In this document: positions 1-64,000 of the stretch, piece after piece
Position numbering within the stretch: the first letter of the stretch is position 1
Layout of the letters: every line of letters begins with the position of its first letter
IMG/VR virus record: IMGVR_UViG_3300041411_000085
Span: 1-64,000 of that record
From: a virus
Direction: 5' to 3' (one strand)
DNA length: 64,000 nucleotides
Position numbers and translations under genes: made by a program
Notes under the pieces: model-generated
What the model saw: the letters and a program-made list of their open reading frames with translations, nothing else
What the model was told of the DNA's origin: nothing
Databases searched by the model: none

Positions 1-1303
1 ACTTAGAAGCTTTAGCTTCAGGAACTACTTCTGTACCTTGGTCGCCAAGTTCTGTAAACATATCGGATGCTTCAAGAGCTTGTTTCTGTGCAGCAAAACC
101 ACTCAGAACAGTTTCAAATGCCGAGTCATCAAGGCTGGACAAGGAGGTCGAAACAGCTTCAACTTTGTCAGCGGACATAACAGCGGCAAGAGCAGTCTTG
201 CGACTGGTCATTTTAACGGCTACAGCAGCAGCTTCAGCAGAGGCTACTTGAGAAAGTGCTTCAGTCAGGGCTGCTTCTTTTTCAGTGAAAGCTGCAAGCA
301 AAGTTGCATGAGCTTCTTTAACAGAGGAGAACTCTGCAAGTTGCTCTTGGTACTGAGCAAGCTGAGCCTGCATTTCAGTGATTTGAGTCATTTCGAGAGT
401 TTCCTCATTTTTAGTCATATTAAACAGTTTGTTTTTAAGCATTCCATTCTCTTGGGGTTTCTGAGCCGTATCGGCAAGGTAATTGTAAAATGACTCAACA
501 GTCATCTCTGCATCAATCAAACCAAGTGCCATCGCCTCTTTAGGGAGGAATGTACGAGCTTCAGTTGACTTAACGCTATCGGTTGATAGGTTACGCTGAG
601 TTGCAACAAACTCTACGAATTCAACATACAAAGAATCAACTTTGGATTGAATGTCGTTGATAAAATCAGGACGGAAAGAACCATCTTCTGCATACGGCAC
701 CTTACTGGAACCTGCATACACGAAGGACCGCTCATACCCTTCTTTCTCTAGAGCTTTCGAGTCATTCATAAGTCGAACAACTACACCAATCGATCCAACT
801 TCAGATCCCGGAGAAACAATAATTTCATCGGCAATAGAAGTAAGACCATAACCTGCCGAGGCTGACATTCCGTCAGTGAACGACAAGATCTTTACACCAT
901 TAGCATCAGCCAGATCACGCATATACTGAGCAGTTGGGAACAGACCATGAGCTTCCCCACCGGGGGAGTCGGTCATGAAAGCGATTGTCTTGGCACCACT
1001 CTCAACAAGATATGTAAAATCTTCTTTTAGTTGAGTGTACGAAGTACCACCACAATCCATGCCCATCAAAGTAACGGGACGGTAGGACAGAGGACCATCA
1101 ATCGAGAGAGTAGCTACACCCAAGTCAGCGTTGAAAGAGTATCTATCAGTACTTTCACGGTGTTGGCTATCTTCACTGTCCAGTTTAAAACCTTTAGTGC
1201 AACGGTCGTCTAGGTATTTAGCAATTGCATCAAAACCTTGGACAGACATAAGTTGTGGAGTATTTAAAGTCTTCTCACGGAGACGAAATAAAGCGTGTGG
1301 CAT
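1..1303 (-). CDS. Prohead (maturation) protease, S49 family, with C-terminal scaffold domain; runs off the window edge
   Basis: Not in the ORF track because it has no stop in the window. Read by hand from ATG at 1303: MPHALFRLREKTLNTPQL...TDSPGGE...MSASAGY...EVGSIGVV, which are S49 motifs. It continues in frame into an Ala/Glu-rich coiled-coil tail and lies downstream of the portal. Confidence 0.9.
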   Translation of the reverse strand, partial: MPHALFRLREKTLNTPQLMSVQGFDAIAKYLDDRCTKGFKLDSEDSQHRESTDRYSFNADLGVATLSIDGPLSYRPVTLMGMDCGGTSYTQLKEDFTYLVESGAKTIAFMTDSPGGEAHGLFPTAQYMRDLADANGVKILSFTDGMSASAGYGLTSIADEIIVSPGSEVGSIGVVVRLMNDSKALEKEGYERSFVYAGSSKVPYAEDGSFRPDFINDIQSKVDSLYVEFVEFVATQRNLSTDSVKSTEARTFLPKEAMALGLIDAEMTVESFYNYLADTAQKPQENGMLKNKLFNMTKNEETLEMTQITEMQAQLAQYQEQLAEFSSVKEAHATLLAAFTEKEAALTEALSQVASAEAAAVAVKMTSRKTALAAVMSADKVEAVSTSLSSLDDSAFETVLSGFAAQKQALEASDMFTELGDQGTEVVPEAKASK

Positions 1304-2083
1304 TTACGCCTCCTTTTTGAATTCTTGAAGCCAGCGTTCATCGTTTGATGGCATCCAGTCAGAAATAAATAACTTAAACATACTTCTGACTACACTTGCG
1401 CTGATATTAAATTGCTTGCCAATTTTATAAGCAGACAAGCCCGATTCCCATAAACCACGTACATCTTCAGCAAAAGACCACGCTGCGTATGGAGTAGGCT
1501 TTCTAAACCAAGGGAGAATATTCAATCTAGCCTCAGACATCTTATTCTTCTGGTCCTCTGTCCTAATTTGACCTCTGACTTTTTCGAGACGTTTGTCAAT
1601 AGTTTCTTGGGATTGTTTCTTTCCAAGATTATTTAAACGAAACTGTTCTTTTGTTTCTTCAGAGTGCCTAAAACCAGCTCGGGTTGCGGAAGATCTTTCA
1701 ACACTCTCTTTAGAACGAGTCTTACCCTTCCAAATTTTGGAAATCTTTTCTTTAGACTCGTCTGAATGTTTAAATCCTAACTTTGATGGAGGCTTAGATC
1801 CACCAATAGCAATATTCCAACCTATACTTTTAGTAGGACGAAGTTTATTTTCAATATCGTAAGCGTACTCTTCATCTGAAATCAGAACGGTTTTTACAAT
1901 CAGGTTTTCTGCCCCGACTTTCCTCATAACATTATAAAGATACGAAGATTTACTGTTAACAACTTTGGAAGCCCTGATATGCTCTGCGTACCGCTCTTGA
2001 GCTGTCTTCGAAGTTACACCAATATACCCTTGAGAGAACATATCGGTGTGTTCGGGGGAATGAATCCAATAAACTTCCACCAT
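1304..2083 (-). CDS. GIY-YIG homing endonuclease with NUMOD3 repeats
   Basis: VYWI...GYIGVT...R...H...E...GWN catalytic pattern, plus repeated HSxEsKxKis-type NUMOD3 units. Confidence 0.85.
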   Translation of the reverse strand: MVEVYWIHSPEHTDMFSQGYIGVTSKTAQERYAEHIRASKVVNSKSSYLYNVMRKVGAENLIVKTVLISDEEYAYDIENKLRPTKSIGWNIAIGGSKPPSKLGFKHSDESKEKISKIWKGKTRSKESVERSSATRAGFRHSEETKEQFRLNNLGKKQSQETIDKRLEKVRGQIRTEDQKNKMSEARLNILPWFRKPTPYAAWSFAEDVRGLWESGLSAYKIGKQFNISASVVRSMFKLFISDWMPSNDERWLQEFKKEA

Positions 2084-3576
2084 TAGGTATTTTCCGAATT
2101 ACTAGTTGAGGCATCACCTGATGAGCCAGTAGAATCGCCAACCCCATTACTCAAGCCAGACTCCATCCCTGATCCACTCATTGATGTATCGGGAGAAAGG
2201 ATTTTCATCAAATCCTCCGTGGACATTTCAGGATCTACGCGATATGGGATATCTGCTTGCTTCATTACCCAGTTAATAACTTCTGGTGTACGTGGTAAGT
2301 TTCCAGTTGCGCTCACTCGTTGCACGAACTTGCCGATTTCATCCAAGGACTCTTTACTGACAGACCCATAGTCCATGTAGGGTAAAATGTCGGTGTCCCA
2401 ACCGTTTAAGGAAAATAGCTGGGGAATGAGGTCGTGGTTCAATTGGGATTTGATTTCATCCAACTTGGATTGGATTGCCATCTCTACAACACTAATTTTG
2501 GACTCTGCAAGAGAGAAGCTGCCTGACCCATTACTACCAAGAGATAGGAAGTCAGCAAACAATGCCGTCAGAATCTCTGATGTATATCGGTTGATAATGG
2601 CGTTAGTATCGTAAGACTTTTGACCAGTGATGGATTCGAATTTCAGTTCGAACATCTTGTTACCAGCACCATCATTCAGAAGTGGAAGAATGATACCTGA
2701 CTGTTTTGCTTGGTGCATATTAGCCAAGATTTTCTTATATTCTTCAAATGCTGCTTTCTTATCTGGTGTGGCGTCTTCAACCATATACTCAGGTGGAATG
2801 TATAGCACTTTGAATCCGTTAGAATCTTGTGCAACTGCAATCGCTTCACTTTCTTGGTAGGCTTGTTTATACTTCCAAGCTTGCCATGCACCGTTGAGTG
2901 GTGAAGTTCCGACGGGACTATCTTTCAAGGGGTTGTTTCGAAACAAGAGGAACTTCTTACGAGGGATCTTCTTCTCCATTGTCTGGTTACTAGACGTGGA
3001 GATAAAATCCCAACCATTAGAACTTTCTGTGCCCGGTAACATTACATTTTGAATGCAACCAGCAAGCTCTCGTCCATTGTTCTTCCAATACCAACGTTCA
3101 ATACTGTCTTGGGAGCGGATTGGAAGTTTCTTAATACCAATCAAGCCGTCGTTGTATTTACTACCCTTCTCTCGCAAACGATAGCGGAATACCTTTTCAT
3201 GTACACTAAAACCGTAACGATTATAAGACACTACTTGTTTAATAAAGCTTTGGAAATCTTGGTCCATGTCGTTAACACATTGACGGACAAAGTTTGCTTT
3301 ATCTTTAAGTTGTTCTTCATAACCTTCCGGGATCTTTACAGTCCACGGCACCCGTGCAATCATCATCTCTACAAGTTCAAGGGCTGGAGCAATAGCACCG
3401 TCTTTTGCCATACGCTTGTAAGTATTAATTGCTTCGGGCCAACGCAGCTCTTTACTGCATTCTTCCATTATCGAACCATCTAAAACCAGAAGTCCGGGGT
3501 AGCCAGTCTCTCCTAATGTGATAGTAGGTACTTCATTACCCCCAGCCTCTAGGGAGACTTCAGTATCTTCAGCCAT
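2083..3576 (-). CDS. Portal protein
   Basis: 497 aa, located between terL and the prohead protease. Contains YGFSVHEKV, GTSPL and GSFSLAE...LNHDLIPQL segments typical of DUF935-like portals. Confidence 0.85.
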   Translation of the reverse strand: MAEDTEVSLEAGGNEVPTITLGETGYPGLLVLDGSIMEECSKELRWPEAINTYKRMAKDGAIAPALELVEMMIARVPWTVKIPEGYEEQLKDKANFVRQCVNDMDQDFQSFIKQVVSYNRYGFSVHEKVFRYRLREKGSKYNDGLIGIKKLPIRSQDSIERWYWKNNGRELAGCIQNVMLPGTESSNGWDFISTSSNQTMEKKIPRKKFLLFRNNPLKDSPVGTSPLNGAWQAWKYKQAYQESEAIAVAQDSNGFKVLYIPPEYMVEDATPDKKAAFEEYKKILANMHQAKQSGIILPLLNDGAGNKMFELKFESITGQKSYDTNAIINRYTSEILTALFADFLSLGSNGSGSFSLAESKISVVEMAIQSKLDEIKSQLNHDLIPQLFSLNGWDTDILPYMDYGSVSKESLDEIGKFVQRVSATGNLPRTPEVINWVMKQADIPYRVDPEMSTEDLMKILSPDTSMSGSGMESGLSNGVGDSTGSSGDASTSNSENT

Positions 3577-3584
3577 GTAATTTC

Positions 3585-5093
3585 CTATTGGTTAAAGGGG
3601 TTTGATCTGGTTAAATTTGCAGACATTAAACCGGAAGTAAAGTTAGGGATGTTAATAGATTGAGCAAGAATAGACACACAGTCCGCTAGGCTGTCGACGA
3701 CATCATCGTGGCCTGATTCTCCAGACTTTCGAAGTCCTGTAAAGGCCTCTAACTCACGATAAACGAAGTTCAAATCATTCTGAATTTTGTTTTCATGGTC
3801 AGTCCCGCAGTTCTTCAAGAAGATAACGTGACCATTCTGTGCTAATGAACTTACAGGGCGAAATCTATCAAGCTTGCTCTTCGTAGTAGATAGCGTACGA
3901 ACTCTAAAACCAGCCTCTGATATTTCCCTTGTAAGAATACCTGTAGAAGCTTTCGCAGCAGCACCCGGATCAAGAGGTAGAATAACATCTACATCATAAC
4001 CATCCGACCTTGCATTATTAAGGATAAACTCTTTCCAATCACCAAAACGAATACGAGTACGCTGCACATCATGTACAAAGTAACTGCCATTTTTGAGTTT
4101 TGATACTTTACAAGTTGCCGTGTAATCTGGCGAATTATTGGCATCAGATTTAAGCGTAGATGCTAGGTCATAACTACGAACGGTTTTTACAATCTCAGAT
4201 TTAGGTGGTTCTTCAATAGCTTCGGTACACCAGCTACGCAGAAAGTGTGTCGAGGACTGTTCGCGAGCGTTCCAGTCGCCCAAAAGCAAGCGTCTGCGTT
4301 CAATATCTGGCATAGCTTCGAGCGAAGACAAATATTCTGGTTGATTTTCCATGAGCCATGGATTATCGTAGATTGTACCAAGGATAACTTGGAAGCTTAG
4401 TGGGCGTACTTGTTTAGGATGGTCAATTGGTAGATTAGGATTACCATATTTAACAACCATCTCTTCTCTTGAGTCGCCCCAGAAGATCAAACCTTCACGG
4501 CGAAGAATCCAACGAACTCTGCCATTCTTTCCAGGGTCCGGCAGACCAGCATTAGGGTGCTCATCGTCGTACAGCCACCACTTAACCCAGTCATAAAGAA
4601 ATGAATCTGGGTCGGGGTTACAACTTAACCAAATAGATGGATCAAGTTTAGCCTTTGTACGAAGTCGAGAAATCAACCACCAAATATGTTTTTCATCTGC
4701 GTGCGTACATTCATCAAAAAACACATTTGAGAGTTCTAACCCATGGTATAACTGCCCAGCACTATCGTTTTCATAATGAGAGAACGATACGGAAGACCCC
4801 GAACTGAAGACAATTCGCTGATCTTTTAGTTTAATCTTAATATCATCTACTTGCGAGTATAGATGAACAGCAGCATCAAACAAACCGCCACTTTTCATAA
4901 TCGCAGTAGAGTTTTTACGAATGCAAAACCCCCGGTAAAGAGGGTCATTCATCCATCTCAAGTGTCTCATTAATCCAATGTGGCTCTTCGAAGAGCCGGC
5001 AGCCCCACCCGCTACCAAAATTCTTGAAGTAGAATTGAGGTATTGGGCTTGAAATTTTGACTGTGGGCCAATAATTACTTCTTCTTCACTCAT
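3585..5093 (-). CDS. terL: Terminase large subunit
   Basis: GPQ..FQ adenine motif, Walker A GGAAGSSKS, Walker B VFFDE, SCNP coupling motif, and nuclease acidic residues YDLA, PDYTA, HDDVVD. Confidence 0.95.
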   Translation of the reverse strand: MSEEEVIIGPQSKFQAQYLNSTSRILVAGGAAGSSKSHIGLMRHLRWMNDPLYRGFCIRKNSTAIMKSGGLFDAAVHLYSQVDDIKIKLKDQRIVFSSGSSVSFSHYENDSAGQLYHGLELSNVFFDECTHADEKHIWWLISRLRTKAKLDPSIWLSCNPDPDSFLYDWVKWWLYDDEHPNAGLPDPGKNGRVRWILRREGLIFWGDSREEMVVKYGNPNLPIDHPKQVRPLSFQVILGTIYDNPWLMENQPEYLSSLEAMPDIERRRLLLGDWNAREQSSTHFLRSWCTEAIEEPPKSEIVKTVRSYDLASTLKSDANNSPDYTATCKVSKLKNGSYFVHDVQRTRIRFGDWKEFILNNARSDGYDVDVILPLDPGAAAKASTGILTREISEAGFRVRTLSTTKSKLDRFRPVSSLAQNGHVIFLKNCGTDHENKIQNDLNFVYRELEAFTGLRKSGESGHDDVVDSLADCVSILAQSINIPNFTSGLMSANLTRSNPFNQ

Positions 5094-5980
5094 TAAGTTC
5101 CCTCACTATGAAATTCCATCCACTCCTTATCGTAATGAGGAATCCAACCTTCATGAAACATCTCTACAAGCGTAGTAAAATGATATTTCTTATATTCTAA
5201 GTTTTCTACTTTTGAGCAAATTGTTGCAAAAGAATAATGTCCGGGTTTATTATTTTCAATCCAGATATTATAATAATTTGCAGCCATTGCCCATACTCTC
5301 GCTCTTTCTGGCCTAGACATACAACTCTTTTGCCAAGGTCGCAAGGATTTTTGATAAGCAGATGTTGCCTCTAATACGTGAGGAGGCATTACCTTACCTT
5401 TATTTGCCTTCGAAATATTCTGTTTGTGCTCTTCTGATATCGGCCTTCCACGAAAGAAATCACCGATCTTTTTACGAGCTTCTTCTGGAACAGTCCAACC
5501 GTCTGCAATAATTTGTTGACGCTTTTCACTAATTCTCTTAGAAGTTTCAGCGGATCGTTTTTGTCCTGTCTGCTTTAAACGACCTTTCTCAATAGACTCT
5601 TCAGAACGCTTGTGTCCAGTTAACGTTGCACTAATCTTATCTTTAGTTTCTTGAGTAATAGTACGCTCACTCATAAACTTTGCTTTTGCAATCTTAGCTT
5701 TTTCAACATCTGACCAAGTTAAAAGATCTTTGTGTGCATTAACAGTACGAGTGTAGGCCCACATCAGACTATAGTTATCTGGATAAGCTTTCCACAAAAG
5801 TTTGTGGGCAATAACATGCTCTTTTGCTGTGAAGAGGACATAATTATCGTTAGTATTTTTACCGCCTAGACACTTTGGGATAATATGGTGTTTTTCAAAA
5901 TACCCATCTAAAGCTTTCTTATCTAGACCTCTAACAATACACTTAGCAACTAACTCATCATAAACTTTAATATAATTCAA
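5093..5980 (-). CDS. HNH homing endonuclease with NUMOD3 repeats
   Basis: EKHHIIPKCLGGKN...N...TAKEHVIAH HNH motif, followed by NUMOD3 repeats. Confidence 0.9.
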   Translation of the reverse strand: MNYIKVYDELVAKCIVRGLDKKALDGYFEKHHIIPKCLGGKNTNDNYVLFTAKEHVIAHKLLWKAYPDNYSLMWAYTRTVNAHKDLLTWSDVEKAKIAKAKFMSERTITQETKDKISATLTGHKRSEESIEKGRLKQTGQKRSAETSKRISEKRQQIIADGWTVPEEARKKIGDFFRGRPISEEHKQNISKANKGKVMPPHVLEATSAYQKSLRPWQKSCMSRPERARVWAMAANYYNIWIENNKPGHYSFATICSKVENLEYKKYHFTTLVEMFHEGWIPHYDKEWMEFHSEGT

Positions 5981-6096
5981 AACTAATAATTCTCAAAGTA
6001 AAACGGTGCCTCACCTCACCAGCCGTCAAGACAGCCTCATGTTTGGTATTACAGTTCACCGAATTCTTTTATAACAGAGGCCGTTTACACAACTTG

Positions 6097-6459
6097 TTAT
6101 TTTTCTTCCTTGGAAGATTCTACTTGACCACCTGCTTTCAAATACTGGGTCACGAGCAAATTTCTATCCCTACCTGAAATACCATACTTCTTCTTAACAG
6201 TTGCCTTCAACGTATCCCAATCCATATCATCAAGTTGATCTTTTGTAAAAATCTCTTGCATAATTTGAAACTGAAAACCGGGCTTGCTAACCATAAGCTC
6301 ATCAGTCTGGAGATACATCCAAGCTGAGAAAGGGAAACGCATTGTTGGAACTTTGCCAGCTTCCATAACAGCACCCATGTTTGCTAGCTCAACAACGTTT
6401 TGAATAAAGTTATAACCAATACCGTCGTTGCCTGTAACTAGTACAAGATATTCATTCAT
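6097..6459 (-). CDS. Hypothetical phage protein
   Basis: 120 aa ORF with a strong AGGAGAG SD and an upstream TTGACA box. Confidence 0.7.
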   Translation of the reverse strand: MNEYLVLVTGNDGIGYNFIQNVVELANMGAVMEAGKVPTMRFPFSAWMYLQTDELMVSKPGFQFQIMQEIFTKDQLDDMDWDTLKATVKKKYGISGRDRNLLVTQYLKAGGQVESSKEEK

Positions 6460-6604
6460 TTAATCTCTCCTGTTGTGTTCAATTCATAAAAGAGATATTA
6501 CGCTACACAACAGTCGTTTGTCAAGCTTATTACAAATATATTTAAACTGTTTTCAAATTAACTTATTGAAGCTACTTCTATTTCAAAGTAGCTTTGTAAA
6601 TTAA

Positions 6605-7447
6605 CTAAGGACGCTCTTCCCAAAAACTTGAGAACACACCTGTAGCAACACCACTGCCAAAGTTATTGAAAATCCAATAGTAAGTTCCCGGACCTACTCC
6701 ACGAGAATCATCTACAGAAGCACCGACAGACTGTGCTTGACCACTTGCGTTAGCTACAACAATACGGATGACATCAATGTCAACACCACCTGTTAGGGCT
6801 GTTGCGCCTGACCCCACAGTATTCTGAGCTGTATACAAGGGTAATGGAGGGGCTGGAAATACACTGCCAGTCATAGTATTCTTGGGGATGATTGGGAGAG
6901 CTTCTGAGAATGTACCAGTAGGTGTACCACCAACTACAGTACGTAGTTTGACAGACCCTGCGTCTAGGGAGAGCCTAACGTTCTGAAGTATTGTATTCAC
7001 AGGAACTATAATTCTCATTACCAATGTGGCGCTAGAAGCAATACTAAGCTCCTTGAATGTACGAAATTCCCTACCTTCGAAGAAACCTGTCTGACCAACA
7101 TCCACCCTAAGGCGCCTATATTCCTCTGTGTTTGTAGTCCACACATCGGAAGGAAGGTCTACAGAGGTGAATGGTTCAATAGAACTAGACAGAAGAAGGT
7201 CCACATCAATCACACCAAGGAATGGTGCCCTAATCCACGTCTGCAAAGAATTCTTTGTAAAGGAGTAGGTTTCTTTTGGAAAGATTTCAGCTCCTGTAAA
7301 GGAGTCTGCTGGGATAGTGGCTGAACGTGTGACGTATAATGCACCGTTACTTAGGTTTGTAAGCTTGATGCTGTTGAGTGTAAAGTCTAGAGATGTGAGG
7401 GTGGATAAATTAACCCAACCAGTTGTTTGTAGCCTATGTACACTCAT
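6605..7447 (-). CDS. Hypothetical protein, possibly virion-associated
   Basis: 280 aa, rich in Thr/Ser/Gly/Val, within the late morphogenesis block; AAGGA SD. Confidence 0.6.
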   Translation of the reverse strand: MSVHRLQTTGWVNLSTLTSLDFTLNSIKLTNLSNGALYVTRSATIPADSFTGAEIFPKETYSFTKNSLQTWIRAPFLGVIDVDLLLSSSIEPFTSVDLPSDVWTTNTEEYRRLRVDVGQTGFFEGREFRTFKELSIASSATLVMRIIVPVNTILQNVRLSLDAGSVKLRTVVGGTPTGTFSEALPIIPKNTMTGSVFPAPPLPLYTAQNTVGSGATALTGGVDIDVIRIVVANASGQAQSVGASVDDSRGVGPGTYYWIFNNFGSGVATGVFSSFWEERP

Positions 7448-7509
7448 AGCATTCCTTTATTATTTTGATTTGGAATGGGTATTTATAAACTAAGTTAGTA
7501 GACGTTAGG

Positions 7510-8898
7510 CTACAACCCTAAAGCAGCCGTATAAGCCGGGATAGCGTACCCAGCCAATGTTAGATAACCATTAGCCGTAGGGTGTGTATTATCCAGTGTC
7601 TCAAACCCTGTCCATGCAGTTGTGTCAATCCAAATAAGCTTAGGATTAGCTTTAGCATCCATCACAGCTTTCAGTGTGACATTTGCAGCATTAACCAGTT
7701 CTGGAGCACCAATGTTAGGCAGAATCCCACGACACAATACTTTGCCATATCCTTTAGCCAGCAGCTTATCAATACACAATCCATAATCAGTTTGTTCTGT
7801 GCTATCAATACCACCAGAGCCGCTATTACCACCTAATGCTAGGATTGCTACATCATTAGCTGTTACAGTCTTCATAGCTAAGGCAGCATCAATCATTACC
7901 TTACCACCACCTACTGTTTGCCCACTAACCCCATTCGTGCTACCAACAAATCCAAGGGCTGCTGCTACGTGCATTGTCTCAGTGTTTACTGAAGTAGCCC
8001 CCGGACCAGATCCGTAAGTGATGCTGTCACCAAACTGGTCAAGCTTTCTTCGGACACCAATATCAAGCAGTGTACTGTTACCACTTACAGCAAAATGTCC
8101 ACCAAGCTCTCTGAATGCACCACCATCCCACACATTGTATGTGGCTACAGAGCCATCACAAGGAATAACAATAGCCCGAGGAACACCATCAGCTTCAGGA
8201 GGGGCAGTATAGTAAGTGGGAATCCCACCATTCTTACTTACGCCAACTCTAGAGGATGTAGCTACAATCTTAGTGAATGCACCACGTATCTTGACAGAGC
8301 CTACGTTAGAACCACTGGTTACATTACTTGGTGCTTGTAGAGGCGGGGAATATCCTGAAACGTTCGGTGTGATCCCAGCAGAATACAAACCTGTAGCTGA
8401 ATCACTGCCTGCCTGAATCCAATTAGATGCTGCAACAAGTGCTGGAGGTTGACCTGTAACACTCAAGACATTTCCAGAGGATGCCACGTAAGGAGCATCA
8501 CCCATCTGCACAACCCACCTTACTTGAACAAAGTAGGTGGCGTGAGGAAGACCTGTGAAGAGTGTGTATACAGATGCAGAGTTAGGAGCACTGATGAAGT
8601 CACCACCGTCTACGCTCACTTGCATAGACCCAGCGTTATCTCCATAATCTGAAGGAGATGTAAGCAACGCTTGCGTCCCTGTAATCCATCCACACCATAA
8701 TGTCAAAGCACCGTATGCATATACTCTTGCAGCGTTCTTAGTTGTATTAAGAGAGCCTGCAAAGCCCGGAACAAACTGAGATGATGTGAAGGGTGCAGTG
8801 GTAGGGTCAGGAATTACGACGGAATGCTTTGGTTTTAAACTATGAAGAGGTCTTGAAATAGAACTGACAACTGAAGATGTAATATCATGAGTTATCAT
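7510..8898 (-). CDS. SGNH/GDSL hydrolase-domain protein (putative virion-associated esterase or deacetylase)
   Basis: Block I FGDSIT, block II NGVSG, block III LGGN and block V DNTHP, preceded by a beta-rich N-terminal region. Confidence 0.85.
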   Translation of the reverse strand: MITHDITSSVVSSISRPLHSLKPKHSVVIPDPTTAPFTSSQFVPGFAGSLNTTKNAARVYAYGALTLWCGWITGTQALLTSPSDYGDNAGSMQVSVDGGDFISAPNSASVYTLFTGLPHATYFVQVRWVVQMGDAPYVASSGNVLSVTGQPPALVAASNWIQAGSDSATGLYSAGITPNVSGYSPPLQAPSNVTSGSNVGSVKIRGAFTKIVATSSRVGVSKNGGIPTYYTAPPEADGVPRAIVIPCDGSVATYNVWDGGAFRELGGHFAVSGNSTLLDIGVRRKLDQFGDSITYGSGPGATSVNTETMHVAAALGFVGSTNGVSGQTVGGGKVMIDAALAMKTVTANDVAILALGGNSGSGGIDSTEQTDYGLCIDKLLAKGYGKVLCRGILPNIGAPELVNAANVTLKAVMDAKANPKLIWIDTTAWTGFETLDNTHPTANGYLTLAGYAIPAYTAALGL

Positions 8899-8902
8899 AA
8901 AA

Positions 8903-9205
8903 TCAAGTCTCTAGAAATACACCGAAAGGTTTGCCTGTGTAAGCATAACGCTTCACACGATAAGTGCCGGGACCAGACAAGACAGTAGAGGGGTTGCTGT
9001 AGCTCAATGCGACAAATACAGCATTGTCAGCGCCGGGAGTGTCTTGGAGGATCTTGAACTTAGGTGCGTTTTGTTCTTGATAAGATAGAGGCTTATCAGC
9101 TTCTTGGAAGAACACACCAACCACCACTGAAGCCCCTGCTGCAATAACGATATCTGTTGAAGTCGCTTCTGTAATACCAGCAGCTAAAATTGTACTTTGT
9201 GTCAT
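8903..9205 (-). CDS. Small hypothetical protein, possibly virion-associated
   Basis: 100 aa beta-rich ORF directly upstream of the SGNH gene. Confidence 0.6.
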   Translation of the reverse strand: MTQSTILAAGITEATSTDIVIAAGASVVVGVFFQEADKPLSYQEQNAPKFKILQDTPGADNAVFVALSYSNPSTVLSGPGTYRVKRYAYTGKPFGVFLET

Positions 9206-9239
9206 ATTAATACCTTGAGATTAGCTGCTGATTATTGAA

Positions 9240-9400
9240 TTAACGTATTAGCGTCCACCCTGCCTGACCTAATATCTCTACCTTCGCAAGATTCGAAAGT
9301 CTTCTCCACCTAACCGTCTTTCCGGTTTGTCATTTATTTCAACTGTCCGCCAGAACAGTTTGGGCTAGGACTAGGCGTCCTGATACCAGACCGAAGTCTG
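9240..9400 (-). ncRNA. Candidate structured RNA downstream of terS
   Basis: Five consecutive hairpins, including C-UUCG-G (9387-9400) and a stem containing a G-U pair that forms only on the minus strand (9341-9360). Confidence 0.5.
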
Positions 9401-9405
9401 ATTCT

Positions 9406-9819
9406 TTACTCGTCATCATCTTCTGTTGGATCAACATACACAAGAGACAACCGAGGTTTTAATTGCTGTTCAATTTCTTTAGGAGACTCTTCACCAGCTT
9501 CCAAAGAATCTTTAACTTCAAACTTAAGTTTGTTGTAAGAAATTTCTTCCGCATTCGCGGCCTTACTTACTGTTACCAAGCTATTCACAAGCCATTTACT
9601 TGCAGAGGCTTGTTCCGTATCAATAGCAACACCATCGATTTGCTTCTTGATATTCTCAAGAGCTTTGTCTTTCATTTCCAGAAGTTGTTCTTCCAGAATT
9701 CGAAGTTTACTTTTGGTGATTCGTTTACTATTACCGCCTGTAGTCTTGCGATTAGACTTAGGGCCGTTGAACCTAGTATCGGGACTAGGATTTTTATTTG
9801 TAGTTTTCTTAGTCGTCAT
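9406..9819 (-). CDS. Putative terminase small subunit
   Basis: Basic N-terminus with an NPSPDTRF...N..GG motif, helical core and acidic tail; upstream of terL on the same strand. Confidence 0.55.
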   Translation of the reverse strand: MTTKKTTNKNPSPDTRFNGPKSNRKTTGGNSKRITKSKLRILEEQLLEMKDKALENIKKQIDGVAIDTEQASASKWLVNSLVTVSKAANAEEISYNKLKFEVKDSLEAGEESPKEIEQQLKPRLSLVYVDPTEDDDE

Positions 9820-9841
9820 AATAGATTCCTTTGTAAATTAA

Positions 9842-10350
9842 TTCTTAATCATTCTGGCAAGACTACTTGCAATAATATCAAAGGATAACAAAATGATTAA
9901 GAAATGACCCTGTTGTAAGCATGCTCTGCAAGGAGAGGTACATTGCACGCTATCAAGGTCAGAAAGATAACCTATGGAGGGGGATAGGCATCTTTAAGTG
10001 CTGGGAGGAGAGATGAACCAGCAGGAGAAGATAAGACTCATGTAGAATTTAGTTCTTATTGTCTTATCGGGTGAAACTTAGAATTAGTTCCGCATGTGCG
10101 GGAAAGTCCACGTTCTTCCAAACTCTATAACGTTACGGTTGTAGGACTGTCTTGCTCCGTATAACAACTCTTACCATTTCTGGCATTGGAAATTGGTATC
10201 GCCTAAGGCTTCAAAGGCCGTCACCTTATTTCTGGCTCAAGTATCCTTTTCAGGAAGTCCCTCACGGGGTAAATGTAGTGCCACCTACAAATTCTTTAGA
10301 AACCTTCGTATTCTTCATTCATAAATTTCTTCCTTTGCTTTATGACTTGA
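9842..10350 (-). ncRNA. Candidate long structured RNA or leader with C/U-rich (anti-SD) loops
   Basis: No credible long ORF. Many stems, with GNRA tetraloops on the minus strand (10244-10255, 10259-10268). Upstream TTGACA-17-GATGAT at 10359-10387. Confidence 0.55.
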
Positions 10351-10393
10351 TATATCTAATCATCGCATGTTTTTAACCATTTGTCAACACTTA

Positions 10394-10570
10394 TTATTCG
10401 TATTTAGGTAAAATAGTTTTATAGACACTAAAATCAGGGTCCGTTAGGCTTTCAAATGCCCATTCATTACGGAACACTTCCATACTATCTTCCAAATATT
10501 CTACTTCAATATCACATACACAATAGTTGTTAATACGCCCACATTGTGAGCAAAAGCAAATCTCGCCCAC
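10394..10570 (-). CDS. Small Cys-rich hypothetical protein (58 aa)
   Basis: Read by hand: MGEICFCSQCGRINNYCVCD...; GAGG SD before the GTG start. Confidence 0.5.
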   Translation of the reverse strand: MGEICFCSQCGRINNYCVCDIEVEYLEDSMEVFRNEWAFESLTDPDFSVYKTILPKYE

Positions 10571-10652
10571 TTGTGAGCCCTCTTAGTTAAGTTCCAAGTT
10601 GTTAGTAAAACACAATCGAACTCGTTCTGTCAAGTAAATCTGAAAATAAATA

Positions 10653-10841
10653 TTAAACACCATTTAAAATACTTTCAATCTCTTCAAAACAGATTGTCCT
10701 ATGTCCTGCACCATCATCACACCTAGTGATGAGTCCATACTCTTTGTTTTCAAGCGCATCCAAAAGAAATGCAAGCCTTTCAGAGTCTTTGATTAGAGCA
10801 TCTAGCTCGCGCTTGAATTTTACTGCGGTATGCTTGTTCAT
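10653..10841 (-). CDS. Hypothetical protein
   Basis: 62 aa, coupled to the upstream gene by an ATGA overlap. Confidence 0.6.
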   Translation of the reverse strand: MNKHTAVKFKRELDALIKDSERLAFLLDALENKEYGLITRCDDGAGHRTICFEEIESILNGV

Positions 10842-12199
10842 TTCTTATCCACCTTACAAAATGTTGTATCTCCCAATACTGTTTTCCATGCACTAAACAT
10901 GGCCTCTCTCAAATCATCTTCAGCAGAAGCCTTAACCAAACAACTATCGTGATAAGCCAGCACTGTATGTCCTTTAGATCCCATTGCACCAACAATACGC
11001 ATCATAATCTTACTGTCAATGTTTTGTAGGGTGATACCGGCATCTGAAAAGAAGTGCTCTGCAATGAAATCGTTATGTGTTTGCACAGCTTCAAGTACAG
11101 ATGAGTAATCGATATTGCCAACCATTGCATAAAACTCTTGATCTTCAATACTGTTCTGAGCACGATCAATCTTAACTTTATTGCCTAGTGTCCAAGCTGC
11201 ACTATTCTTGTCGTTAGAATTCATACCAATAAGAATAGCTAACTTAGCTAACTGCCGTACAGGATTATGAACCTTACCTGTAACAGCCTCCCATTGTTCT
11301 TTCATACGACCATCTACTTTGATAAATGAAAGATCAGCACCGTAAGGAGAGAAATCTTCGCCCATTACATCAAAGATACTAAATCCATCTGTATTATACA
11401 TCATCTGATAGCAGATACTTGGGTGGATAGATGAGTAATCTAATTCCACAACTGGTTCACCATCAATCATTAGAGAAGATGCTCGGATGTGCTGCGGTAG
11501 GAGTTGAACACCACCGCCTAGTGTATAGAGACGACCACCACTTTCTAGATCACCACTAAAGATACGGCGGTATGCAACATCAGCAATCGGACGACCATCA
11601 AATGTAATTGATGCACCAGCCAACATATCATTCATACTCTTAACCTCACTCTTAATATCTTTAAATCCTTTATGACCTCGTGTTGGCATCATTTCTTTTG
11701 TCTCACGATCCCGAATGATAGCTAGATCATTATCTTCAAGCTCTTTCCATAGGTTATAAGAAGTATTAACATTTTCCCACATATCTCCTGTCCTCTTTTT
11801 AAATATCATACACGAAGGCACAGATTCATCTGGAACCAGAACTCCTTTATTCATCTTCCAAGATTTTACATACCCTTTATAAAGGTCAATATAACCCTTG
11901 GCTTCAAGGAAGTCAACAAGAGATTTAACTTTCCTGTATCCAATGCCTTGCTTTGACTTAGTGTATGCGTGTATGTCTAGACTGAAGACAATACCTTTAG
12001 CACTCTTCTTGACAGCGCGAGCTGAGTTAGACACCCACCACCTCACTGCATCTTCCCATTTGTAGTTGGTATGCTCCATCACTTGATCTACTATCTTCTT
12101 ATAGTATTTAGATTCATGGTAATAGATATAACTTCTTACACACCCAAGGTTAACAGAGTAAGCTTGATGTTCTGTCATGTTACTTAATTCATAGATCAA
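10838..12199 (-). CDS. PolA/T7-RNAP superfamily polymerase-like protein (TV-Pol-like), copy 1
   Basis: YRRIF..GGRLY, motif A VELDYSSIHP, motif B RQLAKL, LQNIDS and motif C YHDSCLV; winged-helix-like N-terminus. Confidence 0.7.
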   Translation of the reverse strand: MIYELSNMTEHQAYSVNLGCVRSYIYYHESKYYKKIVDQVMEHTNYKWEDAVRWWVSNSARAVKKSAKGIVFSLDIHAYTKSKQGIGYRKVKSLVDFLEAKGYIDLYKGYVKSWKMNKGVLVPDESVPSCMIFKKRTGDMWENVNTSYNLWKELEDNDLAIIRDRETKEMMPTRGHKGFKDIKSEVKSMNDMLAGASITFDGRPIADVAYRRIFSGDLESGGRLYTLGGGVQLLPQHIRASSLMIDGEPVVELDYSSIHPSICYQMMYNTDGFSIFDVMGEDFSPYGADLSFIKVDGRMKEQWEAVTGKVHNPVRQLAKLAILIGMNSNDKNSAAWTLGNKVKIDRAQNSIEDQEFYAMVGNIDYSSVLEAVQTHNDFIAEHFFSDAGITLQNIDSKIMMRIVGAMGSKGHTVLAYHDSCLVKASAEDDLREAMFSAWKTVLGDTTFCKVDKK

Positions 12200-12270
12200 T
12201 CACTTGTTCTCCTTATGATCGGTTGTAGTTAGTAGTAGATAGATGTATTGTATTACATGTTCTCCTCTAC

Positions 12271-12293
12271 AGCCCACGGTTTATAAGGGTTTG
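12271..12293. promoter_or_regulatory. Pseudo-palindromic motif upstream of polymerase-like copy 1 (candidate origin or operator)
   Basis: GTTTATAAGGGTTTG (12279-12293) matches 46422-46436 at 14 of 15 positions; related to 29825-29845. Confidence 0.5.
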
Positions 12294-12346
12294 TCCTCAT
12301 TCTACTCGGTACTTTCTCTGTTTTTTCTACATAATTCATTCCCACA

Positions 12347-12450
12347 AGATTACACGCCTCCAAGCTCCCTGTCAACCCCCTCACAACATTATTTTATATT
12401 CCAAACAAATCTATTCACCGCTTGCAATCCATCCTCGGCAGTGCTATCCT
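12347..12450. promoter_or_regulatory. Divergent sigma70-type promoter pair
   Basis: Minus strand TTGACA-17-TAATCT (12347-12375) and plus strand TTGCAA-17-TATCCT (12422-12450), at the strand switch. Confidence 0.75.
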
Positions 12451-12476
12451 TTGTACAACAAATAGGAGAGACCCAA

Positions 12477-15069
12477 ATGCCCATCATCCACCTACACACC
12501 TACCGTCTCCTGAAACAAATCCTTGAACATGCAGATAAGGTTGTGATAGTGTCGGTAACACGAGAGGATGGGAAGCAAATGAAATACACGTATGTGAAAA
12601 CTGAGAACTGAGAAGGGAGAGAAGAGATGAACGATTTTACAGTGAAGGAAATGATAGAGTTGCTTAAGTCACTTCCGCAAGATGCTCGTGTGTTCCAGCA
12701 TAGTGGGGAACAAGGTGGTATATTATCTATAGTGTCAAAGAACGGTAACAAGCAGTGGTCTGTGTTGAAGGAAGGTAAGCTGAAATGACCCATACCTTTC
12801 GCGACAAAGACATAGACGAAATCTTCGTCATCAAATCCCCTAAAAACACTCTCCTCCACATAAGCTATCTTGGCCCAACAGAGGAGACGTTCTACACAAG
12901 GGCTGATCTAGTGAGATTGCTTGATATTATTGATGGGAAGGAAGAAGGAGTGATGAGGGTATGACATTAAAATATAAGAGCCAACGAATCGTGCAGAATG
13001 TTCTTGTAGATGCATCTTGTGACAGGTGTAATGAACCGCTGAGTGTGGACGACGGCAAGATTCAAGATGGAGGGACTTTCAGACACAGTTTCTCATGGCA
13101 GAATCCTAAATACCCTTGTGGTGATATGGTTGCTACTGTCTGCGAACCTTGCCTGATTGAAATTTTTCATTTTGGCACTTTTACCAAGGACCAATATTGA
13201 TGCTGTATCTTATCCTTTGGTTTATATGTTCCGTATCGGCATTTTATCTCCTCAAAAACTACGTCTCATCCAACCTGCGACAGATGGGTATCCCAGACGC
13301 TAGCATTGCTACAGCTATGAGAAATGCCGCTAAGAAAGACAAAACAATCGATCCAATGCACGACTGTCCAGACCATATTGCTTCAGCTTTGTTTTGGACG
13401 ATTCTTTTAGTGTATAATCTCTTATGTTGGCCGTTCTGTTTGTGTACACTTGTTTACTGGAAGATTAACAAACAAGACTTTTCAGATTTTAGGAGTTAAT
13501 TATGGAACTAGAAGAACTTAAGGGGGTTGTAGCTCTTATTGATGAGATAGAATTTATGCAACGGTTAATGAAACAGAAGGACGATAGAATCAAATACCTT
13601 GAAGATTTGAAAGGTATTGCCGAGAAGACGTCAGCCGAGAAAGCAATAATTAAAATACACAAAGAGTTGGTTGAGAAGAATAACAGCCTAACAGATGCGG
13701 CAAGAGACTTATTGAATGATCTTGATGACAGAGCTTATGACTCAGAACCAAACCCCGGTCAGAGGAATTGTATGGAAAGGCTTCGTGATGTCTTGCATTA
13801 CCCAGAAGACCTTGACTTGCTAACAACATGCGGAACATTCAACACAAAAAATTGCATTTCTAGTGAAGACTTGTGCAAACTACTTAAACCTAAAGGAGAT
13901 AAATAATTGACTATCAACAAGCAATCCTATTTAGACGTTCTAACTGAAGTCCAACAATCTCTGACACAAATAGACACCCTAGAATCAGCAGCTATCTCAG
14001 CAGATGCTGCCTATGGATTTGAAGAAACTTTCATTCAAATTGAAAATAATCTGTCAAGCATCCAAGCCTGGGCACAACAGAAAGTAGATGAGGCTAATCA
14101 AGAGGAAGCTGAGCTTGCAGTGATGAATAATTTCCTTGCTGAATTGAAGGCTGTGTTTGATAAATACAGTTCTAGTGTGGAGATCGCTCAGTTTGAGAGT
14201 GGTTACGGAGTTAGTTATGGGGAGCCGGGAGTAGGGTTTGTCTTGTCAGCTAGCCTAAATAATGTAACATCCACCAAAGAGATTAAGAAATCTGTTATTG
14301 TATCGGGAGATTTGGTGTAATATGGAAGACACAATTGATTATAAACAACTTCTCCGTAAGTACATTGAGCATGTTGGTCAAACAGAGGGAACTACCTTCA
14401 TCAGCAAGGTTAATTGGTGTTCGGACATCACATTCAATGATGAAGAGGTGGCTGAGTTGGAACTGTTTCAAAGTTACCCCTATCCACAGGAGCTAAATTA
14501 ATGAAGGAACAGGAGAAAGAGAAGCTTCGGCAGTTGGATAAAGAAGGACTTAGTGGTACTATACAGTCAGTATTGTTAGACCCTAACATTAACCAAGCAC
14601 ACTATGCAGATGTATTGTATTATTTGTTGGTTAAAGGAATTGAGGAGAAGAGTTATTTTGAAAGGGTGGTGAATAATATGATGCGTGTGCTTAAGGCAGA
14701 AGGTTTGCATAAAGATCTTAATGAGTGTTTGGAATTGGAGGAGAAATTGTGAGGGTTATGAAGATGAATAGTATTAATGTCACACTGGATATGACCTATG
14801 ATAAATTTGTAGAACTCTTTGGTCCTGAAAAAGTAACCGCTACACTGTTTGATAAGGTAATTTGGATTAAGGTTAATGGTAATGAAATTAGGATGCAACC
14901 TGAACACTACATTGAGGATAATTCAAGCCTTTATTATCCTAAAGTTCAGGTAATTCTAGTTCCTTGGGTAAACAAAGAAGTGAAAGCAGCAGAAGAATCT
15001 GTAGCTAAAGCTAAGGAAGCGCTGAAGGCTGCCGAGAATGCTTTGAAAGCTGTAAAACAGTCTAAATAA
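12477..15069 (+). other. Cluster of small hypothetical phage genes (e.g. 12961-13200 with CxxC pairs, 13197-13499 membrane protein, 13502-13906, 13907-14320, 14501-14752)
   Basis: Closely packed, translationally coupled ORFs with GGAG/GAGG SDs; no family recognised. Confidence 0.7.
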
Positions 15070-15170
15070 AGCTTGCATAATAGATTGAAGTGTGGGAAGC
15101 TAGAGATGTTGGGAAAGTGGTGAAGCAAATAAAGGTGTGGAAATTTAATTACTGAGAAGGAAATACTAAT

Positions 15171-15974
15171 ATGGCGGGTAAAAGTCGGGCATATCTAACT
15201 GTAGTCGATGACCAAGAAGTACTGGTCCCGAGGAAGAAAACACGGTCCACCCGAAATGGTGGTGTTAAGCCTGAGATTAAGGAGAAGTTTTTGGAGGAAC
15301 GTAATAACCCGCCACCAGTTGTGGCTAAGACTGCAAAACAGAAAGAGTATTTCCGCTTGTTGGAAGACCCTGAAATAAAAGCAATTGTGTGTCTTGGTCT
15401 CCATGGCACGGGTAAGACCTTCTGTGCTGCTGTAGTGGCTGCTGATAAGTTTCGTAAGAACGAAATCAAACAAATTATTGTGGCGCGAGCATATGTTCAA
15501 ACTGGTAAAACATCAGGCTATAAACCCGGCAGCTCCTTGCAGAAATTGTATCCCTACGTGCGGAACGTACTAGATACTATCAAATCGCGTATTGGTGCTG
15601 GAGCATATGAAATTGCACTGAAAGATGGAGAATCTGGTGAAATTCAGGTGCAAGAGGTTGAAAGCATCAGGGGTCGATCTTTTGACCTACCTTCTTACCT
15701 AATAATTGACGAAAGCCAACAGACCACCAAGGAAGAAATGCAGAGTATTGTTACGCGAGTATCAGATAACTGCAAATTGGTGTTATGCGGTGATATTTTG
15801 CAGAAGGATATTCAAGGTGAGTCTGGTCTTGAGTGGTTTATGTCTTTTGCTAAGCGTCATAATTTGAAAGGTGTTGCAGTTATTGACTTCAACTCTCCAG
15901 ACGAGATTGTTCGTGGTGGATTGGTTAAAGATATTGCGATTGGGATGATGAAAGATCGGGCAAATGATTTGTAA
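15171..15974 (+). CDS. phoH: PhoH-family ATPase
   Basis: GLHGTGKT Walker A, GYKPG, RGRSF, IIDESQ, TRV and LCGD..Q.D motifs. Confidence 0.95.
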   Translation: MAGKSRAYLTVVDDQEVLVPRKKTRSTRNGGVKPEIKEKFLEERNNPPPVVAKTAKQKEYFRLLEDPEIKAIVCLGLHGTGKTFCAAVVAADKFRKNEIKQIIVARAYVQTGKTSGYKPGSSLQKLYPYVRNVLDTIKSRIGAGAYEIALKDGESGEIQVQEVESIRGRSFDLPSYLIIDESQQTTKEEMQSIVTRVSDNCKLVLCGDILQKDIQGESGLEWFMSFAKRHNLKGVAVIDFNSPDEIVRGGLVKDIAIGMMKDRANDL

Positions 15975-15982
15975 GGAGAAGT

Positions 15983-16714
15983 ATGAAAGCTATTGATTTA
16001 ACGGGGAAGAAATATAATAGACTTCTTGTAGAAAGTTTCGCGGGTTCTCGTAAGACCGAAGGTGCTGGTCAATCTATACGAACTTGGAATTGTTTGTGTG
16101 ACTGCGGTAATAGGATTGTTGTAGATGGTCATGCCTTGAAGTGTGACAATACGATGAGTTGTGGATGTTATAAACTTGAAGTCACAACAACACATGGTAT
16201 GTGGAAGGATCGATTCTATCAAATATGGGGAGATATGAAAGTTCGCTGTGATTGTGAAACTAATCAGTCTTACTACAGATATGGAGGTCGGGGTATTAGC
16301 TATCAAGAATCTTGGGTATCGTTTGAAGCTTTTAAAGAAGACATGTATTCCAGTTATGAAGATCACCTAACTCTAGAGAGGATTGACGTAAACGGTAATT
16401 ACTCCAAAGAAAATTGCTGCTGGGCCACTAAAGCCGAACAAGCAAGGAATAGAGGTATGGATGCACGTAATAAAACAGGAGTAACTGGTATTAGAACTTG
16501 GATTGATAAAGATACTCAGGTTCTATATTATGTAGCAGAGGCTCAAGGGTTAGATGGTAAAAGGGTGACTAAACACTTTTCAACTGTAAAGTATGGCGAA
16601 GAAGGGGCCTTTAATTTGGCAGTCGCTAAACGAAAAGAGTTTATGAATGTACTAAGTGAAAATGGAATTGAGTACGGCATTAATCACGGTATCCAAAAAG
16701 AGGAATTTGTATGA
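15983..16714 (+). CDS. HNH-type homing endonuclease with AP2-like C-terminus
   Basis: CDCG...SCGC...YGGRGI...TLERIDVNGNY..ENC.WAT..EQARN...NKTGVTG. Confidence 0.8.
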   Translation: MKAIDLTGKKYNRLLVESFAGSRKTEGAGQSIRTWNCLCDCGNRIVVDGHALKCDNTMSCGCYKLEVTTTHGMWKDRFYQIWGDMKVRCDCETNQSYYRYGGRGISYQESWVSFEAFKEDMYSSYEDHLTLERIDVNGNYSKENCCWATKAEQARNRGMDARNKTGVTGIRTWIDKDTQVLYYVAEAQGLDGKRVTKHFSTVKYGEEGAFNLAVAKRKEFMNVLSENGIEYGINHGIQKEEFV

Positions 16715-17481
16715 AACACGAAGAACTGATGCTGTTGCCACAAAAGTCGCGAATTTCCTCCAGTCACAATGGTGGTATGACTCATGTTATTCGGATTCAC
16801 GAAGATATTTCTGAGCCAAGTAATTGGAGCGATGAACTTGATTTGATTAATGGTGCATCCGAACAGGACACAATTGTGCTGGACGTGTGCTCACCGGGTG
16901 GATATCTTGATACAGCAATGCTTTTTCATCGCTCATTGAATAATTGTGCCGCTCACACTGTTGCAATTATTGGCCCTGAGTGTGCAAGTGCTGCGTCGAT
17001 CATTAGTCTTTCGGCTAGGGAATGGATTCTAGACGACACTTCTAGCCTTATGATTCACACCTCAAGTTATTCGCTAGGAGGCAAGGACACCGATATTCTG
17101 GAACATGCAAACTTCTCTCGAGGGCAACTGAAACGACTCTATGAGAAAGTGTATTCGGGCTTCCTAAGTTGCGACGACCTTAGCGACGTAATCAAAGGCA
17201 CCCCGTTCTACTTTAGTGCAGAACAGATTGCAGATCGACTTGATGCACTTACTGAGTACCGTGCAAGTCTTCCTTGTCAGTGTGGTGATCCATCATGCGG
17301 TATCGAGGATGAGAGTGAAATTGAAAAAGGGCAAGAAGACTTCGACGAAATGCCAAGTCTTGCTGAAATCATTGCAGATGCTGTAGAATTGGGTGTAAAG
17401 AAGGCTCTAGCCGCTCGTGATGCTGCTGAAAAGAAAGCATCACGCGCAAAACCTGCAAAAGTAATCGAGAAATCCGAATAA
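16711..17481 (+). CDS. ClpP-like serine protease
   Basis: CSPGG, CASAAS (catalytic Ser) and LMIH motifs. Confidence 0.85.
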   Translation: MKHEELMLLPQKSRISSSHNGGMTHVIRIHEDISEPSNWSDELDLINGASEQDTIVLDVCSPGGYLDTAMLFHRSLNNCAAHTVAIIGPECASAASIISLSAREWILDDTSSLMIHTSSYSLGGKDTDILEHANFSRGQLKRLYEKVYSGFLSCDDLSDVIKGTPFYFSAEQIADRLDALTEYRASLPCQCGDPSCGIEDESEIEKGQEDFDEMPSLAEIIADAVELGVKKALAARDAAEKKASRAKPAKVIEKSE

Positions 17482-17966
17482 TTCGATAGACAAACCAGTG
17501 GAGTGCATGTATTATTGGCTCCACTAACCCAAACACAAAGGAGAGAAATAAATGAAAACTGAAGAAATGTACACTCACGAGAATGAAAGCTTTGAATTCC
17601 GTCAAGGTTATCGTGAAGGCCTTGAAAAAGCCCTAGAACTTGTCACTGACTACATGTCAGACTTGAAAGCAGATAAGAAAATCAATGAAGCTCTTTGGGT
17701 GAGTGTTGCTAAAGAGTGGATTGATGATGAACTTTCTATGTATCAAGTTGGAGACGAAGAATGATTAGTCAATCCGAGATTGAAGAGCTTATCGCAGAAC
17801 AACAAGCTGACCTTGCTGCACAGGAAAAGTCCGAGTCTGATGGGTGGGGATATGATGGAGAAAATGAGACATATCAAATTACAACATATTTCCAAGAAGT
17901 TTGTTTTGATGATCCACAGATGCAATCACATAAAACAGAATTTTCTCTTATCCTTGGTAGAGACTA

Positions 17967-18098
17967 ATGAACTACCACTATGACCTAATCGAACTGGACG
18001 ATTATCAAGAGGATATCCAAGCTATTCAAGAGATTTGTTTTGATGTAGACCCTTATTGGAATATGGAATACGATGTAGAATCTAACTGTATTGATTAA
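17967..18098 (+). CDS. Acidic mini-protein (43 aa)
   Basis: Read by hand: MNYHYDLIELDDYQEDIQAIQEICFDVDPYWNMEYDVESNCID; TAATG coupling to the upstream ORF. Confidence 0.55.
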   Translation: MNYHYDLIELDDYQEDIQAIQEICFDVDPYWNMEYDVESNCID

Positions 18099-18405
18099 GG
18101 AAAATAAAATGTTAGTATTTACTGTTGTAAAAGTTGACTTCGGTCACAAACAAAACATCGGAACACTCTCCACTCTAGAGAAAGCTCAAACATTCCAAGC
18201 TGCATCTGAAGTGGAATTGTTTGATAGTGGTAGTTTGGTGGGTATTAGTTTTTATATTGAAAAGGTACAGGTTCAATGAATTACGAAGAGACTGTTAGTG
18301 AAGGTTTGGAAAGTTCAATGGAATTGTGGTTGATGGGTAATGCGGAAAATGCTGTAGAAACATTTGGAGAAGATATTGTAGCTGCAATTAATGAAGCTCT
18401 AGCTC

Positions 18406-18531
18406 ATGACTGATTATGATTTGTGGTTGGACAAGGATTTAGATGACTATTATGAAAACACAGAAGACTTTGAACCAGAACCAGAATGGGACGGACCATA
18501 TCCAGAGGATGATCATGACTACTGTGATTGA
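18406..18531 (+). CDS. Extremely acidic mini-protein (41 aa)
   Basis: Read by hand: MTDYDLWLDKDLDDYYENTEDFEPEPEWDGPYPEDDHDYCD; overlaps the neighbouring stop and start codons. Confidence 0.5.
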   Translation: MTDYDLWLDKDLDDYYENTEDFEPEPEWDGPYPEDDHDYCD

Positions 18532-18802
18532 TAAACCTAAGAAAGATCCTAAAGTAACCATTGTAGACTTTAATACTTTCACAGACTATGAATTTATTCC
18601 ACCAGCAACATTCTACATCCTTAATGCTATGGGAGACTACGTTTTTGTCCATACTGCATCAAGGATTGTTGCACAAGAGTATATCGATTCTGTATATTCT
18701 AAGGGACGTTATAAAATCGTTGCAAGCAAACTTCAAAAGACAGTTAGTAAGTTGGAGGGTGGCGGATATTCTGTGACTGGTACGGAAACTAGAAAGAAAT
18801 GA
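18515..18802 (+). CDS. Hypothetical protein (probable start MTTVIDKPK)
   Basis: 3' part of track ORF 18443-18802; GAGG SD before the ATG at 18515. Confidence 0.6.
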   Translation: MTTVIDKPKKDPKVTIVDFNTFTDYEFIPPATFYILNAMGDYVFVHTASRIVAQEYIDSVYSKGRYKIVASKLQKTVSKLEGGGYSVTGTETRKK

Positions 18803-19308
18803 CCAAAGAAGATGATCTTTACATGGATATTGCTATTCGTGCAGCACAAGATAGTTACGCACTTAGAAAAAAGGTAGGCTCGTGTATTCTAACAAAGAGT
18901 CGTGGTTTATACCTAGGAAGAAATGGTACACTTCCCGGAATGGATAATACCTGTGAAGATAGGATTTATGCAAACCACTCGTGGGACTATATTGGGTTTG
19001 ATGAATTCAAAGAAAGATACCCATATGAAGATGATGGACACTATAAGCTGAAAACCAGAGAGGGTGTAATTCACAGCGAAATCAACTCTCTATGCAAGAT
19101 GGCTCGTGAGGGTGTTAGTGCAGAAGGGGCTACAATCTACGTCACCTTGTCCCCATGTGCAACTTGTAGTTCAATTATTGCTTCCAGTGGGATTAAAAAG
19201 GTTGTATACTTAGAACGTTATCGGGATACCAAGGGCATTGAGATGCTAGAGGCCTTTGGTGTTGAAGTTGTACAACATAAGAAAGGAGAGGGTGGTGGAG
19301 ATAGGTGA
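18799..19308 (+). CDS. dCMP deaminase
   Basis: KVG...GRNG, HSEIN and TLSPCATC zinc-deaminase motifs. Confidence 0.9.
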   Translation: MTKEDDLYMDIAIRAAQDSYALRKKVGSCILTKSRGLYLGRNGTLPGMDNTCEDRIYANHSWDYIGFDEFKERYPYEDDGHYKLKTREGVIHSEINSLCKMAREGVSAEGATIYVTLSPCATCSSIIASSGIKKVVYLERYRDTKGIEMLEAFGVEVVQHKKGEGGGDR

Positions 19309-19918
19309 TACATTTGGTAGGCTTAAGATTGTAGAGTTTCTACCTAAAAGTAAAGTTTTGGTTGAGTGCTTGTGTGGGAACAGTAAAATAGTTCGTAAAG
19401 GTCACCTAAAAGATGGTAATACAAATAGTTGTGGCTGCTTGCAAAAAGAATTACAAAGCGCTAAAATGAAAACTCATGGTATGGAAGGAACCCCTACATA
19501 CAAGAGTTGGAACAATATGATGATGCGTTGCACTAACCCCAAACGAATTAATTACGAAGAATATGGTGGCAGTGGCGTTACTATCTCAGATTCTTGGTAT
19601 CTGTTTGAGAATTTCTTTGAAGATATGGGTGTTCGCCCTGAAGGCATGACACTTAATAGGGTTGGTGGTGCTAAGATTTACTCTAAAGAGACTTGTGAGT
19701 GGGCTACGCTCTCTGAACAATCTTATGATCAAAAGAAAAGGTCTACAAATACTTCCGGTAAAACGGGGGTTAGCTTTCAAGAAGCTACAGGTAAATGGAA
19801 GGTAGAGATCACTAAAGAGAGGCGAAACTACTTCATTGGCTATTTTACAGATTTTGAAAAAGCATGTACCGCTCGTGAGGCAGCAGAAATTGAACATTAT
19901 GGGAGGAATCTAGATTGA
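19256..19918 (+). CDS. HNH-type homing endonuclease with AP2 domain (paralogue of 15983-16714)
   Basis: CLCG...SCGC...THG...RC...YGG.G...FENF.EDMG.RP...C.WAT..EQ...NTSGKTGV...A..AR..AE. Confidence 0.8.
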   Translation: MVLKLYNIRKERVVEIGDTFGRLKIVEFLPKSKVLVECLCGNSKIVRKGHLKDGNTNSCGCLQKELQSAKMKTHGMEGTPTYKSWNNMMMRCTNPKRINYEEYGGSGVTISDSWYLFENFFEDMGVRPEGMTLNRVGGAKIYSKETCEWATLSEQSYDQKKRSTNTSGKTGVSFQEATGKWKVEITKERRNYFIGYFTDFEKACTAREAAEIEHYGRNLD

Positions 19919-20973
19919 ATAAAATTACACTGTTTGGACTGAATAAGAATTCAGGGTTGAAAGTCTGGTCGATTTGGACCGAAGATGAAAATCTTTACAT
20001 TGAACATGGACAACTCAACGGAAAACTTCAATTAAAATCGGAAGTGGTTGCAGGAAAGAACATTGGTCGCTCTAATGAGACGACTCCTGCGCAACAGGCT
20101 GAATTAGAAGCAAAGAGTCGTGTGAACAAACAGATTGACAAGGGATACCGAGAGAATTCCGACGATCTTAAGGAGCTAGACCTCCTCCCAATGCTGGCAA
20201 ATGACTATTTGAAACAAGGTCATCGTATTAAATACCCTTGCTATGCAAGTGCCAAACTTGATGGTGTTCGTTGCCTTGCAATCAGCACAGAAGAGGGCAT
20301 GATTCTTAAGTCTCGTGGTGGGAAACTCTACGATGTAAAACACATTACGTCTGAGCTTCAAACTATTATGCAGATCGGACAAGTGTGGGACGGTGAGCTG
20401 TACATTCACGGTAAGTATCTTGAAGAGATTGTTTCTGCTGTTAAGAAACCAAATGATAATACAAAAGATATTCACTTTATCATCTTTGACTTCGTTACTG
20501 AAGATACTTTTGTCAATCGAATGAAAGAGGCTCAGAAATTTAAACTTGGAATAAACAGTTCAATTGAAATTCTAGGCTATCAGACGCTATTCTGCGAAGA
20601 AGATATGAAGTCTCTGCACAAACAGTATGTATCTATTGGTTATGAAGGTATCATGCTACGTAACTACAGCGGTCTGTATGAATCAGGTAAGCGTTCGGCT
20701 GATTTGCAAAAGTATAAGGAATTTCTTGATGAAGAGTTTGAAATTGTTGCTGTGCTAGAAGATAAGAACCATAATGCTGTATTTGAGGTTTACGATTCTA
20801 CAGCTAAAGATCATTTTACTGTAACTTATGGTGATTTTGAGCAACGTAAGCACCAACTAATGTATCCTAATCAGTACATCGGCAAGAAGCTCACTGTAAA
20901 ATTCCAAACCCGGTATAAGGACAGCAAGCTACCACAATTCCCAACTGGCCTAATTATCCGCGATTATGAATAA
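19915..20973 (+). CDS. ATP-dependent DNA ligase
   Basis: PMLA, motif I KLDGVR, DGELY, FDF, YEGIMLR, KYK and PQFP. Confidence 0.95.
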   Translation: MNKITLFGLNKNSGLKVWSIWTEDENLYIEHGQLNGKLQLKSEVVAGKNIGRSNETTPAQQAELEAKSRVNKQIDKGYRENSDDLKELDLLPMLANDYLKQGHRIKYPCYASAKLDGVRCLAISTEEGMILKSRGGKLYDVKHITSELQTIMQIGQVWDGELYIHGKYLEEIVSAVKKPNDNTKDIHFIIFDFVTEDTFVNRMKEAQKFKLGINSSIEILGYQTLFCEEDMKSLHKQYVSIGYEGIMLRNYSGLYESGKRSADLQKYKEFLDEEFEIVAVLEDKNHNAVFEVYDSTAKDHFTVTYGDFEQRKHQLMYPNQYIGKKLTVKFQTRYKDSKLPQFPTGLIIRDYE

Positions 20974-21412
20974 GGGGAAGAAAATGCGAACTAATGAATC
21001 AGAATGGTTGCCAGAAGATATTATTGACACACGACAACTCCAAATCTACGCACTCAAGCAGATGATGTCTGCACTGGGTTATGATTTGATGAAAAGTAGT
21101 GTTGAAGGTAATTGGCACTTCCACAGTAATCAATACTCAAATAAAGGTCGTGAAAAGATTAGCGTGCGTACCGCTGTAAAGTTGTACAATGGGGATACGG
21201 CAAAGTGTGTATTTGGTCGTCCTCCACATTACCTTACGATCTGGGCATTCGATGATTTCTCCATCGCTAAAGCAAAGGCATCACGAATTCTCCGTTCAAT
21301 CAAACTCCAGTATTGCCGCCAAACAAAAGTTATTATATGCCAAGACCATCGAGTCCAGTTTATCACGCCTAGCTACGCAAAGTTGTTCCTCAACAATAAG
21401 TATTTGGGCTAA
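20966..21412 (+). CDS. Hypothetical protein
   Basis: ORF overlapping the end of the ligase gene. Confidence 0.6.
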   Translation: MNKGKKMRTNESEWLPEDIIDTRQLQIYALKQMMSALGYDLMKSSVEGNWHFHSNQYSNKGREKISVRTAVKLYNGDTAKCVFGRPPHYLTIWAFDDFSIAKAKASRILRSIKLQYCRQTKVIICQDHRVQFITPSYAKLFLNNKYLG

Positions 21413-21615
21413 CTCATGAACAGATCAATTATCTACGTCTGGTCATCAGGATTCTGGATTTATGGTGTAGATTATCACCACGGTACACATTCTGCTTTAG
21501 GTAAGTATCAAGAAGTTATTATTGGTGAAGGCTGGCATAGACAAGAGGTTACTTTGATGGTGAACGACTTCATTGAAGAGAATCTATTGTTGTGGGAAGA
21601 TCAATAGAAATTTAT

Positions 21616-21653
21616 AAGGCTCTTAGGCATTGTGCTTGAGGGTCTTTTGTTTT
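21616..21653 (+). terminator. Rho-independent terminator
   Basis: AAGGCTCTTAGGCA-TTG-TGCTTGAGGGTCTT followed by a T tract. Confidence 0.75.
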
Positions 21654-21930
21654 ATTATAGCTTTACAAATTAACTAGGAGGGTTCCTCATGGAATTGAAC
21701 AACAAAAGTAGGGAGTTTCTTACCAAGCTGTCTGCATTGCTTGAAGAGTATAAAGTAACTGTAGAGGTCACAGAGTCATGTCATGGCTATGGTGGTTTCT
21801 CTGTGGATGGGATTGAATTCACCATTCCTTATCACAATGAAGAGTTTGATTACAAGTCTGAACAGTTTGTAGAACTATCTGGCAGATATCTTGAATCCAA
21901 AGATATTAATGAAATTCTGGCGGTGTATCT

Positions 21931-22464
21931 GTGATGAATATTGTAGAAAAGGCTTACTACTTCGCAATGGCTGGCCACGCTGCTGTAGGCCAGAAAAGAA
22001 AGTACACAGGAGACAACTACATTGTCCACCCTGTTGAGGTTTGTGATATCATTGAACAAGCAGCTTATGTAAATGACAGTATGCGATGTGCTGCCCTTAT
22101 GCATGATTTATGTGAAGATACACAAATTACGATTGATCTGATTATAAAGGAATTTGGATATTGTATTGCCATGTTGGTTGAAGGTCTTACAGATGTCTCT
22201 AAACCAGAAGACGGTAATAGGGCTGTTCGTAAAGAAATTGATCGTCAACATACAGCAATGCAATCACCAGCAGCCAAAACAATCAAACTTGCAGATCTTA
22301 TCTCAAACAGTAAATCGATTCTTGAACACGACAAAGATTTTGCAAAGGTTTATATCAAAGAGAAAGAATTGTTGCTAGAAGTGCTGACCGAGGGTGATCC
22401 TACTCTGTATGCACAGGCTAAGGGTGTTGTAGAGAAGGCTAAGAAGGAGTTGGGAATTGAATAA
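21931..22464 (+). CDS. HD-domain hydrolase, small alarmone hydrolase (SpoT-HD/Mesh1-like)
   Basis: H..Q.RK...YIVHP, AALMHDLCEDT, VEGLT and IKLADLISN motifs. Confidence 0.85.
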   Translation: MMNIVEKAYYFAMAGHAAVGQKRKYTGDNYIVHPVEVCDIIEQAAYVNDSMRCAALMHDLCEDTQITIDLIIKEFGYCIAMLVEGLTDVSKPEDGNRAVRKEIDRQHTAMQSPAAKTIKLADLISNSKSILEHDKDFAKVYIKEKELLLEVLTEGDPTLYAQAKGVVEKAKKELGIE

Positions 22465-22665
22465 AGAACAACTAGAAAAGAATCTTACACTGTTACTTAA
22501 AGATCTGTCCAGTGCAAACAAACGTTGCAAGAAGATTTCCAAAGCGTGTGGTCTAGAAGATAATCATCTTATTGAATTTGCAATGGAACAGACTAAACAA
22601 GTCCTAAACTATATCGAATCTTTAAAGGATTCTAAGGAAACACCAACCCCATGAGGTGACACAAC

Positions 22666-22950
22666 ATGAAAACTTCCATAATCAGTATTCTTTCCTTTAC
22701 ACTGATCTTGACAGGCTGTACACTAGACCCAGTAAAGCAGTCCAACAGTGTTATCGTGGGTCCGGGAACATTCTATGCTAAATGGCAGAAGCAAGTGATG
22801 GATGCTTGTTCTGATAAAGCAGCAGAAATTGTTCTAAAACTTACTGCTGATAAATACAGGGAAGGAATTCTTTTAACGGAAGAGCAGATTGTTATGATTC
22901 ATGGGATGTTGGTTAGGAAGTGTTCTATGAATAGTGGGTTGGTAATTTAA
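22666..22950 (+). CDS. Putative lipoprotein
   Basis: MK start, hydrophobic core and an LTGC lipobox. Confidence 0.6.
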   Translation: MKTSIISILSFTLILTGCTLDPVKQSNSVIVGPGTFYAKWQKQVMDACSDKAAEIVLKLTADKYREGILLTEEQIVMIHGMLVRKCSMNSGLVI

Positions 22951-23125
22951 GAGGTGGTAAAAATGAATCAAGAAGAATATGCAACGCTAGATAGGATTAG
23001 AACACATTTCATTGATGCTCTACAGGAGCTAGAATGTCTAGGAAGGCTTCCAAGGATTAGGCAGAATCTTGAATTTGATCTGCATGAGTTGGAAGTTTAT
23101 ATTGAAATGATGAGGGAGATGAATA

Positions 23126-23512
23126 ATGGGTAATCCATCGTTTACACCAATGAGTCAAGAACAACGAGAGGAAGTACGACTTAAGCGAATTGCAGACCAA
23201 GAATGGGCTAAAGATAATTTAAAAGATGATTTCGCCGATGAGCCTGTGTGGAGAGCACTTGGCTCAGAATATTCTGTGCGATTTCCACAAAGGCATGTTC
23301 CGGGAACTGAACTTAAGTATCTGAAGCGTACATGTAAAAAGCTCGGACTAGAAATCAGCGCATTTCTTGAATCAACTGGATTCTCAACTCTTAAGCAGTT
23401 TGCAGAAGCTAATAAAACATACCCAAGTTGGGCTTTTGTGGGGTTGATTTTAGAGTTTTACAATGACCATCAAATGAATCAGTACGAGTATCCTCTCAAA
23501 ATCGATTCATAA
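23126..23512 (+). CDS. Hypothetical protein
   Basis: 128 aa ORF with a GGGAG SD. Confidence 0.65.
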   Translation: MGNPSFTPMSQEQREEVRLKRIADQEWAKDNLKDDFADEPVWRALGSEYSVRFPQRHVPGTELKYLKRTCKKLGLEISAFLESTGFSTLKQFAEANKTYPSWAFVGLILEFYNDHQMNQYEYPLKIDS

Positions 23513-23628
23513 GGCACTTTCACCGAGGATTTTCACTAAAAATAGCTGCGTTCGGTAGATAAAGCTTGCATAGTATGTCTGAGGTTTCTAGACTCTATTT
23601 CAGGGTATAAAACTCCCTACAAACATTT

Positions 23629-24096
23629 ATGGAGAATATTATGATTAAAAGAATTTTAGCCCTCAGATATGTGTGCAAGAAATATAACCTCAAATGCAAG
23701 CTCATATTCTTTGGTAGCGAAGGCTGGATGAGTAGGAAAGACAGGCTTATTTGTGTAAGCCTGTTCCAAAAGAACTTCTTCCAAGTGTTGTACCATGAAA
23801 TTGGTCATGAGGTGGCTACAAGGTCTTTGAAATTTGATAACAAATATGCAAAAGCAGCTTTTGGCTCTAGATTGAAATTCAATTACGAAGATGATATGTT
23901 TGTAAGACTAGAGGAAGAAGCCAAGGCTAGTAAGTTTTCAATGAGGTTTCTGAAAGTCAAAGATAGGCAATACCTTAAAGAATGTTGGTACACATACACA
24001 AGTTCTGTTGCTAAATGTATAAATGCAAGTGAGCTTGACAGGTACATTACAACCGTTGCAAAATACAGTAAATATTTTGAGGGGAACACAAAATGA
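23629..24096 (+). CDS. Putative zincin-like metallopeptidase
   Basis: LYHEIGH (HExxH) with a downstream EEEA; own promoter TTGCAT-17-TAGACT at 23566-23594. Confidence 0.5.
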   Translation: MENIMIKRILALRYVCKKYNLKCKLIFFGSEGWMSRKDRLICVSLFQKNFFQVLYHEIGHEVATRSLKFDNKYAKAAFGSRLKFNYEDDMFVRLEEEAKASKFSMRFLKVKDRQYLKECWYTYTSSVAKCINASELDRYITTVAKYSKYFEGNTK

Positions 24097-24810
24097 CTTT
24101 GTTTGTCGTATATCTTATCGTTTCACTTATATTCGTCTACATCAATGCCACAGCCTGTTACATTAGAGGAATAAAATATCCTTGGAGACAAGATATTCCC
24201 CTGTGCCTTATCTGGCCTGTGACAGCACCAATCGGTATCTTAGCTATTATTGCTTCGGAGAGTCGTCCATGACTCAACACAAAGATACATAAAGTGAAAC
24301 TTACTGGAGAGTAAACAATGACCAAACAATATTCCCATGACAGAGAAGTGATCAAAGACTTCATTCGCTGGGCTAGCGATGAGCATAAATGTGCTGTCGT
24401 GTGTTTTCCAGATGAATTCGCAGCTAGTGCTTACGTTAATTATAAGTTCATCAACGTTTCAGAAATATTGGAAGAGTTTATTGAGGGGAGAGGACAATGA
24501 TTAAGTGGATTAAGGGTTTGTTTTCTTTTCAAACAGAGCAAGGGGGTTGGGAGCCTTGGTTTGAAGCCCTTGAGAAAGAAAAGGTACAAACAGATATTCA
24601 CGGCCTGCCGTTTGTAAAGAATATCGTTCCTATGCCTAAAGTGAAACCAACAAAGAAGAGTGAATATAATACATTTGAGAATTGCAGGGCTTACAGTTCC
24701 GGTACAACCGTAGAAGGTCTAAAGCTAGCACTCTCACACTGTACAAAGTATGAAGACAGGATGTTCTTGCAATTTCTTATCAATGTACACTTGAGAAATA
24801 TGGGGAAATA

Positions 24811-25647
24811 ATGAGCATTCAAATGCAAAACCAAACAATCATGTTGAGGAACCAATCAATCAGGGTGTCAATTAAGCCGGGAGCACCAAACAGTGTTCCT
24901 CTTCTGCTTTGTACGGGCATAGGGGCTTCTCTCGAATTGCTATTTCCTTTTGTTGAGGCTATTCACATTGCACAACCAGACTTAGAAATCATTACATTTG
25001 ATTATCCGGGAGTGGGTGGTAGTTCAACACATCTGTTACCTTATCGTTTTAGTGGCCTGTGTAGAACAATCTCAGAAATGTTGGACTTCTTAAACTACGG
25101 GCAAGTATTTGTATTGGGGTTATCATGGGGCGGATTCACCAGTCAGGAATTTGCTTACCAATATCCAAATCGTTGTAAGAAACTAATCCTAGCAGCCACT
25201 TGTGCTGGTGTTACAGCCATTCCTCCAAGTATGAAAGTGCTTAGTTTGATGTCCTCACCTAAACGCTATACAGATCCTGACTATGCAGCTTCGATTGCAG
25301 CAGATATCTATGGAGGCCACTTTAGGGGAAATAAAGAACTGGCTATTGAACATGCTTCGCGTATGTCACAAAGCAAAGGTGAGTTTAAACATAGTCAGTT
25401 GGGTTATGCCTATCAGCAAGGTGCCTTGATGTGGTGGTCATCATTGTGGTATCTGCACAGTATTAAACAACCAACACTAGTCCTTGCAGGTGATGACGAT
25501 CCTCTGATAGACTTGCGGAATATGAAAATATTAGCGAAGCTAATCCCTAATTCTGAGATGCATGTATTTGAGGGCGAAGGTCATCTCTTCCTTCTTACGA
25601 GTTTGGATGAGGTTGTTCCAATTGTTACTAAGTTTTTGGAGGGCTAA
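24811..25647 (+). CDS. phaZ: Intracellular medium-chain-length polyhydroxyalkanoate depolymerase (alpha/beta hydrolase)
   Basis: GIGASLELLFPF, FDYPGVGGSS, PYRF, GLSWGG lipase box, RCKKLILAAT, QPTLVLAGDDDPLI and GHLFL; colinear with Pseudomonas PhaZ as I recall it. Confidence 0.9.
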   Translation: MSIQMQNQTIMLRNQSIRVSIKPGAPNSVPLLLCTGIGASLELLFPFVEAIHIAQPDLEIITFDYPGVGGSSTHLLPYRFSGLCRTISEMLDFLNYGQVFVLGLSWGGFTSQEFAYQYPNRCKKLILAATCAGVTAIPPSMKVLSLMSSPKRYTDPDYAASIAADIYGGHFRGNKELAIEHASRMSQSKGEFKHSQLGYAYQQGALMWWSSLWYLHSIKQPTLVLAGDDDPLIDLRNMKILAKLIPNSEMHVFEGEGHLFLLTSLDEVVPIVTKFLEG

Positions 25648-26034
25648 ATGTTAATTGAATATGCTAGAATACTCTCACCCCCAATGTGCAGAAGATATCC
25701 AGATAAGATATACGTCTACGGTGACAACATGAAAGCCTTCGGTAAAGGTGGACAAGCTATCATCCGTGATGAGCCTAATGCTTTTGGTATTCCAACTAAA
25801 CGATATCCCTCTTGGGATGATTGGGCATTCTTTAGTGACCAACCAGATGAAATTGAAGCTGTAAAGATATCCCTACGTGAATTGTGGAAGGTTGCACGAA
25901 ACAAAGTGATTGTATTCCCTGAAGATGGGATCGGTACAGGGAGAGCTAAGATGAAAGAGAAATCTCCTGTTGCTTATAAGATGATGTGTGATATATTGCG
26001 GGAACATTTTGGTATTGTTAATGGAGGAAAATAA
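25648..26034 (+). CDS. Conserved phage protein, possibly macrodomain-like
   Basis: YVYGDN...GKGGQA.IR..PNAFGIPTK...P..GIGTG pattern resembles macro-fold Gly motifs; assignment uncertain. Confidence 0.4.
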   Translation: MLIEYARILSPPMCRRYPDKIYVYGDNMKAFGKGGQAIIRDEPNAFGIPTKRYPSWDDWAFFSDQPDEIEAVKISLRELWKVARNKVIVFPEDGIGTGRAKMKEKSPVAYKMMCDILREHFGIVNGGK

Positions 26035-26968
26035 TGACAAACCTTGAACGCTGCTCATGTGGAGCTAGGGAGAAAAATAAGTGTAGTAAGGAGAGTGCTC
26101 CAATGAATGGAGTCCAAAGTGGGAAGATGTGTTTGAAGGATGAAGATACCCTGTTCGTTAACTTTAGAGACACCTTGAATGGTGGTTTCTGTGCTGATAT
26201 TGACTATGAATCACAAGCTTGGCAGAAAGTGCTGGGTGATTGGGAAGGGTTTAAAATTGAGGAGCAGCTATGTATTACCAAGAAGTAGGCTACAAACTAC
26301 CACCAGAATACACAAGCCTTATCTACCTGCACCAGCGTCTAGGTGATATCGATACTGTGGATGCCGCTTGTTATATCTGGAATAGGTTGCACACAGGCGA
26401 CACTCTTCGTATTAATAAAGTTGAAGAAATGCTAGGCACAATTCATCTGACAGGGAAGTGTAGTGACACGGAGGCTGCTTTGAACATTTGCAGATACCTC
26501 ACGACTATCTGTGTTGGTGTTACGTACCAGAAGACAATTATCACTGAGAGTTGGGAGATTTGATGAAATATAAAATGGGTAATAAAGTCTACATCGCTTC
26601 CTCTAAGAAGACAGATGGGACACATAACAGAGGTAAGATCGTAGGTATTGAGCTTTCTTACTTTGGACTTGGGTATCTTACAGAAACTCAGTATTTTAAT
26701 GACTTTGATCATCCAAGATATAAAGTTGCCTATGTTGATTGCTTCACAAATAAAGCTAACTGTCATTGGTACTCGGAGGAAGAGCTTCAGAAGGAGAAAC
26801 CTGAATGAACCAAACAATTGAAGAACGCATGCAGAATATTGATAATGAACTGAAAGCACTTAGGGAAGAACTAAAAGTAGAACTTTTACCTAAATATCTT
26901 TCACCAGAACATCAAAAGAGAGTGTTAAAAGCGTTTATGAAAGGTATTGATGACAAGGAAGAAGAGTA

Positions 26969-27466
26969 ATGACTGAACTCCTCACACACGATAACCTGTG
27001 TCTGTTAGCTGAGAAGTTCTTAACTAAGAATGCATTTGGTGTTGTATTCCATGATAAGTTTAAAGCTTATACAAACACAGGTGAACAACCAGACTGTCTT
27101 GGATTCAGAAGTGGAGTATCTTGTCTGATTGAGTGTAAAACATCTAGGTCTGATTTCTTAGTAGACAAGCGTAAGAAGTTTAGAGTTGATCCGGCACTTG
27201 GTATGGGTGATTGGAGATTCTTTCTAACACCTACAGGACTTATTAAAGCTGAGGAGCTTCCTGCTGGATGGGGATTGTTAGAGACTGATGGGAAACGGAT
27301 TAAGAAAGTATACGGATTCCCTGCAAACACAGGGTGGTTTGATAAACCATTCACCGGTAATAAACAAGCTGAGTGTGATTATATGTATTCTGCCTGTAGG
27401 CGTATGGTCATACGAGGACACTTGAAAGAGATTTATGATGGTGTTCCTGTAAAGGAGTTTGTATAA
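26969..27466 (+). CDS. PD-(D/E)xK nuclease-fold protein (MmcB-like)
   Basis: EQPD...LIECKTSRSDF...ELP.GWGL. Confidence 0.65.
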   Translation: MTELLTHDNLCLLAEKFLTKNAFGVVFHDKFKAYTNTGEQPDCLGFRSGVSCLIECKTSRSDFLVDKRKKFRVDPALGMGDWRFFLTPTGLIKAEELPAGWGLLETDGKRIKKVYGFPANTGWFDKPFTGNKQAECDYMYSACRRMVIRGHLKEIYDGVPVKEFV

Positions 27467-27865
27467 TGAAACCACTAATCCTTAAAACACCAGAAGGACT
27501 GTATGTCTGTGAAATACCTATTGAGAGTGAACCAGAAGACGGAGCATCTGATAGAGAATGGTGGATATGGGCAGCAACTGGGGGGACAAGTCCTGTAGAG
27601 GCTTATAATAATTGGCTGAAGGATTGGGAGGAGAGGGTGTGATGTCTGATTTCAAAAGTTGGTACGAAGTAGCTGAATATCTTCTATCAAACAAGTGGAA
27701 CTCTATAGACGTAGACAGTACATGGTCATTCACTGAGGACAAGAGCTGGAGTAAGGTGTATCCTCCTGAAAATGCTAGTGACTATGAGCATTATAAGAAT
27801 ATTGGTGATGCAATAGAAGAGATGATGTATTTCTGTGATGGTGACTTAGGGAGTGTTAGTAAAGA

Positions 27866-28042
27866 ATGAAAAGTGGAGACGTATATCTTCCAGAATCAGA
27901 TGAGTATCTAGAATCAATCGAAGAAGAATATGATTGGTATTGCTGGGAGGAAGAGGATTGGTCCGAGAATAGATGTTTCTATGAGAATGATTTAGAGCAT
28001 TTGGAAGAATTACCGAGTAAGGAGAAGATACATGCTAACTAA
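27866..28042 (+). CDS. Acidic/aromatic mini-protein (58 aa)
   Basis: Read by hand: MKSGDVYLPESDEYLESIEEEYDWYCWEEEDWSENRCFYENDLEHLEELPSKEKIHAN; ATGA coupling to the upstream ORF. Confidence 0.55.
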   Translation: MKSGDVYLPESDEYLESIEEEYDWYCWEEEDWSENRCFYENDLEHLEELPSKEKIHAN

Positions 28043-28565
28043 AGAGGAGCTACAAGCCTTAGAGCAAAGGATTGCTCAGAATGCCAATAAACTGGTGAGT
28101 TCTGCTAAGAAGGTGGAAAGGAAAGACACAAAAGACACAAGAGGTCGTAAACCAAAGCAATTGCACAATAAGCTGCTTCCTGTATTTCAGGACTTGCGGC
28201 TTGAGTTGTTTGAGGATGACGGCAACTCTTGGCCTTTGTGGATTGATGATGTGTTGTCTGGGGTTAGTAGGCTTGATTGGTATAGACAAGGAGAACGAAG
28301 TGTCCCATTGAGTACAGGAAGTCTTAAGAGTATCTTTGAAAGCCTTGAATATATTGACTCTGTATCTATTGCTGACCTACTCTCCCTTGGAGAAAGGCAA
28401 GCTCGTAGGTATATGCAAGCCTCAATCCTCTGTTATAAATACCTTGACACTGGCTATAAAGATGTTAATATTAAAGGTCTGAAATATCCTGCACATCGCC
28501 CCGGTGTTGATAAACTAGTTATTGCTGATTTAGAACGATTAGAGCAATTATTAACTAATAAATAG
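28032..28565 (+). CDS. Hypothetical protein with an HTH-like segment
   Basis: SIADLLSLGERQARRY resembles an HTH; RGRKPK basic patch; AAGGAG SD. Confidence 0.55.
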   Translation: MLTKEELQALEQRIAQNANKLVSSAKKVERKDTKDTRGRKPKQLHNKLLPVFQDLRLELFEDDGNSWPLWIDDVLSGVSRLDWYRQGERSVPLSTGSLKSIFESLEYIDSVSIADLLSLGERQARRYMQASILCYKYLDTGYKDVNIKGLKYPAHRPGVDKLVIADLERLEQLLTNK

Positions 28566-28645
28566 GGTTATTGTGCACGTTTATTTCGGTCGCACTATAT
28601 TAAAGAATAGATCAAAAGCATAATTAACCAAGTAGGAGTAACAAA

Positions 28646-29752
28646 ATGGAAGAAGAGTGGAAAGAGATACCCGGTTATCCGGGGTATGAAGCTAGCGATA
28701 AAGGTAATGTAAGACAGTTATCTGGTAAACAAGTGTTCCTCCAGATAACAGGTGAGCCTGAATACCACTATGTAAACATTGTAGATGAGTATGGTAACAG
28801 AGTCCTAAGACGTGCTCATGTCATGGTTGCGAAAGCCTTTCTTGAGAATCCATTGAACCTACCAATGGTTGACCATATTGACAGACAGAGGTTTAATAAC
28901 AACCTTGAAAATCTCCGGTGGGTAACTCGTAAAGATAATGCTAGAAATAAAGTTAATACACTCTTTACTGAATATCAAGGAAAACAAAGGGTCTTGGTTG
29001 AGCTTGTAGAGGAAATATTTGAAGATGATTATCTTGCACCATACCAAGCAATCAGGTACAGAGTATCAACTGGTATGGATTTTGATGCTGCCTTGGCATC
29101 TTATCTGTACCTTCTAGAGCACGGAAGGTGTAAGATTAAAGTGGACTGGAATAACGAAGAAGTATTCCTCACAGTTCTTTGTAAGGACTTGAGTAAAGAT
29201 TTCTTTTATGTGAGACAGAGACTTAGAGATGGTTGGTCTATTTGGAATGCTATTTACGATATTCCACACTCCCACAGTTACAGCTTCGAGGTTATTGACT
29301 CAAAAGGTGTTGGCCACTGGTATCAGAATAATGAAATGTTTGAAAAGACACACCCAACTGCAATTGGAATCTGGAAGTCCTTGTTTAGAGAAGGTAAGAC
29401 ATTAGATGAAATATTAGCATATGATGGTAAAGACTATTTAAGACGAACTGTAGGTAAGCACACAGGAACTTTAAAAGAGCTGTGTAAGCTTTATGGGAAG
29501 ACAGAATCCTCAGTAGAAACTAGAGTAGGCAAAGGCATGTCTTTAGAGGATGCTTTAACCTCCCCTCCTGAAAGGATCAAGAAAGTCACTATTGATGGTG
29601 TATCAGGGAGCCCTAAATATTGGTATGAGCATTACGGGCTTGTTTACAAGACTGTGAAACATAAGAAAGATAGGTTGAAGTGTTCCTTTGAGGATATCTT
29701 GAGATACTTTGATGTAGATTTAACTGGTAAAGTTATTTCGTACACAGACTAA
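28646..29752 (+). CDS. NUMOD4-HNH homing endonuclease with repeated C-terminal helical modules
   Basis: EEWKEIPGYPGYEASDKGNVR (NUMOD4), H..VA.AF...VDHID....NN..ENLRW....N (HNH), and repeated R...G.(S/D)...A(L/I) units. Confidence 0.9.
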   Translation: MEEEWKEIPGYPGYEASDKGNVRQLSGKQVFLQITGEPEYHYVNIVDEYGNRVLRRAHVMVAKAFLENPLNLPMVDHIDRQRFNNNLENLRWVTRKDNARNKVNTLFTEYQGKQRVLVELVEEIFEDDYLAPYQAIRYRVSTGMDFDAALASYLYLLEHGRCKIKVDWNNEEVFLTVLCKDLSKDFFYVRQRLRDGWSIWNAIYDIPHSHSYSFEVIDSKGVGHWYQNNEMFEKTHPTAIGIWKSLFREGKTLDEILAYDGKDYLRRTVGKHTGTLKELCKLYGKTESSVETRVGKGMSLEDALTSPPERIKKVTIDGVSGSPKYWYEHYGLVYKTVKHKKDRLKCSFEDILRYFDVDLTGKVISYTD

Positions 29753-29773
29753 TTCTAAATTCCCTACAAATTT

Positions 29774-29808
29774 GAGGTCTTGCTTCTATAGAAGACCTCT
29801 TTCTTTTT
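29774..29808 (+). terminator. Rho-independent terminator ending the plus-strand block
   Basis: GAGGTCTT...AAGACCTC followed by TTTCTTTTT. Confidence 0.75.
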
Positions 29809-29824
29809 GCCCAGAATATGCTGA

Positions 29825-29845
29825 AAGCCTTATAAACAAAGGGTT
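29825..29845. promoter_or_regulatory. Third copy of the pseudo-palindromic motif
   Basis: AAGCCTTATAAACAAAGGGTT aligns without gaps to the reverse complement of 12271-12291 (AACCCTTATAAACCGTGGGCT). Confidence 0.4.
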
Positions 29846-30323
29846 CGTACTTCTTAAAACCTTGTCGCTACCGGAGACCGTCTTAACTCGCTGGGACTGT
29901 GGCACACCAGTGACGTGCCAGAATACAAAATATGTAGCTTCCTATCTATTAGCCTACTAATCATTATCAAGCTGTCTGCTAGTACCCTATCGATACGATC
30001 AATTGGATGCTACCAGTCACTGCGGTATTCCAAATGGTATTCCAAGCCACTATCACTACTAGACAAATGCCTTTAGATACAACCACTTACCTCTCCGGTT
30101 CAACTTCCTACTGGTCAACTGAACCGAGACATTGAGCATTATACTGGTCTGCACAACTAGCACACTTCACTAGCTCATGTCAAGGTATTATGAGGATTGT
30201 GTGAAAGGATTGGCTAGTAGGTGGTGGTTAGGATGGGTGTTCAACATGTGGGATGAGATAAAGCAGCGACAAGAGCGTCTGTGCTTAACTACTCACGTAG
30301 TTTCGCCCATACTTACAGATGAC

Positions 30324-30470
30324 TATAAAGTGACTAAAACACTCTTATCGGTCACATTGGAGACTAAGTAGAATAAAGCTTTGACAAGATTTGTCAGTGT
30401 TTATAAAGTGACTAGAATTGAAGCCGTAGTCACATTTAAGACAGTATAAAGCCGACTAAACAGTCGGCTT
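30324..30470. repeat. Array of four ATAAAG-preceded inverted repeats (tandem terminators or operator array)
   Basis: TATAAAGTGACTA occurs twice, each as GTGAC-N16-GTCACATT; also TGACA-N5-TGTCA and AGCCGACT-N4-AGTCGGCT. Confidence 0.6.
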
Positions 30471-31024
30471 AGGATTACCCTGCTAGAATGTTTGTTCAGA
30501 TGCCTTTATGTGTCCAGTCTTCACCAGCCCGTTTAGCATCTTCCATAGACTGATAGTTAACCACTTCAGGACTAAATCCACACCCTTTGTACCACTTAGA
30601 CAGCTGATAAGTGTTGCCTACCACTGTCACTGTAGACCTTCTGAAAGAGTCTTCCCCCGTAGTGTGTGATGTAATCAAGGTATAGCTCAGACCACTTGTA
30701 CATGATTTACTTCCTCAATCTACGTTAACAGACATTTGGAACTGAAGGTTATCAAGAGCTTCTTGTCCTTCATGGTAGTGACAAGCCCTCAAGGACACTT
30801 CAGCATTCATACCTTTACCACCACCTGTACGTTGACCTTGTTCATTAAAGTGTGCCCATTCAACAATGAAAGCCCCAGCCTCTAACATCTCATCAAGCAT
30901 CTCGTAGGTTGCATAGTTAGCGAAGTTTTCAGTGTATTCAGCGCCAGTAGCAAGGTCAGTGTAGGTGATGGTTAGCATGTGGGTATTCTCTGTTTAGGAA
31001 GGCTTTCTGCCTTTCGATGTGTTC

Positions 31025-31053
31025 ATTCTAATACTGTTTGATTGTTGTGTAAA
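31025..31053 (-). promoter_or_regulatory. sigma70-type promoter
   Basis: TTTACA-17-TAGAAT. Confidence 0.7.
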
Positions 31054-31150
31054 GCCTTTTCTTAGCTCTTTTCAAAAGAATTTATAGCTGCTTTCCTATC
31101 CCCCACTCTCTCTACTTGTCTCGTGTCTTTACCTACTCACCATAGAGATT

Positions 31151-31189
31151 ATTCTACAGGCAAACAAAAGCCAGCACAAGAGGCTGGCT
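31151..31189 (-). promoter_or_regulatory. Fused terminator/promoter
   Basis: Hairpin AGCCAGC-CTCTTGT-GCTGGCT plus a T tract, overlapping TTGTGC-17-TAGAAT. Confidence 0.6.
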
Positions 31190-31881
31190 AGGTTATTTCT
31201 TCTCTTACATTGTGTCTTTAGACACTCATCCGACGTTTACTATTAAAGCGCTTCAAAGCGAATTGGTGTATACAAAGCATAATCATCAGACATCATCGTA
31301 AAGCTCTCATACATACCAGCATGAGCTGTATAGTATTGTGTATCCACACGGCCCCACAAGACCAGTTGAATTCCATTAATAACTTTAATGAAAGGGGCAA
31401 TGATTGGAATAGGTCTTGGAGGAGTTCTCATTATAATTACTCACTGTTCAATCTTTAATAAACAACAATCTGCAAGCTCTTAGCATAGCTAGAGGCTGGA
31501 TAACCTTCCAATTCATCTTTCCATGTTTTGTGGTATGTAGGCTGAGGCTTGGATGAGTTACCTTTAAGGAGAGCTTTGTAGAGGACTATCAGAGAGATGA
31601 TCATTTTATTCTCCAAACAAATCATTAAGAAGGTCATCATCAGAGAGTGTATTGTCTGCTTCTGACTGATAAACGTCAATCCCTTTAGACTTAAGAAATT
31701 CAGCCTCTTGTGCTATTTCTTTCTCAATCTGTTTAATCCATACAGAACGCAGTTCGATTTCAGATTGACTCTTAGCGACAGCTAAGTATCCTTTCTCACT
31801 ACTGAGGCGAATCATGAGAGCTGCGTAGTGAGAAGTATTGTAAGTCATGATCTTTACTCTTCTGTTTGTTTGGTATGGCTC

Positions 31882-31910
31882 ATTATGAGGCTATCCACCT
31901 ACCTGGTCAA
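31882..31910 (-). promoter_or_regulatory. sigma70-type promoter
   Basis: TTGACC-17-CATAAT, with a terminator hairpin just upstream (31935-31962). Confidence 0.75.
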
Positions 31911-32135
31911 CAACTATATTCAGTTATTTTAGGCAAAAGAAAAGGAGCCCTGTGAGGCTCCTGGAATGTAACCTTAACTCTTTACTTCACCATCTGTTTA
32001 GCCGTCCCAACAGCATCTTCCAAATCATCTGTGTGATATGTGGCTTCTTTCTGGAACTTATTATCAATGTAATACCACACTTGATACTCTTCCCATTCAT
32101 CATTCCATTTGATGATAGCTTTCTTGTTGTCATTC

Positions 32136-33101
32136 TTATATGTGGTTGGGAATGTTTTCGATGGTTTGGTCATGATGCTGATTCCTGGTGTATTCGTCTT
32201 GGGTTAGGTCCATTGTGAGGCTTTCACCATCTTGTGTCAACATTTCTTGTGAGATATTTTTAAGGATGTGAGCTACGGCATCCACGGTCCAGGCATTCCC
32301 AATGCTTTTGTACCGTTCTGATGTACGAATACAATCTGTGTAGTTATCTGGCAATGTCTGTAAACGTTCGTATTCAACAGGCGTCAATCGTGTAATTTGA
32401 TCACCACGAGTGACATAGTTGCTATTCCAAGAACCATCAGAACGAGCTGTCAAGCAATTAGCTTTAATTGGATTCAATACAGCATAACGCTTATCAAAAC
32501 ACTGTTGCCCTTTTTCACTAGTGACCCAACGAGCACGACCCGGTGTAAGGATAGATAGTTCTGGAATACCTGGTTGTAAGATGTCTTTAAGATTAATACC
32601 TAAATCCTGTGGTTGTTCAATGTTAGGAATGTTGGTCCAATACAAACGATCACGTTTTTGTGCACTGACCAAAGAGGAGTTAATACGAATAGGTTCAACT
32701 CCTAGTACTTTACTAATTTCATCAATAGCTTTTTTATTACCACTAACATTCTCAAGCATCCACCACTTTGGGTTTAGTTCATTTTTAATACGAACGTATT
32801 CCCAAAACAAACCACTCTTACCCTCAAGACCTGTGCCATCCCCCAGGTTTGAAATCGATTGGCAAGGTGTGCCTCCAACCAGCAAGTCAATTGCCCCGAG
32901 TTTGGATGTGTCTAGTGCACACATATCGCCAACTTGTTTAATATTAGGCCAATTGGACTGGCTAACTTTAATTGCATGCTTGTCGATCTCGGATGCGTAG
33001 TAATTATTTACGATAATACCTGCACGTTGCAATGCAACAGCAGCACAAGAGATTCCATCACAAACTGACAAAACATTAATACCTTTATTCATAACACCCA
33101 C
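32136..33101 (-). CDS. DNA cytosine-C5 methyltransferase
   Basis: LSVCDGI (motif I), SEID, GGTPCQ (IV), LENV (VI), QKRDRLYW (VIII), RLTPVEYERLQ (IX) and IGNAW (X). Confidence 0.95.
   Translation of the reverse strand: MGVMNKGINVLSVCDGISCAAVALQRAGIIVNNYYASEIDKHAIKVSQSNWPNIKQVGDMCALDTSKLGAIDLLVGGTPCQSISNLGDGTGLEGKSGLFWEYVRIKNELNPKWWMLENVSGNKKAIDEISKVLGVEPIRINSSLVSAQKRDRLYWTNIPNIEQPQDLGINLKDILQPGIPELSILTPGRARWVTSEKGQQCFDKRYAVLNPIKANCLTARSDGSWNSNYVTRGDQITRLTPVEYERLQTLPDNYTDCIRTSERYKSIGNAWTVDAVAHILKNISQEMLTQDGESLTMDLTQDEYTRNQHHDQTIENIPNHI
32212..32240 (-). promoter_or_regulatory. sigma70-type promoter inside the 3' end of the methyltransferase gene
   Basis: TTGACA-17-CACAAT; spacer resembles that of 31882-31910. 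Confidence 0.7.
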
Positions 33102-33449
33102 TTATAAAGCTCCTTACGTTAAAAGCCGCTTTACGCGGCGTTTTTGGTTTGTGTTTAAAACTTATTAATTTAGACTTTCCAGAAGTCACTCTTGTTAGCC
33201 TCATCAGCACAAACCTGAGCAGCCTTAGCAACAAGCTTAGCCACTTGATTCACAACGTTAGGCACTTCCAAACCAAAGGCTTCAGTAGTCAGCTCAACAG
33301 TTTGCCCATTCACCTTTGCCACAAGCTTCAAAGCATCTTCCAAAGCAATCTGTACGAAAGCTGGGGAGTTCATGAAAGACATTGCTGTGTATGTGGTTTT
33401 CACTGAAGTGGTCATGATTGAAGTCTCTGTATTTGGTTGGTGTAGGAGA

Positions 33450-33478
33450 ATTATGGGCTCCTTTCAGAGCCCTGTCAA
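33450..33478 (-). promoter_or_regulatory. sigma70-type promoter with an inverted repeat in the spacer
   Basis: TTGACA-GGGCTCTGAAAGGAGCC-CATAAT. Confidence 0.75.
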
Positions 33479-33798
33479 CATCTGATTAGAAAGTAATTAC
33501 AGATGTTGTGTAGGCTTCACTGACTTCACCATCGCCCCAATCCATTTCAGGGTGAAACTCTTCCGTCACTACAGCCCCCGGAGTAACCTTAACGAAGTCT
33601 AGGGCTGCTGCTTTATGGTTCTTGCCGCTGATGATTACAAGATTATCATCATGACCAAAGTGAACAGCTCGTGCAACCATGATGTGGATATCAGCACCGT
33701 GGATTTTCTTAGCAGAGGCATTAATTGCTTTGATTTCGTTGGCGATTGACATGGTGTTCTTCCTAGTGGTTGGAAGCGTTCTTGCTTCCTATGAGTCC

Positions 33799-33827
33799 AT
33801 TCTAGAGAGATTTAGAAGGTACGTCAA
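33799..33827 (-). promoter_or_regulatory. sigma70-type promoter
   Basis: TTGACG-17-TAGAAT. Confidence 0.75.
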
Positions 33828-35461
33828 CAGGAGTTTGTAAAAATTCTATAAATTCTTTTTCAGGTGTGTCTGTATGATCAGACCAATCGGCGTAAAAGTG
33901 TGGTATCTCAATTGGATTGCACCAACGACCTCTAACCTTGTCGGGGCTTATCATGAATCGAAAACCTTGATCTTTGAGTGTCATTAGGGATAATCCACAT
34001 ATGTGATTTTCTTGGTTTTCTTCTTTTGTTTCTTGACAATCTGAGCTGCATCGTATTCAGCTTGCCTGATGATCCATTGATCAATGTGGCGCTGAGCTTC
34101 CTCGATTGTGCCAAACTCTGCCAATGTCTCAAGGTCAACGTGCATATTTTGCCAACCCCACAAGAAGAAACAGTTATATTGACATTGATAAGACACACTA
34201 TCACAGTCTGTTGTTATCTTAATTCGTGTTCTATCCACCTTCAATCTCCTTGCCCTATATTCCCACTATAATAACCACCCCCACTACCATTCACTGTCCT
34301 CTTGCTCCAGATGTCGTCAGCGGAGTGCTCAGAGAGGGTGTTTTCGATAGAGTCCCATGACTTGAACTTGTCATTCCATTTGTAGAGCTTATTTGTCTTA
34401 ATGAAGACTTTGTAGTTATCATTCAACAGGTACGAACCTTTGCTCTTATCCTCAAAGTAAGCTTGTCCATCTTGAACAGAAATGCATTCAAGAACAACTG
34501 ATTCATAGTAATTGACTTGGAGCTTGTATTTGGTGCCTTCCTTGTAGGTCATAACTTAATACTCCGTTTGAAGCATCTTGGCAACAGTGGTCATTCGATC
34601 TACACAATACTCTAGTGTTGCTGCTACCAATAGCTGATTGGTTTCAGAGTCTCGAATCTCAGCGTAAAGAGTTCGTGCATGGCCGTTCTTACCATAACGA
34701 ATGTTTGTAATCACAGCTTTAATGTAGGCATCAGTCCAGCTCATCACTCTTGCTCCCAATTCCGCTTAAGATTTCTCTCATTACTATAGCCTCGCTTCTT
34801 GTCTTTACCGCCTGTGTCATAGTGGTCTGCACACTTACGTTTAGAAGATTTGCGTTCATATTTCTGGAATGATTCTTGTGTGTAGGTTTTCATTTGATTG
34901 AGTCTCTGATAATTGGTGCTAGTTTACAAATGCTTTCAGCAAGCTGATCTTTAGTTTCATGCGCTGACCATAGCTGTACAACTCTATTTAGTAAATTCTC
35001 AAGCTCAATGTTTCGTTCTTGTGTAGCTTCAAATGCAGCATTTGCGAGCATCCACTTATCTTCTATGAGAACCTTTTGGCGGCCAACAGGAAGACTGAGC
35101 CACCATTCATTAAAAGTCATTTCAACATCTCCAATTCAATCATCTGTTTTGTATTATATATTGGAACACACGTCCATTGCCCATTGTCACGACAGAGTTT
35201 AGCATGGGTTCCTTGGGAAAGGAAGTTGTAGGCTTGTTGGAATGCTGATTGGTAGTTGTTCATTTCTCTTTCCTTGCTTTGTCCCAACCTTGTAGACGTT
35301 CTAGTTTAGATCGAACATCGTTCAGCACAAGCCAATACCCTGCTGGACACACACTCAAGCTCTTATAAATTTGCTTGTAATAAGCTAAGCAGATTTTAAG
35401 CTCTTCGTCTGTCAAGTAATCAGCAGTTTTGGTGAATTTATCAAGAATTCGTTTGTCCATC

Positions 35462-36052
35462 TCACGCCGCCTTCAATTCGTTGATGTAGTTTCTTGCTTT
35501 CTGATGCCATTCTATCGAGGTTTTCACTACCTTGCAAGACATTTTCAAGAAAGATTTGAAAGAGTTGCTAGGCGAAAGATCATCTATCCAGCTCACTCCA
35601 CAAGGTGTGGCTACCTCTGTATGGGTGTAGTCTACATCAGAGCTTGAGTAGGTAGTTTCTACGCCAACTACCTCATATTCTTCCCCTGTTTTGATAGGTG
35701 TAATAGCCTTCTTCAACAACTCTTCAGCTCTGCGTAGTTTCTTGAATGCAACCTCACGAAGTAAGGTATATTCTTCAGGACTGAACTCACCAGCTTTGAA
35801 TGCTTGCTCTAATTCAATGGCTTCTGAGAGGAGCTTTTCGACACGAGCTGATTGTGGTAAGATGCGTTGTTTAAGAGGAACCTTTGTAGGCTTTTTCTCG
35901 TTATTCTCTTCAGAGTACAAGAAAGTGTTAGCCGTTCCGTCCCTATTAAAATGCAGGCCACGAGACTGAGCAAGGCGATTCCCTATTTGTTCCCCACTCG
36001 TCTCGCTGGCGTTGTTCCAACTTTGTATGCAATACAATCGACCTGCTGTCAT
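35462..36052 (-). CDS. Hypothetical protein (probable start MTAGRLY)
   Basis: The track ORF 35462-36118 starts inside the upstream promoter; the in-frame ATG at 36052 is more likely. Confidence 0.6.
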   Translation of the reverse strand: MTAGRLYCIQSWNNASETSGEQIGNRLAQSRGLHFNRDGTANTFLYSEENNEKKPTKVPLKQRILPQSARVEKLLSEAIELEQAFKAGEFSPEEYTLLREVAFKKLRRAEELLKKAITPIKTGEEYEVVGVETTYSSSDVDYTHTEVATPCGVSWIDDLSPSNSFKSFLKMSCKVVKTSIEWHQKARNYINELKAA

Positions 36053-36089
36053 GATGCACCTGCCTGATATTCCTGTTCCTGGTGTGATA

Positions 36090-36125
36090 ATTCTAACCCA
36101 ATAGAAAAAGGCCGTCAAGCGGCCT
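36090..36125 (-). promoter_or_regulatory. Fused terminator/promoter
   Basis: AGGCCG-CTTGA-CGGCCT plus TTTT, containing TTGACG-17-TAGAAT. Confidence 0.75.
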
Positions 36126-36939
36126 GTATGGTTTATTTTTCATCTGTTTAGGTGGGTACTCTATCAATCAGTTTATACGGCTTCTCTGTTGAAAAGATTA
36201 GCACTTCACCTTTCAAGGTCTTAGCTTCAGTGTATGCCTGACTAAATGTAGGATAGTCAGTGCTGTACCCATACTCGATAGGATCACCACACTCATCAAA
36301 GTTCCAGTACCCTTGGTCATTAACCCAAGACTCAAAAGACGTAGCTGCTCTAGCTACATAAAACTCATCAATGATCATTTATTCTTCCTCACCAACTCAC
36401 GAAGCAAGGCAATCTCCTCCTCACGCATAGCAGCCTCTTTGCGTTTACGACTATTACCCGCACTTACTGCACACCCAACCCAAACAATGATCCAAGGGAA
36501 GAACAGGACAGTCATTATCAAGTGGCATATGTGGGCGAACGCGCTCATGATTGAATTACTCCACCACTGCCCATAAACATTGGACGATTATGTTGTTGAT
36601 TCCAACCACAATCTTGGTGTCCAATCTCACCAGCTTTCTGGCAGTTACAACGTTCAAGGTCATCGTCCACAGGAGGGTATCCAACAATACATTCAAACTC
36701 TTCAGCGGTCATCTCTAATTCAAGCTTCATACTATCACCTCAATAAGTTCAGTTGTGTACCAATTTTGTAGCCACTTGGTGGTTCCGTCATCAAAAAGTA
36801 TAGTGGCTGTTTCATTCTTTTCGCCTACATTGTTAAACGTCACTTCTTTAACTTCGCAAGCGGATTTGAACTTGCTGCCACCTACGCGGATGAACACTTT
36901 GTCACCGGGTTTGAGTTGGCCTATGAGCTTTTTCACTGC

Positions 36940-37110
36940 TCAGACCAGACGTACGATGAATCTGACAGCACCGTATTGCAAGTCCTTCTTGTTAGCGAGG
37001 TTACGTGCAGCTTGACCTTTACCTGCTGGGTATTGCTTGATAACAGCCTTGGTCTGGATGTCTACTACTTCGTAAGCTACGTTGGTTTGAGTATTCACTG
37101 AAGTGGTCAT
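36940..37110 (-). CDS. Small hypothetical protein (56 aa, MTTSVNTQTNVAYEVVD...)
   Basis: Read by hand; AGGAG SD and own promoter TTGACA-17-TAAACT (37159-37187). Confidence 0.65.
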   Translation of the reverse strand: MTTSVNTQTNVAYEVVDIQTKAVIKQYPAGKGQAARNLANKKDLQYGAVRFIVRLV

Positions 37111-37595
37111 GTCTGTTGCTCCTGTTCGTTTAGAAGCTTTCTGCTTCCTATGTATTAGAGTTTAAGGTAGATAGAAAGCCCTGTCAACACCTATTTATAA
37201 ATAAATTTAGCAGAAAGTAAATCATTAGCCCACTCGTACATCTCGCCTACACCAAATGCATAGGATAGGGCAATCTTTGTACGGTGCGAGCTGTTTGGGT
37301 ATACGTTGTCGCACACCATTGAGTTAATAGTGTCGCGATAGGACTGCTTGAAGCGTTTAGAAGGTTTCATTTTAAACCTCTCTTACCGATCCTGTCCATC
37401 AAAGCTGACAACTGTTCGCGGTATTCGGAAGGGATTCTTGCAAACTGGTCTGGCGTCATTTGTGACGACAAAACTAAAGCTAGTTGTTCAGTCTCAAGCA
37501 GTCGCTTCTCAAGATTAGTTACAAACTTCCTTTGAACTTGAGATATTGTGGTCATGTCATATTCCTTTGTTAGATTGTTTTGCTTTCTTGAATTG

Positions 37596-37624
37596 ATTAT
37601 GGACACCTTTCAAAGTCCTGTCAA
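37596..37624 (-). promoter_or_regulatory. sigma70-type promoter
   Basis: TTGACA-17-CATAAT. Confidence 0.75.
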
Positions 37625-37877
37625 CAACTATTTTCAGATTCTTTCTCTAACCTGTATTGACACCACGAGCTGTGGCCTTCAAGACTATAGTTAATTTCAG
37701 GTACAGCCCTCTTGCAATGGGAGCACATCCAGTAAGGATTGTCACCACCAATAGGCTCTTTAGGGAAGTCCTCAAACCATGTTTGTTTTGGTGTTTCTGC
37801 GGCTGCCACCTTAGGTTTGAATTTCTTGAATGACTTGGACATTTTGAAATCCTTTTGTCGTTGGGTTATGTGTGCCA

Positions 37878-37912
37878 ATTCTAAGACAACAAAAAGCCCC
37901 GGTCAAGGGGCT
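37878..37912 (-). promoter_or_regulatory. Fused terminator/promoter
   Basis: AGCCCC-TTGACC-GGGGCT plus TTTT. The -35 box is exactly the hairpin loop, 17 bp from TAGAAT. Confidence 0.8.
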
Positions 37913-38663
37913 GAGGTAAATCTTTTCACTTATTCATTAGGTTTTAACACCTGTTTACAGCTTTCAGAGATAACCAGCAGCTTCGAACGATTCTCAATGC
38001 TGCTTTGACTGATCACTTCAGTTATCTCTACAATCCCCTCAACCACCTCAACAAATTTCTCCAGCCTAGTTTTGAGGAAGTCGATTTCAGCCTGTTGCAA
38101 ATCAAACAGTTCGTTCATTAGCTCAATACGTTCTTGTGTGTCGTCCGTAATGGGTAACGTTGTGGCTTCTTCCTTAGCAGCCTCTACCAAAGGTTCTTCC
38201 CTATCTTCCATCAAACCAGATACTAAGGGTGTTACTTTGTAGTTTACGTCCTCAATTGCCCAAGCCTCAACCTCTTTCATAAACAAGCTGCGGCCATCTC
38301 TCTCAATCAAAAACCCTTTAACTTTTGAGTTAGTCATTCTAGTTGCTCCTTGCGATAGAACGAAAAGCTTCAGCTAATGTTGGCTTAACTCTTGTTTTCC
38401 CGTCAAGGCGGGTAATCCGATACCCCTCAGAACATTTCACAATTATTCCAATGAAGTTATTACTTGCATCAAAAACTCGGCGGGTTCCGTTCCCAGCTAC
38501 TGGGGAAAACGAGCCTTTTACAGATTGGGCACTTGCCATGATAATCACCTTAAGATTTATTAGGTAATAAAACCTAGAGAACCATTTCACTAGGCTTGCC
38601 TCCCTGATATCGTCAGATGGCCTACTACTTAATCGCCGTCTCTTGTTGCTCCTTCATGTTCAA

Positions 38664-38692
38664 AGGATAGCGAAAGGCTTACACGAATGCAA
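38664..38692 (-). promoter_or_regulatory. sigma70-type promoter
   Basis: TTGCAT-17-TATCCT. Confidence 0.65.
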
Positions 38693-39104
38693 GCAACTTC
38701 TGAAAAGATTTTACGAATTGTAAATTAACCCTTTAGAAACAAGCACTTGCTCAATACTCCCAAGGCTGATAACATAAGCTTTAGCCTGATCTGTAGGGTA
38801 TGCAACATCGAAATCAGCATCCTCAGCAAACCAAAGGTGGCTGTCTAGAAACCCTTCCAGTGTGCTAACAGGCAGATTTGAATAAGCTAGACAGTCCATT
38901 AATGCTTCGTTGTGTACACCTTCTACTTTCAGCGAGATCAGTGTGGCCTTGATGCTGTTTTCCTGATTGTTCATTTTAGATCCCCATCTAGTTAATGTTG
39001 TGTTACAGATTCAGAGCCCGTGTAACGTTGGTGAGAGGCTCTGTTAAGGTGATGATACGCTTGTTGGATCCGATAGCAAGGGGTGTTTCACGAAATTATC
39101 ACAT

Positions 39105-39653
39105 TTATTTTCCAACGATTCCTTGCAATTTCTCAGCTTGTTTCTGAAGATCCGCGATTTTTTGCACCAGAATGTCAAGCTGTTTTTGCTCTTCTGACTC
39201 AATTTCTGGAAACTCTACAGAATCTATGACTGTCTTAAATGTAAGCTTAATTTCTTTAGCTGTGTCATGTTTAAGATCAATGCTGTCTGTGTGACAGAAC
39301 GCGCCTCGCTTGTACGGGCTCAGTTTGAGGTAAAGCGAGCTTGTGTAACGTACAGAAGCGTCTTCATGGTGTTGCCACACAAACCCCTGATCAAACAGCC
39401 AGTTCTGCACGAGCCTAGAGATTTCATGAGTTGGTGTGCAGATAAACCACCTATCTTTCTTAATATCAAACACAGCCACATCCTGATTAATAATTTCTAC
39501 ATCACCTTTGTCAAAATAACGGTTTACACCCGGACTACCCACCTCTTTATAATCCCAACTCCCATTCGTATTTTCAACGGCTTCAAAGACCTCACCAACC
39601 TTATCCGCATACCAGTAGCTAGCAAATGTAGCCTTAATCACTTTAACTTTCAT
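39105..39653 (-). CDS. Hypothetical protein
   Basis: 182 aa with an AGGAGAG SD and a C-terminal coiled coil. Confidence 0.7.
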   Translation of the reverse strand: MKVKVIKATFASYWYADKVGEVFEAVENTNGSWDYKEVGSPGVNRYFDKGDVEIINQDVAVFDIKKDRWFICTPTHEISRLVQNWLFDQGFVWQHHEDASVRYTSSLYLKLSPYKRGAFCHTDSIDLKHDTAKEIKLTFKTVIDSVEFPEIESEEQKQLDILVQKIADLQKQAEKLQGIVGK

Positions 39654-40552
39654 CTTTCTCTCCTAAACCATTAATTTAAATTATCAAAACACCAGCTATT
39701 TAAAACATCCCAGTTATTTTATGCCACTGTTCTTCTACAAACGCAATGCCTCTGATGTATTCCTTGTCATCCCAAGTCGTATTAATCCACATACTAATGT
39801 GTTCTTCCAAAGCTGTGACACCTAGATTGCAAGCATAGATACAGTCAGAAAGCGCCTCTTGATAACAATCTGATTCTGTCGATTCATTTAAGACAATTTG
39901 CAAGCGTTCTTTTAGTAGATCAAGAGGGTTCATTTGGTTTGTTCCCATTCGTACTGTTCAAGCATCTGTTGTTGGGTAACTTCAATATGAGAGAGCCACT
40001 TTTCACTCCAAACTTCTTTGTCGGACTCTTCAAGATGATGCTGACATCATGCAACAGATCCATAATGGTTTGCATATCAATGTCGTTCATTCAAGTTTCC
40101 TCAATTTCCATCCGTTTAACAATCTACCCAAACAATACCCCAATTTCCCTCACAAAACAACCCTTTCATGCGGCTTTTTCGTATGTTTAAGCCACGTTAG
40201 GGCTTAGTTGGTACAGCACTAGGCTGAGCGATATAGTCTGTTTAATTCCACTCCAAAACACTATTCTTCAATGTCTGCATCAATTCTTTATAATCCATCT
40301 CACCGGGCTGTTGAAATTTCTTCAAGGATTCTTCCAACCACAAAGCTTCCACACCATCACATTCTATGAAATCCACAAGAGGGGTGTCTAGAATGTAGGC
40401 GTGTCCTTCATTTGTGTAGATTGTTTGCCCTGTAAGTCTACACACAAAATCTTCGTTAACTTCGATAATGGCTTCGATAATATAACAGCCATTGTGTTCC
40501 GATAAGAGTTTACTTTGGAGGATTACTTTTTCGCCTATGCTGAAGAGGTGGT

Positions 40553-40762
40553 TCATGATTTATCCTCTTTAGTGAGCACCCGTTGACTTACGTTGGATAT
40601 CAGGTATCCGCTCAATATAGTCATAGTAAGAATCTGGAAATTCTCAACAGGAAGCTTGCCGATGTACAGGAATAGAAACAAGAGCATCTGCACAACGGCA
40701 GATAGCAGAAACTTCCTAGAAATGTATTTGATATTCATTATGCAAGTTTCTCCCAATACCAA
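40553..40762 (-). CDS. Small two-helix membrane protein (holin-like topology)
   Basis: SRKF followed by two hydrophobic segments and a charged tail. Confidence 0.45.
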   Translation of the reverse strand: MVLGETCIMNIKYISRKFLLSAVVQMLLFLFLYIGKLPVENFQILTMTILSGYLISNVSQRVLTKEDKS

Positions 40763-41943
40763 CTAATAAGTTTTGATTCAGACATCGGCTCTGTTTTATC
40801 CAAAAGATCGGTGATTGCTTTCATACACTCCTGCCCATAAAGAAACCTAGCTTGTTTAAGCTCTTCACGGGCAACCACTAATTCAAGTGGGCTGTAATCA
40901 AGAGACGAATCAGCCTCTTTGTATTGCTTTTCTGCATGCTGGAGACGTTCTAGCAGTTCGGTAAGGTGGTTCATAGGGTACACCCTTGTTGGCTCTCCAG
41001 CTGGTCAATTTTATCCAACAAGGCATGGGCAAGTTTATCACCTACAAGATCAGATGTTCTGGCTGTCCAAGGTTCTCCATTCCTGTACGCCCATAGGATA
41101 TATGTTTCCTCGCAGCGTTCAAGTCTGTATTTACCATCACCAACTTCATAAACCCTTTTCATTTCTGTACCCCAATAATCCTAGTCGTACGAGCTACACA
41201 TTCCCACCCATCAAAATCTAGGAAATGATAACCTGAAGCATTACTCCACACAAGCAGAGTTTTATCTTTAATAGATTGATTTGTGTACTCTTCAAAATCT
41301 TTAATGTTATTCATTTCACCAAACCCCTTGCAAACTCCATCGCATCACTCACATTTCCAAATGTCTTAGCAGTGTTGTTAAAGATTACTGTCCATTGATT
41401 ATCGCGTTTAAAGGGGAGTACACCAATGGAGTTCATGAGGGCTAGTTCATGTGAGGCATTCATTTTATATCTCCTTTCATAGCAACATCAATTGCTTTAG
41501 TGATATGAACTTCTGAGGATTCTGTGTTCCCCGTTTCACAGTAAAAGTCTTTCCATGAATCGTTCAGATCTTCCCAAGGAATCAAACAATTCTTAACGAA
41601 AGCTTCCCAGCGTTCAGAGTTTTGAATCTGTTCGTCGGATACTTTGCGACTAACTACAGCCTTTTTCTTAGGTACGCTCATGATAGATCCTCAATCTCTT
41701 TTAAGAAGTCTTCTTTGGTCAGTTCATACACATGACCGCCTTTACACAAGGTAAAATCTTCAAAAGATTCTGTGCATTGATAAATCGTATACTCGTCATC
41801 CATAAAGTTAAGGTGTTCAGTGATCCACACCCAAAAGAACCCGTCTGGATATTGTTTGAGGGTAAATCCCTTAGAAATCAATAACTCCTTCATAACACTC
41901 TCTCCTAAATTCCTGTGATGTATTGCTGTCTTTTGATAGCCGT

Positions 41944-41972
41944 ATTGTCTCTGTTTTGGTACGGGCTGTCAA
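41944..41972 (-). promoter_or_regulatory. sigma70-type promoter
   Basis: TTGACA-17-GACAAT. Confidence 0.65.
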
Positions 41973-43157
41973 GCGGGTTTTACAGAATTATCTACAAACC
42001 ATTTACAGCCGTCATTGGGACTTTTGCAAGCTACGCACATCACCAAATACGCTTGGTACTTTGGCAGAGATTCCTGTGTGAATCTTGTGCAGGTTGACCG
42101 TCTGTCACAATCTGTTCCGTGGCATTTTACCAGATTTGTCACACTCTAACTCCTTCAGGAATCTCACTAAGAAATTGAGGATAGCCCCCATGATACTCAA
42201 CCACATTCTCAGTATAATCTCCATTCACTTCAAAAGACTTAGCCTCTTGGATGTGATGACTATTGATCAAGTCAAAGATGTCATGTGTAGGGATGCTGTG
42301 AGCTTCACAATACAAATCATTATCAAGATATAAACCCTCCCAGTCACCAGAACTACACTTGACTAGCGTGATGTTTTTATGTGTGATCATTTTAAGTCCT
42401 CAAATACATTATCTGGCACTATAGGTTTTTCAGTAATCAACACCCGGAAATTATCATCAGACAAATAGCTCCAACCACTACCTTCAATCCACTCGTCCGG
42501 TGCAGTTCCTCGATAATAGTTTTGCACAACAGATTGATAGGGTTGACGAACGGCTGTAGACACCCAACCTTTCCAGACAATCCAACAGTGTCCGTGGAAC
42601 TTTTCAGGAAGCTCGCTTGGTTTAATCCAATTCACTGTTCTTCTCCCAAATCAAATTCAAGCGCTTCAATAATATTTGTAATCTCATCTGTCACAGACCA
42701 GTCATATTCCAATTCTTTCTCCAACAAGTGTTTAGCATTTTGGGAGGAGGGTGATAGTGTTGAGAATTGTTTGTTTACGTTGGATCATACCCACCCTCCT
42801 TTGATTAACAAATAAGTCCACTTAGTTACCAGTACAGGCCAGAACGCAAACAACTTCAAGGTCCCTAAAGCGGAGATATTAAAGAACATTCGCCCTATGA
42901 TAGCAATGATTGTACCTGTCCATAAATATAATACAACAAATGAAATAGTCATTGTTTAAGTTCCGTATCAGGACGTGCTGTCCATTGCCATTCTTTACAG
43001 TTCTCTTGCCAAGCCTCTTCAAACCAATCGTTAGTATTCTCAAGACACGCCCAATACTTCCCATCACCTTCATCTTTGTAGAACCATGCTGCACAGACAA
43101 GTCCTGTAGCCGGTTGATACCATTGTGCTTCTTCTGGCGCTTTGTTCCAATCGATAT

Positions 43158-43544
43158 TCATTTCTCATCTCCTCTCTTACTAAACGTATGCACAACTACA
43201 AGTTTCTCTTCAGAAACACAGTCTACATCATATGCGTAAGGAATCCAATCGATTGCTTCTGGTTCACCATGTTTTCCGCCACCATGCCAGTATGTGAACC
43301 CAACCCAATCACCGTTGGGACACTGAACAGCTACAGCCTCAGATTCATAGTGTCGAGAATAGTCACAAGGGAGTCCTGTAGAAATTCCTGAACAACGAAT
43401 CTCTGACTTAGCATCTTGCAAGCAATCGGCTTCGTCCCAAAAAATTTCAATATCATCTTCAGACATATTTTTAGGAAGCTTAATCTCATCCCATTCAGCT
43501 TGTAGGGCAAGGATTGCGTATTTCAGTTTGTATTCTGGTTTCAT
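43158..43544 (-). CDS. Hypothetical phage protein
   Basis: 128 aa acidic ORF with SRHYES...WVGFTYWHGGGKHGEP; coupled to both neighbours. Confidence 0.7.
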   Translation of the reverse strand: MKPEYKLKYAILALQAEWDEIKLPKNMSEDDIEIFWDEADCLQDAKSEIRCSGISTGLPCDYSRHYESEAVAVQCPNGDWVGFTYWHGGGKHGEPEAIDWIPYAYDVDCVSEEKLVVVHTFSKRGDEK

Positions 43545-45061
43545 TTAATATCTCCAGTAATTGGGCCAAACGATTCAAACCCACCAACACCTAAAACACA
43601 GTCGAAGTAATCGCTACCTGTTCCTGTGTATGTTGGTTGTTTCAGTTCATCTAGTCGTTCATGTACACGGTCTAGTAGTTTCTTGAGTGATAGGTTTTCT
43701 CTAACTTGAAGTTCATACGCCTCAAATAGTTCTTCGTAGTCTTCACGTTGATACCACCAACCACTTTGATCAACGTAAGTTCCATAACCATCGCCTACTG
43801 TCCAGCAATCAGCTTTTTCAAGTTGTTTCATTCTCCAAACCCCCGAAATTCATTAACCAAAACATAACATTTACCGGTTCCCGACACGTCGCTTTTCTCC
43901 ACACCAATCACGCAGACATGCATCCCCTTACCTAGATCATCAGGACACTTTCCAACACGAATCACTAGCTCTTTTCCCGCCAAGTCTTCCCATTTGAAGA
44001 TTGATTTATCTAGGGTGTCTTTGGTGAATAGTGATGTCATCAGAAAACATCCTCTTCCTCATAAACCACGTTGATTCCTTTACCATACTCCTTGTAGTAA
44101 CCTTTCGGGCATTTGGAATATGAATATTCTTTCCAGTCTGTAATGGTTAGCACACGCTCAGGGTAGGCTTCAATTGTAAACTTATTTCCTTCACGAATAC
44201 CATACCAAGCACCATTGCAAACGTAATACTTGCCTGTTGATTGCTCAATTACACATAGCAGATTAGCTTCCTTTGAAAACATATAAACGTCTTTCATTTA
44301 ATCCTCTCCTTAGCAACCCAGACAAGTATCTCCACAGCCATCTCCTGTTGATCACTAAACTCATAGCTTCCGAAGTATTTGTAAGCTGTCTGCTCAATAG
44401 TCCATTGTATCTCTTCCGTAGTGAAGTGTATAGCACCCTTTTGCTCAGCACTCCAAGATGTACGTTCCATGTAGAATTGATTGTATGTCCAAGTGTCGAA
44501 TATCATTCATCTAACTCCTTAACAAACTCTATCAATCGCTGTACATCTTCTCTTGATAGGACTTTACGAGCCAGCCACCAAACACTTCTGCACGTTGGTG
44601 ATAGGCATCAATTTGTTCCCATTCCATTAGATTTGCTCCACTTCAAACTCTGCAATACCACACAGACAACGGCCGATAGATTTTAAGTATTTCTGAATAT
44701 CTTCTAGTGCATTGTCTGCACACCATGAGGATTCAGTCAAATGAAAATCAACCATACTTTCATCAAAATCATCTGGATATTCAATCTCATACTCTACAGT
44801 CATTTTAATCTTAAATTTATTCATCAATACCTCTCCTTAACTCTGTAATAAGGCTTCTTAACTTCCTTCACAGGCATAGCATGCCAACTTGTATCTTCTG
44901 AATATTCATCAACGATGCAGATATCCGGTGCAATACCACCATACGCATCATCCTTTCCAATATACACAACCTCATGACCATCTGAAATGATCTGGTCAAT
45001 GACGAGTTGTTGTCTAGGGTCCATGTCTCCGATTACTGCGATGATCATTTTATCTCTCCTT

Positions 45062-46381
45062 TCACGCCAAGATTTTACTTTCTTGGAGCACATTAGCATC
45101 CTTCCAAGACATTTTCAAGGGGATTAATGATGCAATACCAAATTCCTCCCTAAAAGCGTCACCCATAGCATTCTCCAAGAGGCCCACGTCAGACATTCTG
45201 ACCACAAAACTGTCATGGATTGGCAGGATTGGCTTCATTTCATCTACAAATTTCTCAATTACTCGTTGAGCGAGGTACGAATCTGCGTTCTGTAGTGCTA
45301 GCCCAAACGAATCATCCCGGCAATAGCAAGGAATAAAGTCAGGAGTCATACTGTAAATGTGTTCGCGGGCTTTCTTACCAGTGTTTAGGCTCTTATCAAT
45401 GCTCCAACCTTGAGATTTAAATTTAGTAATCTCTTTGTTGATTGCACGATCAGCGCTATCTTCAGTTTTGGAGTTAAACAGAATGTTAATAGACAATTTA
45501 ATCAGTTCACGATGGTCATCATTCTGTAACCGCTCAGGTAGAATATCCATGTACACGTCAAGCGGTAGGTTCTCCATACTGATCTGTTCCATCAAGCTGG
45601 CAAGCCTGTAGTGAAGATTAGAGAAATCAATTTCCACAACCTGTTCACCATTGATAGTGATATCAAGGCGTGCCTTAGTCTTCTTGTGTTTAATCTTCAA
45701 AGCGTCAGAATGAAAGTAACGCCCACCGTGTTCAAAGTCTTTATTAAAGATACGAGAGTAGATGTTAGTCATAACATTACCTTCGCCATCTTTAATATCA
45801 TGCAATTCATTAATACGGTTAAGTTTCTCTACAACCTTACGCGCAGCTTTGATATTCTTATTATCTTGATAGTCAATAGCTTTACCATACTCGTTACGGA
45901 GGATGATTGTTTGAAGGCTGGCATTGTAAGCAGCAATAGCACTCTGAACCTCTTCATCTTTAGAACAAAATTCAGCAACAAAGGCTTCAGATGGTGTGAT
46001 GTAAGACATGATTCTCTTTTCCTTATCTATATGTGCTTTGCCAATGAAATTGTGAATATATCCTATTTCTTCAAGCACTGCAATACATTTCATCAGACGA
46101 TGGGCTGTTATTCCCCGTCTGTCATACTTAGTTTTGATTGGTGAGTGGTTGACCTTATCTCTTGAGTATAGAAGATTCTCATTCTTCTTAATGCAAGCAA
46201 TCAGATTCATAACCACTACACCACTTAATTCCTTATCTACAATAGCTTCTATATGTCTAAGCTTATTAACTACTGACTTAGATAGATTAATACTGTAGGT
46301 AAGCAATCTACTCCTTGTATTCTTCTCTTCTCCTTCCTCTTCTATCACTATTCTACTCCTTCCTCTTCCTCTTCTGTTCAT
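45062..46381 (-). CDS. PolA/T7-RNAP superfamily polymerase-like protein (TV-Pol-like), copy 2; true start may be the TTG after AGGAG near 46306
   Basis: YSRIF..GGRYF, motif A VEIDFSNLHY, motif B RELIKL, LQNADS and motif C PIHDSFVV; paralogue of 10838-12199. Confidence 0.7.
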   Translation of the reverse strand: MNRRGRGRSRIVIEEEGEEKNTRSRLLTYSINLSKSVVNKLRHIEAIVDKELSGVVVMNLIACIKKNENLLYSRDKVNHSPIKTKYDRRGITAHRLMKCIAVLEEIGYIHNFIGKAHIDKEKRIMSYITPSEAFVAEFCSKDEEVQSAIAAYNASLQTIILRNEYGKAIDYQDNKNIKAARKVVEKLNRINELHDIKDGEGNVMTNIYSRIFNKDFEHGGRYFHSDALKIKHKKTKARLDITINGEQVVEIDFSNLHYRLASLMEQISMENLPLDVYMDILPERLQNDDHRELIKLSINILFNSKTEDSADRAINKEITKFKSQGWSIDKSLNTGKKAREHIYSMTPDFIPCYCRDDSFGLALQNADSYLAQRVIEKFVDEMKPILPIHDSFVVRMSDVGLLENAMGDAFREEFGIASLIPLKMSWKDANVLQESKILA

Positions 46382-46413
46382 ATAAGTAATTTAGTACTAC
46401 AAAACATAGGTTT

Positions 46414-46436
46414 GAGTCAATGTTTATAGGGGTTTG
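46414..46436. promoter_or_regulatory. Motif upstream of polymerase-like copy 2
   Basis: GTTTATAGGGGTTTG, in the same orientation relative to its gene as the copy at 12279-12293. Confidence 0.5.
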
Positions 46437-47610
46437 AGGCTAAATCCCATGTCACCCTAATCCTCAATCCCATCATCAAAATGCCTACGAATCAAATACT
46501 GTCGCCACTCTTCAGACACTTCATAATCCTTCTTTGTGTGGTTGTCAAAGAAATACATAGCCCAACCACTGCTACTAATAATCCCACCTTCTTGGATAGG
46601 TTTACCCCAAGATTCCTCTACATTCAGCACCTCACCTTCAACGTATGTAGATGCAAGATAGCGTGATTTACTAAGGACAACTGAAGAGTATTTCTTTCCT
46701 GAGTGTAAATGTGTAACGTACCAAGCTTTAAGGTTGTTCATTACAAACTCCACAAATAACAAGCAAGGAAACCAATGAGAAATCCTACCACAATTTGAGT
46801 GTAATTACTTACCCTGTACTCACTACCAATCCTGTCTCCACACTCGCCAAGGTTCAACAAACCACCTACAACTAGCGTAAAAGACAGCAAGAAAAGAACT
46901 ACCAATCCAATGATAGATAAGATTGTCATAACTATTTGCTCCTTAAGCCCATAACGGCGTTTGAGTGTAAAGGACGGTAGTTCGTATCCCCTCACCAGTC
47001 TCTTTCTGGAGTAGGTGTACATCTTCTGCTGTGATTTGTTTCATTTGGTGTTCTCCAATTGACTAACCCAAGATAAAAGCTCATTGTAGTCTGAGAACCA
47101 CTTCAGCATACCATCAGAAACCCTGACCTTGTATGTCGGTGTGATGTTGACTACAATTTCTTGGTACTCTCTGTACCATTCGTGAGTCATGGCCCACTTA
47201 ACCTGCTCTTTAGTCACCACTCTTCTCCCTTCCATTCCATTCCACATCAAACACAGGACACCCATCAGGCAGCTTCCTGACATACGTATCATAATCCATA
47301 AAATTCCCTACAATGGAGAATATTCCCTGTGAGTTCATGGCCCATTTATGGAGTATCATCTCCTTATCTCTTAGCTTAAGCTTCTGTCCTGTGGATGTGT
47401 CAATTATTTTGAATTTCTTTTTCATTTGTTATTCTCCTTACCATAGAGAAATGCTTGGTATGCACATTCGACAAATTCTTCTACATAGGTATGAGGGGAT
47501 TCATAATCAGGGCAGAGAAAATCATCCTCTCCGTTCTCATTCCAGCCCGATTTCCTAAACCACACTTCAAATTCTTCTTTCATGTTGCTTCCTCCTATTG
47601 ATTTCCACAC

Positions 47611-47765
47611 AGTATGCCTCCATCACCAACCCCTGTCAAGCACCTCTTCGAAAAATCTTCTGACAGATGCTAAATAAATTTACCCAAGGGATTTTCCCTG
47701 AATAGGTCGCCTTAAATAATATTTTTAAATCAGTGCTTGACAGGTGTAGGGGTGAGGGGTAGGAT
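47611..47765. promoter_or_regulatory. Divergent sigma70-type promoter pair
   Basis: Minus strand TTGACA-17-CATACT (47611-47639) and plus strand TTGACA-17-TAGGAT (47737-47765); both begin GTGCTTGACAGG. Confidence 0.8.
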
Positions 47766-49104
47766 TGGTGTATTGAAAGACAACTGAATGAGGTGTGAAA
47801 TGCTCAGCCAAGAAGCTAAGTCAGATAAAGGTGAAATCCGGTACATGTGGGAAGGTAAAAATAACACCTACTGGGCACTTATCAGCTACTGGATTGGCAC
47901 AGGCTATCAGAGTGTTGAGCGTGAAGTTGTAAGAAATGTTTATGAAGGGTGGCTGATCGATAATGAATGAAGTCATAGAACAACTTGAGGCTGCAATTGC
48001 AGCCTCTTATGAGGAAATGATAGGGCTCGGTTGGATACCTAGAGCCGCAGTTGTCCCAAACAGGTATAGTGAAAGCTTCATAGATTTGGTATTGACAAGG
48101 CTGACAGTGTTTAGTAAGCTTTCATTTGGTGAGGCGACAAAGTTAACCTTTGAAATTCAACAGTACTTGGCAGATAGTGCCTAACGGACTAAATAGGAAA
48201 TTGAGATGAATTTTGTAGAGCTAATCCAAGCGACGAAGGAAACACACTGCAACGATGAGCTAGTGGTAAGCCTTATGCAAAGGGCTTGGGATGAGAGCAA
48301 ACACGACAATAAACCACTTGCACAGATCAAATATGTAGATTACCCTTGCCAAGGTTGGTTTAAAAATAAATCAAAACCTTTTTACACAGTACAGAATACA
48401 TCTGCTACAGTCATTCTCCAAACGCTGAGGGAGGCTGAAGATTGGGCTGTAGAAAATGGTATGAGAGCCTCTTGACTCCTCACAAACAATGTGACAATAT
48501 GCGATGAGACTGAAGTCTCTACTGACGTAAGATGTAAGCAAATAAATTTGAATACTTATTAATGTAATACTATGCAGCGAAAGATGCTGTGGGAGAGATG
48601 GGATGAGCACAGAGAAATTTAAACAGTTATTGGCTAACCTTGAATTTGTTGTAGGTGGTGAACCTTCTGAATGGTATGCTGAAAGGGAGAAATTGATTGA
48701 TTATGTCGAAGAGCTTGATGTTTGGAGTCGCTTTGCTGGATACCTTCTTGATCATTGTGAAGGTGAAACAATCTACGAAGAAAGTCTTCAGTATTGGTTG
48801 AGCGAGATGCTTAGGAAAGAAAAGGATGCAGCAGCTAAGTTAGATGGAAAATAAATTGAATGGTTGGGAGGAGTGATTATGAGCAAGAAATTTGGTAAAA
48901 GTGTTATCGCAGAGCTGCAACGGATTCGTTATGTACTTGACAACATGGAAAACTGTGAGGATGGTGAAGAGATGATCCATATTGCACAAGAGATTTCAGC
49001 AGATGTTGAGTCTCTGGAACAAGTGGTTGAAGAGAAATTTAAGCTCTGACATCTTGAAGCAATTTGATTAATACTCTTTGCAGGGTGTTGGAGGGGAGAA
49101 GAGC

Positions 49105-50859
49105 GTGAGTAAACAAGAGCGACCGGACGGAGAATTGTTGTACCATGCGTCCTGTATTGGAGATGACTGTTCGTCGTCAGATGGTATGGCTGTGTATCAG
49201 AAAGAAATTGATGGAAAGCATATTAACGATGCCTTCTGTTTCGTTTGCACAAATTATTTCAACCACGACCAACTTGAAGAGGTTGGTATTAAGATTAAAG
49301 AGGGGAAACATAAAGTGTCCGAAGTAGTGGATTTTACAAACATTCAAGCAATTCCATTTCGTGGTTGGAAAGAACGCGGTATTGGTCAACCCGTATCCAC
49401 AAAGTATGGCGTGCACACAGAAGTTGAAAACAGCTTTGATGTGACAGCTCGTTATTACCCATCTACATCAGATGGTAAGATCGTAGGCTTTAAGAAACGT
49501 TTGAATCCTAAAGACTTCGTTGGGATTGGTAGCACTAAGGCAACTAATGAACTCTTTGGTCAGTCTGTCTTTGAAGCCGGTCAAAAGTATTTGGTAATCA
49601 CCACGGGAGAGGAAGATGCTTTGGCATTTGCCCAAGCTCTATATTCCAAAAAAGATGGAGTGGAATACTGGACACCGTGTGTTAGTGTGACTTGTGGTGA
49701 TGGTAGTATTATCAAACAATTCAAGGCTAACTTTGAATATATCAACAGTTTTTCTAAGGTCATCCTGTCGTTTGATCAAGATGAATCAGCACAGAAATAT
49801 GTAGAAGAGGCAGCACGTCTCCTTACTCCGGGTAAGGCGTTCATTGCAAAGCTCCCACAAGGGGTTAAAGATGCCTCGGATATGGTTAAATCTGGTCGTA
49901 CAGCAGAGCTTAAACAACTCTTCTGGAAAGCCACTCCGTTCAGTCGGGTTGACGTTCTACACTTGAGTCAAATGTGGGATGACTTTGAAAGTGAAGACAA
50001 TAACGTAAAGATTCCATTTCCTTCATCTTGGGCGCACTTGAATGAAATGATGAATGGGGGTATGGAAAAGGGTGAAATTACAATCATCGGTGCATTGACA
50101 TCTATTGGTAAGAGTTCGATTGTAAACAACGTGGTATATTCGCTGATTGAGAATACACCGTTCAAAGTAGGTGCAATGTATCTGGAAGGCACCAAGCGTG
50201 AAGTTGTGCGTGACCTGTTGTCGCTTGATGCTGGTATGAACCTCCGGACAGTCAATCGTGAGAACGTAGATATTGAAGCTCTGAAGAATCGTTTCTTTGA
50301 GAACCTTGCGAAGAAAGATCAATTCGTTTATGTTGACCATCAGGGTAGTATCTCAACCGCTGAGATTTTTGATAAACTTAATTATCTGGCGAAGGCTGAG
50401 AACTGTGATGTAATTGTTATCGATCCTGTTCAAGCGGGTGTAAACAGTAGTGATAACGGTGCAATCATTGAGTTTATGGATACATTGTTGAAGTTCGCAA
50501 AGGAGACAGATACTTGTGTGGTTGCAATTAGTCACATGAGAAAGCCTTCTGAAGAAAACCCACACGCTGTAACCGAATACCAATTAATGGGTTCCAGTTC
50601 TTTAAATCAAATTGCATTCAATACAATTTTGATCAGCCGTGATAAGATGAACCCTTGTCCAATTAAAAAGTCAGCCACTAAGTTGCAATTGGTTAAATGT
50701 CGTCGGACTGGTAACACTGGTGATGCTGGATGGTTGCGATATGATGGAGCCACAACACATATGTTTGCGACATCTGATCCATATATTGAAGAAAGCCTAA
50801 TGGATGAGCCACCATCGGTAGAAACTCTAGAAATTCCAGCACATATGGTTGACTTTTAA
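49105..50859 (+). CDS. DNA primase-helicase (T7 gp4-like); probable GTG start at 49105
   Basis: N-terminal Cys zinc finger, TOPRIM (GEEDA, FDQD, KDASD), and DnaB-type helicase (GALTSIGKS, IDP, ISH, GSSS, KCR.TG.TG). Confidence 0.95.
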   Translation: MSKQERPDGELLYHASCIGDDCSSSDGMAVYQKEIDGKHINDAFCFVCTNYFNHDQLEEVGIKIKEGKHKVSEVVDFTNIQAIPFRGWKERGIGQPVSTKYGVHTEVENSFDVTARYYPSTSDGKIVGFKKRLNPKDFVGIGSTKATNELFGQSVFEAGQKYLVITTGEEDALAFAQALYSKKDGVEYWTPCVSVTCGDGSIIKQFKANFEYINSFSKVILSFDQDESAQKYVEEAARLLTPGKAFIAKLPQGVKDASDMVKSGRTAELKQLFWKATPFSRVDVLHLSQMWDDFESEDNNVKIPFPSSWAHLNEMMNGGMEKGEITIIGALTSIGKSSIVNNVVYSLIENTPFKVGAMYLEGTKREVVRDLLSLDAGMNLRTVNRENVDIEALKNRFFENLAKKDQFVYVDHQGSISTAEIFDKLNYLAKAENCDVIVIDPVQAGVNSSDNGAIIEFMDTLLKFAKETDTCVVAISHMRKPSEENPHAVTEYQLMGSSSLNQIAFNTILISRDKMNPCPIKKSATKLQLVKCRRTGNTGDAGWLRYDGATTHMFATSDPYIEESLMDEPPSVETLEIPAHMVDF

Positions 50860-50904
50860 TAAAAGGAGGGCTAAAATCCTCCGTTCAATCTAGGAGATTT
50901 AGCA

Positions 50905-52617
50905 TTGGAAAAGAAATGGTTCAAAACTGACTTCATTTGGGACTTGGAAACTTTTCCAAACTGTTTTACCGCATGCTTTGTTTATGCTAATGGTCAAGGG
51001 ATACGTGTATTTGAAATCAGTGATCGAAAGGATGAGACTGAGGGGTTATTGGAGTTTTTAAGGAAGGTGAGAGCGGGTAACTATCGATTGGTAGGATTCA
51101 ACTCCAATGCATTTGATTACCCTATTCTCCACCACATTCTGACAAAGGCACGTAAAGCCTTTACAGAAGGAAAGAAAGCAAAGTTTACAGCAAAGGAACT
51201 GTATAAGGTTGCTATGGATCTTATTAATTCCATGAAAGATGAGAAGTTTGGGTCTTCGATTAAGGAGAAGGATGTAATCATCCCTCAAGTTGATCTATTC
51301 AAGGTTCACCACTTTGACAATAAAAATAGGTCAACCTCTCTAAAAATGTTGGAATATAACATGAGGTCAACTAACATTGAGGATTTACCGTTTCCTGTAG
51401 GTACAGTGTTAACACACGTAGAAAAAGATGTATTAGTAAAATACAACAAACACGATGTCATGGAGACGCTTAAGTTCTATTGGTATTCATACGAAAACTT
51501 AAAACTGAGGGAAGACTTGACTAAACAGTTTGGTTTTGACTGTACTAATTTCAACGATACGAAGATCGGCAAAGAACTGTTTATTCGAACACTGGAGAAA
51601 GAAAAACCGGGCTGCTGTTACGAGATTACTAAGTTTGGTCGTAAAGTTCGTCAAACCAAACGAGATCAAATTGTAATCAAAGACTGTCTTTTTCCTTACA
51701 TTAAATTTGATAGACCAGAGTTTAAAGCTGTACATGAATGGTTCAAAACTCAAGTAATCACTGAAACAAAAGGTGTTTTTAGCGATCTACTGGAGCACCA
51801 GTTGGGTGATGTGGCTAAATATGCTGAGATGGTTGTTAAACGAAAGAAGCTTGGTAACGCTAACGACTGCGCTAAGTATGGATTTGATGACTTCAAAGGA
51901 ACAAGAAGTAAAACATTTGTACCTACTGAAAAGCAGTTAAGTGAACTTAAACTATCACAGCCTATGGGTTGGGTTGAGGAGAAAGAACTTAAGAGCCCTA
52001 AAGGAGCTAAAAGCTATTACTGGTGTTGGAACGTAGCAGAAACCCTCAACGTGGTAATTAACGGGTTTCGTTATGACTACGGTGTAGGAGGTATTCACGG
52101 GGCTAAACAAGGGACCATTCGGAGTACGGATAAGAGAAAGATTCGTTCGTTGGACGTAAAATCTTTTTATCCAAACATGGGGATTGCAAATCAGATATAC
52201 CCTCAACATCTGGGTACAACGTTTTGCAATGTTAACTCATCGTTGTATGCTGAGCGGGCAAAGACCGCTAAAGGTTCCGCTGGTAATGCTGCATTGAAAC
52301 TTGCTTTGAATGGTTCGTACGGGGAAACTAACAACGAGTTTAGCCCACTCTTTGATCCGGCTTACACCATGAGTATTACTATCGGCGGCCAGCTCTCACT
52401 TTGTATGTTGATGGAGAAACTGATTGATCATTGTGATGCACAAATCGTAATGTGTAATACTGACGGATTTGAATATATGATTGATGTAGATAAGATTGGT
52501 GTGGATGACCAATGGGTTAAATGGTGGGAAAAAGAAACTAAGCTTGAAATGGAAGGGTTAAACTATTCGACTATGTTCATACGGGATGTAAATTCTTACT
52601 GCGCCGTGAAGGAGTGA
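50905..52617 (+). CDS. Family B DNA polymerase, N-terminal (exonuclease plus palm) part
   Basis: WDLET, GFN..FD and YNKHDV exonuclease motifs; SLDVKSFYPN, KLALNGSYG and NTDG polymerase motifs; stops just after RDVNSY. Confidence 0.9.
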   Translation: MEKKWFKTDFIWDLETFPNCFTACFVYANGQGIRVFEISDRKDETEGLLEFLRKVRAGNYRLVGFNSNAFDYPILHHILTKARKAFTEGKKAKFTAKELYKVAMDLINSMKDEKFGSSIKEKDVIIPQVDLFKVHHFDNKNRSTSLKMLEYNMRSTNIEDLPFPVGTVLTHVEKDVLVKYNKHDVMETLKFYWYSYENLKLREDLTKQFGFDCTNFNDTKIGKELFIRTLEKEKPGCCYEITKFGRKVRQTKRDQIVIKDCLFPYIKFDRPEFKAVHEWFKTQVITETKGVFSDLLEHQLGDVAKYAEMVVKRKKLGNANDCAKYGFDDFKGTRSKTFVPTEKQLSELKLSQPMGWVEEKELKSPKGAKSYYWCWNVAETLNVVINGFRYDYGVGGIHGAKQGTIRSTDKRKIRSLDVKSFYPNMGIANQIYPQHLGTTFCNVNSSLYAERAKTAKGSAGNAALKLALNGSYGETNNEFSPLFDPAYTMSITIGGQLSLCMLMEKLIDHCDAQIVMCNTDGFEYMIDVDKIGVDDQWVKWWEKETKLEMEGLNYSTMFIRDVNSYCAVKE

Positions 52618-52620
52618 TTT

Positions 52621-53280
52621 TTGGATTTAATAGATTTTAAATTTTTAGGATGTGGAGGTATTTATAAGATAACCAACACAATTAATAGCAAGTGTTATAT
52701 AGGCCGAACCAAATGTTTTTATAGAAGGTGTTCTGAGTATAGAGGAGCCTACAGAAATAAAAACATAGGAAAAATCAATGAATATATGCTCAACTCTATG
52801 TTGAAGCATGGGATCGAATCTTTCACTTTTCGAATAATTGAGATGTGTGAGTATGAAGACATGTTTGAAAGAGAAAATTTTTGGATGGATTATTTTAATA
52901 GTCATGACAAATCATTAGGATATAATCTCAGGAAAGATTCTTTGGGTGGTGGTATGGAAACACATCCGAGTACATCTAAGAAGATAACGGAACGACTTAA
53001 GAAAGAATGGTCTGAAGGTACAAGAGATGGTCATTCAGACAAGCTGAAAGCTTCTTGGGAATTCAGAGACAGAGATGCACAAGCCGATCTGATGTCAAAG
53101 AACTTGACAAAGTGGAAGTATCTGGTATCTTTGGATGGGATCACTGAAGATCTGCTATATAAAGATTTAGCTGAGCTTGGTCTTAAGAACTGCGTCAGTA
53201 CTTTCTTCCAAAAGAAGAGTGATGTTGTTCAGTTCAAAGGGTATACTATTGAGAGGATCAGATTGGATGATGTCGCATGA
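52621..53280 (+). CDS. GIY-YIG homing endonuclease inserted within the polymerase gene
   Basis: GIYKITNTINSKCYIG...R...RE..W...GYN. Confidence 0.92.
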   Translation: MDLIDFKFLGCGGIYKITNTINSKCYIGRTKCFYRRCSEYRGAYRNKNIGKINEYMLNSMLKHGIESFTFRIIEMCEYEDMFERENFWMDYFNSHDKSLGYNLRKDSLGGGMETHPSTSKKITERLKKEWSEGTRDGHSDKLKASWEFRDRDAQADLMSKNLTKWKYLVSLDGITEDLLYKDLAELGLKNCVSTFFQKKSDVVQFKGYTIERIRLDDVA

Positions 53281-53764
53281 GGAAGAAGTTTCAGTAATTC
53301 AAAGCCTGATCAAAGACGGTAAGGTCAAGACTAAAGGTGCTTATGAAGTGATGCCTTTTGACAAGATTGGTTGGAATAAAAACCAATCAGCAATGGTTGT
53401 ACCAATGGCTGCACTTTATCACCTTTTGGATATGGGTGATTACGAGGATTTTATTCGGTTACATAAAGATAAATATGACTTTCTTTTGAGGACAAAAGTC
53501 CCGAGAAGTAGTAAGCTGTTGCTCGTTACCCAAGATGGTGAAGAAATACAGCTTCAGAACATTTGTCGCTATTATCCCTCGAAAGAAGGTGGTAAACTGA
53601 TTAAGGTGATGCCTCCATTGGTTGAAGGTGGTGAGTGGCGACGATTAGGTATTGACACCAGTTGGGATGTGAAACCATGTAACGACATCAAGGACTTTTC
53701 TTGGGATTTGGACTACAGATATTTTGTCCAAGAAGCAAAGGCTTTGATTGATTCTGTAAGCTGA
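53267..53764 (+). CDS. Family B DNA polymerase, C-terminal part
   Basis: Short new leader, then DGKVKTKGAY (the KxKG motif that normally follows RDVNxY) and LDYRYFVQEA; GAGG SD before the ATG at 53267. Confidence 0.8.
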   Translation: MMSHEEEVSVIQSLIKDGKVKTKGAYEVMPFDKIGWNKNQSAMVVPMAALYHLLDMGDYEDFIRLHKDKYDFLLRTKVPRSSKLLLVTQDGEEIQLQNICRYYPSKEGGKLIKVMPPLVEGGEWRRLGIDTSWDVKPCNDIKDFSWDLDYRYFVQEAKALIDSVS

Positions 53765-53847
53765 AAAGAAATTGAAAATACCGCTGTACAAACCCAGTAA
53801 ATCATGCGAGAATGGCAGTACAAATTAAATTGTAAAGGAGAGAAGAG

Positions 53848-54117
53848 ATGACAGTAGTAATTGATCGTGAATTGAATGGTGGCACTCAAGTAGTTCACCG
53901 CTTTGAGAATAACTTTGGCGCAAGTGTTGTACGCCATAATTTCTCTTATGGGGGTGAAGATGGTTTGTTTGAGTTGGCTGTACTGACCTTTGAAGGCGAA
54001 GCAAATGATTATGAGTTGACTTATAACACTGAAATTACTGATGATGTGCTTGGTCATTTGACTGAAACAGATGTAGCAGAATTGCTAACTAAAATTGAAC
54101 AACTGGAGAGTAAATAA
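53848..54117 (+). CDS. Conserved hypothetical phage protein
   Basis: FENNFGASVV...SYGG..GLFELAVL; AGGAG SD. Confidence 0.7.
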   Translation: MTVVIDRELNGGTQVVHRFENNFGASVVRHNFSYGGEDGLFELAVLTFEGEANDYELTYNTEITDDVLGHLTETDVAELLTKIEQLESK

Positions 54118-54757
54118 CATGTCTAACTTTACATATGCCGTGGTAGAAAAAGCAACTGGCCTGACCCTTGAAGCAACCACTACACGCGAAGAGGCGAGAG
54201 CCGTGAAACGTGAGTTTGAAACTTACAACTCTGGCAATCAATTTCAGATTGTACAGTTTGTTAAGTCTAAGGTAGTACGATGAGCAAAGTAACTGTACGA
54301 GATATCCAAAAGATTGGTGAAGTCACAGCTACACTTGAGTACGAATTCTCCACCATTGAAGACTTCTTTAAATATGAAGATCGTAAAGTTCAGAATATTA
54401 AAGATGCCATCAGCAGTATTTATGGTGAGAGTGAACAGTCTGCTGTAGTGGATATTAATGTGAAGAAGAAGGAGACGAAACATTGAAATCTGAAGAAGAA
54501 TTGAAAGCTATTTCTGAAGAGTGGCTAACCGGACTGATTGACACTTGGTTTTGGGAATATGGAGCTTGGGATGGCTTTGTAGAAGATGAAGAAATCACCG
54601 ATGATAAACTTGAATGGATTCAGAATAATATTCGATTCACACATCAAGCGAGTATTAAATAAAGAATTTACGGGAACGTAGATAATGATTCGTAAGAATC
54701 AACCCCTCACAATAATGTGAACAAAACTTATACACAACTAAATAGAGAAAATTAAAT

Positions 54758-55441
54758 ATGACTAACAAAACTGAAGTGATCGTTCGTGACTTGCCTAAAT
54801 CGGGTGGTCTTGAAACTGTAAATATCTATATCAAGAACGCCGTTGTATTTTATGCAGCAGTTCACGAAGCCAAGAAAAAATATCAGAGTGAATCGAAAGA
54901 GTTCAGCGCTCAAGTGTTTGTGGACGAGGAAGCTAAGGACCGTTTGCTGGATGAAGTAATGGTGAACAAGACCTTTGCCGAAGTTGGTGTAACGAAAACA
55001 TCGAAACCGCCTCGGAAGATTAAATACATGACATCTGATCAAGCCGAAGAGGGTAAGGTTAACTATGACGTGGTTAAAGGTCTGTGGGGCTTCAACGTAG
55101 CAAAGCCTGAGTTCAGTAAGAAGAATAACCCGATGACTGTGAATGTTATCAATACCGAGGGTGAAGCTTTCACAGATAACATCGGCAACGGTAGTGTTGT
55201 TAACTTGAAATTGTTTGGGTATCGGAATGTTGACAATCAAGTTGTAATTACTTTGGATACTGTTCAAGTTGTTGAACACATTCCGTTTGAAGGTCGTACA
55301 GCTTCGGATAGCGTTGATGACGATATTCTTGGTAGTTATAAAGTGAAGAAGGTTGAAGCTAAGGCTGCTGAAGAGGAAGCTCCAGCACCTACTCCGCAAC
55401 CTGAACCAGAAGATGACCTCGGATCGGATTTGCCGTTCTAG
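54758..55441 (+). CDS. Single-stranded DNA-binding protein (T7 gp2.5-like)
   Basis: IGNGS motif, acidic tail ending DLPF, in the replication cluster. Confidence 0.75.
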   Translation: MTNKTEVIVRDLPKSGGLETVNIYIKNAVVFYAAVHEAKKKYQSESKEFSAQVFVDEEAKDRLLDEVMVNKTFAEVGVTKTSKPPRKIKYMTSDQAEEGKVNYDVVKGLWGFNVAKPEFSKKNNPMTVNVINTEGEAFTDNIGNGSVVNLKLFGYRNVDNQVVITLDTVQVVEHIPFEGRTASDSVDDDILGSYKVKKVEAKAAEEEAPAPTPQPEPEDDLGSDLPF

Positions 55442-55459
55442 GATAAATAAGGCTCAAGG

Positions 55460-56062
55460 ATGAGCCATTTTCAAACGAGAGTGTTAATGAAAAAGAATAA
55501 ACTTGTCTGTGGAGTTGGGGTTAATGATCTAGGCAGACCTGTGTATTGGAAAGAAAATGGAAAGTATGTTATCTGCCCAATATACCGAGTTTGGAAAAGT
55601 ATGTTGGTCCGTTGTTATGATAAGAATTTCCACCATAAAGTCACATATGCTGAGTCCTATGTAGTACCTGAGTGGCTTCGGCTGAGTAATTTTGAAAAAT
55701 GGATGGAGCAGCAAGATTGGAAAGGTAAAGAATTGGACAAGGACATTCTTTTTCAGGGAAACAAGATTTACGGTCCCGAGACTTGTGTTTTTATTCCTCA
55801 CGACTTGAACGTATTCCTGATAGATAGTGCAGGCGCCCGTGGTGAATACCCTATTGGTGTTTCTTTTCATAAAAACAGTGGTCAATTGCAAGTAGATTGC
55901 GGTAATCCGTTTACACGTAAGAGAGAATATCTAGGTCTTTTTAAGGATGTACAAGAGGCACACTTAACATGGAAAGCAAAGAAACATCAACATGCACTAA
56001 CTTACGCAGAGCAACAAACAGATCCACGAATAGCTGAAGCGCTTCGCACACGCTATCTGTAA
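55460..56062 (+). CDS. Homing-endonuclease-like protein
   Basis: GVGVND...W..ML.RCY...W...SNF..W...LDKDIL..GNKIYGPETC.F.P..LN...P.GV. Confidence 0.75.
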   Translation: MSHFQTRVLMKKNKLVCGVGVNDLGRPVYWKENGKYVICPIYRVWKSMLVRCYDKNFHHKVTYAESYVVPEWLRLSNFEKWMEQQDWKGKELDKDILFQGNKIYGPETCVFIPHDLNVFLIDSAGARGEYPIGVSFHKNSGQLQVDCGNPFTRKREYLGLFKDVQEAHLTWKAKKHQHALTYAEQQTDPRIAEALRTRYL

Positions 56063-56226
56063 TTTAACTAGGAGAAACACTATGACTGTAGAAATCGTCA
56101 ACACAGAAGCACAAACACTGAGCAAACTTTATGCAGCACTTGATTCAGCTATTGATAAAGGACAAGCTGACTTGATTAATGTACTGAGTTCTGCAATTCA
56201 ACGACTGACACGATAAGGGGAATAAT

Positions 56227-56478
56227 ATGAAAGAGAAACAAGCGCTGTTTGATCGTAGCTATCAACTGGAACAAGAAATCCTCACTCTACAAGAGGATCT
56301 GAAAGAGTTGAAGTCAGAATTCACTTATGAAAAAGAATATAATACTGACGGTTTCCCAAAAGCTGATGTTGCAGATATTATGAAAGCAGCAAAAGCCAAA
56401 GTGAAACAAGATGACTTGAAAGCTAAGGCAGAAGAATTTAGTAAGCTGCAAGAGATTCAGGATTTGTATTCTAAGTAA
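56227..56478 (+). CDS. Small helical dsDNA-binding protein (GapR/T4 DsbA-like)
   Basis: Coiled coil followed by the GF.K..V..I.K pattern. Confidence 0.45.
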   Translation: MKEKQALFDRSYQLEQEILTLQEDLKELKSEFTYEKEYNTDGFPKADVADIMKAAKAKVKQDDLKAKAEEFSKLQEIQDLYSK

Positions 56479-56487
56479 ATTGTTAAC

Positions 56488-56508
56488 AGGGGCGAAAGCC
56501 CCTTTCTT
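56488..56508 (+). terminator. Rho-independent terminator
   Basis: AGGGGC-GAAA-GCCCCT followed by TTCTT. Confidence 0.75.
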
Positions 56509-56523
56509 GTAAAGGAGAAAGGA

Positions 56524-57468
56524 ATGAGCCTCGTTGTGATTGATGGAGATTTGATCAGCTACAAAGCCTCGGCAGCAAGTGAAACACGAACTATCTTAGT
56601 TACAAACAATTCAAGTAAAGCAAAGAAAGAGTTTGCTAATCGGACAGAGTTTAAAGCTTGGTTAAAAGAGTCTGAGAAGAACATTGAAGATTATTCAATT
56701 ACAGATGTGCAAACTCCTGAGCCTTTAGAGAATTGTTTACACACTGTTAAAATGATTCTACAAGGTATTCACGAAGCATCGGGCTGTGATGAAATGAAAG
56801 TGGTGGTTCAGGGAGAGGGTAATTTCCGTGACAGCTTACTACTTCCGACTAAATATAAGTCTAACCGTACAGACACACAGAAACCTATTCATTTGTCCGA
56901 GGCAAGAGGCTATTTGTTGGGGAAATACAAGGCTGAAGAGGCGAATGGTTGGGAAACTGATGACGTACTAGCCCAATATGCTTACAAAGGTTTTACTACC
57001 AAAAAACGCATTGTACAAGCCACAATCGACAAAGACGCGAATCAGTGCGCCGGTTGGTTATTCAACTGGGATAAGATGCAGAAGCCTCAATTCATTTCAG
57101 GATTAGGTAACTTCGATAAAGAGGGTAAAGGATTTGGTCGTAAGTTTCTCTACTATCAAATTGTTGTTGGTGATCCTTCTGACTGCTACAAACCTACAGA
57201 ACTTGTAAAGGCTAAGTATGGTGCAGCGTCAGCATTCAAAGACTTTGGTGAACTTACCACTGACAAAGAATGTTGGGCTAAGATGAAAGAGCTTTATCAA
57301 ACTTGGTATCCTGAAGAGTTTGTGTACACAGCTTGGAATGGTGAGGAAGTGAATGGTAGTTGGTTACAGATGATGCAACTTTACGCTGACTGTGCGCATA
57401 TGAAACGGTTTGTTGGTGATAGACTGGATGTGAGTACAACACTTGATAAGATGGGGTTGATTGAATGA
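56524..57468 (+). CDS. 5'-3' exonuclease (T7 gp6/FEN-like)
   Basis: IDGD, NFR, YKSNR, ETDD, IDKD and GDPSD motifs. Confidence 0.9.
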   Translation: MSLVVIDGDLISYKASAASETRTILVTNNSSKAKKEFANRTEFKAWLKESEKNIEDYSITDVQTPEPLENCLHTVKMILQGIHEASGCDEMKVVVQGEGNFRDSLLLPTKYKSNRTDTQKPIHLSEARGYLLGKYKAEEANGWETDDVLAQYAYKGFTTKKRIVQATIDKDANQCAGWLFNWDKMQKPQFISGLGNFDKEGKGFGRKFLYYQIVVGDPSDCYKPTELVKAKYGAASAFKDFGELTTDKECWAKMKELYQTWYPEEFVYTAWNGEEVNGSWLQMMQLYADCAHMKRFVGDRLDVSTTLDKMGLIE

Positions 57469-58049
57469 CTGTCCCATCACAAGCAGACATTGCTAAACGT
57501 AAGGCTAACCTTGAAAAGTTCTTAAAAGAAATTGATCCCTTGACAGGTAAAGCAATTGAGTCTAAGATGGTAGGTGTAGTTCGTTCTGCAATTCGTAAGA
57601 GTTGGATGAGAAGTCCTACTAAGTTAGCTTTCCTCTATATGAATACCGTCCCAGACATGGACGACACAACACGCACTAAATGGAAGATTCAGTGTCAATG
57701 CTGTAAGAAATGGTTTAAGATAGATCAGGTAGAATGTGACCATATATCCGGCCACAATACATTCACTAAGTCTTCTGACTTCCAATCTTACTTTGATAGT
57801 ATCTTGATGGTTGGGTTTGATGGATTGCAAATCCTGTGTTCTGCTGATTGCCATCCGTGCAAAACCCTTTCTGAGAAGTTGGGTATTACCTTTGACGAAG
57901 CTGTTGTGGAACGTGAAGTGATTAAGATTTGTAAACTAAAAGCTGCACAGATTGATAAATGGCTTAGTGATCGAGGAGTTAAGGTTGCTAAAAATCCACA
58001 GGCACGAAGGGATGCTGTAAGGGAGGCATTGAAGAATGAGCACAAATGA
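57465..58049 (+). CDS. HNH-type endonuclease
   Basis: CQCC...ECDHI...LQILC...CH..KT; adjacent to the exonuclease. Confidence 0.75.
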   Translation: MTVPSQADIAKRKANLEKFLKEIDPLTGKAIESKMVGVVRSAIRKSWMRSPTKLAFLYMNTVPDMDDTTRTKWKIQCQCCKKWFKIDQVECDHISGHNTFTKSSDFQSYFDSILMVGFDGLQILCSADCHPCKTLSEKLGITFDEAVVEREVIKICKLKAAQIDKWLSDRGVKVAKNPQARRDAVREALKNEHK

Positions 58050-59096
58050 ATACCTAGACAAACTAACCCTTGACCAACTACGTTATGCTCGTGATGAAGC
58101 TGATCGTCGGGTAAAGAAAGCTGAGCAAGGTCCGAAGAAGATTGTTTGGGTTGTCACTAACGGGATGTGTAATGTTAGCTGGCACCGTGAAGAAGATTAT
58201 CAGAAGGCCATCCAATCTTACGTGAACGTTATGCAACGTGAAGGAGTTGTAGAAACTTTCACAGACATGATTGAAGATCGTTCCAGTGTGTATGACTTCA
58301 AACAGTGGCTTCCTGAGATTACTGCTTACTATCAAAATGAAACTGAGTACGAGGAGTGGTTTAAATGACCGATAAAACTAAGATGTCCAACCTTGAATCC
58401 TATCAGGAACTAACTATTCAAATTTCTACTCTTAATCTTAAGCTTGATAAAATTCTAAGTTTGCTAAATAAACCAAACGAAGTTGTAAACATTATTGGTG
58501 TTACTGTCACAGGTAATCTGTCAATTGACGAAGAATTCTTGGAGAACTTCAAATGATTAAAGACTATTGGACAGCAATCTTCTGGTGTGAGTTTGTTCAG
58601 TTTAGTGTTTATTTCAATGTGTGGTGCTCAGTCTTGGGGGTTTAGATATGACTACTAGTAAATTTAAGATTAAAGTTTATATAGATAACGGTCTTATCTA
58701 CAGTTATGATGTAGACTCTCAGGAATCTGCACGGGAGCATTCAGCGGCTATTGTGCAGTCAGGTTATCGACATGTTGGGGTTGGTAGCTTTACACACTTT
58801 CCTCCACACAGGCTTCTCAAAGTAAAAGTTGTAGGAGATATTACAACCAACTTTCCAGACACCGTCGAAGGTACTTGATATGGGAAGTGTTATAGATATG
58901 TTTCCGAAGAAGCCTATTAGCGAAAGTATTACTGTGAAAGTTGATGTGCTGGAATACTGGCGAATTAGGAATGAATTGATTTCTGATGAATTCTCGCTTT
59001 ATAATGCTTACCAGAAACAAGAGATACTCGACACGGTGCTCAATATGAATTACGAATTATATGAGCTTGTAGTTAAGTTAAAGGAAAGACTTAGGG

Positions 59097-59880
59097 ATGA
59101 ATAGGTATAATAAAGCAACAGTTGTGGCAAAACATAGGGAGGAGAATATAGGTAAGATATTTGAAACGGTAAATTTCGGCCCTTTGATCATAGTAGGGTA
59201 TGAAGGCGCATATCATGTGAGTGTCGAATTCCTCAATACTGGAACTTTGGTAACTGGTGCCCAAATGGCCCATATTAAGAGGGGTTTGGTAAGAGATGAT
59301 AATTTACCAATACTCTACGAGAAATGCTTTTTGGGCACTGGTAAATACAAATCAAAACGTGACGGAAAGGACGCAATAGAATACACTGTGTGGAAACAGA
59401 TACTAGAGAGGTGTTTCTTTTTATAATTATCATTGAAACACCCTACCTATCAGGACTGCATATTGAATGATCACTGGAGAAATTTTCAGAATTTTGCAGA
59501 GTGGTATTGGACTCAGAAGGGGTCTGGAAACAAAGTTTGGCACATAGATAAAGATTTACTTAGAAAAGGCAACAAAGAATATGGACCAGATACATGCTGC
59601 TTGATACCACCGGATTTAAATAAGGCACTTAAGTTAAGTAAAACCAGTACTAAAAGTACCCCGGTAGGAACTCATCAAAGGCCTAATGGTGTGTTTGTTG
59701 TGGGAGTTGTTGGAGATTCTTCTAAATATGTTGTAGGCATTAAATGCATCAAAGGCATTTAATGCCTACAAGCTTGCGAAAGAAAACCACCTAAAATCTT
59801 TAGCTGAGAAGTATAAAGAAGTCATAGAAGTAAAAGTTTATGAAGCGGTTTACAACTTTAAAATAGAAATTACAGACTAA
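59097..59880 (+). pseudogene. Disrupted homing-endonuclease-like gene (paralogue of 55460-56062)
   Basis: In-frame TAA at 59424-59426 and a frameshift near 59740-59755; the family-like tail AFNAYKLAKE...IEITD* continues in another frame to 59880. Confidence 0.85.
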
Positions 59881-59893
59881 TTGGAGAAAGAAA

Positions 59894-60667
59894 TTGAGTT
59901 CACGTATTCTAGTAATTCCAGATGCACAAGTAAAAGATGGTGTAGACATTGAACACCTCAAGTGGTGTGGTGAATATCTTGTAGAAAAGAAACCGGACAC
60001 TGTTGTTTGTTTGGGAGATTTCTGGGATTTTGAGAGTCTTTCCTTCTACGACAAGGGTACACTTTCTTTTGAAGGTCGTCGTCTTAAGAAAGATATCGAT
60101 GTTGGTAAAGAAGCAATGGAGTTGATGCTTAAGCCTCTGAAAGATTTGCAAGAACGACAACGAGCAAATAAGAAGAAGGTTTATGAGCCGCGTCTTGTTT
60201 TCACTCTTGGTAATCACTGTGAACGCTTGATGCGTATTCCTAAAAGCTCCCCTGAATTCTCTGGCTTTATTGGTTACGAACTGCTAGACTTGGAGCGTCA
60301 TGGATGGGAAGTTTATGACTTTCTTCTCCCGGTGGAAATTGAAGGTATTTACTTTGTACACTTCTTGGCTAACCCAATGACTGGTAAGCCTTATGGTGGT
60401 ACAGCAACAAGTATGCTGAAGAACGTAGGTAAGAGTTTTGTTCAAGGTCATAAACAAACTCTAGATATCGCTGTACGCCCTACAATTGATGGTAAGATGC
60501 AGATCGGCATTATTGCTGGGGCGTTCTATCAACACGAAGAAGCCTATAAGGGTTATACCGGAAACAACCATTGGCGTGGCATGGTTATGCTAAATAATGC
60601 TAAGGATGGTTATGCTGACCCTTGCTTTATTTCCATTGATTACTTGAAGAAGAAATACGGAGAATAA
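59894..60667 (+). CDS. Calcineurin-like metallophosphoesterase
   Basis: IPD.Q, LGDFWD, LGNH, VH and QGH motifs. Confidence 0.9.
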   Translation: MSSRILVIPDAQVKDGVDIEHLKWCGEYLVEKKPDTVVCLGDFWDFESLSFYDKGTLSFEGRRLKKDIDVGKEAMELMLKPLKDLQERQRANKKKVYEPRLVFTLGNHCERLMRIPKSSPEFSGFIGYELLDLERHGWEVYDFLLPVEIEGIYFVHFLANPMTGKPYGGTATSMLKNVGKSFVQGHKQTLDIAVRPTIDGKMQIGIIAGAFYQHEEAYKGYTGNNHWRGMVMLNNAKDGYADPCFISIDYLKKKYGE

Positions 60668-60803
60668 GTGGAAGACTACAAACTAAAGAACACTGTCAAT
60701 CGCTTGGAGAATTCGGTTGACAGCTTGACTAAAGAAATCTATAATCTTAAGCAGCAACAGAAAGATATGCTTGATCAGATTAGACGCCTGAAGGAGATGA
60801 ATA

Positions 60804-61385
60804 ATGACGGTAGCGGAAAGTGAATTTAAAATCGGGGATCGAGTTGAACTATCTCCATTCGGTATTGATACATTTAAACAAGACGGTTGGGCAGATTATC
60901 GACTACCCTTGATTATTTATGGTGGTGCTCTTGCAAACGTATTTAAAATTGAAGGTGACAAGGTTTGGGTGAAAGTTCATGGAGAAGGTACTGCATTCTT
61001 TTATGAGGATCATTTGAAATTGTTTGGTACTAAAGTAGAGTCCTCAATTGCCCGTCCAATCCTTACAGAACGTAAAGTTGGCAAAGTTCAGATGGACTTG
61101 TTCGATTCAGGCTTCCCAAACGCTGTAATGGAAGTTGCAAAGGTAATGACATGGGCTGCTGAGAACAAAGGCTATAAACCTCACGATTGGATTAATCTTC
61201 CTGACGCTGAGACTTCTTTCCCATCAGCAGCTAGTCGTCATCGGGTTAAAAGTTTGATTCAGAAGGTTGAAGGATTACCTGTAAGAGAGCGTGTAGATGA
61301 AGAGTCTGCAATCTTGCATAAAGCTCACGAGGCTTTCAACATCTTTGCTGAACTGGAGTTGATGCTACGAGGAAAGATTAAATGA
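60804..61385 (+). CDS. DUF5664 (dATP/dGTP diphosphohydrolase-like) domain protein
   Basis: GK..MDL...P.A..EVAKV.T....K.Y....W...AA.RH...D.ES...H.AH...N. Confidence 0.7.
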   Translation: MTVAESEFKIGDRVELSPFGIDTFKQDGWADYRLPLIIYGGALANVFKIEGDKVWVKVHGEGTAFFYEDHLKLFGTKVESSIARPILTERKVGKVQMDLFDSGFPNAVMEVAKVMTWAAENKGYKPHDWINLPDAETSFPSAASRHRVKSLIQKVEGLPVRERVDEESAILHKAHEAFNIFAELELMLRGKIK

Positions 61386-61822
61386 GACTTTTAGGCATTG
61401 ATGTTGACGGCGTAGTAGTAGACACACTTACTCTGTACAAACAAGCTTCACTTCACTTGGAAGATCCTCTAGACTTCTGGCGAGATGAAAACCTTTATGA
61501 TAATCTTGTCCCAATGGAAGGTGCGGTAGAGAAACTTGAGCAACTTAGTAGATATTTTGGTATAGTGTTTGTAAGTCGGCTGAAGGGGAATCATCACAGA
61601 TCGAAGGTTTATTTCCTAAAGAAATACTTTCCGTTTATGACTGGCTTTATCGGTACTCACGAGAAGTACCTTTTGAATGATTCTCTTGTTGCAATGGTAG
61701 ATGACTTAGAGGATAATCTCTCCAAGTTTGAAGCTCACAAGAGGATTCATTTCGGACAAGGTGAATATAAAGATTGGAATACGTTTGATGTTCCTAAGTT
61801 TTGTAAAGAATACTTAAAATAA
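61382..61822 (+). CDS. HAD-family 5'(3')-nucleotidase-like protein
   Basis: IDVDGVVVD, P.EGA, VSR and MVDD motifs. Confidence 0.8.
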   Translation: MRLLGIDVDGVVVDTLTLYKQASLHLEDPLDFWRDENLYDNLVPMEGAVEKLEQLSRYFGIVFVSRLKGNHHRSKVYFLKKYFPFMTGFIGTHEKYLLNDSLVAMVDDLEDNLSKFEAHKRIHFGQGEYKDWNTFDVPKFCKEYLK

Positions 61823-61834
61823 TTAAGGAGAGTT

Positions 61835-62323
61835 TTGGTGTCAAAGAAAGAATGTATCAAGTTCGGTTATGCAATCGGTAATCAACCAGCCATGGGCGAT
61901 CATTGGGAAGTTTGGAAACAAGTAAAAGCCCAATCCAAACTTATCCTAGAAGAAGTGAATGAACTTGAGGATGCTTGTTCAGAAGAAGACCTTCTAGAAG
62001 TGTTGGACGCTGTAATGGATATTAAATATCTGAACACATATCTTGAACATCTACTGGAAGCTTACGGTTGTAAAACAAAGCTTGCTTGGGAGACAGTGTG
62101 TTCAAACAATGCTCAGAAGATTACAACTAGCTACACCTACGCACAAAGCAGTAAAGAATACTTGGAATCTCGTGAAGATGGTGAATTCTATATTGATGAA
62201 ACTTTGTTTGAAGGTGAACGTCTTTATACGGTTAAACGAGTTAGTGATCAGAAAGTAATGAAACTGAAGAGTCATCAGCGACCAGAACTTGATACTTGTA
62301 TTCCTGAAGAGTTCCGAGTATGA
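61835..62323 (+). CDS. MazG-like nucleoside triphosphate pyrophosphohydrolase
   Basis: LILEEVNEL...EVLDAVMDIKY...V..NN..K...D.KV.K. Confidence 0.75.
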   Translation: MVSKKECIKFGYAIGNQPAMGDHWEVWKQVKAQSKLILEEVNELEDACSEEDLLEVLDAVMDIKYLNTYLEHLLEAYGCKTKLAWETVCSNNAQKITTSYTYAQSSKEYLESREDGEFYIDETLFEGERLYTVKRVSDQKVMKLKSHQRPELDTCIPEEFRV

Positions 62324-62497
62324 TTCACGCAAGCACACAAACAGCCCGTCCTAAGCTTCACTGGACAGAAGTTGTAAAAACAGAAATGGATTACAAATCA
62401 ATTGTTGCAACAGGATTGGAGAATGTCCTATTTGATTCGTTTCCAAGTGAAGAAGAGTTTTTTGATTATTTGATGGGTAAGGAAGAGGAGAAGGGGA

Positions 62498-63202
62498 ATG
62501 TCTAAGATTAAAGTAGAATATATTGATCATCTTGGGGATGACTTGCGAGTAGCGAATATTGCACGAGTGAGTTTCGGTAAATGGAAAGAAGAGATTGATG
62601 AAAAAGATATTAAGCTGATTAAGTATCTTGCAGACCATGAACACAACAGCCCATTCCGCCATGTTCAAGTAAGTGTACGTTGTAAAGCTCCAGTGTTCCT
62701 TGCCCGACAACTTGTAAAGCATTGCGTAGGACTTAGTTGGAACGAAATTAGTCGTCGCTATGTGGACACGGATTTTGAGTTCTACCATCCTGAAGAGTGG
62801 CGTAGTCGCCCAGAAGGTAGTGTTAAACAAGGAAGTGGTGGTAAAGTTATTGACCAACTTAAAGTTGCTTTCATGTGGGATGAAAAAGAAGGCGAGCAAG
62901 AGTGTATTGGTACACAATCCATACATGATGCTTATCAGGATCTTGTAAGTTATACAGTTGAGTTTTATGAGCTTCTGATTAAGAATGGTGTAGCGCCAGA
63001 AATGGCAAGGATGTCTCTTCCTCAATCTATGATGGTTGATTGGGTATGGACAGGTAGCCTTGAAGCGTTCTATAATGTTCACCGGTTGCGGTCTGGTGAA
63101 GGCGCTCAAGAAGAAGCTAAAGATTTCTCAGAACAACTTAAACAAGTAATTGAACCAATCTTTCCAAATGCTTGGAAGGCTCTTGAAGGAGTAGCAAAAT
63201 GA
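62498..63202 (+). CDS. thyX: Flavin-dependent thymidylate synthase
   Basis: ARVSF, HNSPF.H, RQLVKH...NEISRRY, PEMARM.LP and AQ.E motifs. Confidence 0.95.
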   Translation: MSKIKVEYIDHLGDDLRVANIARVSFGKWKEEIDEKDIKLIKYLADHEHNSPFRHVQVSVRCKAPVFLARQLVKHCVGLSWNEISRRYVDTDFEFYHPEEWRSRPEGSVKQGSGGKVIDQLKVAFMWDEKEGEQECIGTQSIHDAYQDLVSYTVEFYELLIKNGVAPEMARMSLPQSMMVDWVWTGSLEAFYNVHRLRSGEGAQEEAKDFSEQLKQVIEPIFPNAWKALEGVAK

Positions 63203-63396
63203 AAGACATTAAATTTAGTGACTACACCTTTGAACTCGTAAACTATTACAAAGTTCTTGGTGGCATGACAGGTGATCAGGCTCGACGTTACGTATTGGAT
63301 ATTGTTGATGATGTCCTTGAAAGCTACAACGGTGGATACTCCGCACATAGTATTTTCTCTGATGATGTAAATAATAATTGGGCTGGGGAGTAATAT

Positions 63397-63759
63397 ATGT
63401 CTGTAGGTTTTAATCTTTCACTTTCCGATTTGCTTCTGGTACATGGATTTGCTCAGGCATTCGGAGAAGATAATAAAGAAGCAATCAATAAGTTCCTAGA
63501 ACAGAACGGGATGGATACCAGCCAAGAAATTGATGAGGTAGTTTGCAAGCATCGTAATCTTCGTGGTCAAGTAGTTGATTGTTTGATGTATCAAGGTCAT
63601 GAACTTGAAACTAAAGCTTGGCTAGCCAGTGGTGCAGCATCGTGGGATTGTGTCGTAGATAATTGTGACCTAGATCTTCGGATTGCACTTAAGACGATGG
63701 GTAAGTCATATAATAATTCTGGTCATATTATTTCTGAACTAGAACGACATAGTAATTAA
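63397..63759 (+). CDS. Hypothetical protein
   Basis: 120 aa ORF with a GGGGAG SD. Confidence 0.65.
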   Translation: MSVGFNLSLSDLLLVHGFAQAFGEDNKEAINKFLEQNGMDTSQEIDEVVCKHRNLRGQVVDCLMYQGHELETKAWLASGAASWDCVVDNCDLDLRIALKTMGKSYNNSGHIISELERHSN

Positions 63760-63808
63760 ATAAGTAAATTTAAAGAATAAAGTATTAATTTTAAATCTAA
63801 GGAGTTGT

Positions 63809-64000
63809 ATGAATACCGCTGGCAAAAATATGATGTCGTCTTCGAAATTTTATATGGGATATTCTCGTTGGGATGAAGTGAAGGGGGGTTATGAAACTTG
63901 GGAAGAATCAGTTTCCCGTGTAATGAATATGCACCGACAGAAATATGCTTCTGTAATGACACCAGAACTTGAAGAATATATTGCTTTTGCAGAGCAAGCT
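63809..64000 (+). CDS. Ribonucleotide reductase large subunit, N-terminal fragment (class not resolvable)
   Basis: Read by hand: MNTAGKNMMSSSKFYMGYSRWDEVKGGYETWEESVSRV... with the YSR...ETWEE.V.RV motif; AAGGAG SD; follows thyX. Confidence 0.75.
   Translation, partial: MNTAGKNMMSSSKFYMGYSRWDEVKGGYETWEESVSRVMNMHRQKYASVMTPELEEYIAFAEQA

Follow-up and report, generated by a model that had tools for sequence, protein, structure and literature searches.

The question raised by this locus is what precedes the packaging and structural genes of the uncultured soil phage in IMG/VR record IMGVR_UViG_3300041411_000085, of which positions 1 to 64,000 were analyzed (64,000 nucleotides, the window). The initial annotation had placed here, upstream of terS, a minus-strand structured RNA of about 500 nt (9842-10350) that displays anti-Shine-Dalgarno (anti-SD) loops and silences ribosome-binding sites at the switch to late expression. 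To our knowledge, hardly any regulatory RNAs of virulent phages have been charted, and T4 band C/D and PAK_P3 sRNA1/sRNA2, among the few that are known, are still without a function.

The MFE fold of 9841-10078 (minus strand) opens with a single-stranded 5′ end and continues with helices H0 to H4. The z-score of this 238-nt stretch is -7.04, and none of 200 shuffles was equally stable. The stretch 10079-10350, which formed the upstream half of the proposed unit, is little conserved and gave a z-score of -1.0, with 30 of 200 shuffles equally stable. The unit of about 500 nt is thus reduced to 238 nt. Two GNRA hairpins reported for the locus are present in 10079-10350, but the stretch that carries them folds like its shuffles. 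The segment 9841-10078 (minus strand) is a conserved, highly structured non-coding phage RNA of about 240 nt with five helices, referred to here as the module. The minus strand is favored because the z-score of the plus-strand fold of the same stretch is -2.62, because the 135 G-U cells in an alignment of 31 sequences become A-C mismatches if the plus strand is read (pairing drops from 94.8% to 88.2%), and because all flanking genes, as well as the tRNAs that abut the module in relatives, share its orientation. The strand originally chosen was therefore retained.

All parts of the module are given for the minus strand, from the 5′ end. The 5′ single strand AGUUUCACCC (10069-10078) consists of nearly invariant columns and has a P(unpaired) of 0.99. 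H0 (10030-10068) is composed of an 8-bp stem, identical with the inverted repeat 10030-10037/10061-10068 noted before, and a small apical AAGAA/UUCU helix; changes on both sides were found at 8/8 and 3/4 of their pairs, respectively (helices 1-2). The linker UUCUCC (10024-10029) is unpaired and only moderately conserved. H1 (9999-10023) has a 6-bp stem with 6/6 compensatory pairs (helix 3) and the loop UUCAUCUCUCCUC at 10005-10017. The stem of H2 (9963-9995; helices 4-5) opens with a conserved AAAGA/UCUUU pairing and carries the loop CCCCCUCC at 9976-9983. H3 (9905-9961; helices 6-8) is a long interrupted stem whose loop CCUCUCCU (9931-9938, as placed by the model) is the best conserved of all. 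Its apical portion is the hairpin 9927-9947 of the initial annotation, and the three adjacent hairpins described there (9927-9947, 9963-9995, and 9999-10023) are all present in the sequence and in the MFE fold. H4 (9842-9903; helices 9-11) is a three-way junction with the conserved base UUUCUUAA/UUAAGAAA, which accounts for the 12-bp inverted repeat 9842-9853/9892-9903; at column 366/455 a UA/AU swap occurs in a ratio of 17:13. The layout is compact, and H2, H3, and H4 are joined by 0-1 nt only.

Conservation was assessed using a covariance model, R1. MAFFT alignments put H1-H3 out of register, and RNAalifold recovered H4 alone from one of them; R1 was therefore built from the window module alone, and the relatives were aligned by Infernal. 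The R1 match in the window scores 304 bits and is the sole copy in the 87-kb genome; one copy per genome was found in 6/6 complete genomes. Full-length copies are present in 30 other phage contigs, which gives 31 distinct sequences together with the window. In addition, at least 9 of the 80 metagenome-contig loci listed hold the module, several of these being the same contigs as in IMG/VR. Among the 31 sequences, 94.8% of the 2033 paired cells form pairs, compared with 64.9% in shuffles and 39-43% when the partners are slid, and this paired share is somewhat inflated by an alignment fitted to the R1 structure. Changes on both sides were detected at 65/73 pairs, and 0/500 shuffles reach any of these measures. 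Folding of single sequences provides an independent guard: 23/23 modules of relatives, folded singly, contain an H3-like hairpin with a CU loop and the H4 junction, and most show all five helices. The single folds of L013, L040, L041, and L044 deviate in how many 5′ hairpins they have or in how these are arranged, and L041 has a module-like layout by eye, yet no R1 match. Loop conservation and covarying stems, both expected of a functional RNA of the proposed kind, are thus found in the relatives.

The loops of H1, H2, and H3 contain CUCC in 30/31, 30/31, and 31/31 sequences, respectively, and CUCUCC occurs in the H3 loop of 28/31. Pyrimidines make up 95-96% of the H2 and H3 loops across the 31 sequences (96% for H2), and a P(unpaired) of 1.0 is predicted for the loops. 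The core CUCUCC(U) is similar to CCUCC, the core of the anti-SD sequence in 16S rRNA. The description of exposed, CU-rich, anti-SD-like loops is therefore confirmed. The more specific proposal that the first loop is the complement of an SD sequence plus AUG did not hold, since CAU is missing from many H1 loops among the relatives. One feature of SD-blocking small RNAs with C/U-rich loops, a conserved and unpaired C/U-rich motif in at least two loops, was found in the module.

The module is located at the boundary between tRNA genes and the late operon in a clade of phages of approximately 85-93 kb related to Pseudomonas phages, which are the closest cultured relatives of the window phage. In five loci (L019, L026, L033, L035, and L072) the module begins on the final base of a tRNA gene, and in L037 a tRNA-Gln separates the module from the ORF that follows. 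The window phage has 0 tRNA genes and still keeps the module. Since relatives have a tRNA 3′ end at its start, the module is probably processed into an independent RNA.

On its upstream side the module is preceded by a leader that is not conserved (10079-10358, minus strand) and includes an 8-codon mini-ORF (10296-10322). On its far side the leader is bordered by a sigma-70-like promoter candidate (10359-10387, minus strand; TTGACA, 17-nt spacer, GATGAT with TG), identified by its consensus match approximately 275 nt upstream of the module. The TTGACA promoter invoked earlier is thus present as a candidate, but promoter-like sites in this stretch are not enriched (3 found versus 4.6 expected). 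Using blastn, the promoter stretch was found to be 83% identical in L006 and approximately 69% identical in L043/L044. The rest of the leader gave short, weak matches (39 nt in L037, E 0.001; 23 nt in L013/L002, E 0.07).

Downstream of the module lies an ORF of 137 aa (9406-9819, minus strand), the first gene of the packaging and structural block, with the terL, portal, and protease genes beyond it. The designation of this gene as terS was not sustained: the protein has no Pfam or PHROG match, and per-member Pfam scans of the relatives gave none either. Comparison using hhalign shows no likeness to the DUF5681 protein of PAK_P3. The neighboring small ORFs likewise have no Pfam or PHROG family, and no tblastn match to the 137-aa protein was found in cultured phages.

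The proximity of this gene suggests a different role, in which the module is not a trans-acting RNA and acts in cis as the 5′ leader of the late packaging and structural operon. Such a leader would stabilize the mRNA or present unpaired pyrimidine-rich segments to ribosomal protein S1, and would thereby boost translation of a first gene with a weak SD sequence. Ribosomal protein S1 could bind the pyrimidine-rich loops of the module. The module ends no more than approximately 70 nt from the 137-aa gene in 16/22 loci, close relatives share a conserved 3′ flank as far as the start codon, no minus-strand terminator-like site was found between module and gene, and the SD sequence of the gene is weak (AGGAA or AGGUA type). 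However, the gap is 108-1169 nt in 6/22 loci, with the tRNA-Gln intervening in L037, and at least five contigs carry a copy elsewhere but none within the 1.5 kb that precede the gene (the pairs L087/L039, L072/L024, L079/L023, L071/L028, and L067/L020). In addition, the loops and the SD sequence are held apart by the 62-nt H4 junction, and a processed RNA better accounts for the three redundant loops and for a 5′ end that is fixed where tRNAs adjoin. A cis-acting leader is therefore considered unlikely.

As a stand-alone RNA, the module probably disturbs translation initiation, as its loop sequences suggest. From these features we infer the transcription, processing, targets, and effect of the RNA as follows. 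The RNA would be cut out of a longer transcript, with its 5′ end at the tRNA 3′ processing site in the relatives; in the window phage, where tRNA genes are absent, the promoter-like site lies approximately 275 nt upstream. The loops of H1-H3 would then base-pair with purine-rich, GGAGA(G)-type SD sequences, and the paired ribosome-binding sites would be kept from 30S subunits. The likely targets would be the non-late mRNAs of the phage itself, host mRNAs, or both, and translation would shift to mRNAs with other ribosome-binding sites. This combination of release from a longer transcript and sequestration of GGAGA(G)-type sites has, in our judgment, an even chance of being correct.

The evidence for targets is suggestive and was obtained from SD usage, with gene starts assigned by a crude ORF and ribosome-binding-site rule. 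When GGAGA sites that precede a start codon with an ORF of 45 or more codons were counted in the window genome, 2 were found in the late block versus 16, 16, and 16 in the remaining three. GGAGG sites are evenly distributed across the four blocks (5, 4, 3, and 4). The GGAGA share of GGAG sites, late versus other, was determined for six module-bearing genomes, the window genome and five complete relatives. It is 2/13 versus 48/80 in the window genome (G000), 11/19 versus 44/73 in G001, 5/18 versus 49/80 in G002, 9/19 versus 51/86 in G003, 7/14 versus 40/69 in G004, and 3/9 versus 51/74 in G005. The contrast is nominally significant only in G000 (p 0.005) and G002 (p 0.017); G005 leans the same way (p 0.06), and there is no difference in G001, G003, and G004 (p 0.44 to 1). 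The proposed silencing of SD sequences at the early-to-late switch is suggestive, being in line with the late depletion of GGAGA in G000 and G002, but the depletion is absent from G001, G003, and G004.

Among GGAGA sites, the share of GGAGAG is 79/277 in the six module-bearing genomes versus 21/214 in four phages without the module, where the six are close kin and their counts are not independent samples. One GGAGAG-led phage mRNA has the primase/helicase leader at approximately 49.09 kb. The GGAGA/GGAGG ratio is 2.9-5.1 in genomes with the module. In those without it, the ratio is 5.2 for vB_PpS_SYP, 2.1 for phiPMW, 0.9 for M1, and 0.5 for PAK_P3. Because vB_PpS_SYP and phiPMW also have elevated values and only M1 and PAK_P3 are low, a bias toward GGAGA is not confined to phages that carry the module. 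The best duplex sites genome-wide were rejected as evidence for targets: the loop strings used had included stem bases, and the enrichment of the best duplexes at ribosome-binding sites is trivial, since any CU-rich loop complements any SD sequence.

Predicted duplex energies are in favor of GGAGA(G)-type targets. With AAGGAGAG, values of -10.6 and -10.4 kcal/mol are predicted for the H1 and H3 loops, respectively, versus -8.4 kcal/mol for the 16S-tail motif. With AAGGAGG the order is reversed, and -7.1 to -7.5 kcal/mol is predicted for the loops versus -10.7 kcal/mol for the 16S-tail motif. In a more specific version of the mechanism, the RNA may be a competitor of the ribosomal anti-SD tail with shifted specificity (UCUCC/CUCUCC versus the rRNA CCUCC) that sets a temporal switch in translation. 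Once freed from the tRNA or late transcript, it would outcompete the 30S subunit at the AAGGAGAG-type sites that dominate non-late genes, and sites of the GGAGG or AAGGA type would be left free. This version is put forward tentatively, and we would not call it probable.

The RegB endoribonuclease of phage T4 targets GGAG within the SD sequences of early mRNAs, which are thereby inactivated. RegB is a protein nuclease whereas the phage module is an RNA, and the logical step proposed here is alike. If the competitor model is true, the virus sorts its own mRNAs into translation classes by SD subtype, and the temporal switch is made by RNA only, with sequestration doing what RegB does by cleavage. 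If a subclass of SD sequences is sequestered, phages would time protein synthesis at ribosome recruitment by means of RNA, and the module would be a compact part for SD-class-specific translational control.

The resemblance of the loops to the 16S rRNA 3′ tail could also be read as protein mimicry, with the RNA acting as a decoy that titrates a factor recognizing the anti-SD sequence, for example an assembly factor, a hibernation factor, S1, or a defense-system toxin that cleaves the anti-SD sequence. The loops share the CCUCC/CCUCCU-like core given for 16S tails in the excerpts of PMC6288834 and PMC6107199, and anti-SD-cutting toxins exist according to those of PMC12274833 and PMC12620021. 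The joining of H2-H3-H4 with almost no spacer is like a scaffold that shows three copies of one epitope. However, no candidate partner was identified, the neighboring small ORFs lack Pfam and PHROG families, and the main loop word is CUCUCC and not the rRNA CCUCC, which speaks for loops tuned to a nucleic-acid partner (GGAGAG) and against mimicry. A protein decoy is accordingly regarded as quite doubtful.

At the level of DNA, three to four copies of the word CTCTCCT, spaced 32-45 bp apart, lie directly upstream of the packaging block, as might be expected of a repeat array bound by a pac-type terminase or another protein. This reading is highly improbable, since the selection on pairing of unrelated stems (compensatory at 65 of the 73 pairs) is needless for a duplex-DNA site, and two complete relatives classed with direct terminal repeats carry the module approximately 27 and 28.7 kb from their contig ends. 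Pseudomonas, the likely host genus, uses Rsm sponges, and the plus-strand loops do contain AGGAG/GGA and A(N)GGA-like words, but the alternative offered by the initial annotation, a plus-strand sponge for RsmA/CsrA like RsmY/RsmZ/CsrB, can be dismissed as barely conceivable given the z-scores, the G-U cells, and the orientation of genes and tRNAs described above, and the lack of any Rsm or Csr match in Rfam on either strand.

No known family was identified for the module when the whole window was searched against Rfam at gathering thresholds. The best match is ar14 (RF02344) at 9914-10025 (minus strand), exactly H1-H3, with 18.2 bits and an E-value of 0.69; the gathering threshold is 58.8 bits. 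In E-value mode, 9700-10700 gave only chance-level matches (ar14, ToxI at 16.6 bits, and others), and the loci of ten relatives gave tRNAs only; no hammerhead was detected in positions 700-1300 of L018. Among cultured phages, neither the window region nor three other members matched any of 50,697 phage records in blastn, and R1 found nothing in the whole genomes of the Pseudomonas phages vB_PsaM_M1, phiPMW, vB_PpS_SYP, and PAK_P3. A wider R1 profile search of cultured phages was negative, with a low-sensitivity first pass that missed 3/5 known members, and is given no weight here. A pattern scan of prokaryote genomes gave 0 R1 matches among the 80 loci listed. The RNA is not described in the open-access literature as excerpted, including the 2025 phage-sRNA review PMC12197685, which is not proof of absence. 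The module represents a large, strongly covarying RNA family, absent from Rfam, with a testable surface of three anti-SD-like loops.

The closest parallels are the Cuckoo/CcsR RNAs, which according to the excerpts of PMC4615179 and PMC8034643 display anti-SD motifs in the loops of neighboring hairpins and owe their maturation to RNase E, which cuts CcsR at a GUUUCC site. The module is like Cuckoo, CcsR, and alpha-r14 (NfeR1), as excerpted, in its adjacent hairpins (two to four in the known RNAs) with variable stems and a conserved pyrimidine anti-SD-like loop. A maturation from a longer transcript like that excerpted for CcsR is proposed for the module, which begins with AGUUUCACC. The loop word differs: Cuckoo and ar14 have CCUCCUCCC, whereas the phage loops have CUCUCC(U) or CCUCUCCU, and no exact CCUCCUCCC was seen in the loops of the 31 sequences. 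The excerpts describe Cuckoo RNAs without multiloops, whereas the module has H0 and the covariation-supported three-way junction H4. Unlike the alphaproteobacterial chromosomal loci of Cuckoo/ar14, the module resides in a lytic phage with a probable Pseudomonas host, and Pfam shows no DUF1127 partner gene beside it. The relation to Cuckoo/ar14, as judged by these comparisons, is one of functional analogy and not of membership.

In Staphylococcus aureus RNAIII, UCCC in three loops is thought to make the first contact with target ribosome-binding sites (excerpts of PMC4615179). The module shares with RNAIII and other SD-blocking small RNAs, as excerpted, a C/U-rich motif in several hairpin loops. 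It differs in having no coding part, and there is no sequence or structural homology to RNAIII. Sequestration of an SD subclass by the module would carry the Cuckoo/RNAIII principle beyond cellular stress regulators and into viruses. Among virulent phages, the module is like PAK_P3 sRNA1/sRNA2 and T4 band C/D, as far as excerpted, in being a small RNA that is encoded next to tRNA genes, with the packaging genes downstream. According to the excerpts of PMC4933390, the PAK_P3 RNAs reach high abundance at late times of infection and have no known function. They were rejected as homologues on the basis of folds without CU-rich loops and of the negative R1 search of PAK_P3. PAK_P3 sRNA2 carries a tRNA-like T-arm word.

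The non-coding stretch at 9820-10393 separates two minus-strand genes, of which the upstream one is an ORF of 58 aa and the downstream one an ORF of 137 aa (9406-9819). The stretch contains no minus-strand ORF of 40 or more codons. All of the hairpins listed in the initial annotation were recovered in place. The minimum free energy (MFE) of 9841-10078 (minus strand) is -71.0 kcal/mol versus -42.3 kcal/mol for shuffled sequences (z -7.04; 0 of 200 shuffles as stable), and the z-score of the 5' part with two GNRA hairpins (10079-10350, minus strand) is -1.0. Therefore, the real unit is a module of 238 nt and not the RNA of about 500 nt proposed originally. From 5' to 3' on the minus strand it is composed of a 5' single strand (AGUUUCACCC), helix H0, the linker UUCUCC, helices H1, H2, and H3 with loops UUCAUCUCUCCUC, CCCCCUCC, and CCUCUCCU, respectively, and H4, a three-way junction with the base UUUCUUAA/UUAAGAAA. 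The loops, 5' tail, and linker are unpaired with a probability of 0.99-1.00 in the ensemble of the window RNA. The non-conserved leader holds a mini-ORF of eight codons (MNEEYEGF; 10296-10322, minus strand) with a good AAGGAAG site; the corresponding stretch of one relative, L006, differs.

The 137-aa protein was used as the query, as a single sequence and then as an alignment, and 37 IMG/VR loci were obtained. The word CTCTCCT clusters 5' of the gene in most of them, despite almost no nucleotide similarity between the intergenic regions by blastn. Because MAFFT lost the register of the stems, the window sequence with its MFE fold served as the sole input for a covariance model (R1). R1 gives a single match in the window, which is also its only match in the 87-kb genome, 21 full-length matches among the 37 loci, and 24 among the 41 loci of an IMG/VR motif scan, 11 of these in contigs without a previously found copy. 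At least nine matches are in metagenome contigs (among the 80 loci listed), and each of five complete relatives has one copy. The module is carried by 33 IMG/VR records, including that of the window. When relatives were folded as single sequences, an H3-like hairpin with a CU loop and the H4 junction appeared in every module and all five helices in most; in L013, L040, L041, and L044 the 5' hairpins differ in count or layout.

Covariation across relatives, proposed in the initial annotation as a check, was analyzed with 31 distinct sequences aligned to R1. In this alignment, which is fitted to the model and so biased toward pairing, standard pairs occupy 94.8% of 2033 cells, versus 64.9% with shuffled 3' letters and 39-43% with partners slid by 1-3 columns. 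Changes on both sides are found in 65 of 73 pairs (609 cells), and 0 of 500 shuffles reach any of the five measures. The same picture was obtained with a smaller alignment of 23 rows. Even with the fitted alignment, the magnitude of the effect, together with the independent single-sequence folds, leaves a real conserved structure as the only reasonable reading. The stems vary freely and the loops stay constant: of the 31 sequences, 30 have CUCC in the H1 loop, 30 in the H2 loop, and all 31 in the H3 loop; for CUCUCC the counts are 18, 24, and 28, respectively. Pyrimidines make up 95-96% of the H2 and H3 loops.

The module is followed on the same strand by the 137-aa ORF, a 100-aa ORF, a GDSL-domain protein, two more ORFs, a homing endonuclease, terL, portal, another endonuclease, and the prohead protease. 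The 137-aa ORF had been labeled terS, an identity that could not be demonstrated. The GDSL protein (7510-8898, minus strand; 462 aa) belongs to the packaging/structural block and has a C-terminal lipase/acylhydrolase domain (Pfam PF13472, E 3e-9). The homing-endonuclease genes (5093-5980 and 1304-2083, minus strand) flank terL and follow portal, an arrangement also seen in the annotation of Pseudomonas phage vB_PsaM_M1. Paralogous PHROG 4756 proteins of 453 and 439 aa are encoded at 10838-12199 and 45062-46381 (minus strand); the vB_PsaM_M1 homologue is annotated as 'DNA polymerase'.

In relatives the module is located in the tRNA region, beside up to six tRNA genes. In L019, L026, L033, L035, and L072 a tRNA gene ends on the module's first base, and in L037 a tRNA-Gln lies between the module and the next ORF. 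The gap to the 137-aa gene is 108-1169 nt in 6 of 22 loci; in several contigs the module is found elsewhere, with none within 1.5 kb upstream of that gene. The genome of the window's phage retains the module with 0 tRNA genes. From the tRNA-end junctions, the variable gene distance, and this retention, we read the module as an RNA gene of its own, with a 5' end that would be generated by processing. Its conserved AG/UUU start agrees with the site preference of RNase E. The promoter noted initially corresponds to a sigma-70-like candidate (TTGACA, 17 nt, GATGAT) about 275 nt upstream of the module, conserved in L006, L043, and L044. No terminator-like site was found between the module and the 137-aa gene, which favors a cis leader, a reading we consider rather unlikely.

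The loops of H1-H3 are complementary to GGAGAG and would pair with Shine-Dalgarno sites of this type and sequester them. Predicted duplexes with AAGGAGAG are -10.6 (H1) and -10.4 (H3) versus -8.4 kcal/mol for the 16S-tail motif; with AAGGAGG the prediction favors the ribosome over the loops. Without recourse to gene calls, words before a start codon with an ORF of at least 45 codons were counted in the genome of the window's phage (G000). GGAGA sites number 2 in the late block versus 16, 16, and 16 in the three others, and GGAGG is flat (5, 4, 3, and 4). With crude gene calls, GGAGA sites precede 3/38 late versus 41/125 other genes (Fisher p 0.0017). In six pooled module-bearing genomes the GGAGA share of GGAG sites is 37/92 for late versus 283/462 for other sites (p 3e-4), the difference being singly significant solely in G000 (p 0.005) and the complete relative G002 (p 0.017), with p 0.06 in G005. 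A general GGAGA bias is also present in vB_PpS_SYP and phiPMW, both without the module. GGAGAG accounts for 79/277 GGAGA sites in carriers versus 21/214 in four controls (p 2.5e-7); the base after GGAGA thus separates carriers from non-carriers, a lead and not proof because the carriers are close kin. The G+C contents of vB_PsaM_M1 (41.0%) and the window's phage (40.8%) are effectively equal. Weighing these leads with the controls that temper them, we give roughly even chances to a putative trans-acting RNA that sequesters Shine-Dalgarno sites. A decoy for a protein is doubtful. A functional plus strand or a DNA site is highly improbable. Folded as the plus strand, 9841-10078 has a z-score of -2.62 versus -7.04, and 135 G-U cells would become A-C mismatches, with pairing falling from 94.8% to 88.2%. 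These values and the orientation of the genes and tRNAs fix the minus strand as functional, as the initial annotation had favored.

No family in Rfam 15, a search also suggested at the outset, matches the module. The best sub-threshold match, ar14 of the Cuckoo family, covers exactly H1-H3 and scores 18.2 bits versus a threshold of 58.8. As described for Alphaproteobacteria, Cuckoo/CcsR RNAs consist of two to four hairpins in a row with CCUCCUCCC in their loops; RNase E carries out their maturation, and their partner is a DUF1127 protein (PMC4615179; PMC8034643). RNase E cuts CcsR1 at GUUUCC (PMC8034643). The phage RNA has the principle in common with them but falls outside the family by each membership criterion applied. 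Two abundant late sRNAs are described from an equivalent neighborhood of PAK_P3 (PMC4933390); the location is similar, but the RNAs are unrelated. An sRNA with anti-Shine-Dalgarno loops is thus of a known kind, and a family of this size, architecture, tRNA-linked position, and lytic-phage home is absent from Rfam and the literature searched.

The source record (87,003 bp; estimated completeness 99%) is an IMG/VR virus from a rhizosphere metagenome. The closest cultured phages by terL are all Pseudomonas phages: vB_PsaM_M1, labeled Ounavirinae (84% amino-acid identity), vB_PpS_SYP (65%), phiPMW (63%), and the PAK_P1/PAK_P3 group (about 39%). Pseudomonas is accordingly the probable host. The R1 search found the module in 0 of 4 cultured genomes (vB_PsaM_M1, vB_PpS_SYP, phiPMW, and PAK_P3). 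A recurrent non-coding element with the words CUGACGAG and GGGAGCAAUGA lies upstream of the module in L007:2430-2510, L018:930-1010, and L037:910-990; Rfam, searched in E-value mode, gave no match for L018 700-1300. A long non-coding stretch just 5' of the tRNA cluster is nearly identical in L006:1900-2128 and vB_PsaM_M1 (L212:4450-5085) and absent from the window; Rfam gave tRNAs only for L006, and the shared stretch may be a second conserved RNA. An unannotated plus-strand frame of vB_PsaM_M1 (L212:3973-4450) has an N-terminal basic stretch and lies where a hypothetical protein is annotated on the minus strand, and the strand may be mis-called in the deposited annotation.

Follow-up and report, generated by a model that had tools for sequence, protein, structure and literature searches.

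The phage proteins closest to those considered here are the divPolA2 polymerases, half-size relatives of DNA polymerase I first described in Barba phages and presented by Yutin, Tolstoy, Mutz, Wolf, Krupovic and Koonin (2024, Virol J 21:200, PMC11348598). According to the text section of that paper, AlphaFold models of divPolA2 show an active palm, no exonuclease and an N-terminal globular domain standing in place of the canonical thumb; the genes co-occur with a regular PolB, two or three paralogs are found per genome, a structural resemblance to T7-type RNA polymerases is reported, and a repair DNA polymerase or an RNA polymerase is the favored role. The protein family, including its multiple paralogs, is already published, and our literature searches found no biochemical test of any divPolA2 protein. 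A second group, the TV-Pol family (Iyer, Abhiman and Aravind 2008, PMC2579912), is described there as having a minimal family-A core with a beta-hairpin Arg, two catalytic Asp residues and RxxxK, and a subset carries an extra N-terminal domain and is encoded next to an integrase, resolvase or transposase. Among enzymes of this general type, CcPol-MP of SCCmec alone has been tested, and it is reported as a DNA polymerase and dNTP-using primase (Bebel et al. 2020, PMC7581432; also covered by Rice 2023, PMC10061031). The original prediction for the present locus held that TV-Pols had not been demonstrated as primases or RNA polymerases, a statement that CcPol-MP makes outdated for one member.

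The window analyzed is a 64,000-nt stretch of viral DNA, positions 1 to 64,000 of IMG/VR record IMGVR_UViG_3300041411_000085, whose whole genome is 87,003 bp. The genes relevant to the analysis are the following:

10838-12199, minus strand: divPolA2 paralog 1 (gene 1), 453 aa, TTG start
45062-46381, minus strand: divPolA2 paralog 2 (gene 2), 439 aa
49078-50859: primase-helicase (Toprim)
50905-52617: DNA polymerase, PolB-like, with a PolB-exo Pfam match and B-family-like motifs in the translation

Sequence comparison identifies the first two ORFs as genuine genes and diverged paralogs (25% identity over 397 columns, BLASTP E 2e-13), both matching phrog_4756 (E 1e-81 for gene 1, 1e-54 for gene 2). 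The motifs A, B and C that had been proposed for them are present as VVELDYSSIHP, RQLAK and YHDS in gene 1, and as the same set in gene 2 (VVEIDFSNLHY, containing EIDFSNLH; RELIK; IHDSF). The predicted encoding of a primase-helicase and a B-family replicase also held, the motifs of the latter being what we take to be their B-family forms. Gene 1 comprises a putative N-terminal globular, possibly winged-helix, domain followed by a minimal family-A palm and fingers, with catalytic positions at D254 (motif A), R315/K319 (motif B) and H417-D418-S419 (motif C). In a 31-sequence alignment, G222, R223, R239, E252, D254, H259, R315, K319, D395, H417, D418 and S419 are invariant, and D254, R315, K319 and D418 are also unchanged across 63 sequences. 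Since all catalytic residues are intact, both paralogs are probably active enzymes. The steric-gate Glu position of PolI and CcPol is occupied by His in motif A, and the position that, by our assumed numbering, corresponds to the motif B Tyr is occupied by Asn; NTPs and dNTPs are therefore both possible substrates. The N-terminus, predicted to be winged-helix-like, gave weak signals of that kind (Pfam wHTH families, E 0.05-0.15; a PadR-like PDB chain, E 0.067).

Both genes belong to divPolA2, the closest named family, on the evidence of profile searches. The A1 family profile found a single match in record MG592441.1, CDS AUR84708.1 (E 7.4e-32, positions 39-447 of 448), which is the divPolA2 exemplar modeled by Yutin et al. 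(PMC11348598). With tblastn the family appeared in 241 phage records, 115 of them from Rheinheimera Barba phages. None of the family members tested was matched by a Pfam or NCBIfam model; PF00476 (DNA_pol_A) in particular, searched up to E 10, matched neither of the two proteins, none of 31 relatives and nothing in the genome. No exonuclease Pfam domain was found in the proteins, and their length agrees with an exonuclease-less form. All 14 PDB chains retrieved by profile were DNA polymerase I, aligned at GGRLY..R..ELDYSxIH, and hhalign against PolA (P 1.2e-3, Prob 19%) was collinear over the pre-A motif, motifs A and B, the Q..D motif and motif C. The deep family alignment matched the Ma-LMM01 gp030 group over 350 collinear columns (P 3.7e-5, Prob 71%), and the A1 HMM reached E 0.007 in the Ma-LMM01 genome; we infer gp030 to be that phage's TV-Pol of PMC2579912 from its transposase neighbors rather than from an identifier. 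The TV-Pol signature residues are present in gene 1 as the beta-hairpin R239, the catalytic D254 and D418, and the fingers residues R315-K319. The original placement as PolA/T7-RNAP-like and TV-Pol-related was thus right in kind, and these proteins appear to be minimal PolA/T7-RNAP-superfamily enzymes remotely linked to TV-Pol and PolA. Statements about the fold rest on the 2024 models and on weak profile statistics.

Compared with divPolA2 as described in PMC11348598, the two proteins share a length of ~440-450 aa, motifs A, B and C, an apparent lack of exonuclease, a putative globular domain at the N-terminus, a regular PolB encoded at another locus, a variable neighborhood and more than one paralog. 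They differ in the weak winged-helix signal, the N-domain being called unlike any known domain in that paper, and in the cis elements described below, which its text section does not mention. With TV-Pols they share the minimal core and its signature residues, and the Asp-x4-His of motif A is common to the gp030 group and divPolA2; some bacterial relatives of divPolA2 adjoin integrases, as the TV-Pol subset does. However, the link is remote, the window genes have no D5-like helicase as fusion or neighbor, and in the phage itself they are not linked to an integrase, resolvase or transposase either. CcPol, too, is a family-A polymerase that lacks an exonuclease; it is encoded on a mobile element and starts DNA chains near the element origin. 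As reported, however, it depends on an additional OB-fold protein (MP), retains the steric-gate Glu and Phe and has no N-terminal domain, whereas the window proteins have the His, a fused N-terminal domain and no conserved partner ORF. T7 RNAP, N4 mini-vRNAP and mitochondrial RNAP share the HDSF-type motif C; unlike them, divPolA2 proteins are only about half as large and show no identifiable specificity loop or N-terminal domain for promoter recognition.

The regions upstream of the two genes contain the following elements:

12209-12214: Shine-Dalgarno AAGGAG of gene 1, after the G-free tract
12221-12257, minus strand: TGTAATAC (12250-12257) and a 35-nt G-free tract (12221-12255)
12267-12278, minus strand: GGCC-type 12-mer of gene 1, CGTGGGCTGTAG, 1 mismatch from the reverse complement of CTRYAGGCCAC(G)
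12279-12293, minus strand: 15-mer copy 1, CAAACCCTTATAAAC in gene orientation, within a conserved leader block of ~55 nt
12302-12318, minus strand: best-conserved block of the gene-1 leader, GAGAAAGTACCGAGTAG, core invariant in 11 aligned sequences
12347-12375, minus strand: sigma-70-like promoter candidate, TTGACA-17 nt-TAATCT, TTGAC kept in 10 of 11 aligned sequences
46382-46456, minus strand: mobile 75-nt leader of gene 2, which travels with the gene
46391-46420, minus strand: promoter-like part of the gene-2 leader, -35-like TTGACT (46415-46420), then TGTAGTAC/TACTAA
46422-46436, minus strand: 15-mer copy 2, CAAACCCCTATAAAC, abutting the -35-like TTGACT, missing from gene-2 orthologs

As predicted, the 15-mer pattern GTTTATARGGGTTTG occurs directly upstream of each gene in the same orientation, as exact matches 80-94 nt (gene 1) and 41-55 nt (gene 2) before the start codon. 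No third copy exists in the whole genome, and allowing up to 2 mismatches gives 4 matches in the window, where 0.27 would be expected. When the 200-nt regions upstream of the two genes were aligned locally, the score was 12.5, which 13 of 2000 dinucleotide shuffles reached (p ~0.007), so the match is modestly above chance. The anticipated GTA(A/G)TAC between motif and gene is present at both loci (TGTAGTAC at 46394-46401), separated from the 15-mer by 21 nt in gene 1 and 20 nt in gene 2, while the strand-biased tract expected at both is clear at gene 1 and short at gene 2. The consensus scan missed the promoter candidate of gene 1 because its second hexamer is weak. Co-conservation, proposed as a check on the 15-mer, failed: eight of ten close gene-1 orthologs retain the word upstream, but none of six gene-2 orthologs with 80-89% identical proteins does, and in 28 more distant homologues even the best match differs at 4 or more positions. 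The shared 15-mer is genuine, yet it looks like a component of mobile leaders, not an established recognition site.

A GGCC-centred 11-mer adjoining the gene-1 15-mer follows the family more closely, standing ahead of 12 of the 14 divPolA2 genes that ten related genomes contain. With up to 1 mismatch allowed, it has 44 matches in 895,544 bp, against 25 for the backwards-pattern control, and 12 of them fall within 200 nt upstream of the 14 genes, where the density elsewhere would give ~0.1; the orthologs are mutually related, so this count represents about three or four independent lineages rather than 12 events. Seven of the ten exact copies in the ten genomes lie at divPolA2 genes. The element is missing at 1 mismatch in G012 and at one gene of G017, and at gene 2 of the window even at 3 mismatches. 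Its occurrence upstream of these genes in either orientation suits a binding site more than a core promoter. In G014, the full inverted repeat also precedes a P-loop ATPase-like ORF, an unrelated cassette gene, so the element is not polymerase-specific. TTGACA promoter-like sites accompany the elements.

The surroundings of the genes are variable. The ten related complete genomes have 1 or 2 divPolA2 copies each, one in most close relatives; flanking ORFs are not conserved, and no conserved downstream partner ORF was found. Homology to relatives without gene 2 ends immediately past the stop of the upstream ORF (46457-46762). Gene 2 and its leader form an insertion at a hot spot downstream of this ORF, where L024, L025 and L046 have other divPolA2 variants and G014 has the ATPase cassette with the same inverted repeat. 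Both genes are accessory, cassette-like early-region genes. Of the predicted proximity to divergent switches, gene 1 directly adjoins the 12.2-kb strand switch, and gene 2 is only the fourth gene within a leftward block starting at ~47.3 kb.

The best overall explanation, to which we assign a probability of roughly 0.6, is that the genes are divPolA2 paralogs with leader or operator elements of mobile early-gene cassettes. Each enzyme would be an exonuclease-less, minimal family-A-type nucleotide polymerase, TV-Pol-related, fused to an N-terminal DNA-binding-type domain. At gene 1, the 15-mer makes up the left side of a bigger conserved leader element; the right side, CGTGGSCTGTAG, recurs ahead of divPolA2 genes throughout this phage group, in either orientation. 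These leader words are putative cis-regulatory protein-binding sites on mobile promoter-leader cassettes, and might act as an operator bound either by the N-terminal domain of the enzyme itself or by a shared early regulator. By analogy and position, the most likely job of the enzyme, a tentative assignment somewhat short of even odds, would be the initiation of phage DNA replication: it would synthesize a primer or short chain at one fixed place, and PolB and the primase-helicase would take over elongation. An extra primase is not obviously needed, since a Toprim primase-helicase is already encoded. Among bacterial relatives (31 loci found), a tyrosine integrase lies within 2 kb upstream at four of the six loci whose neighbors were scanned. 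In ICP1, the homologue found in ICP1_2006_E (58,951-60,618) lies 1.3 kb from a divergent strand switch, and the early bidirectional origin is reported as a read peak "near the 60 kb position" (PMC7145576), a single case read from 1-kb bins in the text, in a phage engineered without part of CRISPR-Cas, with a chance of coincidence of ~5%. A bolder version, which we regard as doubtful, would make divPolA2 a third, very widespread replication starter, a single-chain enzyme whose N-domain recognizes a GGCC-centred inverted repeat or hairpin beside its own gene and whose thumb-less family-A palm lays the first primer of phage or integrative-element replication there; the 15-mer would be a lineage-specific variant site copied between paralog leaders, and the 60-kb theta origin of ICP1 such a site.

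The original prediction combined a "site-binding polymerase plus cognate site" into self-contained modules that prime at dedicated origins or transcribe specific targets. As an origin model, each paralog would bind the 15-mer next to its own gene through its N-domain, with two origins at the switches. The confinement of the 15-mer to the two paralogs in 87 kb (p ~0.007), the nearby strand switches, a cumulative GC-skew minimum at 12,522, the ICP1 coincidence and the CcPol-MP precedent of priming at its own element's origin (PMC7581432) would all suit such modules. Nevertheless, GC skew in the window merely follows gene direction, most close relatives do with one copy, proteins only 25% identical should have different sites rather than one, and the 15-mer is absent from all six gene-2 orthologs and from the 28 distant homologues as described, making these modules unlikely. 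A weaker form of the idea survives, because the neighboring 11-mer tracks divPolA2 genes. Least probable, in our judgment, are miniature single-subunit RNA polymerases with the upstream words as promoters, or with an RNA primer made as by T7 and mitochondrial RNA polymerases. The T7-like HDS(F) motif C and the missing Glu steric gate are compatible with this, as are hairpin-type elements upstream in relatives such as L103 (-21 kcal/mol, z -3.5), given that N4 vRNAP uses hairpin promoters. Yet the T7 RNAP match is not significant (hhalign E 0.08 over 26 columns, motif C being the sole stretch paired), the 164 residues from motif A to motif C are PolA-like, each genome has the putative promoter words only once or twice and not ahead of gene sets, the genome carries sigma-70-like TTGACA promoters, and DNA polymerases are the top structural matches reported in PMC11348598.

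Accessory repair, translesion or gap-filling DNA polymerases, with the shared words as pieces of mobile promoter and stem-loop cassettes, are also improbable on present evidence. PeSL elements of T4-type phages are promoter and stem-loop cassettes of this sort that shuffle early genes, and the variable neighborhood and copy number, the insertion of gene 2 with its leader at a shared hot spot and the accompanying TTGACA sites fit this pattern; repair is, moreover, one of the two roles proposed in PMC11348598. The concentration of the 11-mer at divPolA2 genes (7/10 exact copies) argues otherwise, as does the lack of lesion-bypass or repair partner genes adjacent to them, and the integrase-linked bacterial relatives point to element replication.

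The defined fragments 12221-12375 and 46391-46456, together with the recurring 11-mer, make a binding or priming assay concrete. If chains were started at defined sites, these enzymes would represent a new initiator class beside DnaG and AEP primases and possibly a compact site-directed polymerase tool. Counted by 50%-identity clusters, the very large family has 10,323 representatives (E up to 1e-3), and it extends over many Vibrio, Aeromonas, Rheinheimera and soil phages, the cholera phage ICP1 and bacterial integrative elements.

Both polymerase-like genes are intact paralogs of a known family, and they occupy the minus-strand open reading frames described in the original prediction, within an IMG/VR record of 87,003 bp that is rated 99% complete and whose initial 64 kb form the window. 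The primase-helicase and the PolB-like polymerase that were said to accompany them are also present in this genome:

10838-12199 (-), gene 1, 453 aa
45062-46381 (-), gene 2, 439 aa
49078-50859, Toprim/DnaB primase-helicase
50905-52617, PolB-like polymerase, which matched nothing in the PDB by phmmer

The genome is organized into four strand blocks. Gene 1 comes first in the block running leftward from the 12.2-kb divergent switch, and gene 2 stands fourth in another, which begins near 47.3 kb and also runs leftward. The GC skew minimum in the window lies at 12,522; the skew here simply follows gene direction.

Judged by their sequences, the two proteins are paralogs, sharing 25% identity over 397 aligned positions (E 2e-13), and phrog_4756, labeled “unknown function,” takes in both. 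Neither matched a Pfam or NCBIfam model beyond weak winged-helix families (E 0.05-0.15), and no functional name was obtained from Pfam, NCBIfam or PHROGs. An alignment of 31 relatives has invariant residues N190, G222, R223, R239, E252, D254, H259, R315 and K319, followed in the C-terminal part by L391, D395, L414, H417, D418 and S419. These cover the predicted motifs A (ELDYSxIH), B (RxxxK) and C (HDS), together with a GGR motif and an LQxxDS motif.

By sequence, the two proteins add to a family that had been described in 2008 and again in 2024, and paralog pairs have already been published as a general feature of divPolA2, the name under which the family is known. Membership is settled by the exemplar genome MG592441.1, in which the modeled protein AUR84708 is the sole profile match (E 7.4e-32), and by 115 Barba records matched by tblastn. 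According to Yutin et al. 2024 (PMC11348598), divPolA2 occurs in 110 barbaviruses that also carry PolB; the AlphaFold models reported there have an active palm without a homologous thumb or an exonuclease, and an N-terminal globular domain resembling no known kind, and the role put forward is that of a repair DNA polymerase or an RNA polymerase. Our ESM Atlas searches matched the whole protein to unnamed clusters only and found nothing with the N-terminal domain. The family is large, with 10,323 representatives of 50%-identity clusters retrieved by the profile at E <=1e-3 and 4,070 at 1e-30. Among named phages it appears in 241 records, whose carriers include phages of Rheinheimera, Vibrio (ICP1 among them), Aeromonas, Pseudoalteromonas and Shewanella, as well as one Pseudomonas phage.

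Profile comparisons link the family remotely with the family-A polymerases. In the PDB, the 31-sequence profile retrieved 14 distinct sequences, all of them DNA polymerase I (Taq and relatives) at weak E-values of 0.25-2.6, with GGRLY..QLLP..R..ELDYSxIH of the family standing opposite TGRLSS..LQNIP..R..LDYSQIELR; a single-sequence search of the PDB gave nothing relevant, and the PolA signal was lost with a looser 63-sequence MAFFT alignment. An hhalign comparison of 262 family sequences, aligned by hmmalign, with 13 PolA sequences taken from T7 and ten bacterial genomes produced a single collinear alignment over 316 columns (P 1.2e-3, Prob 19%), pairing the pre-A motif, motif A, motif B, the Q..D motif and motif C. 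The 31-relative alignment gave no significant result against the single T7 DNA polymerase and T7 RNA polymerase sequences, and pairing with T7 RNA polymerase was limited to motif C (HDSF, E 0.08). A better match is the gp030 group of Microcystis phage Ma-LMM01 (350 columns, P 3.7e-5, Prob 71%), which has in common with divPolA2 an Asp-x4-His in motif A. Two transposase genes adjoin Ma-LMM01 gp030, the setting also given for this phage in the TV-Pol paper of Iyer et al. (PMC2579912).

The 15-mer GTTTATA(A/G)GGGTTTG stands upstream of both genes, in gene orientation, at 12279-12293 and 46422-46436, as originally predicted, and has no other copy in the 87 kb. It is shared by the two upstream regions above chance: the best alignment of the two 200-nt regions is a 14-of-15 word, whose score was attained in 13 of 2000 dinucleotide shuffles. 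Among gene-1 orthologs (>=67% protein identity), the word is kept at <=2 mismatches in eight of the ten that could be assessed, L009 being left out as truncated; in loci L008 and L013 only CAAACC remains. The gene-1 copy sits within a 55-nt conserved block, upstream of which lie a conserved promoter-like TTGACA-17-TA.TCT and the even more conserved GAGAAAGTACCGAGTAG. The expected co-conservation with the polymerases breaks down elsewhere, because the word is missing from all six gene-2 orthologs (80-89% identical proteins) and the best match in 28 more distant homologues has at least 4 mismatches. At the corresponding position the gene-2 orthologs read CTACAGGCCACGTATTCC, directly ahead of a conserved TTGACT. 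The specific pairing of the 15-mer with the polymerases is probably a local peculiarity of the present genome. A generic promoter word was also considered and rejected, given that further copies of the 15-mer, CGTGGSCTGTAG or the paired CTRYAG arms are not scattered through the genome. Overall, the observations behind the original prediction held, and its interpretation survived for the kind of family, not for the 15-mer as a co-conserved site.

A better lead for a cognate site is the adjoining GGCC-centred element, which recurs. At gene-1 orthologs the 15-mer is directly followed by CGTGGCCTGTAG, the reverse complement of which is CTACAGGCCACG; the window form, CGTGGGCTGTAG, occupies 12267-12278. 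With up to one mismatch allowed, ten complete genomes of relatives (895,544 bp, 14 divPolA2 genes) contain 44 matches to the corresponding 11-mer, CTRYAGGCCAC. Twelve of the 14 divPolA2 genes have such a match in the 200 nt upstream, 12 matches in all, and the other 32 are close to the number found with a backwards-pattern control (25). Seven of the ten exact copies precede divPolA2 genes. The element is seen in either orientation, and three paralog lineages carry it; in more distant relatives it is part of an arm-CCC-loop-GGG-arm arrangement, to whose left arm remnant and loop the gene-1 15-mer corresponds. It is absent altogether at gene 2 in the window. Nor is it exclusive to divPolA2 genes: the related genome G014 has no gene 2, and at the same hot spot it carries the complete inverted repeat ahead of a P-loop ATPase-like ORF. 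At that locus (L112, G014:80243-83526, around 2400-2470), the repeat is near-perfect and of the CTACAGGCC / GGCTGTAG type, its arms being 12 nt apart, and the genome of the window encodes no homologue of the ORF, which carries GSGKT and takes the place of gene 2.

This hot spot, just downstream of ORF 46457-46762, looks like a site of cassette exchange. In G014 and G015 the homologue of that ORF is directly followed by other genes and similarity to the window stops right after its stop codon, which argues that gene 2 and its 75-nt leader are, by sequence comparison, an inserted module; the region is too mosaic for exact DNA-level borders, the upstream junction alone being readable. Downstream of the same ORF, loci L024, L025 and L046 hold different divPolA2 variants. 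The ORF itself (minus strand, 101 aa) is 92-98% conserved, and the divPolA2 variants that follow it in other genomes are quite different, or missing. The divPolA2 genes vary like cassettes: six of the ten relatives carry one copy and four carry two, and no conserved downstream partner ORF was found among the compared orthologs.

Conserved RNA structure in the window's leaders was rejected, because Rfam gave no gathering-score match in the window (at 12150-12550, a chance miRNA match only, E 8.6), RNAalifold of 11 gene-1 leaders reached only -0.89 kcal/mol with 1 compensatory pair of 14, and 25 leaders folded one by one (z -0.5 to -4.4) had no structure in common. In the region 46382-46420, ahead of gene 2, there is no Shine-Dalgarno sequence, and the -35-like TTGACT is only 33 nt from the ATG, a distance 11 nt shorter in the orthologs, pointing to a leader that is very short or missing.

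The leader words may be protein-binding sites within mobile promoter-leader modules, and we infer that the enzyme would most likely start chains at a fixed site. A TV-Pol member, CcPol of SCCmec, together with its partner MP, is reported to have proven activity as a DNA polymerase and as a primase using dNTPs, starting at the origin of its own element (PMC7581432). CcPol keeps the steric-gate Glu (E174), whereas divPolA2 has an invariant His at the same place; the downstream ORFs here (62 aa and 91 aa), considered as MP/SSB-like partners, have no homologue beside the orthologs. Our literature search found no test of any divPolA2 protein and no paper on ICP1 gp102/ORF100. Besides analogy, the one positional argument for fixed-site starting would come from ICP1, whose homologue ICP12006E_102 (ORF100; 58,951-60,618) lies 1.3 kb from a divergent switch. 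The early bidirectional origin of ICP1_2006_E is reported as a read peak “near the 60 kb position” (PMC7145576; PMC9040626), mapped in a phage without part of CRISPR-Cas, and such closeness has a chance level of roughly 5%. Bacterial genomes yielded 31 family loci, and at four of the six scanned for neighbors a tyrosine integrase lies <2 kb upstream on the same strand, the context given by Iyer et al. (PMC2579912) for TV-Pols with an N-terminal domain.

Other leader types were observed in relatives. At L024, L046, L103 and L108, a non-coding stretch of ~80 nt is conserved ~100-200 nt upstream of divPolA2 genes and has a GAGATTATGG-type promoter-like word at its end; it recurs in two paralog lineages and is missing from the gene 2 leader of the window. 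The leaders at L025 and L105, ~60-80 nt upstream of divPolA2 genes, both start with TTTCCTGAGAGCCTT and differ in type from those of the window, that of L105 forming a strong hairpin (z -3.8). The window also carries two homing or HNH endonuclease genes, 5093-5980 (-) and 28646-29752 (+) (phrog_655; NUMOD4 plus HNH_3), one of them immediately upstream of the gene for the large terminase (3585-5093). A gene for a C5 cytosine DNA methyltransferase (32136-33101, minus strand) is located in the early leftward block, and the late genes include 7510-8898 (-), which encodes 462 aa with a C-terminal GDSL lipase/acylhydrolase domain.
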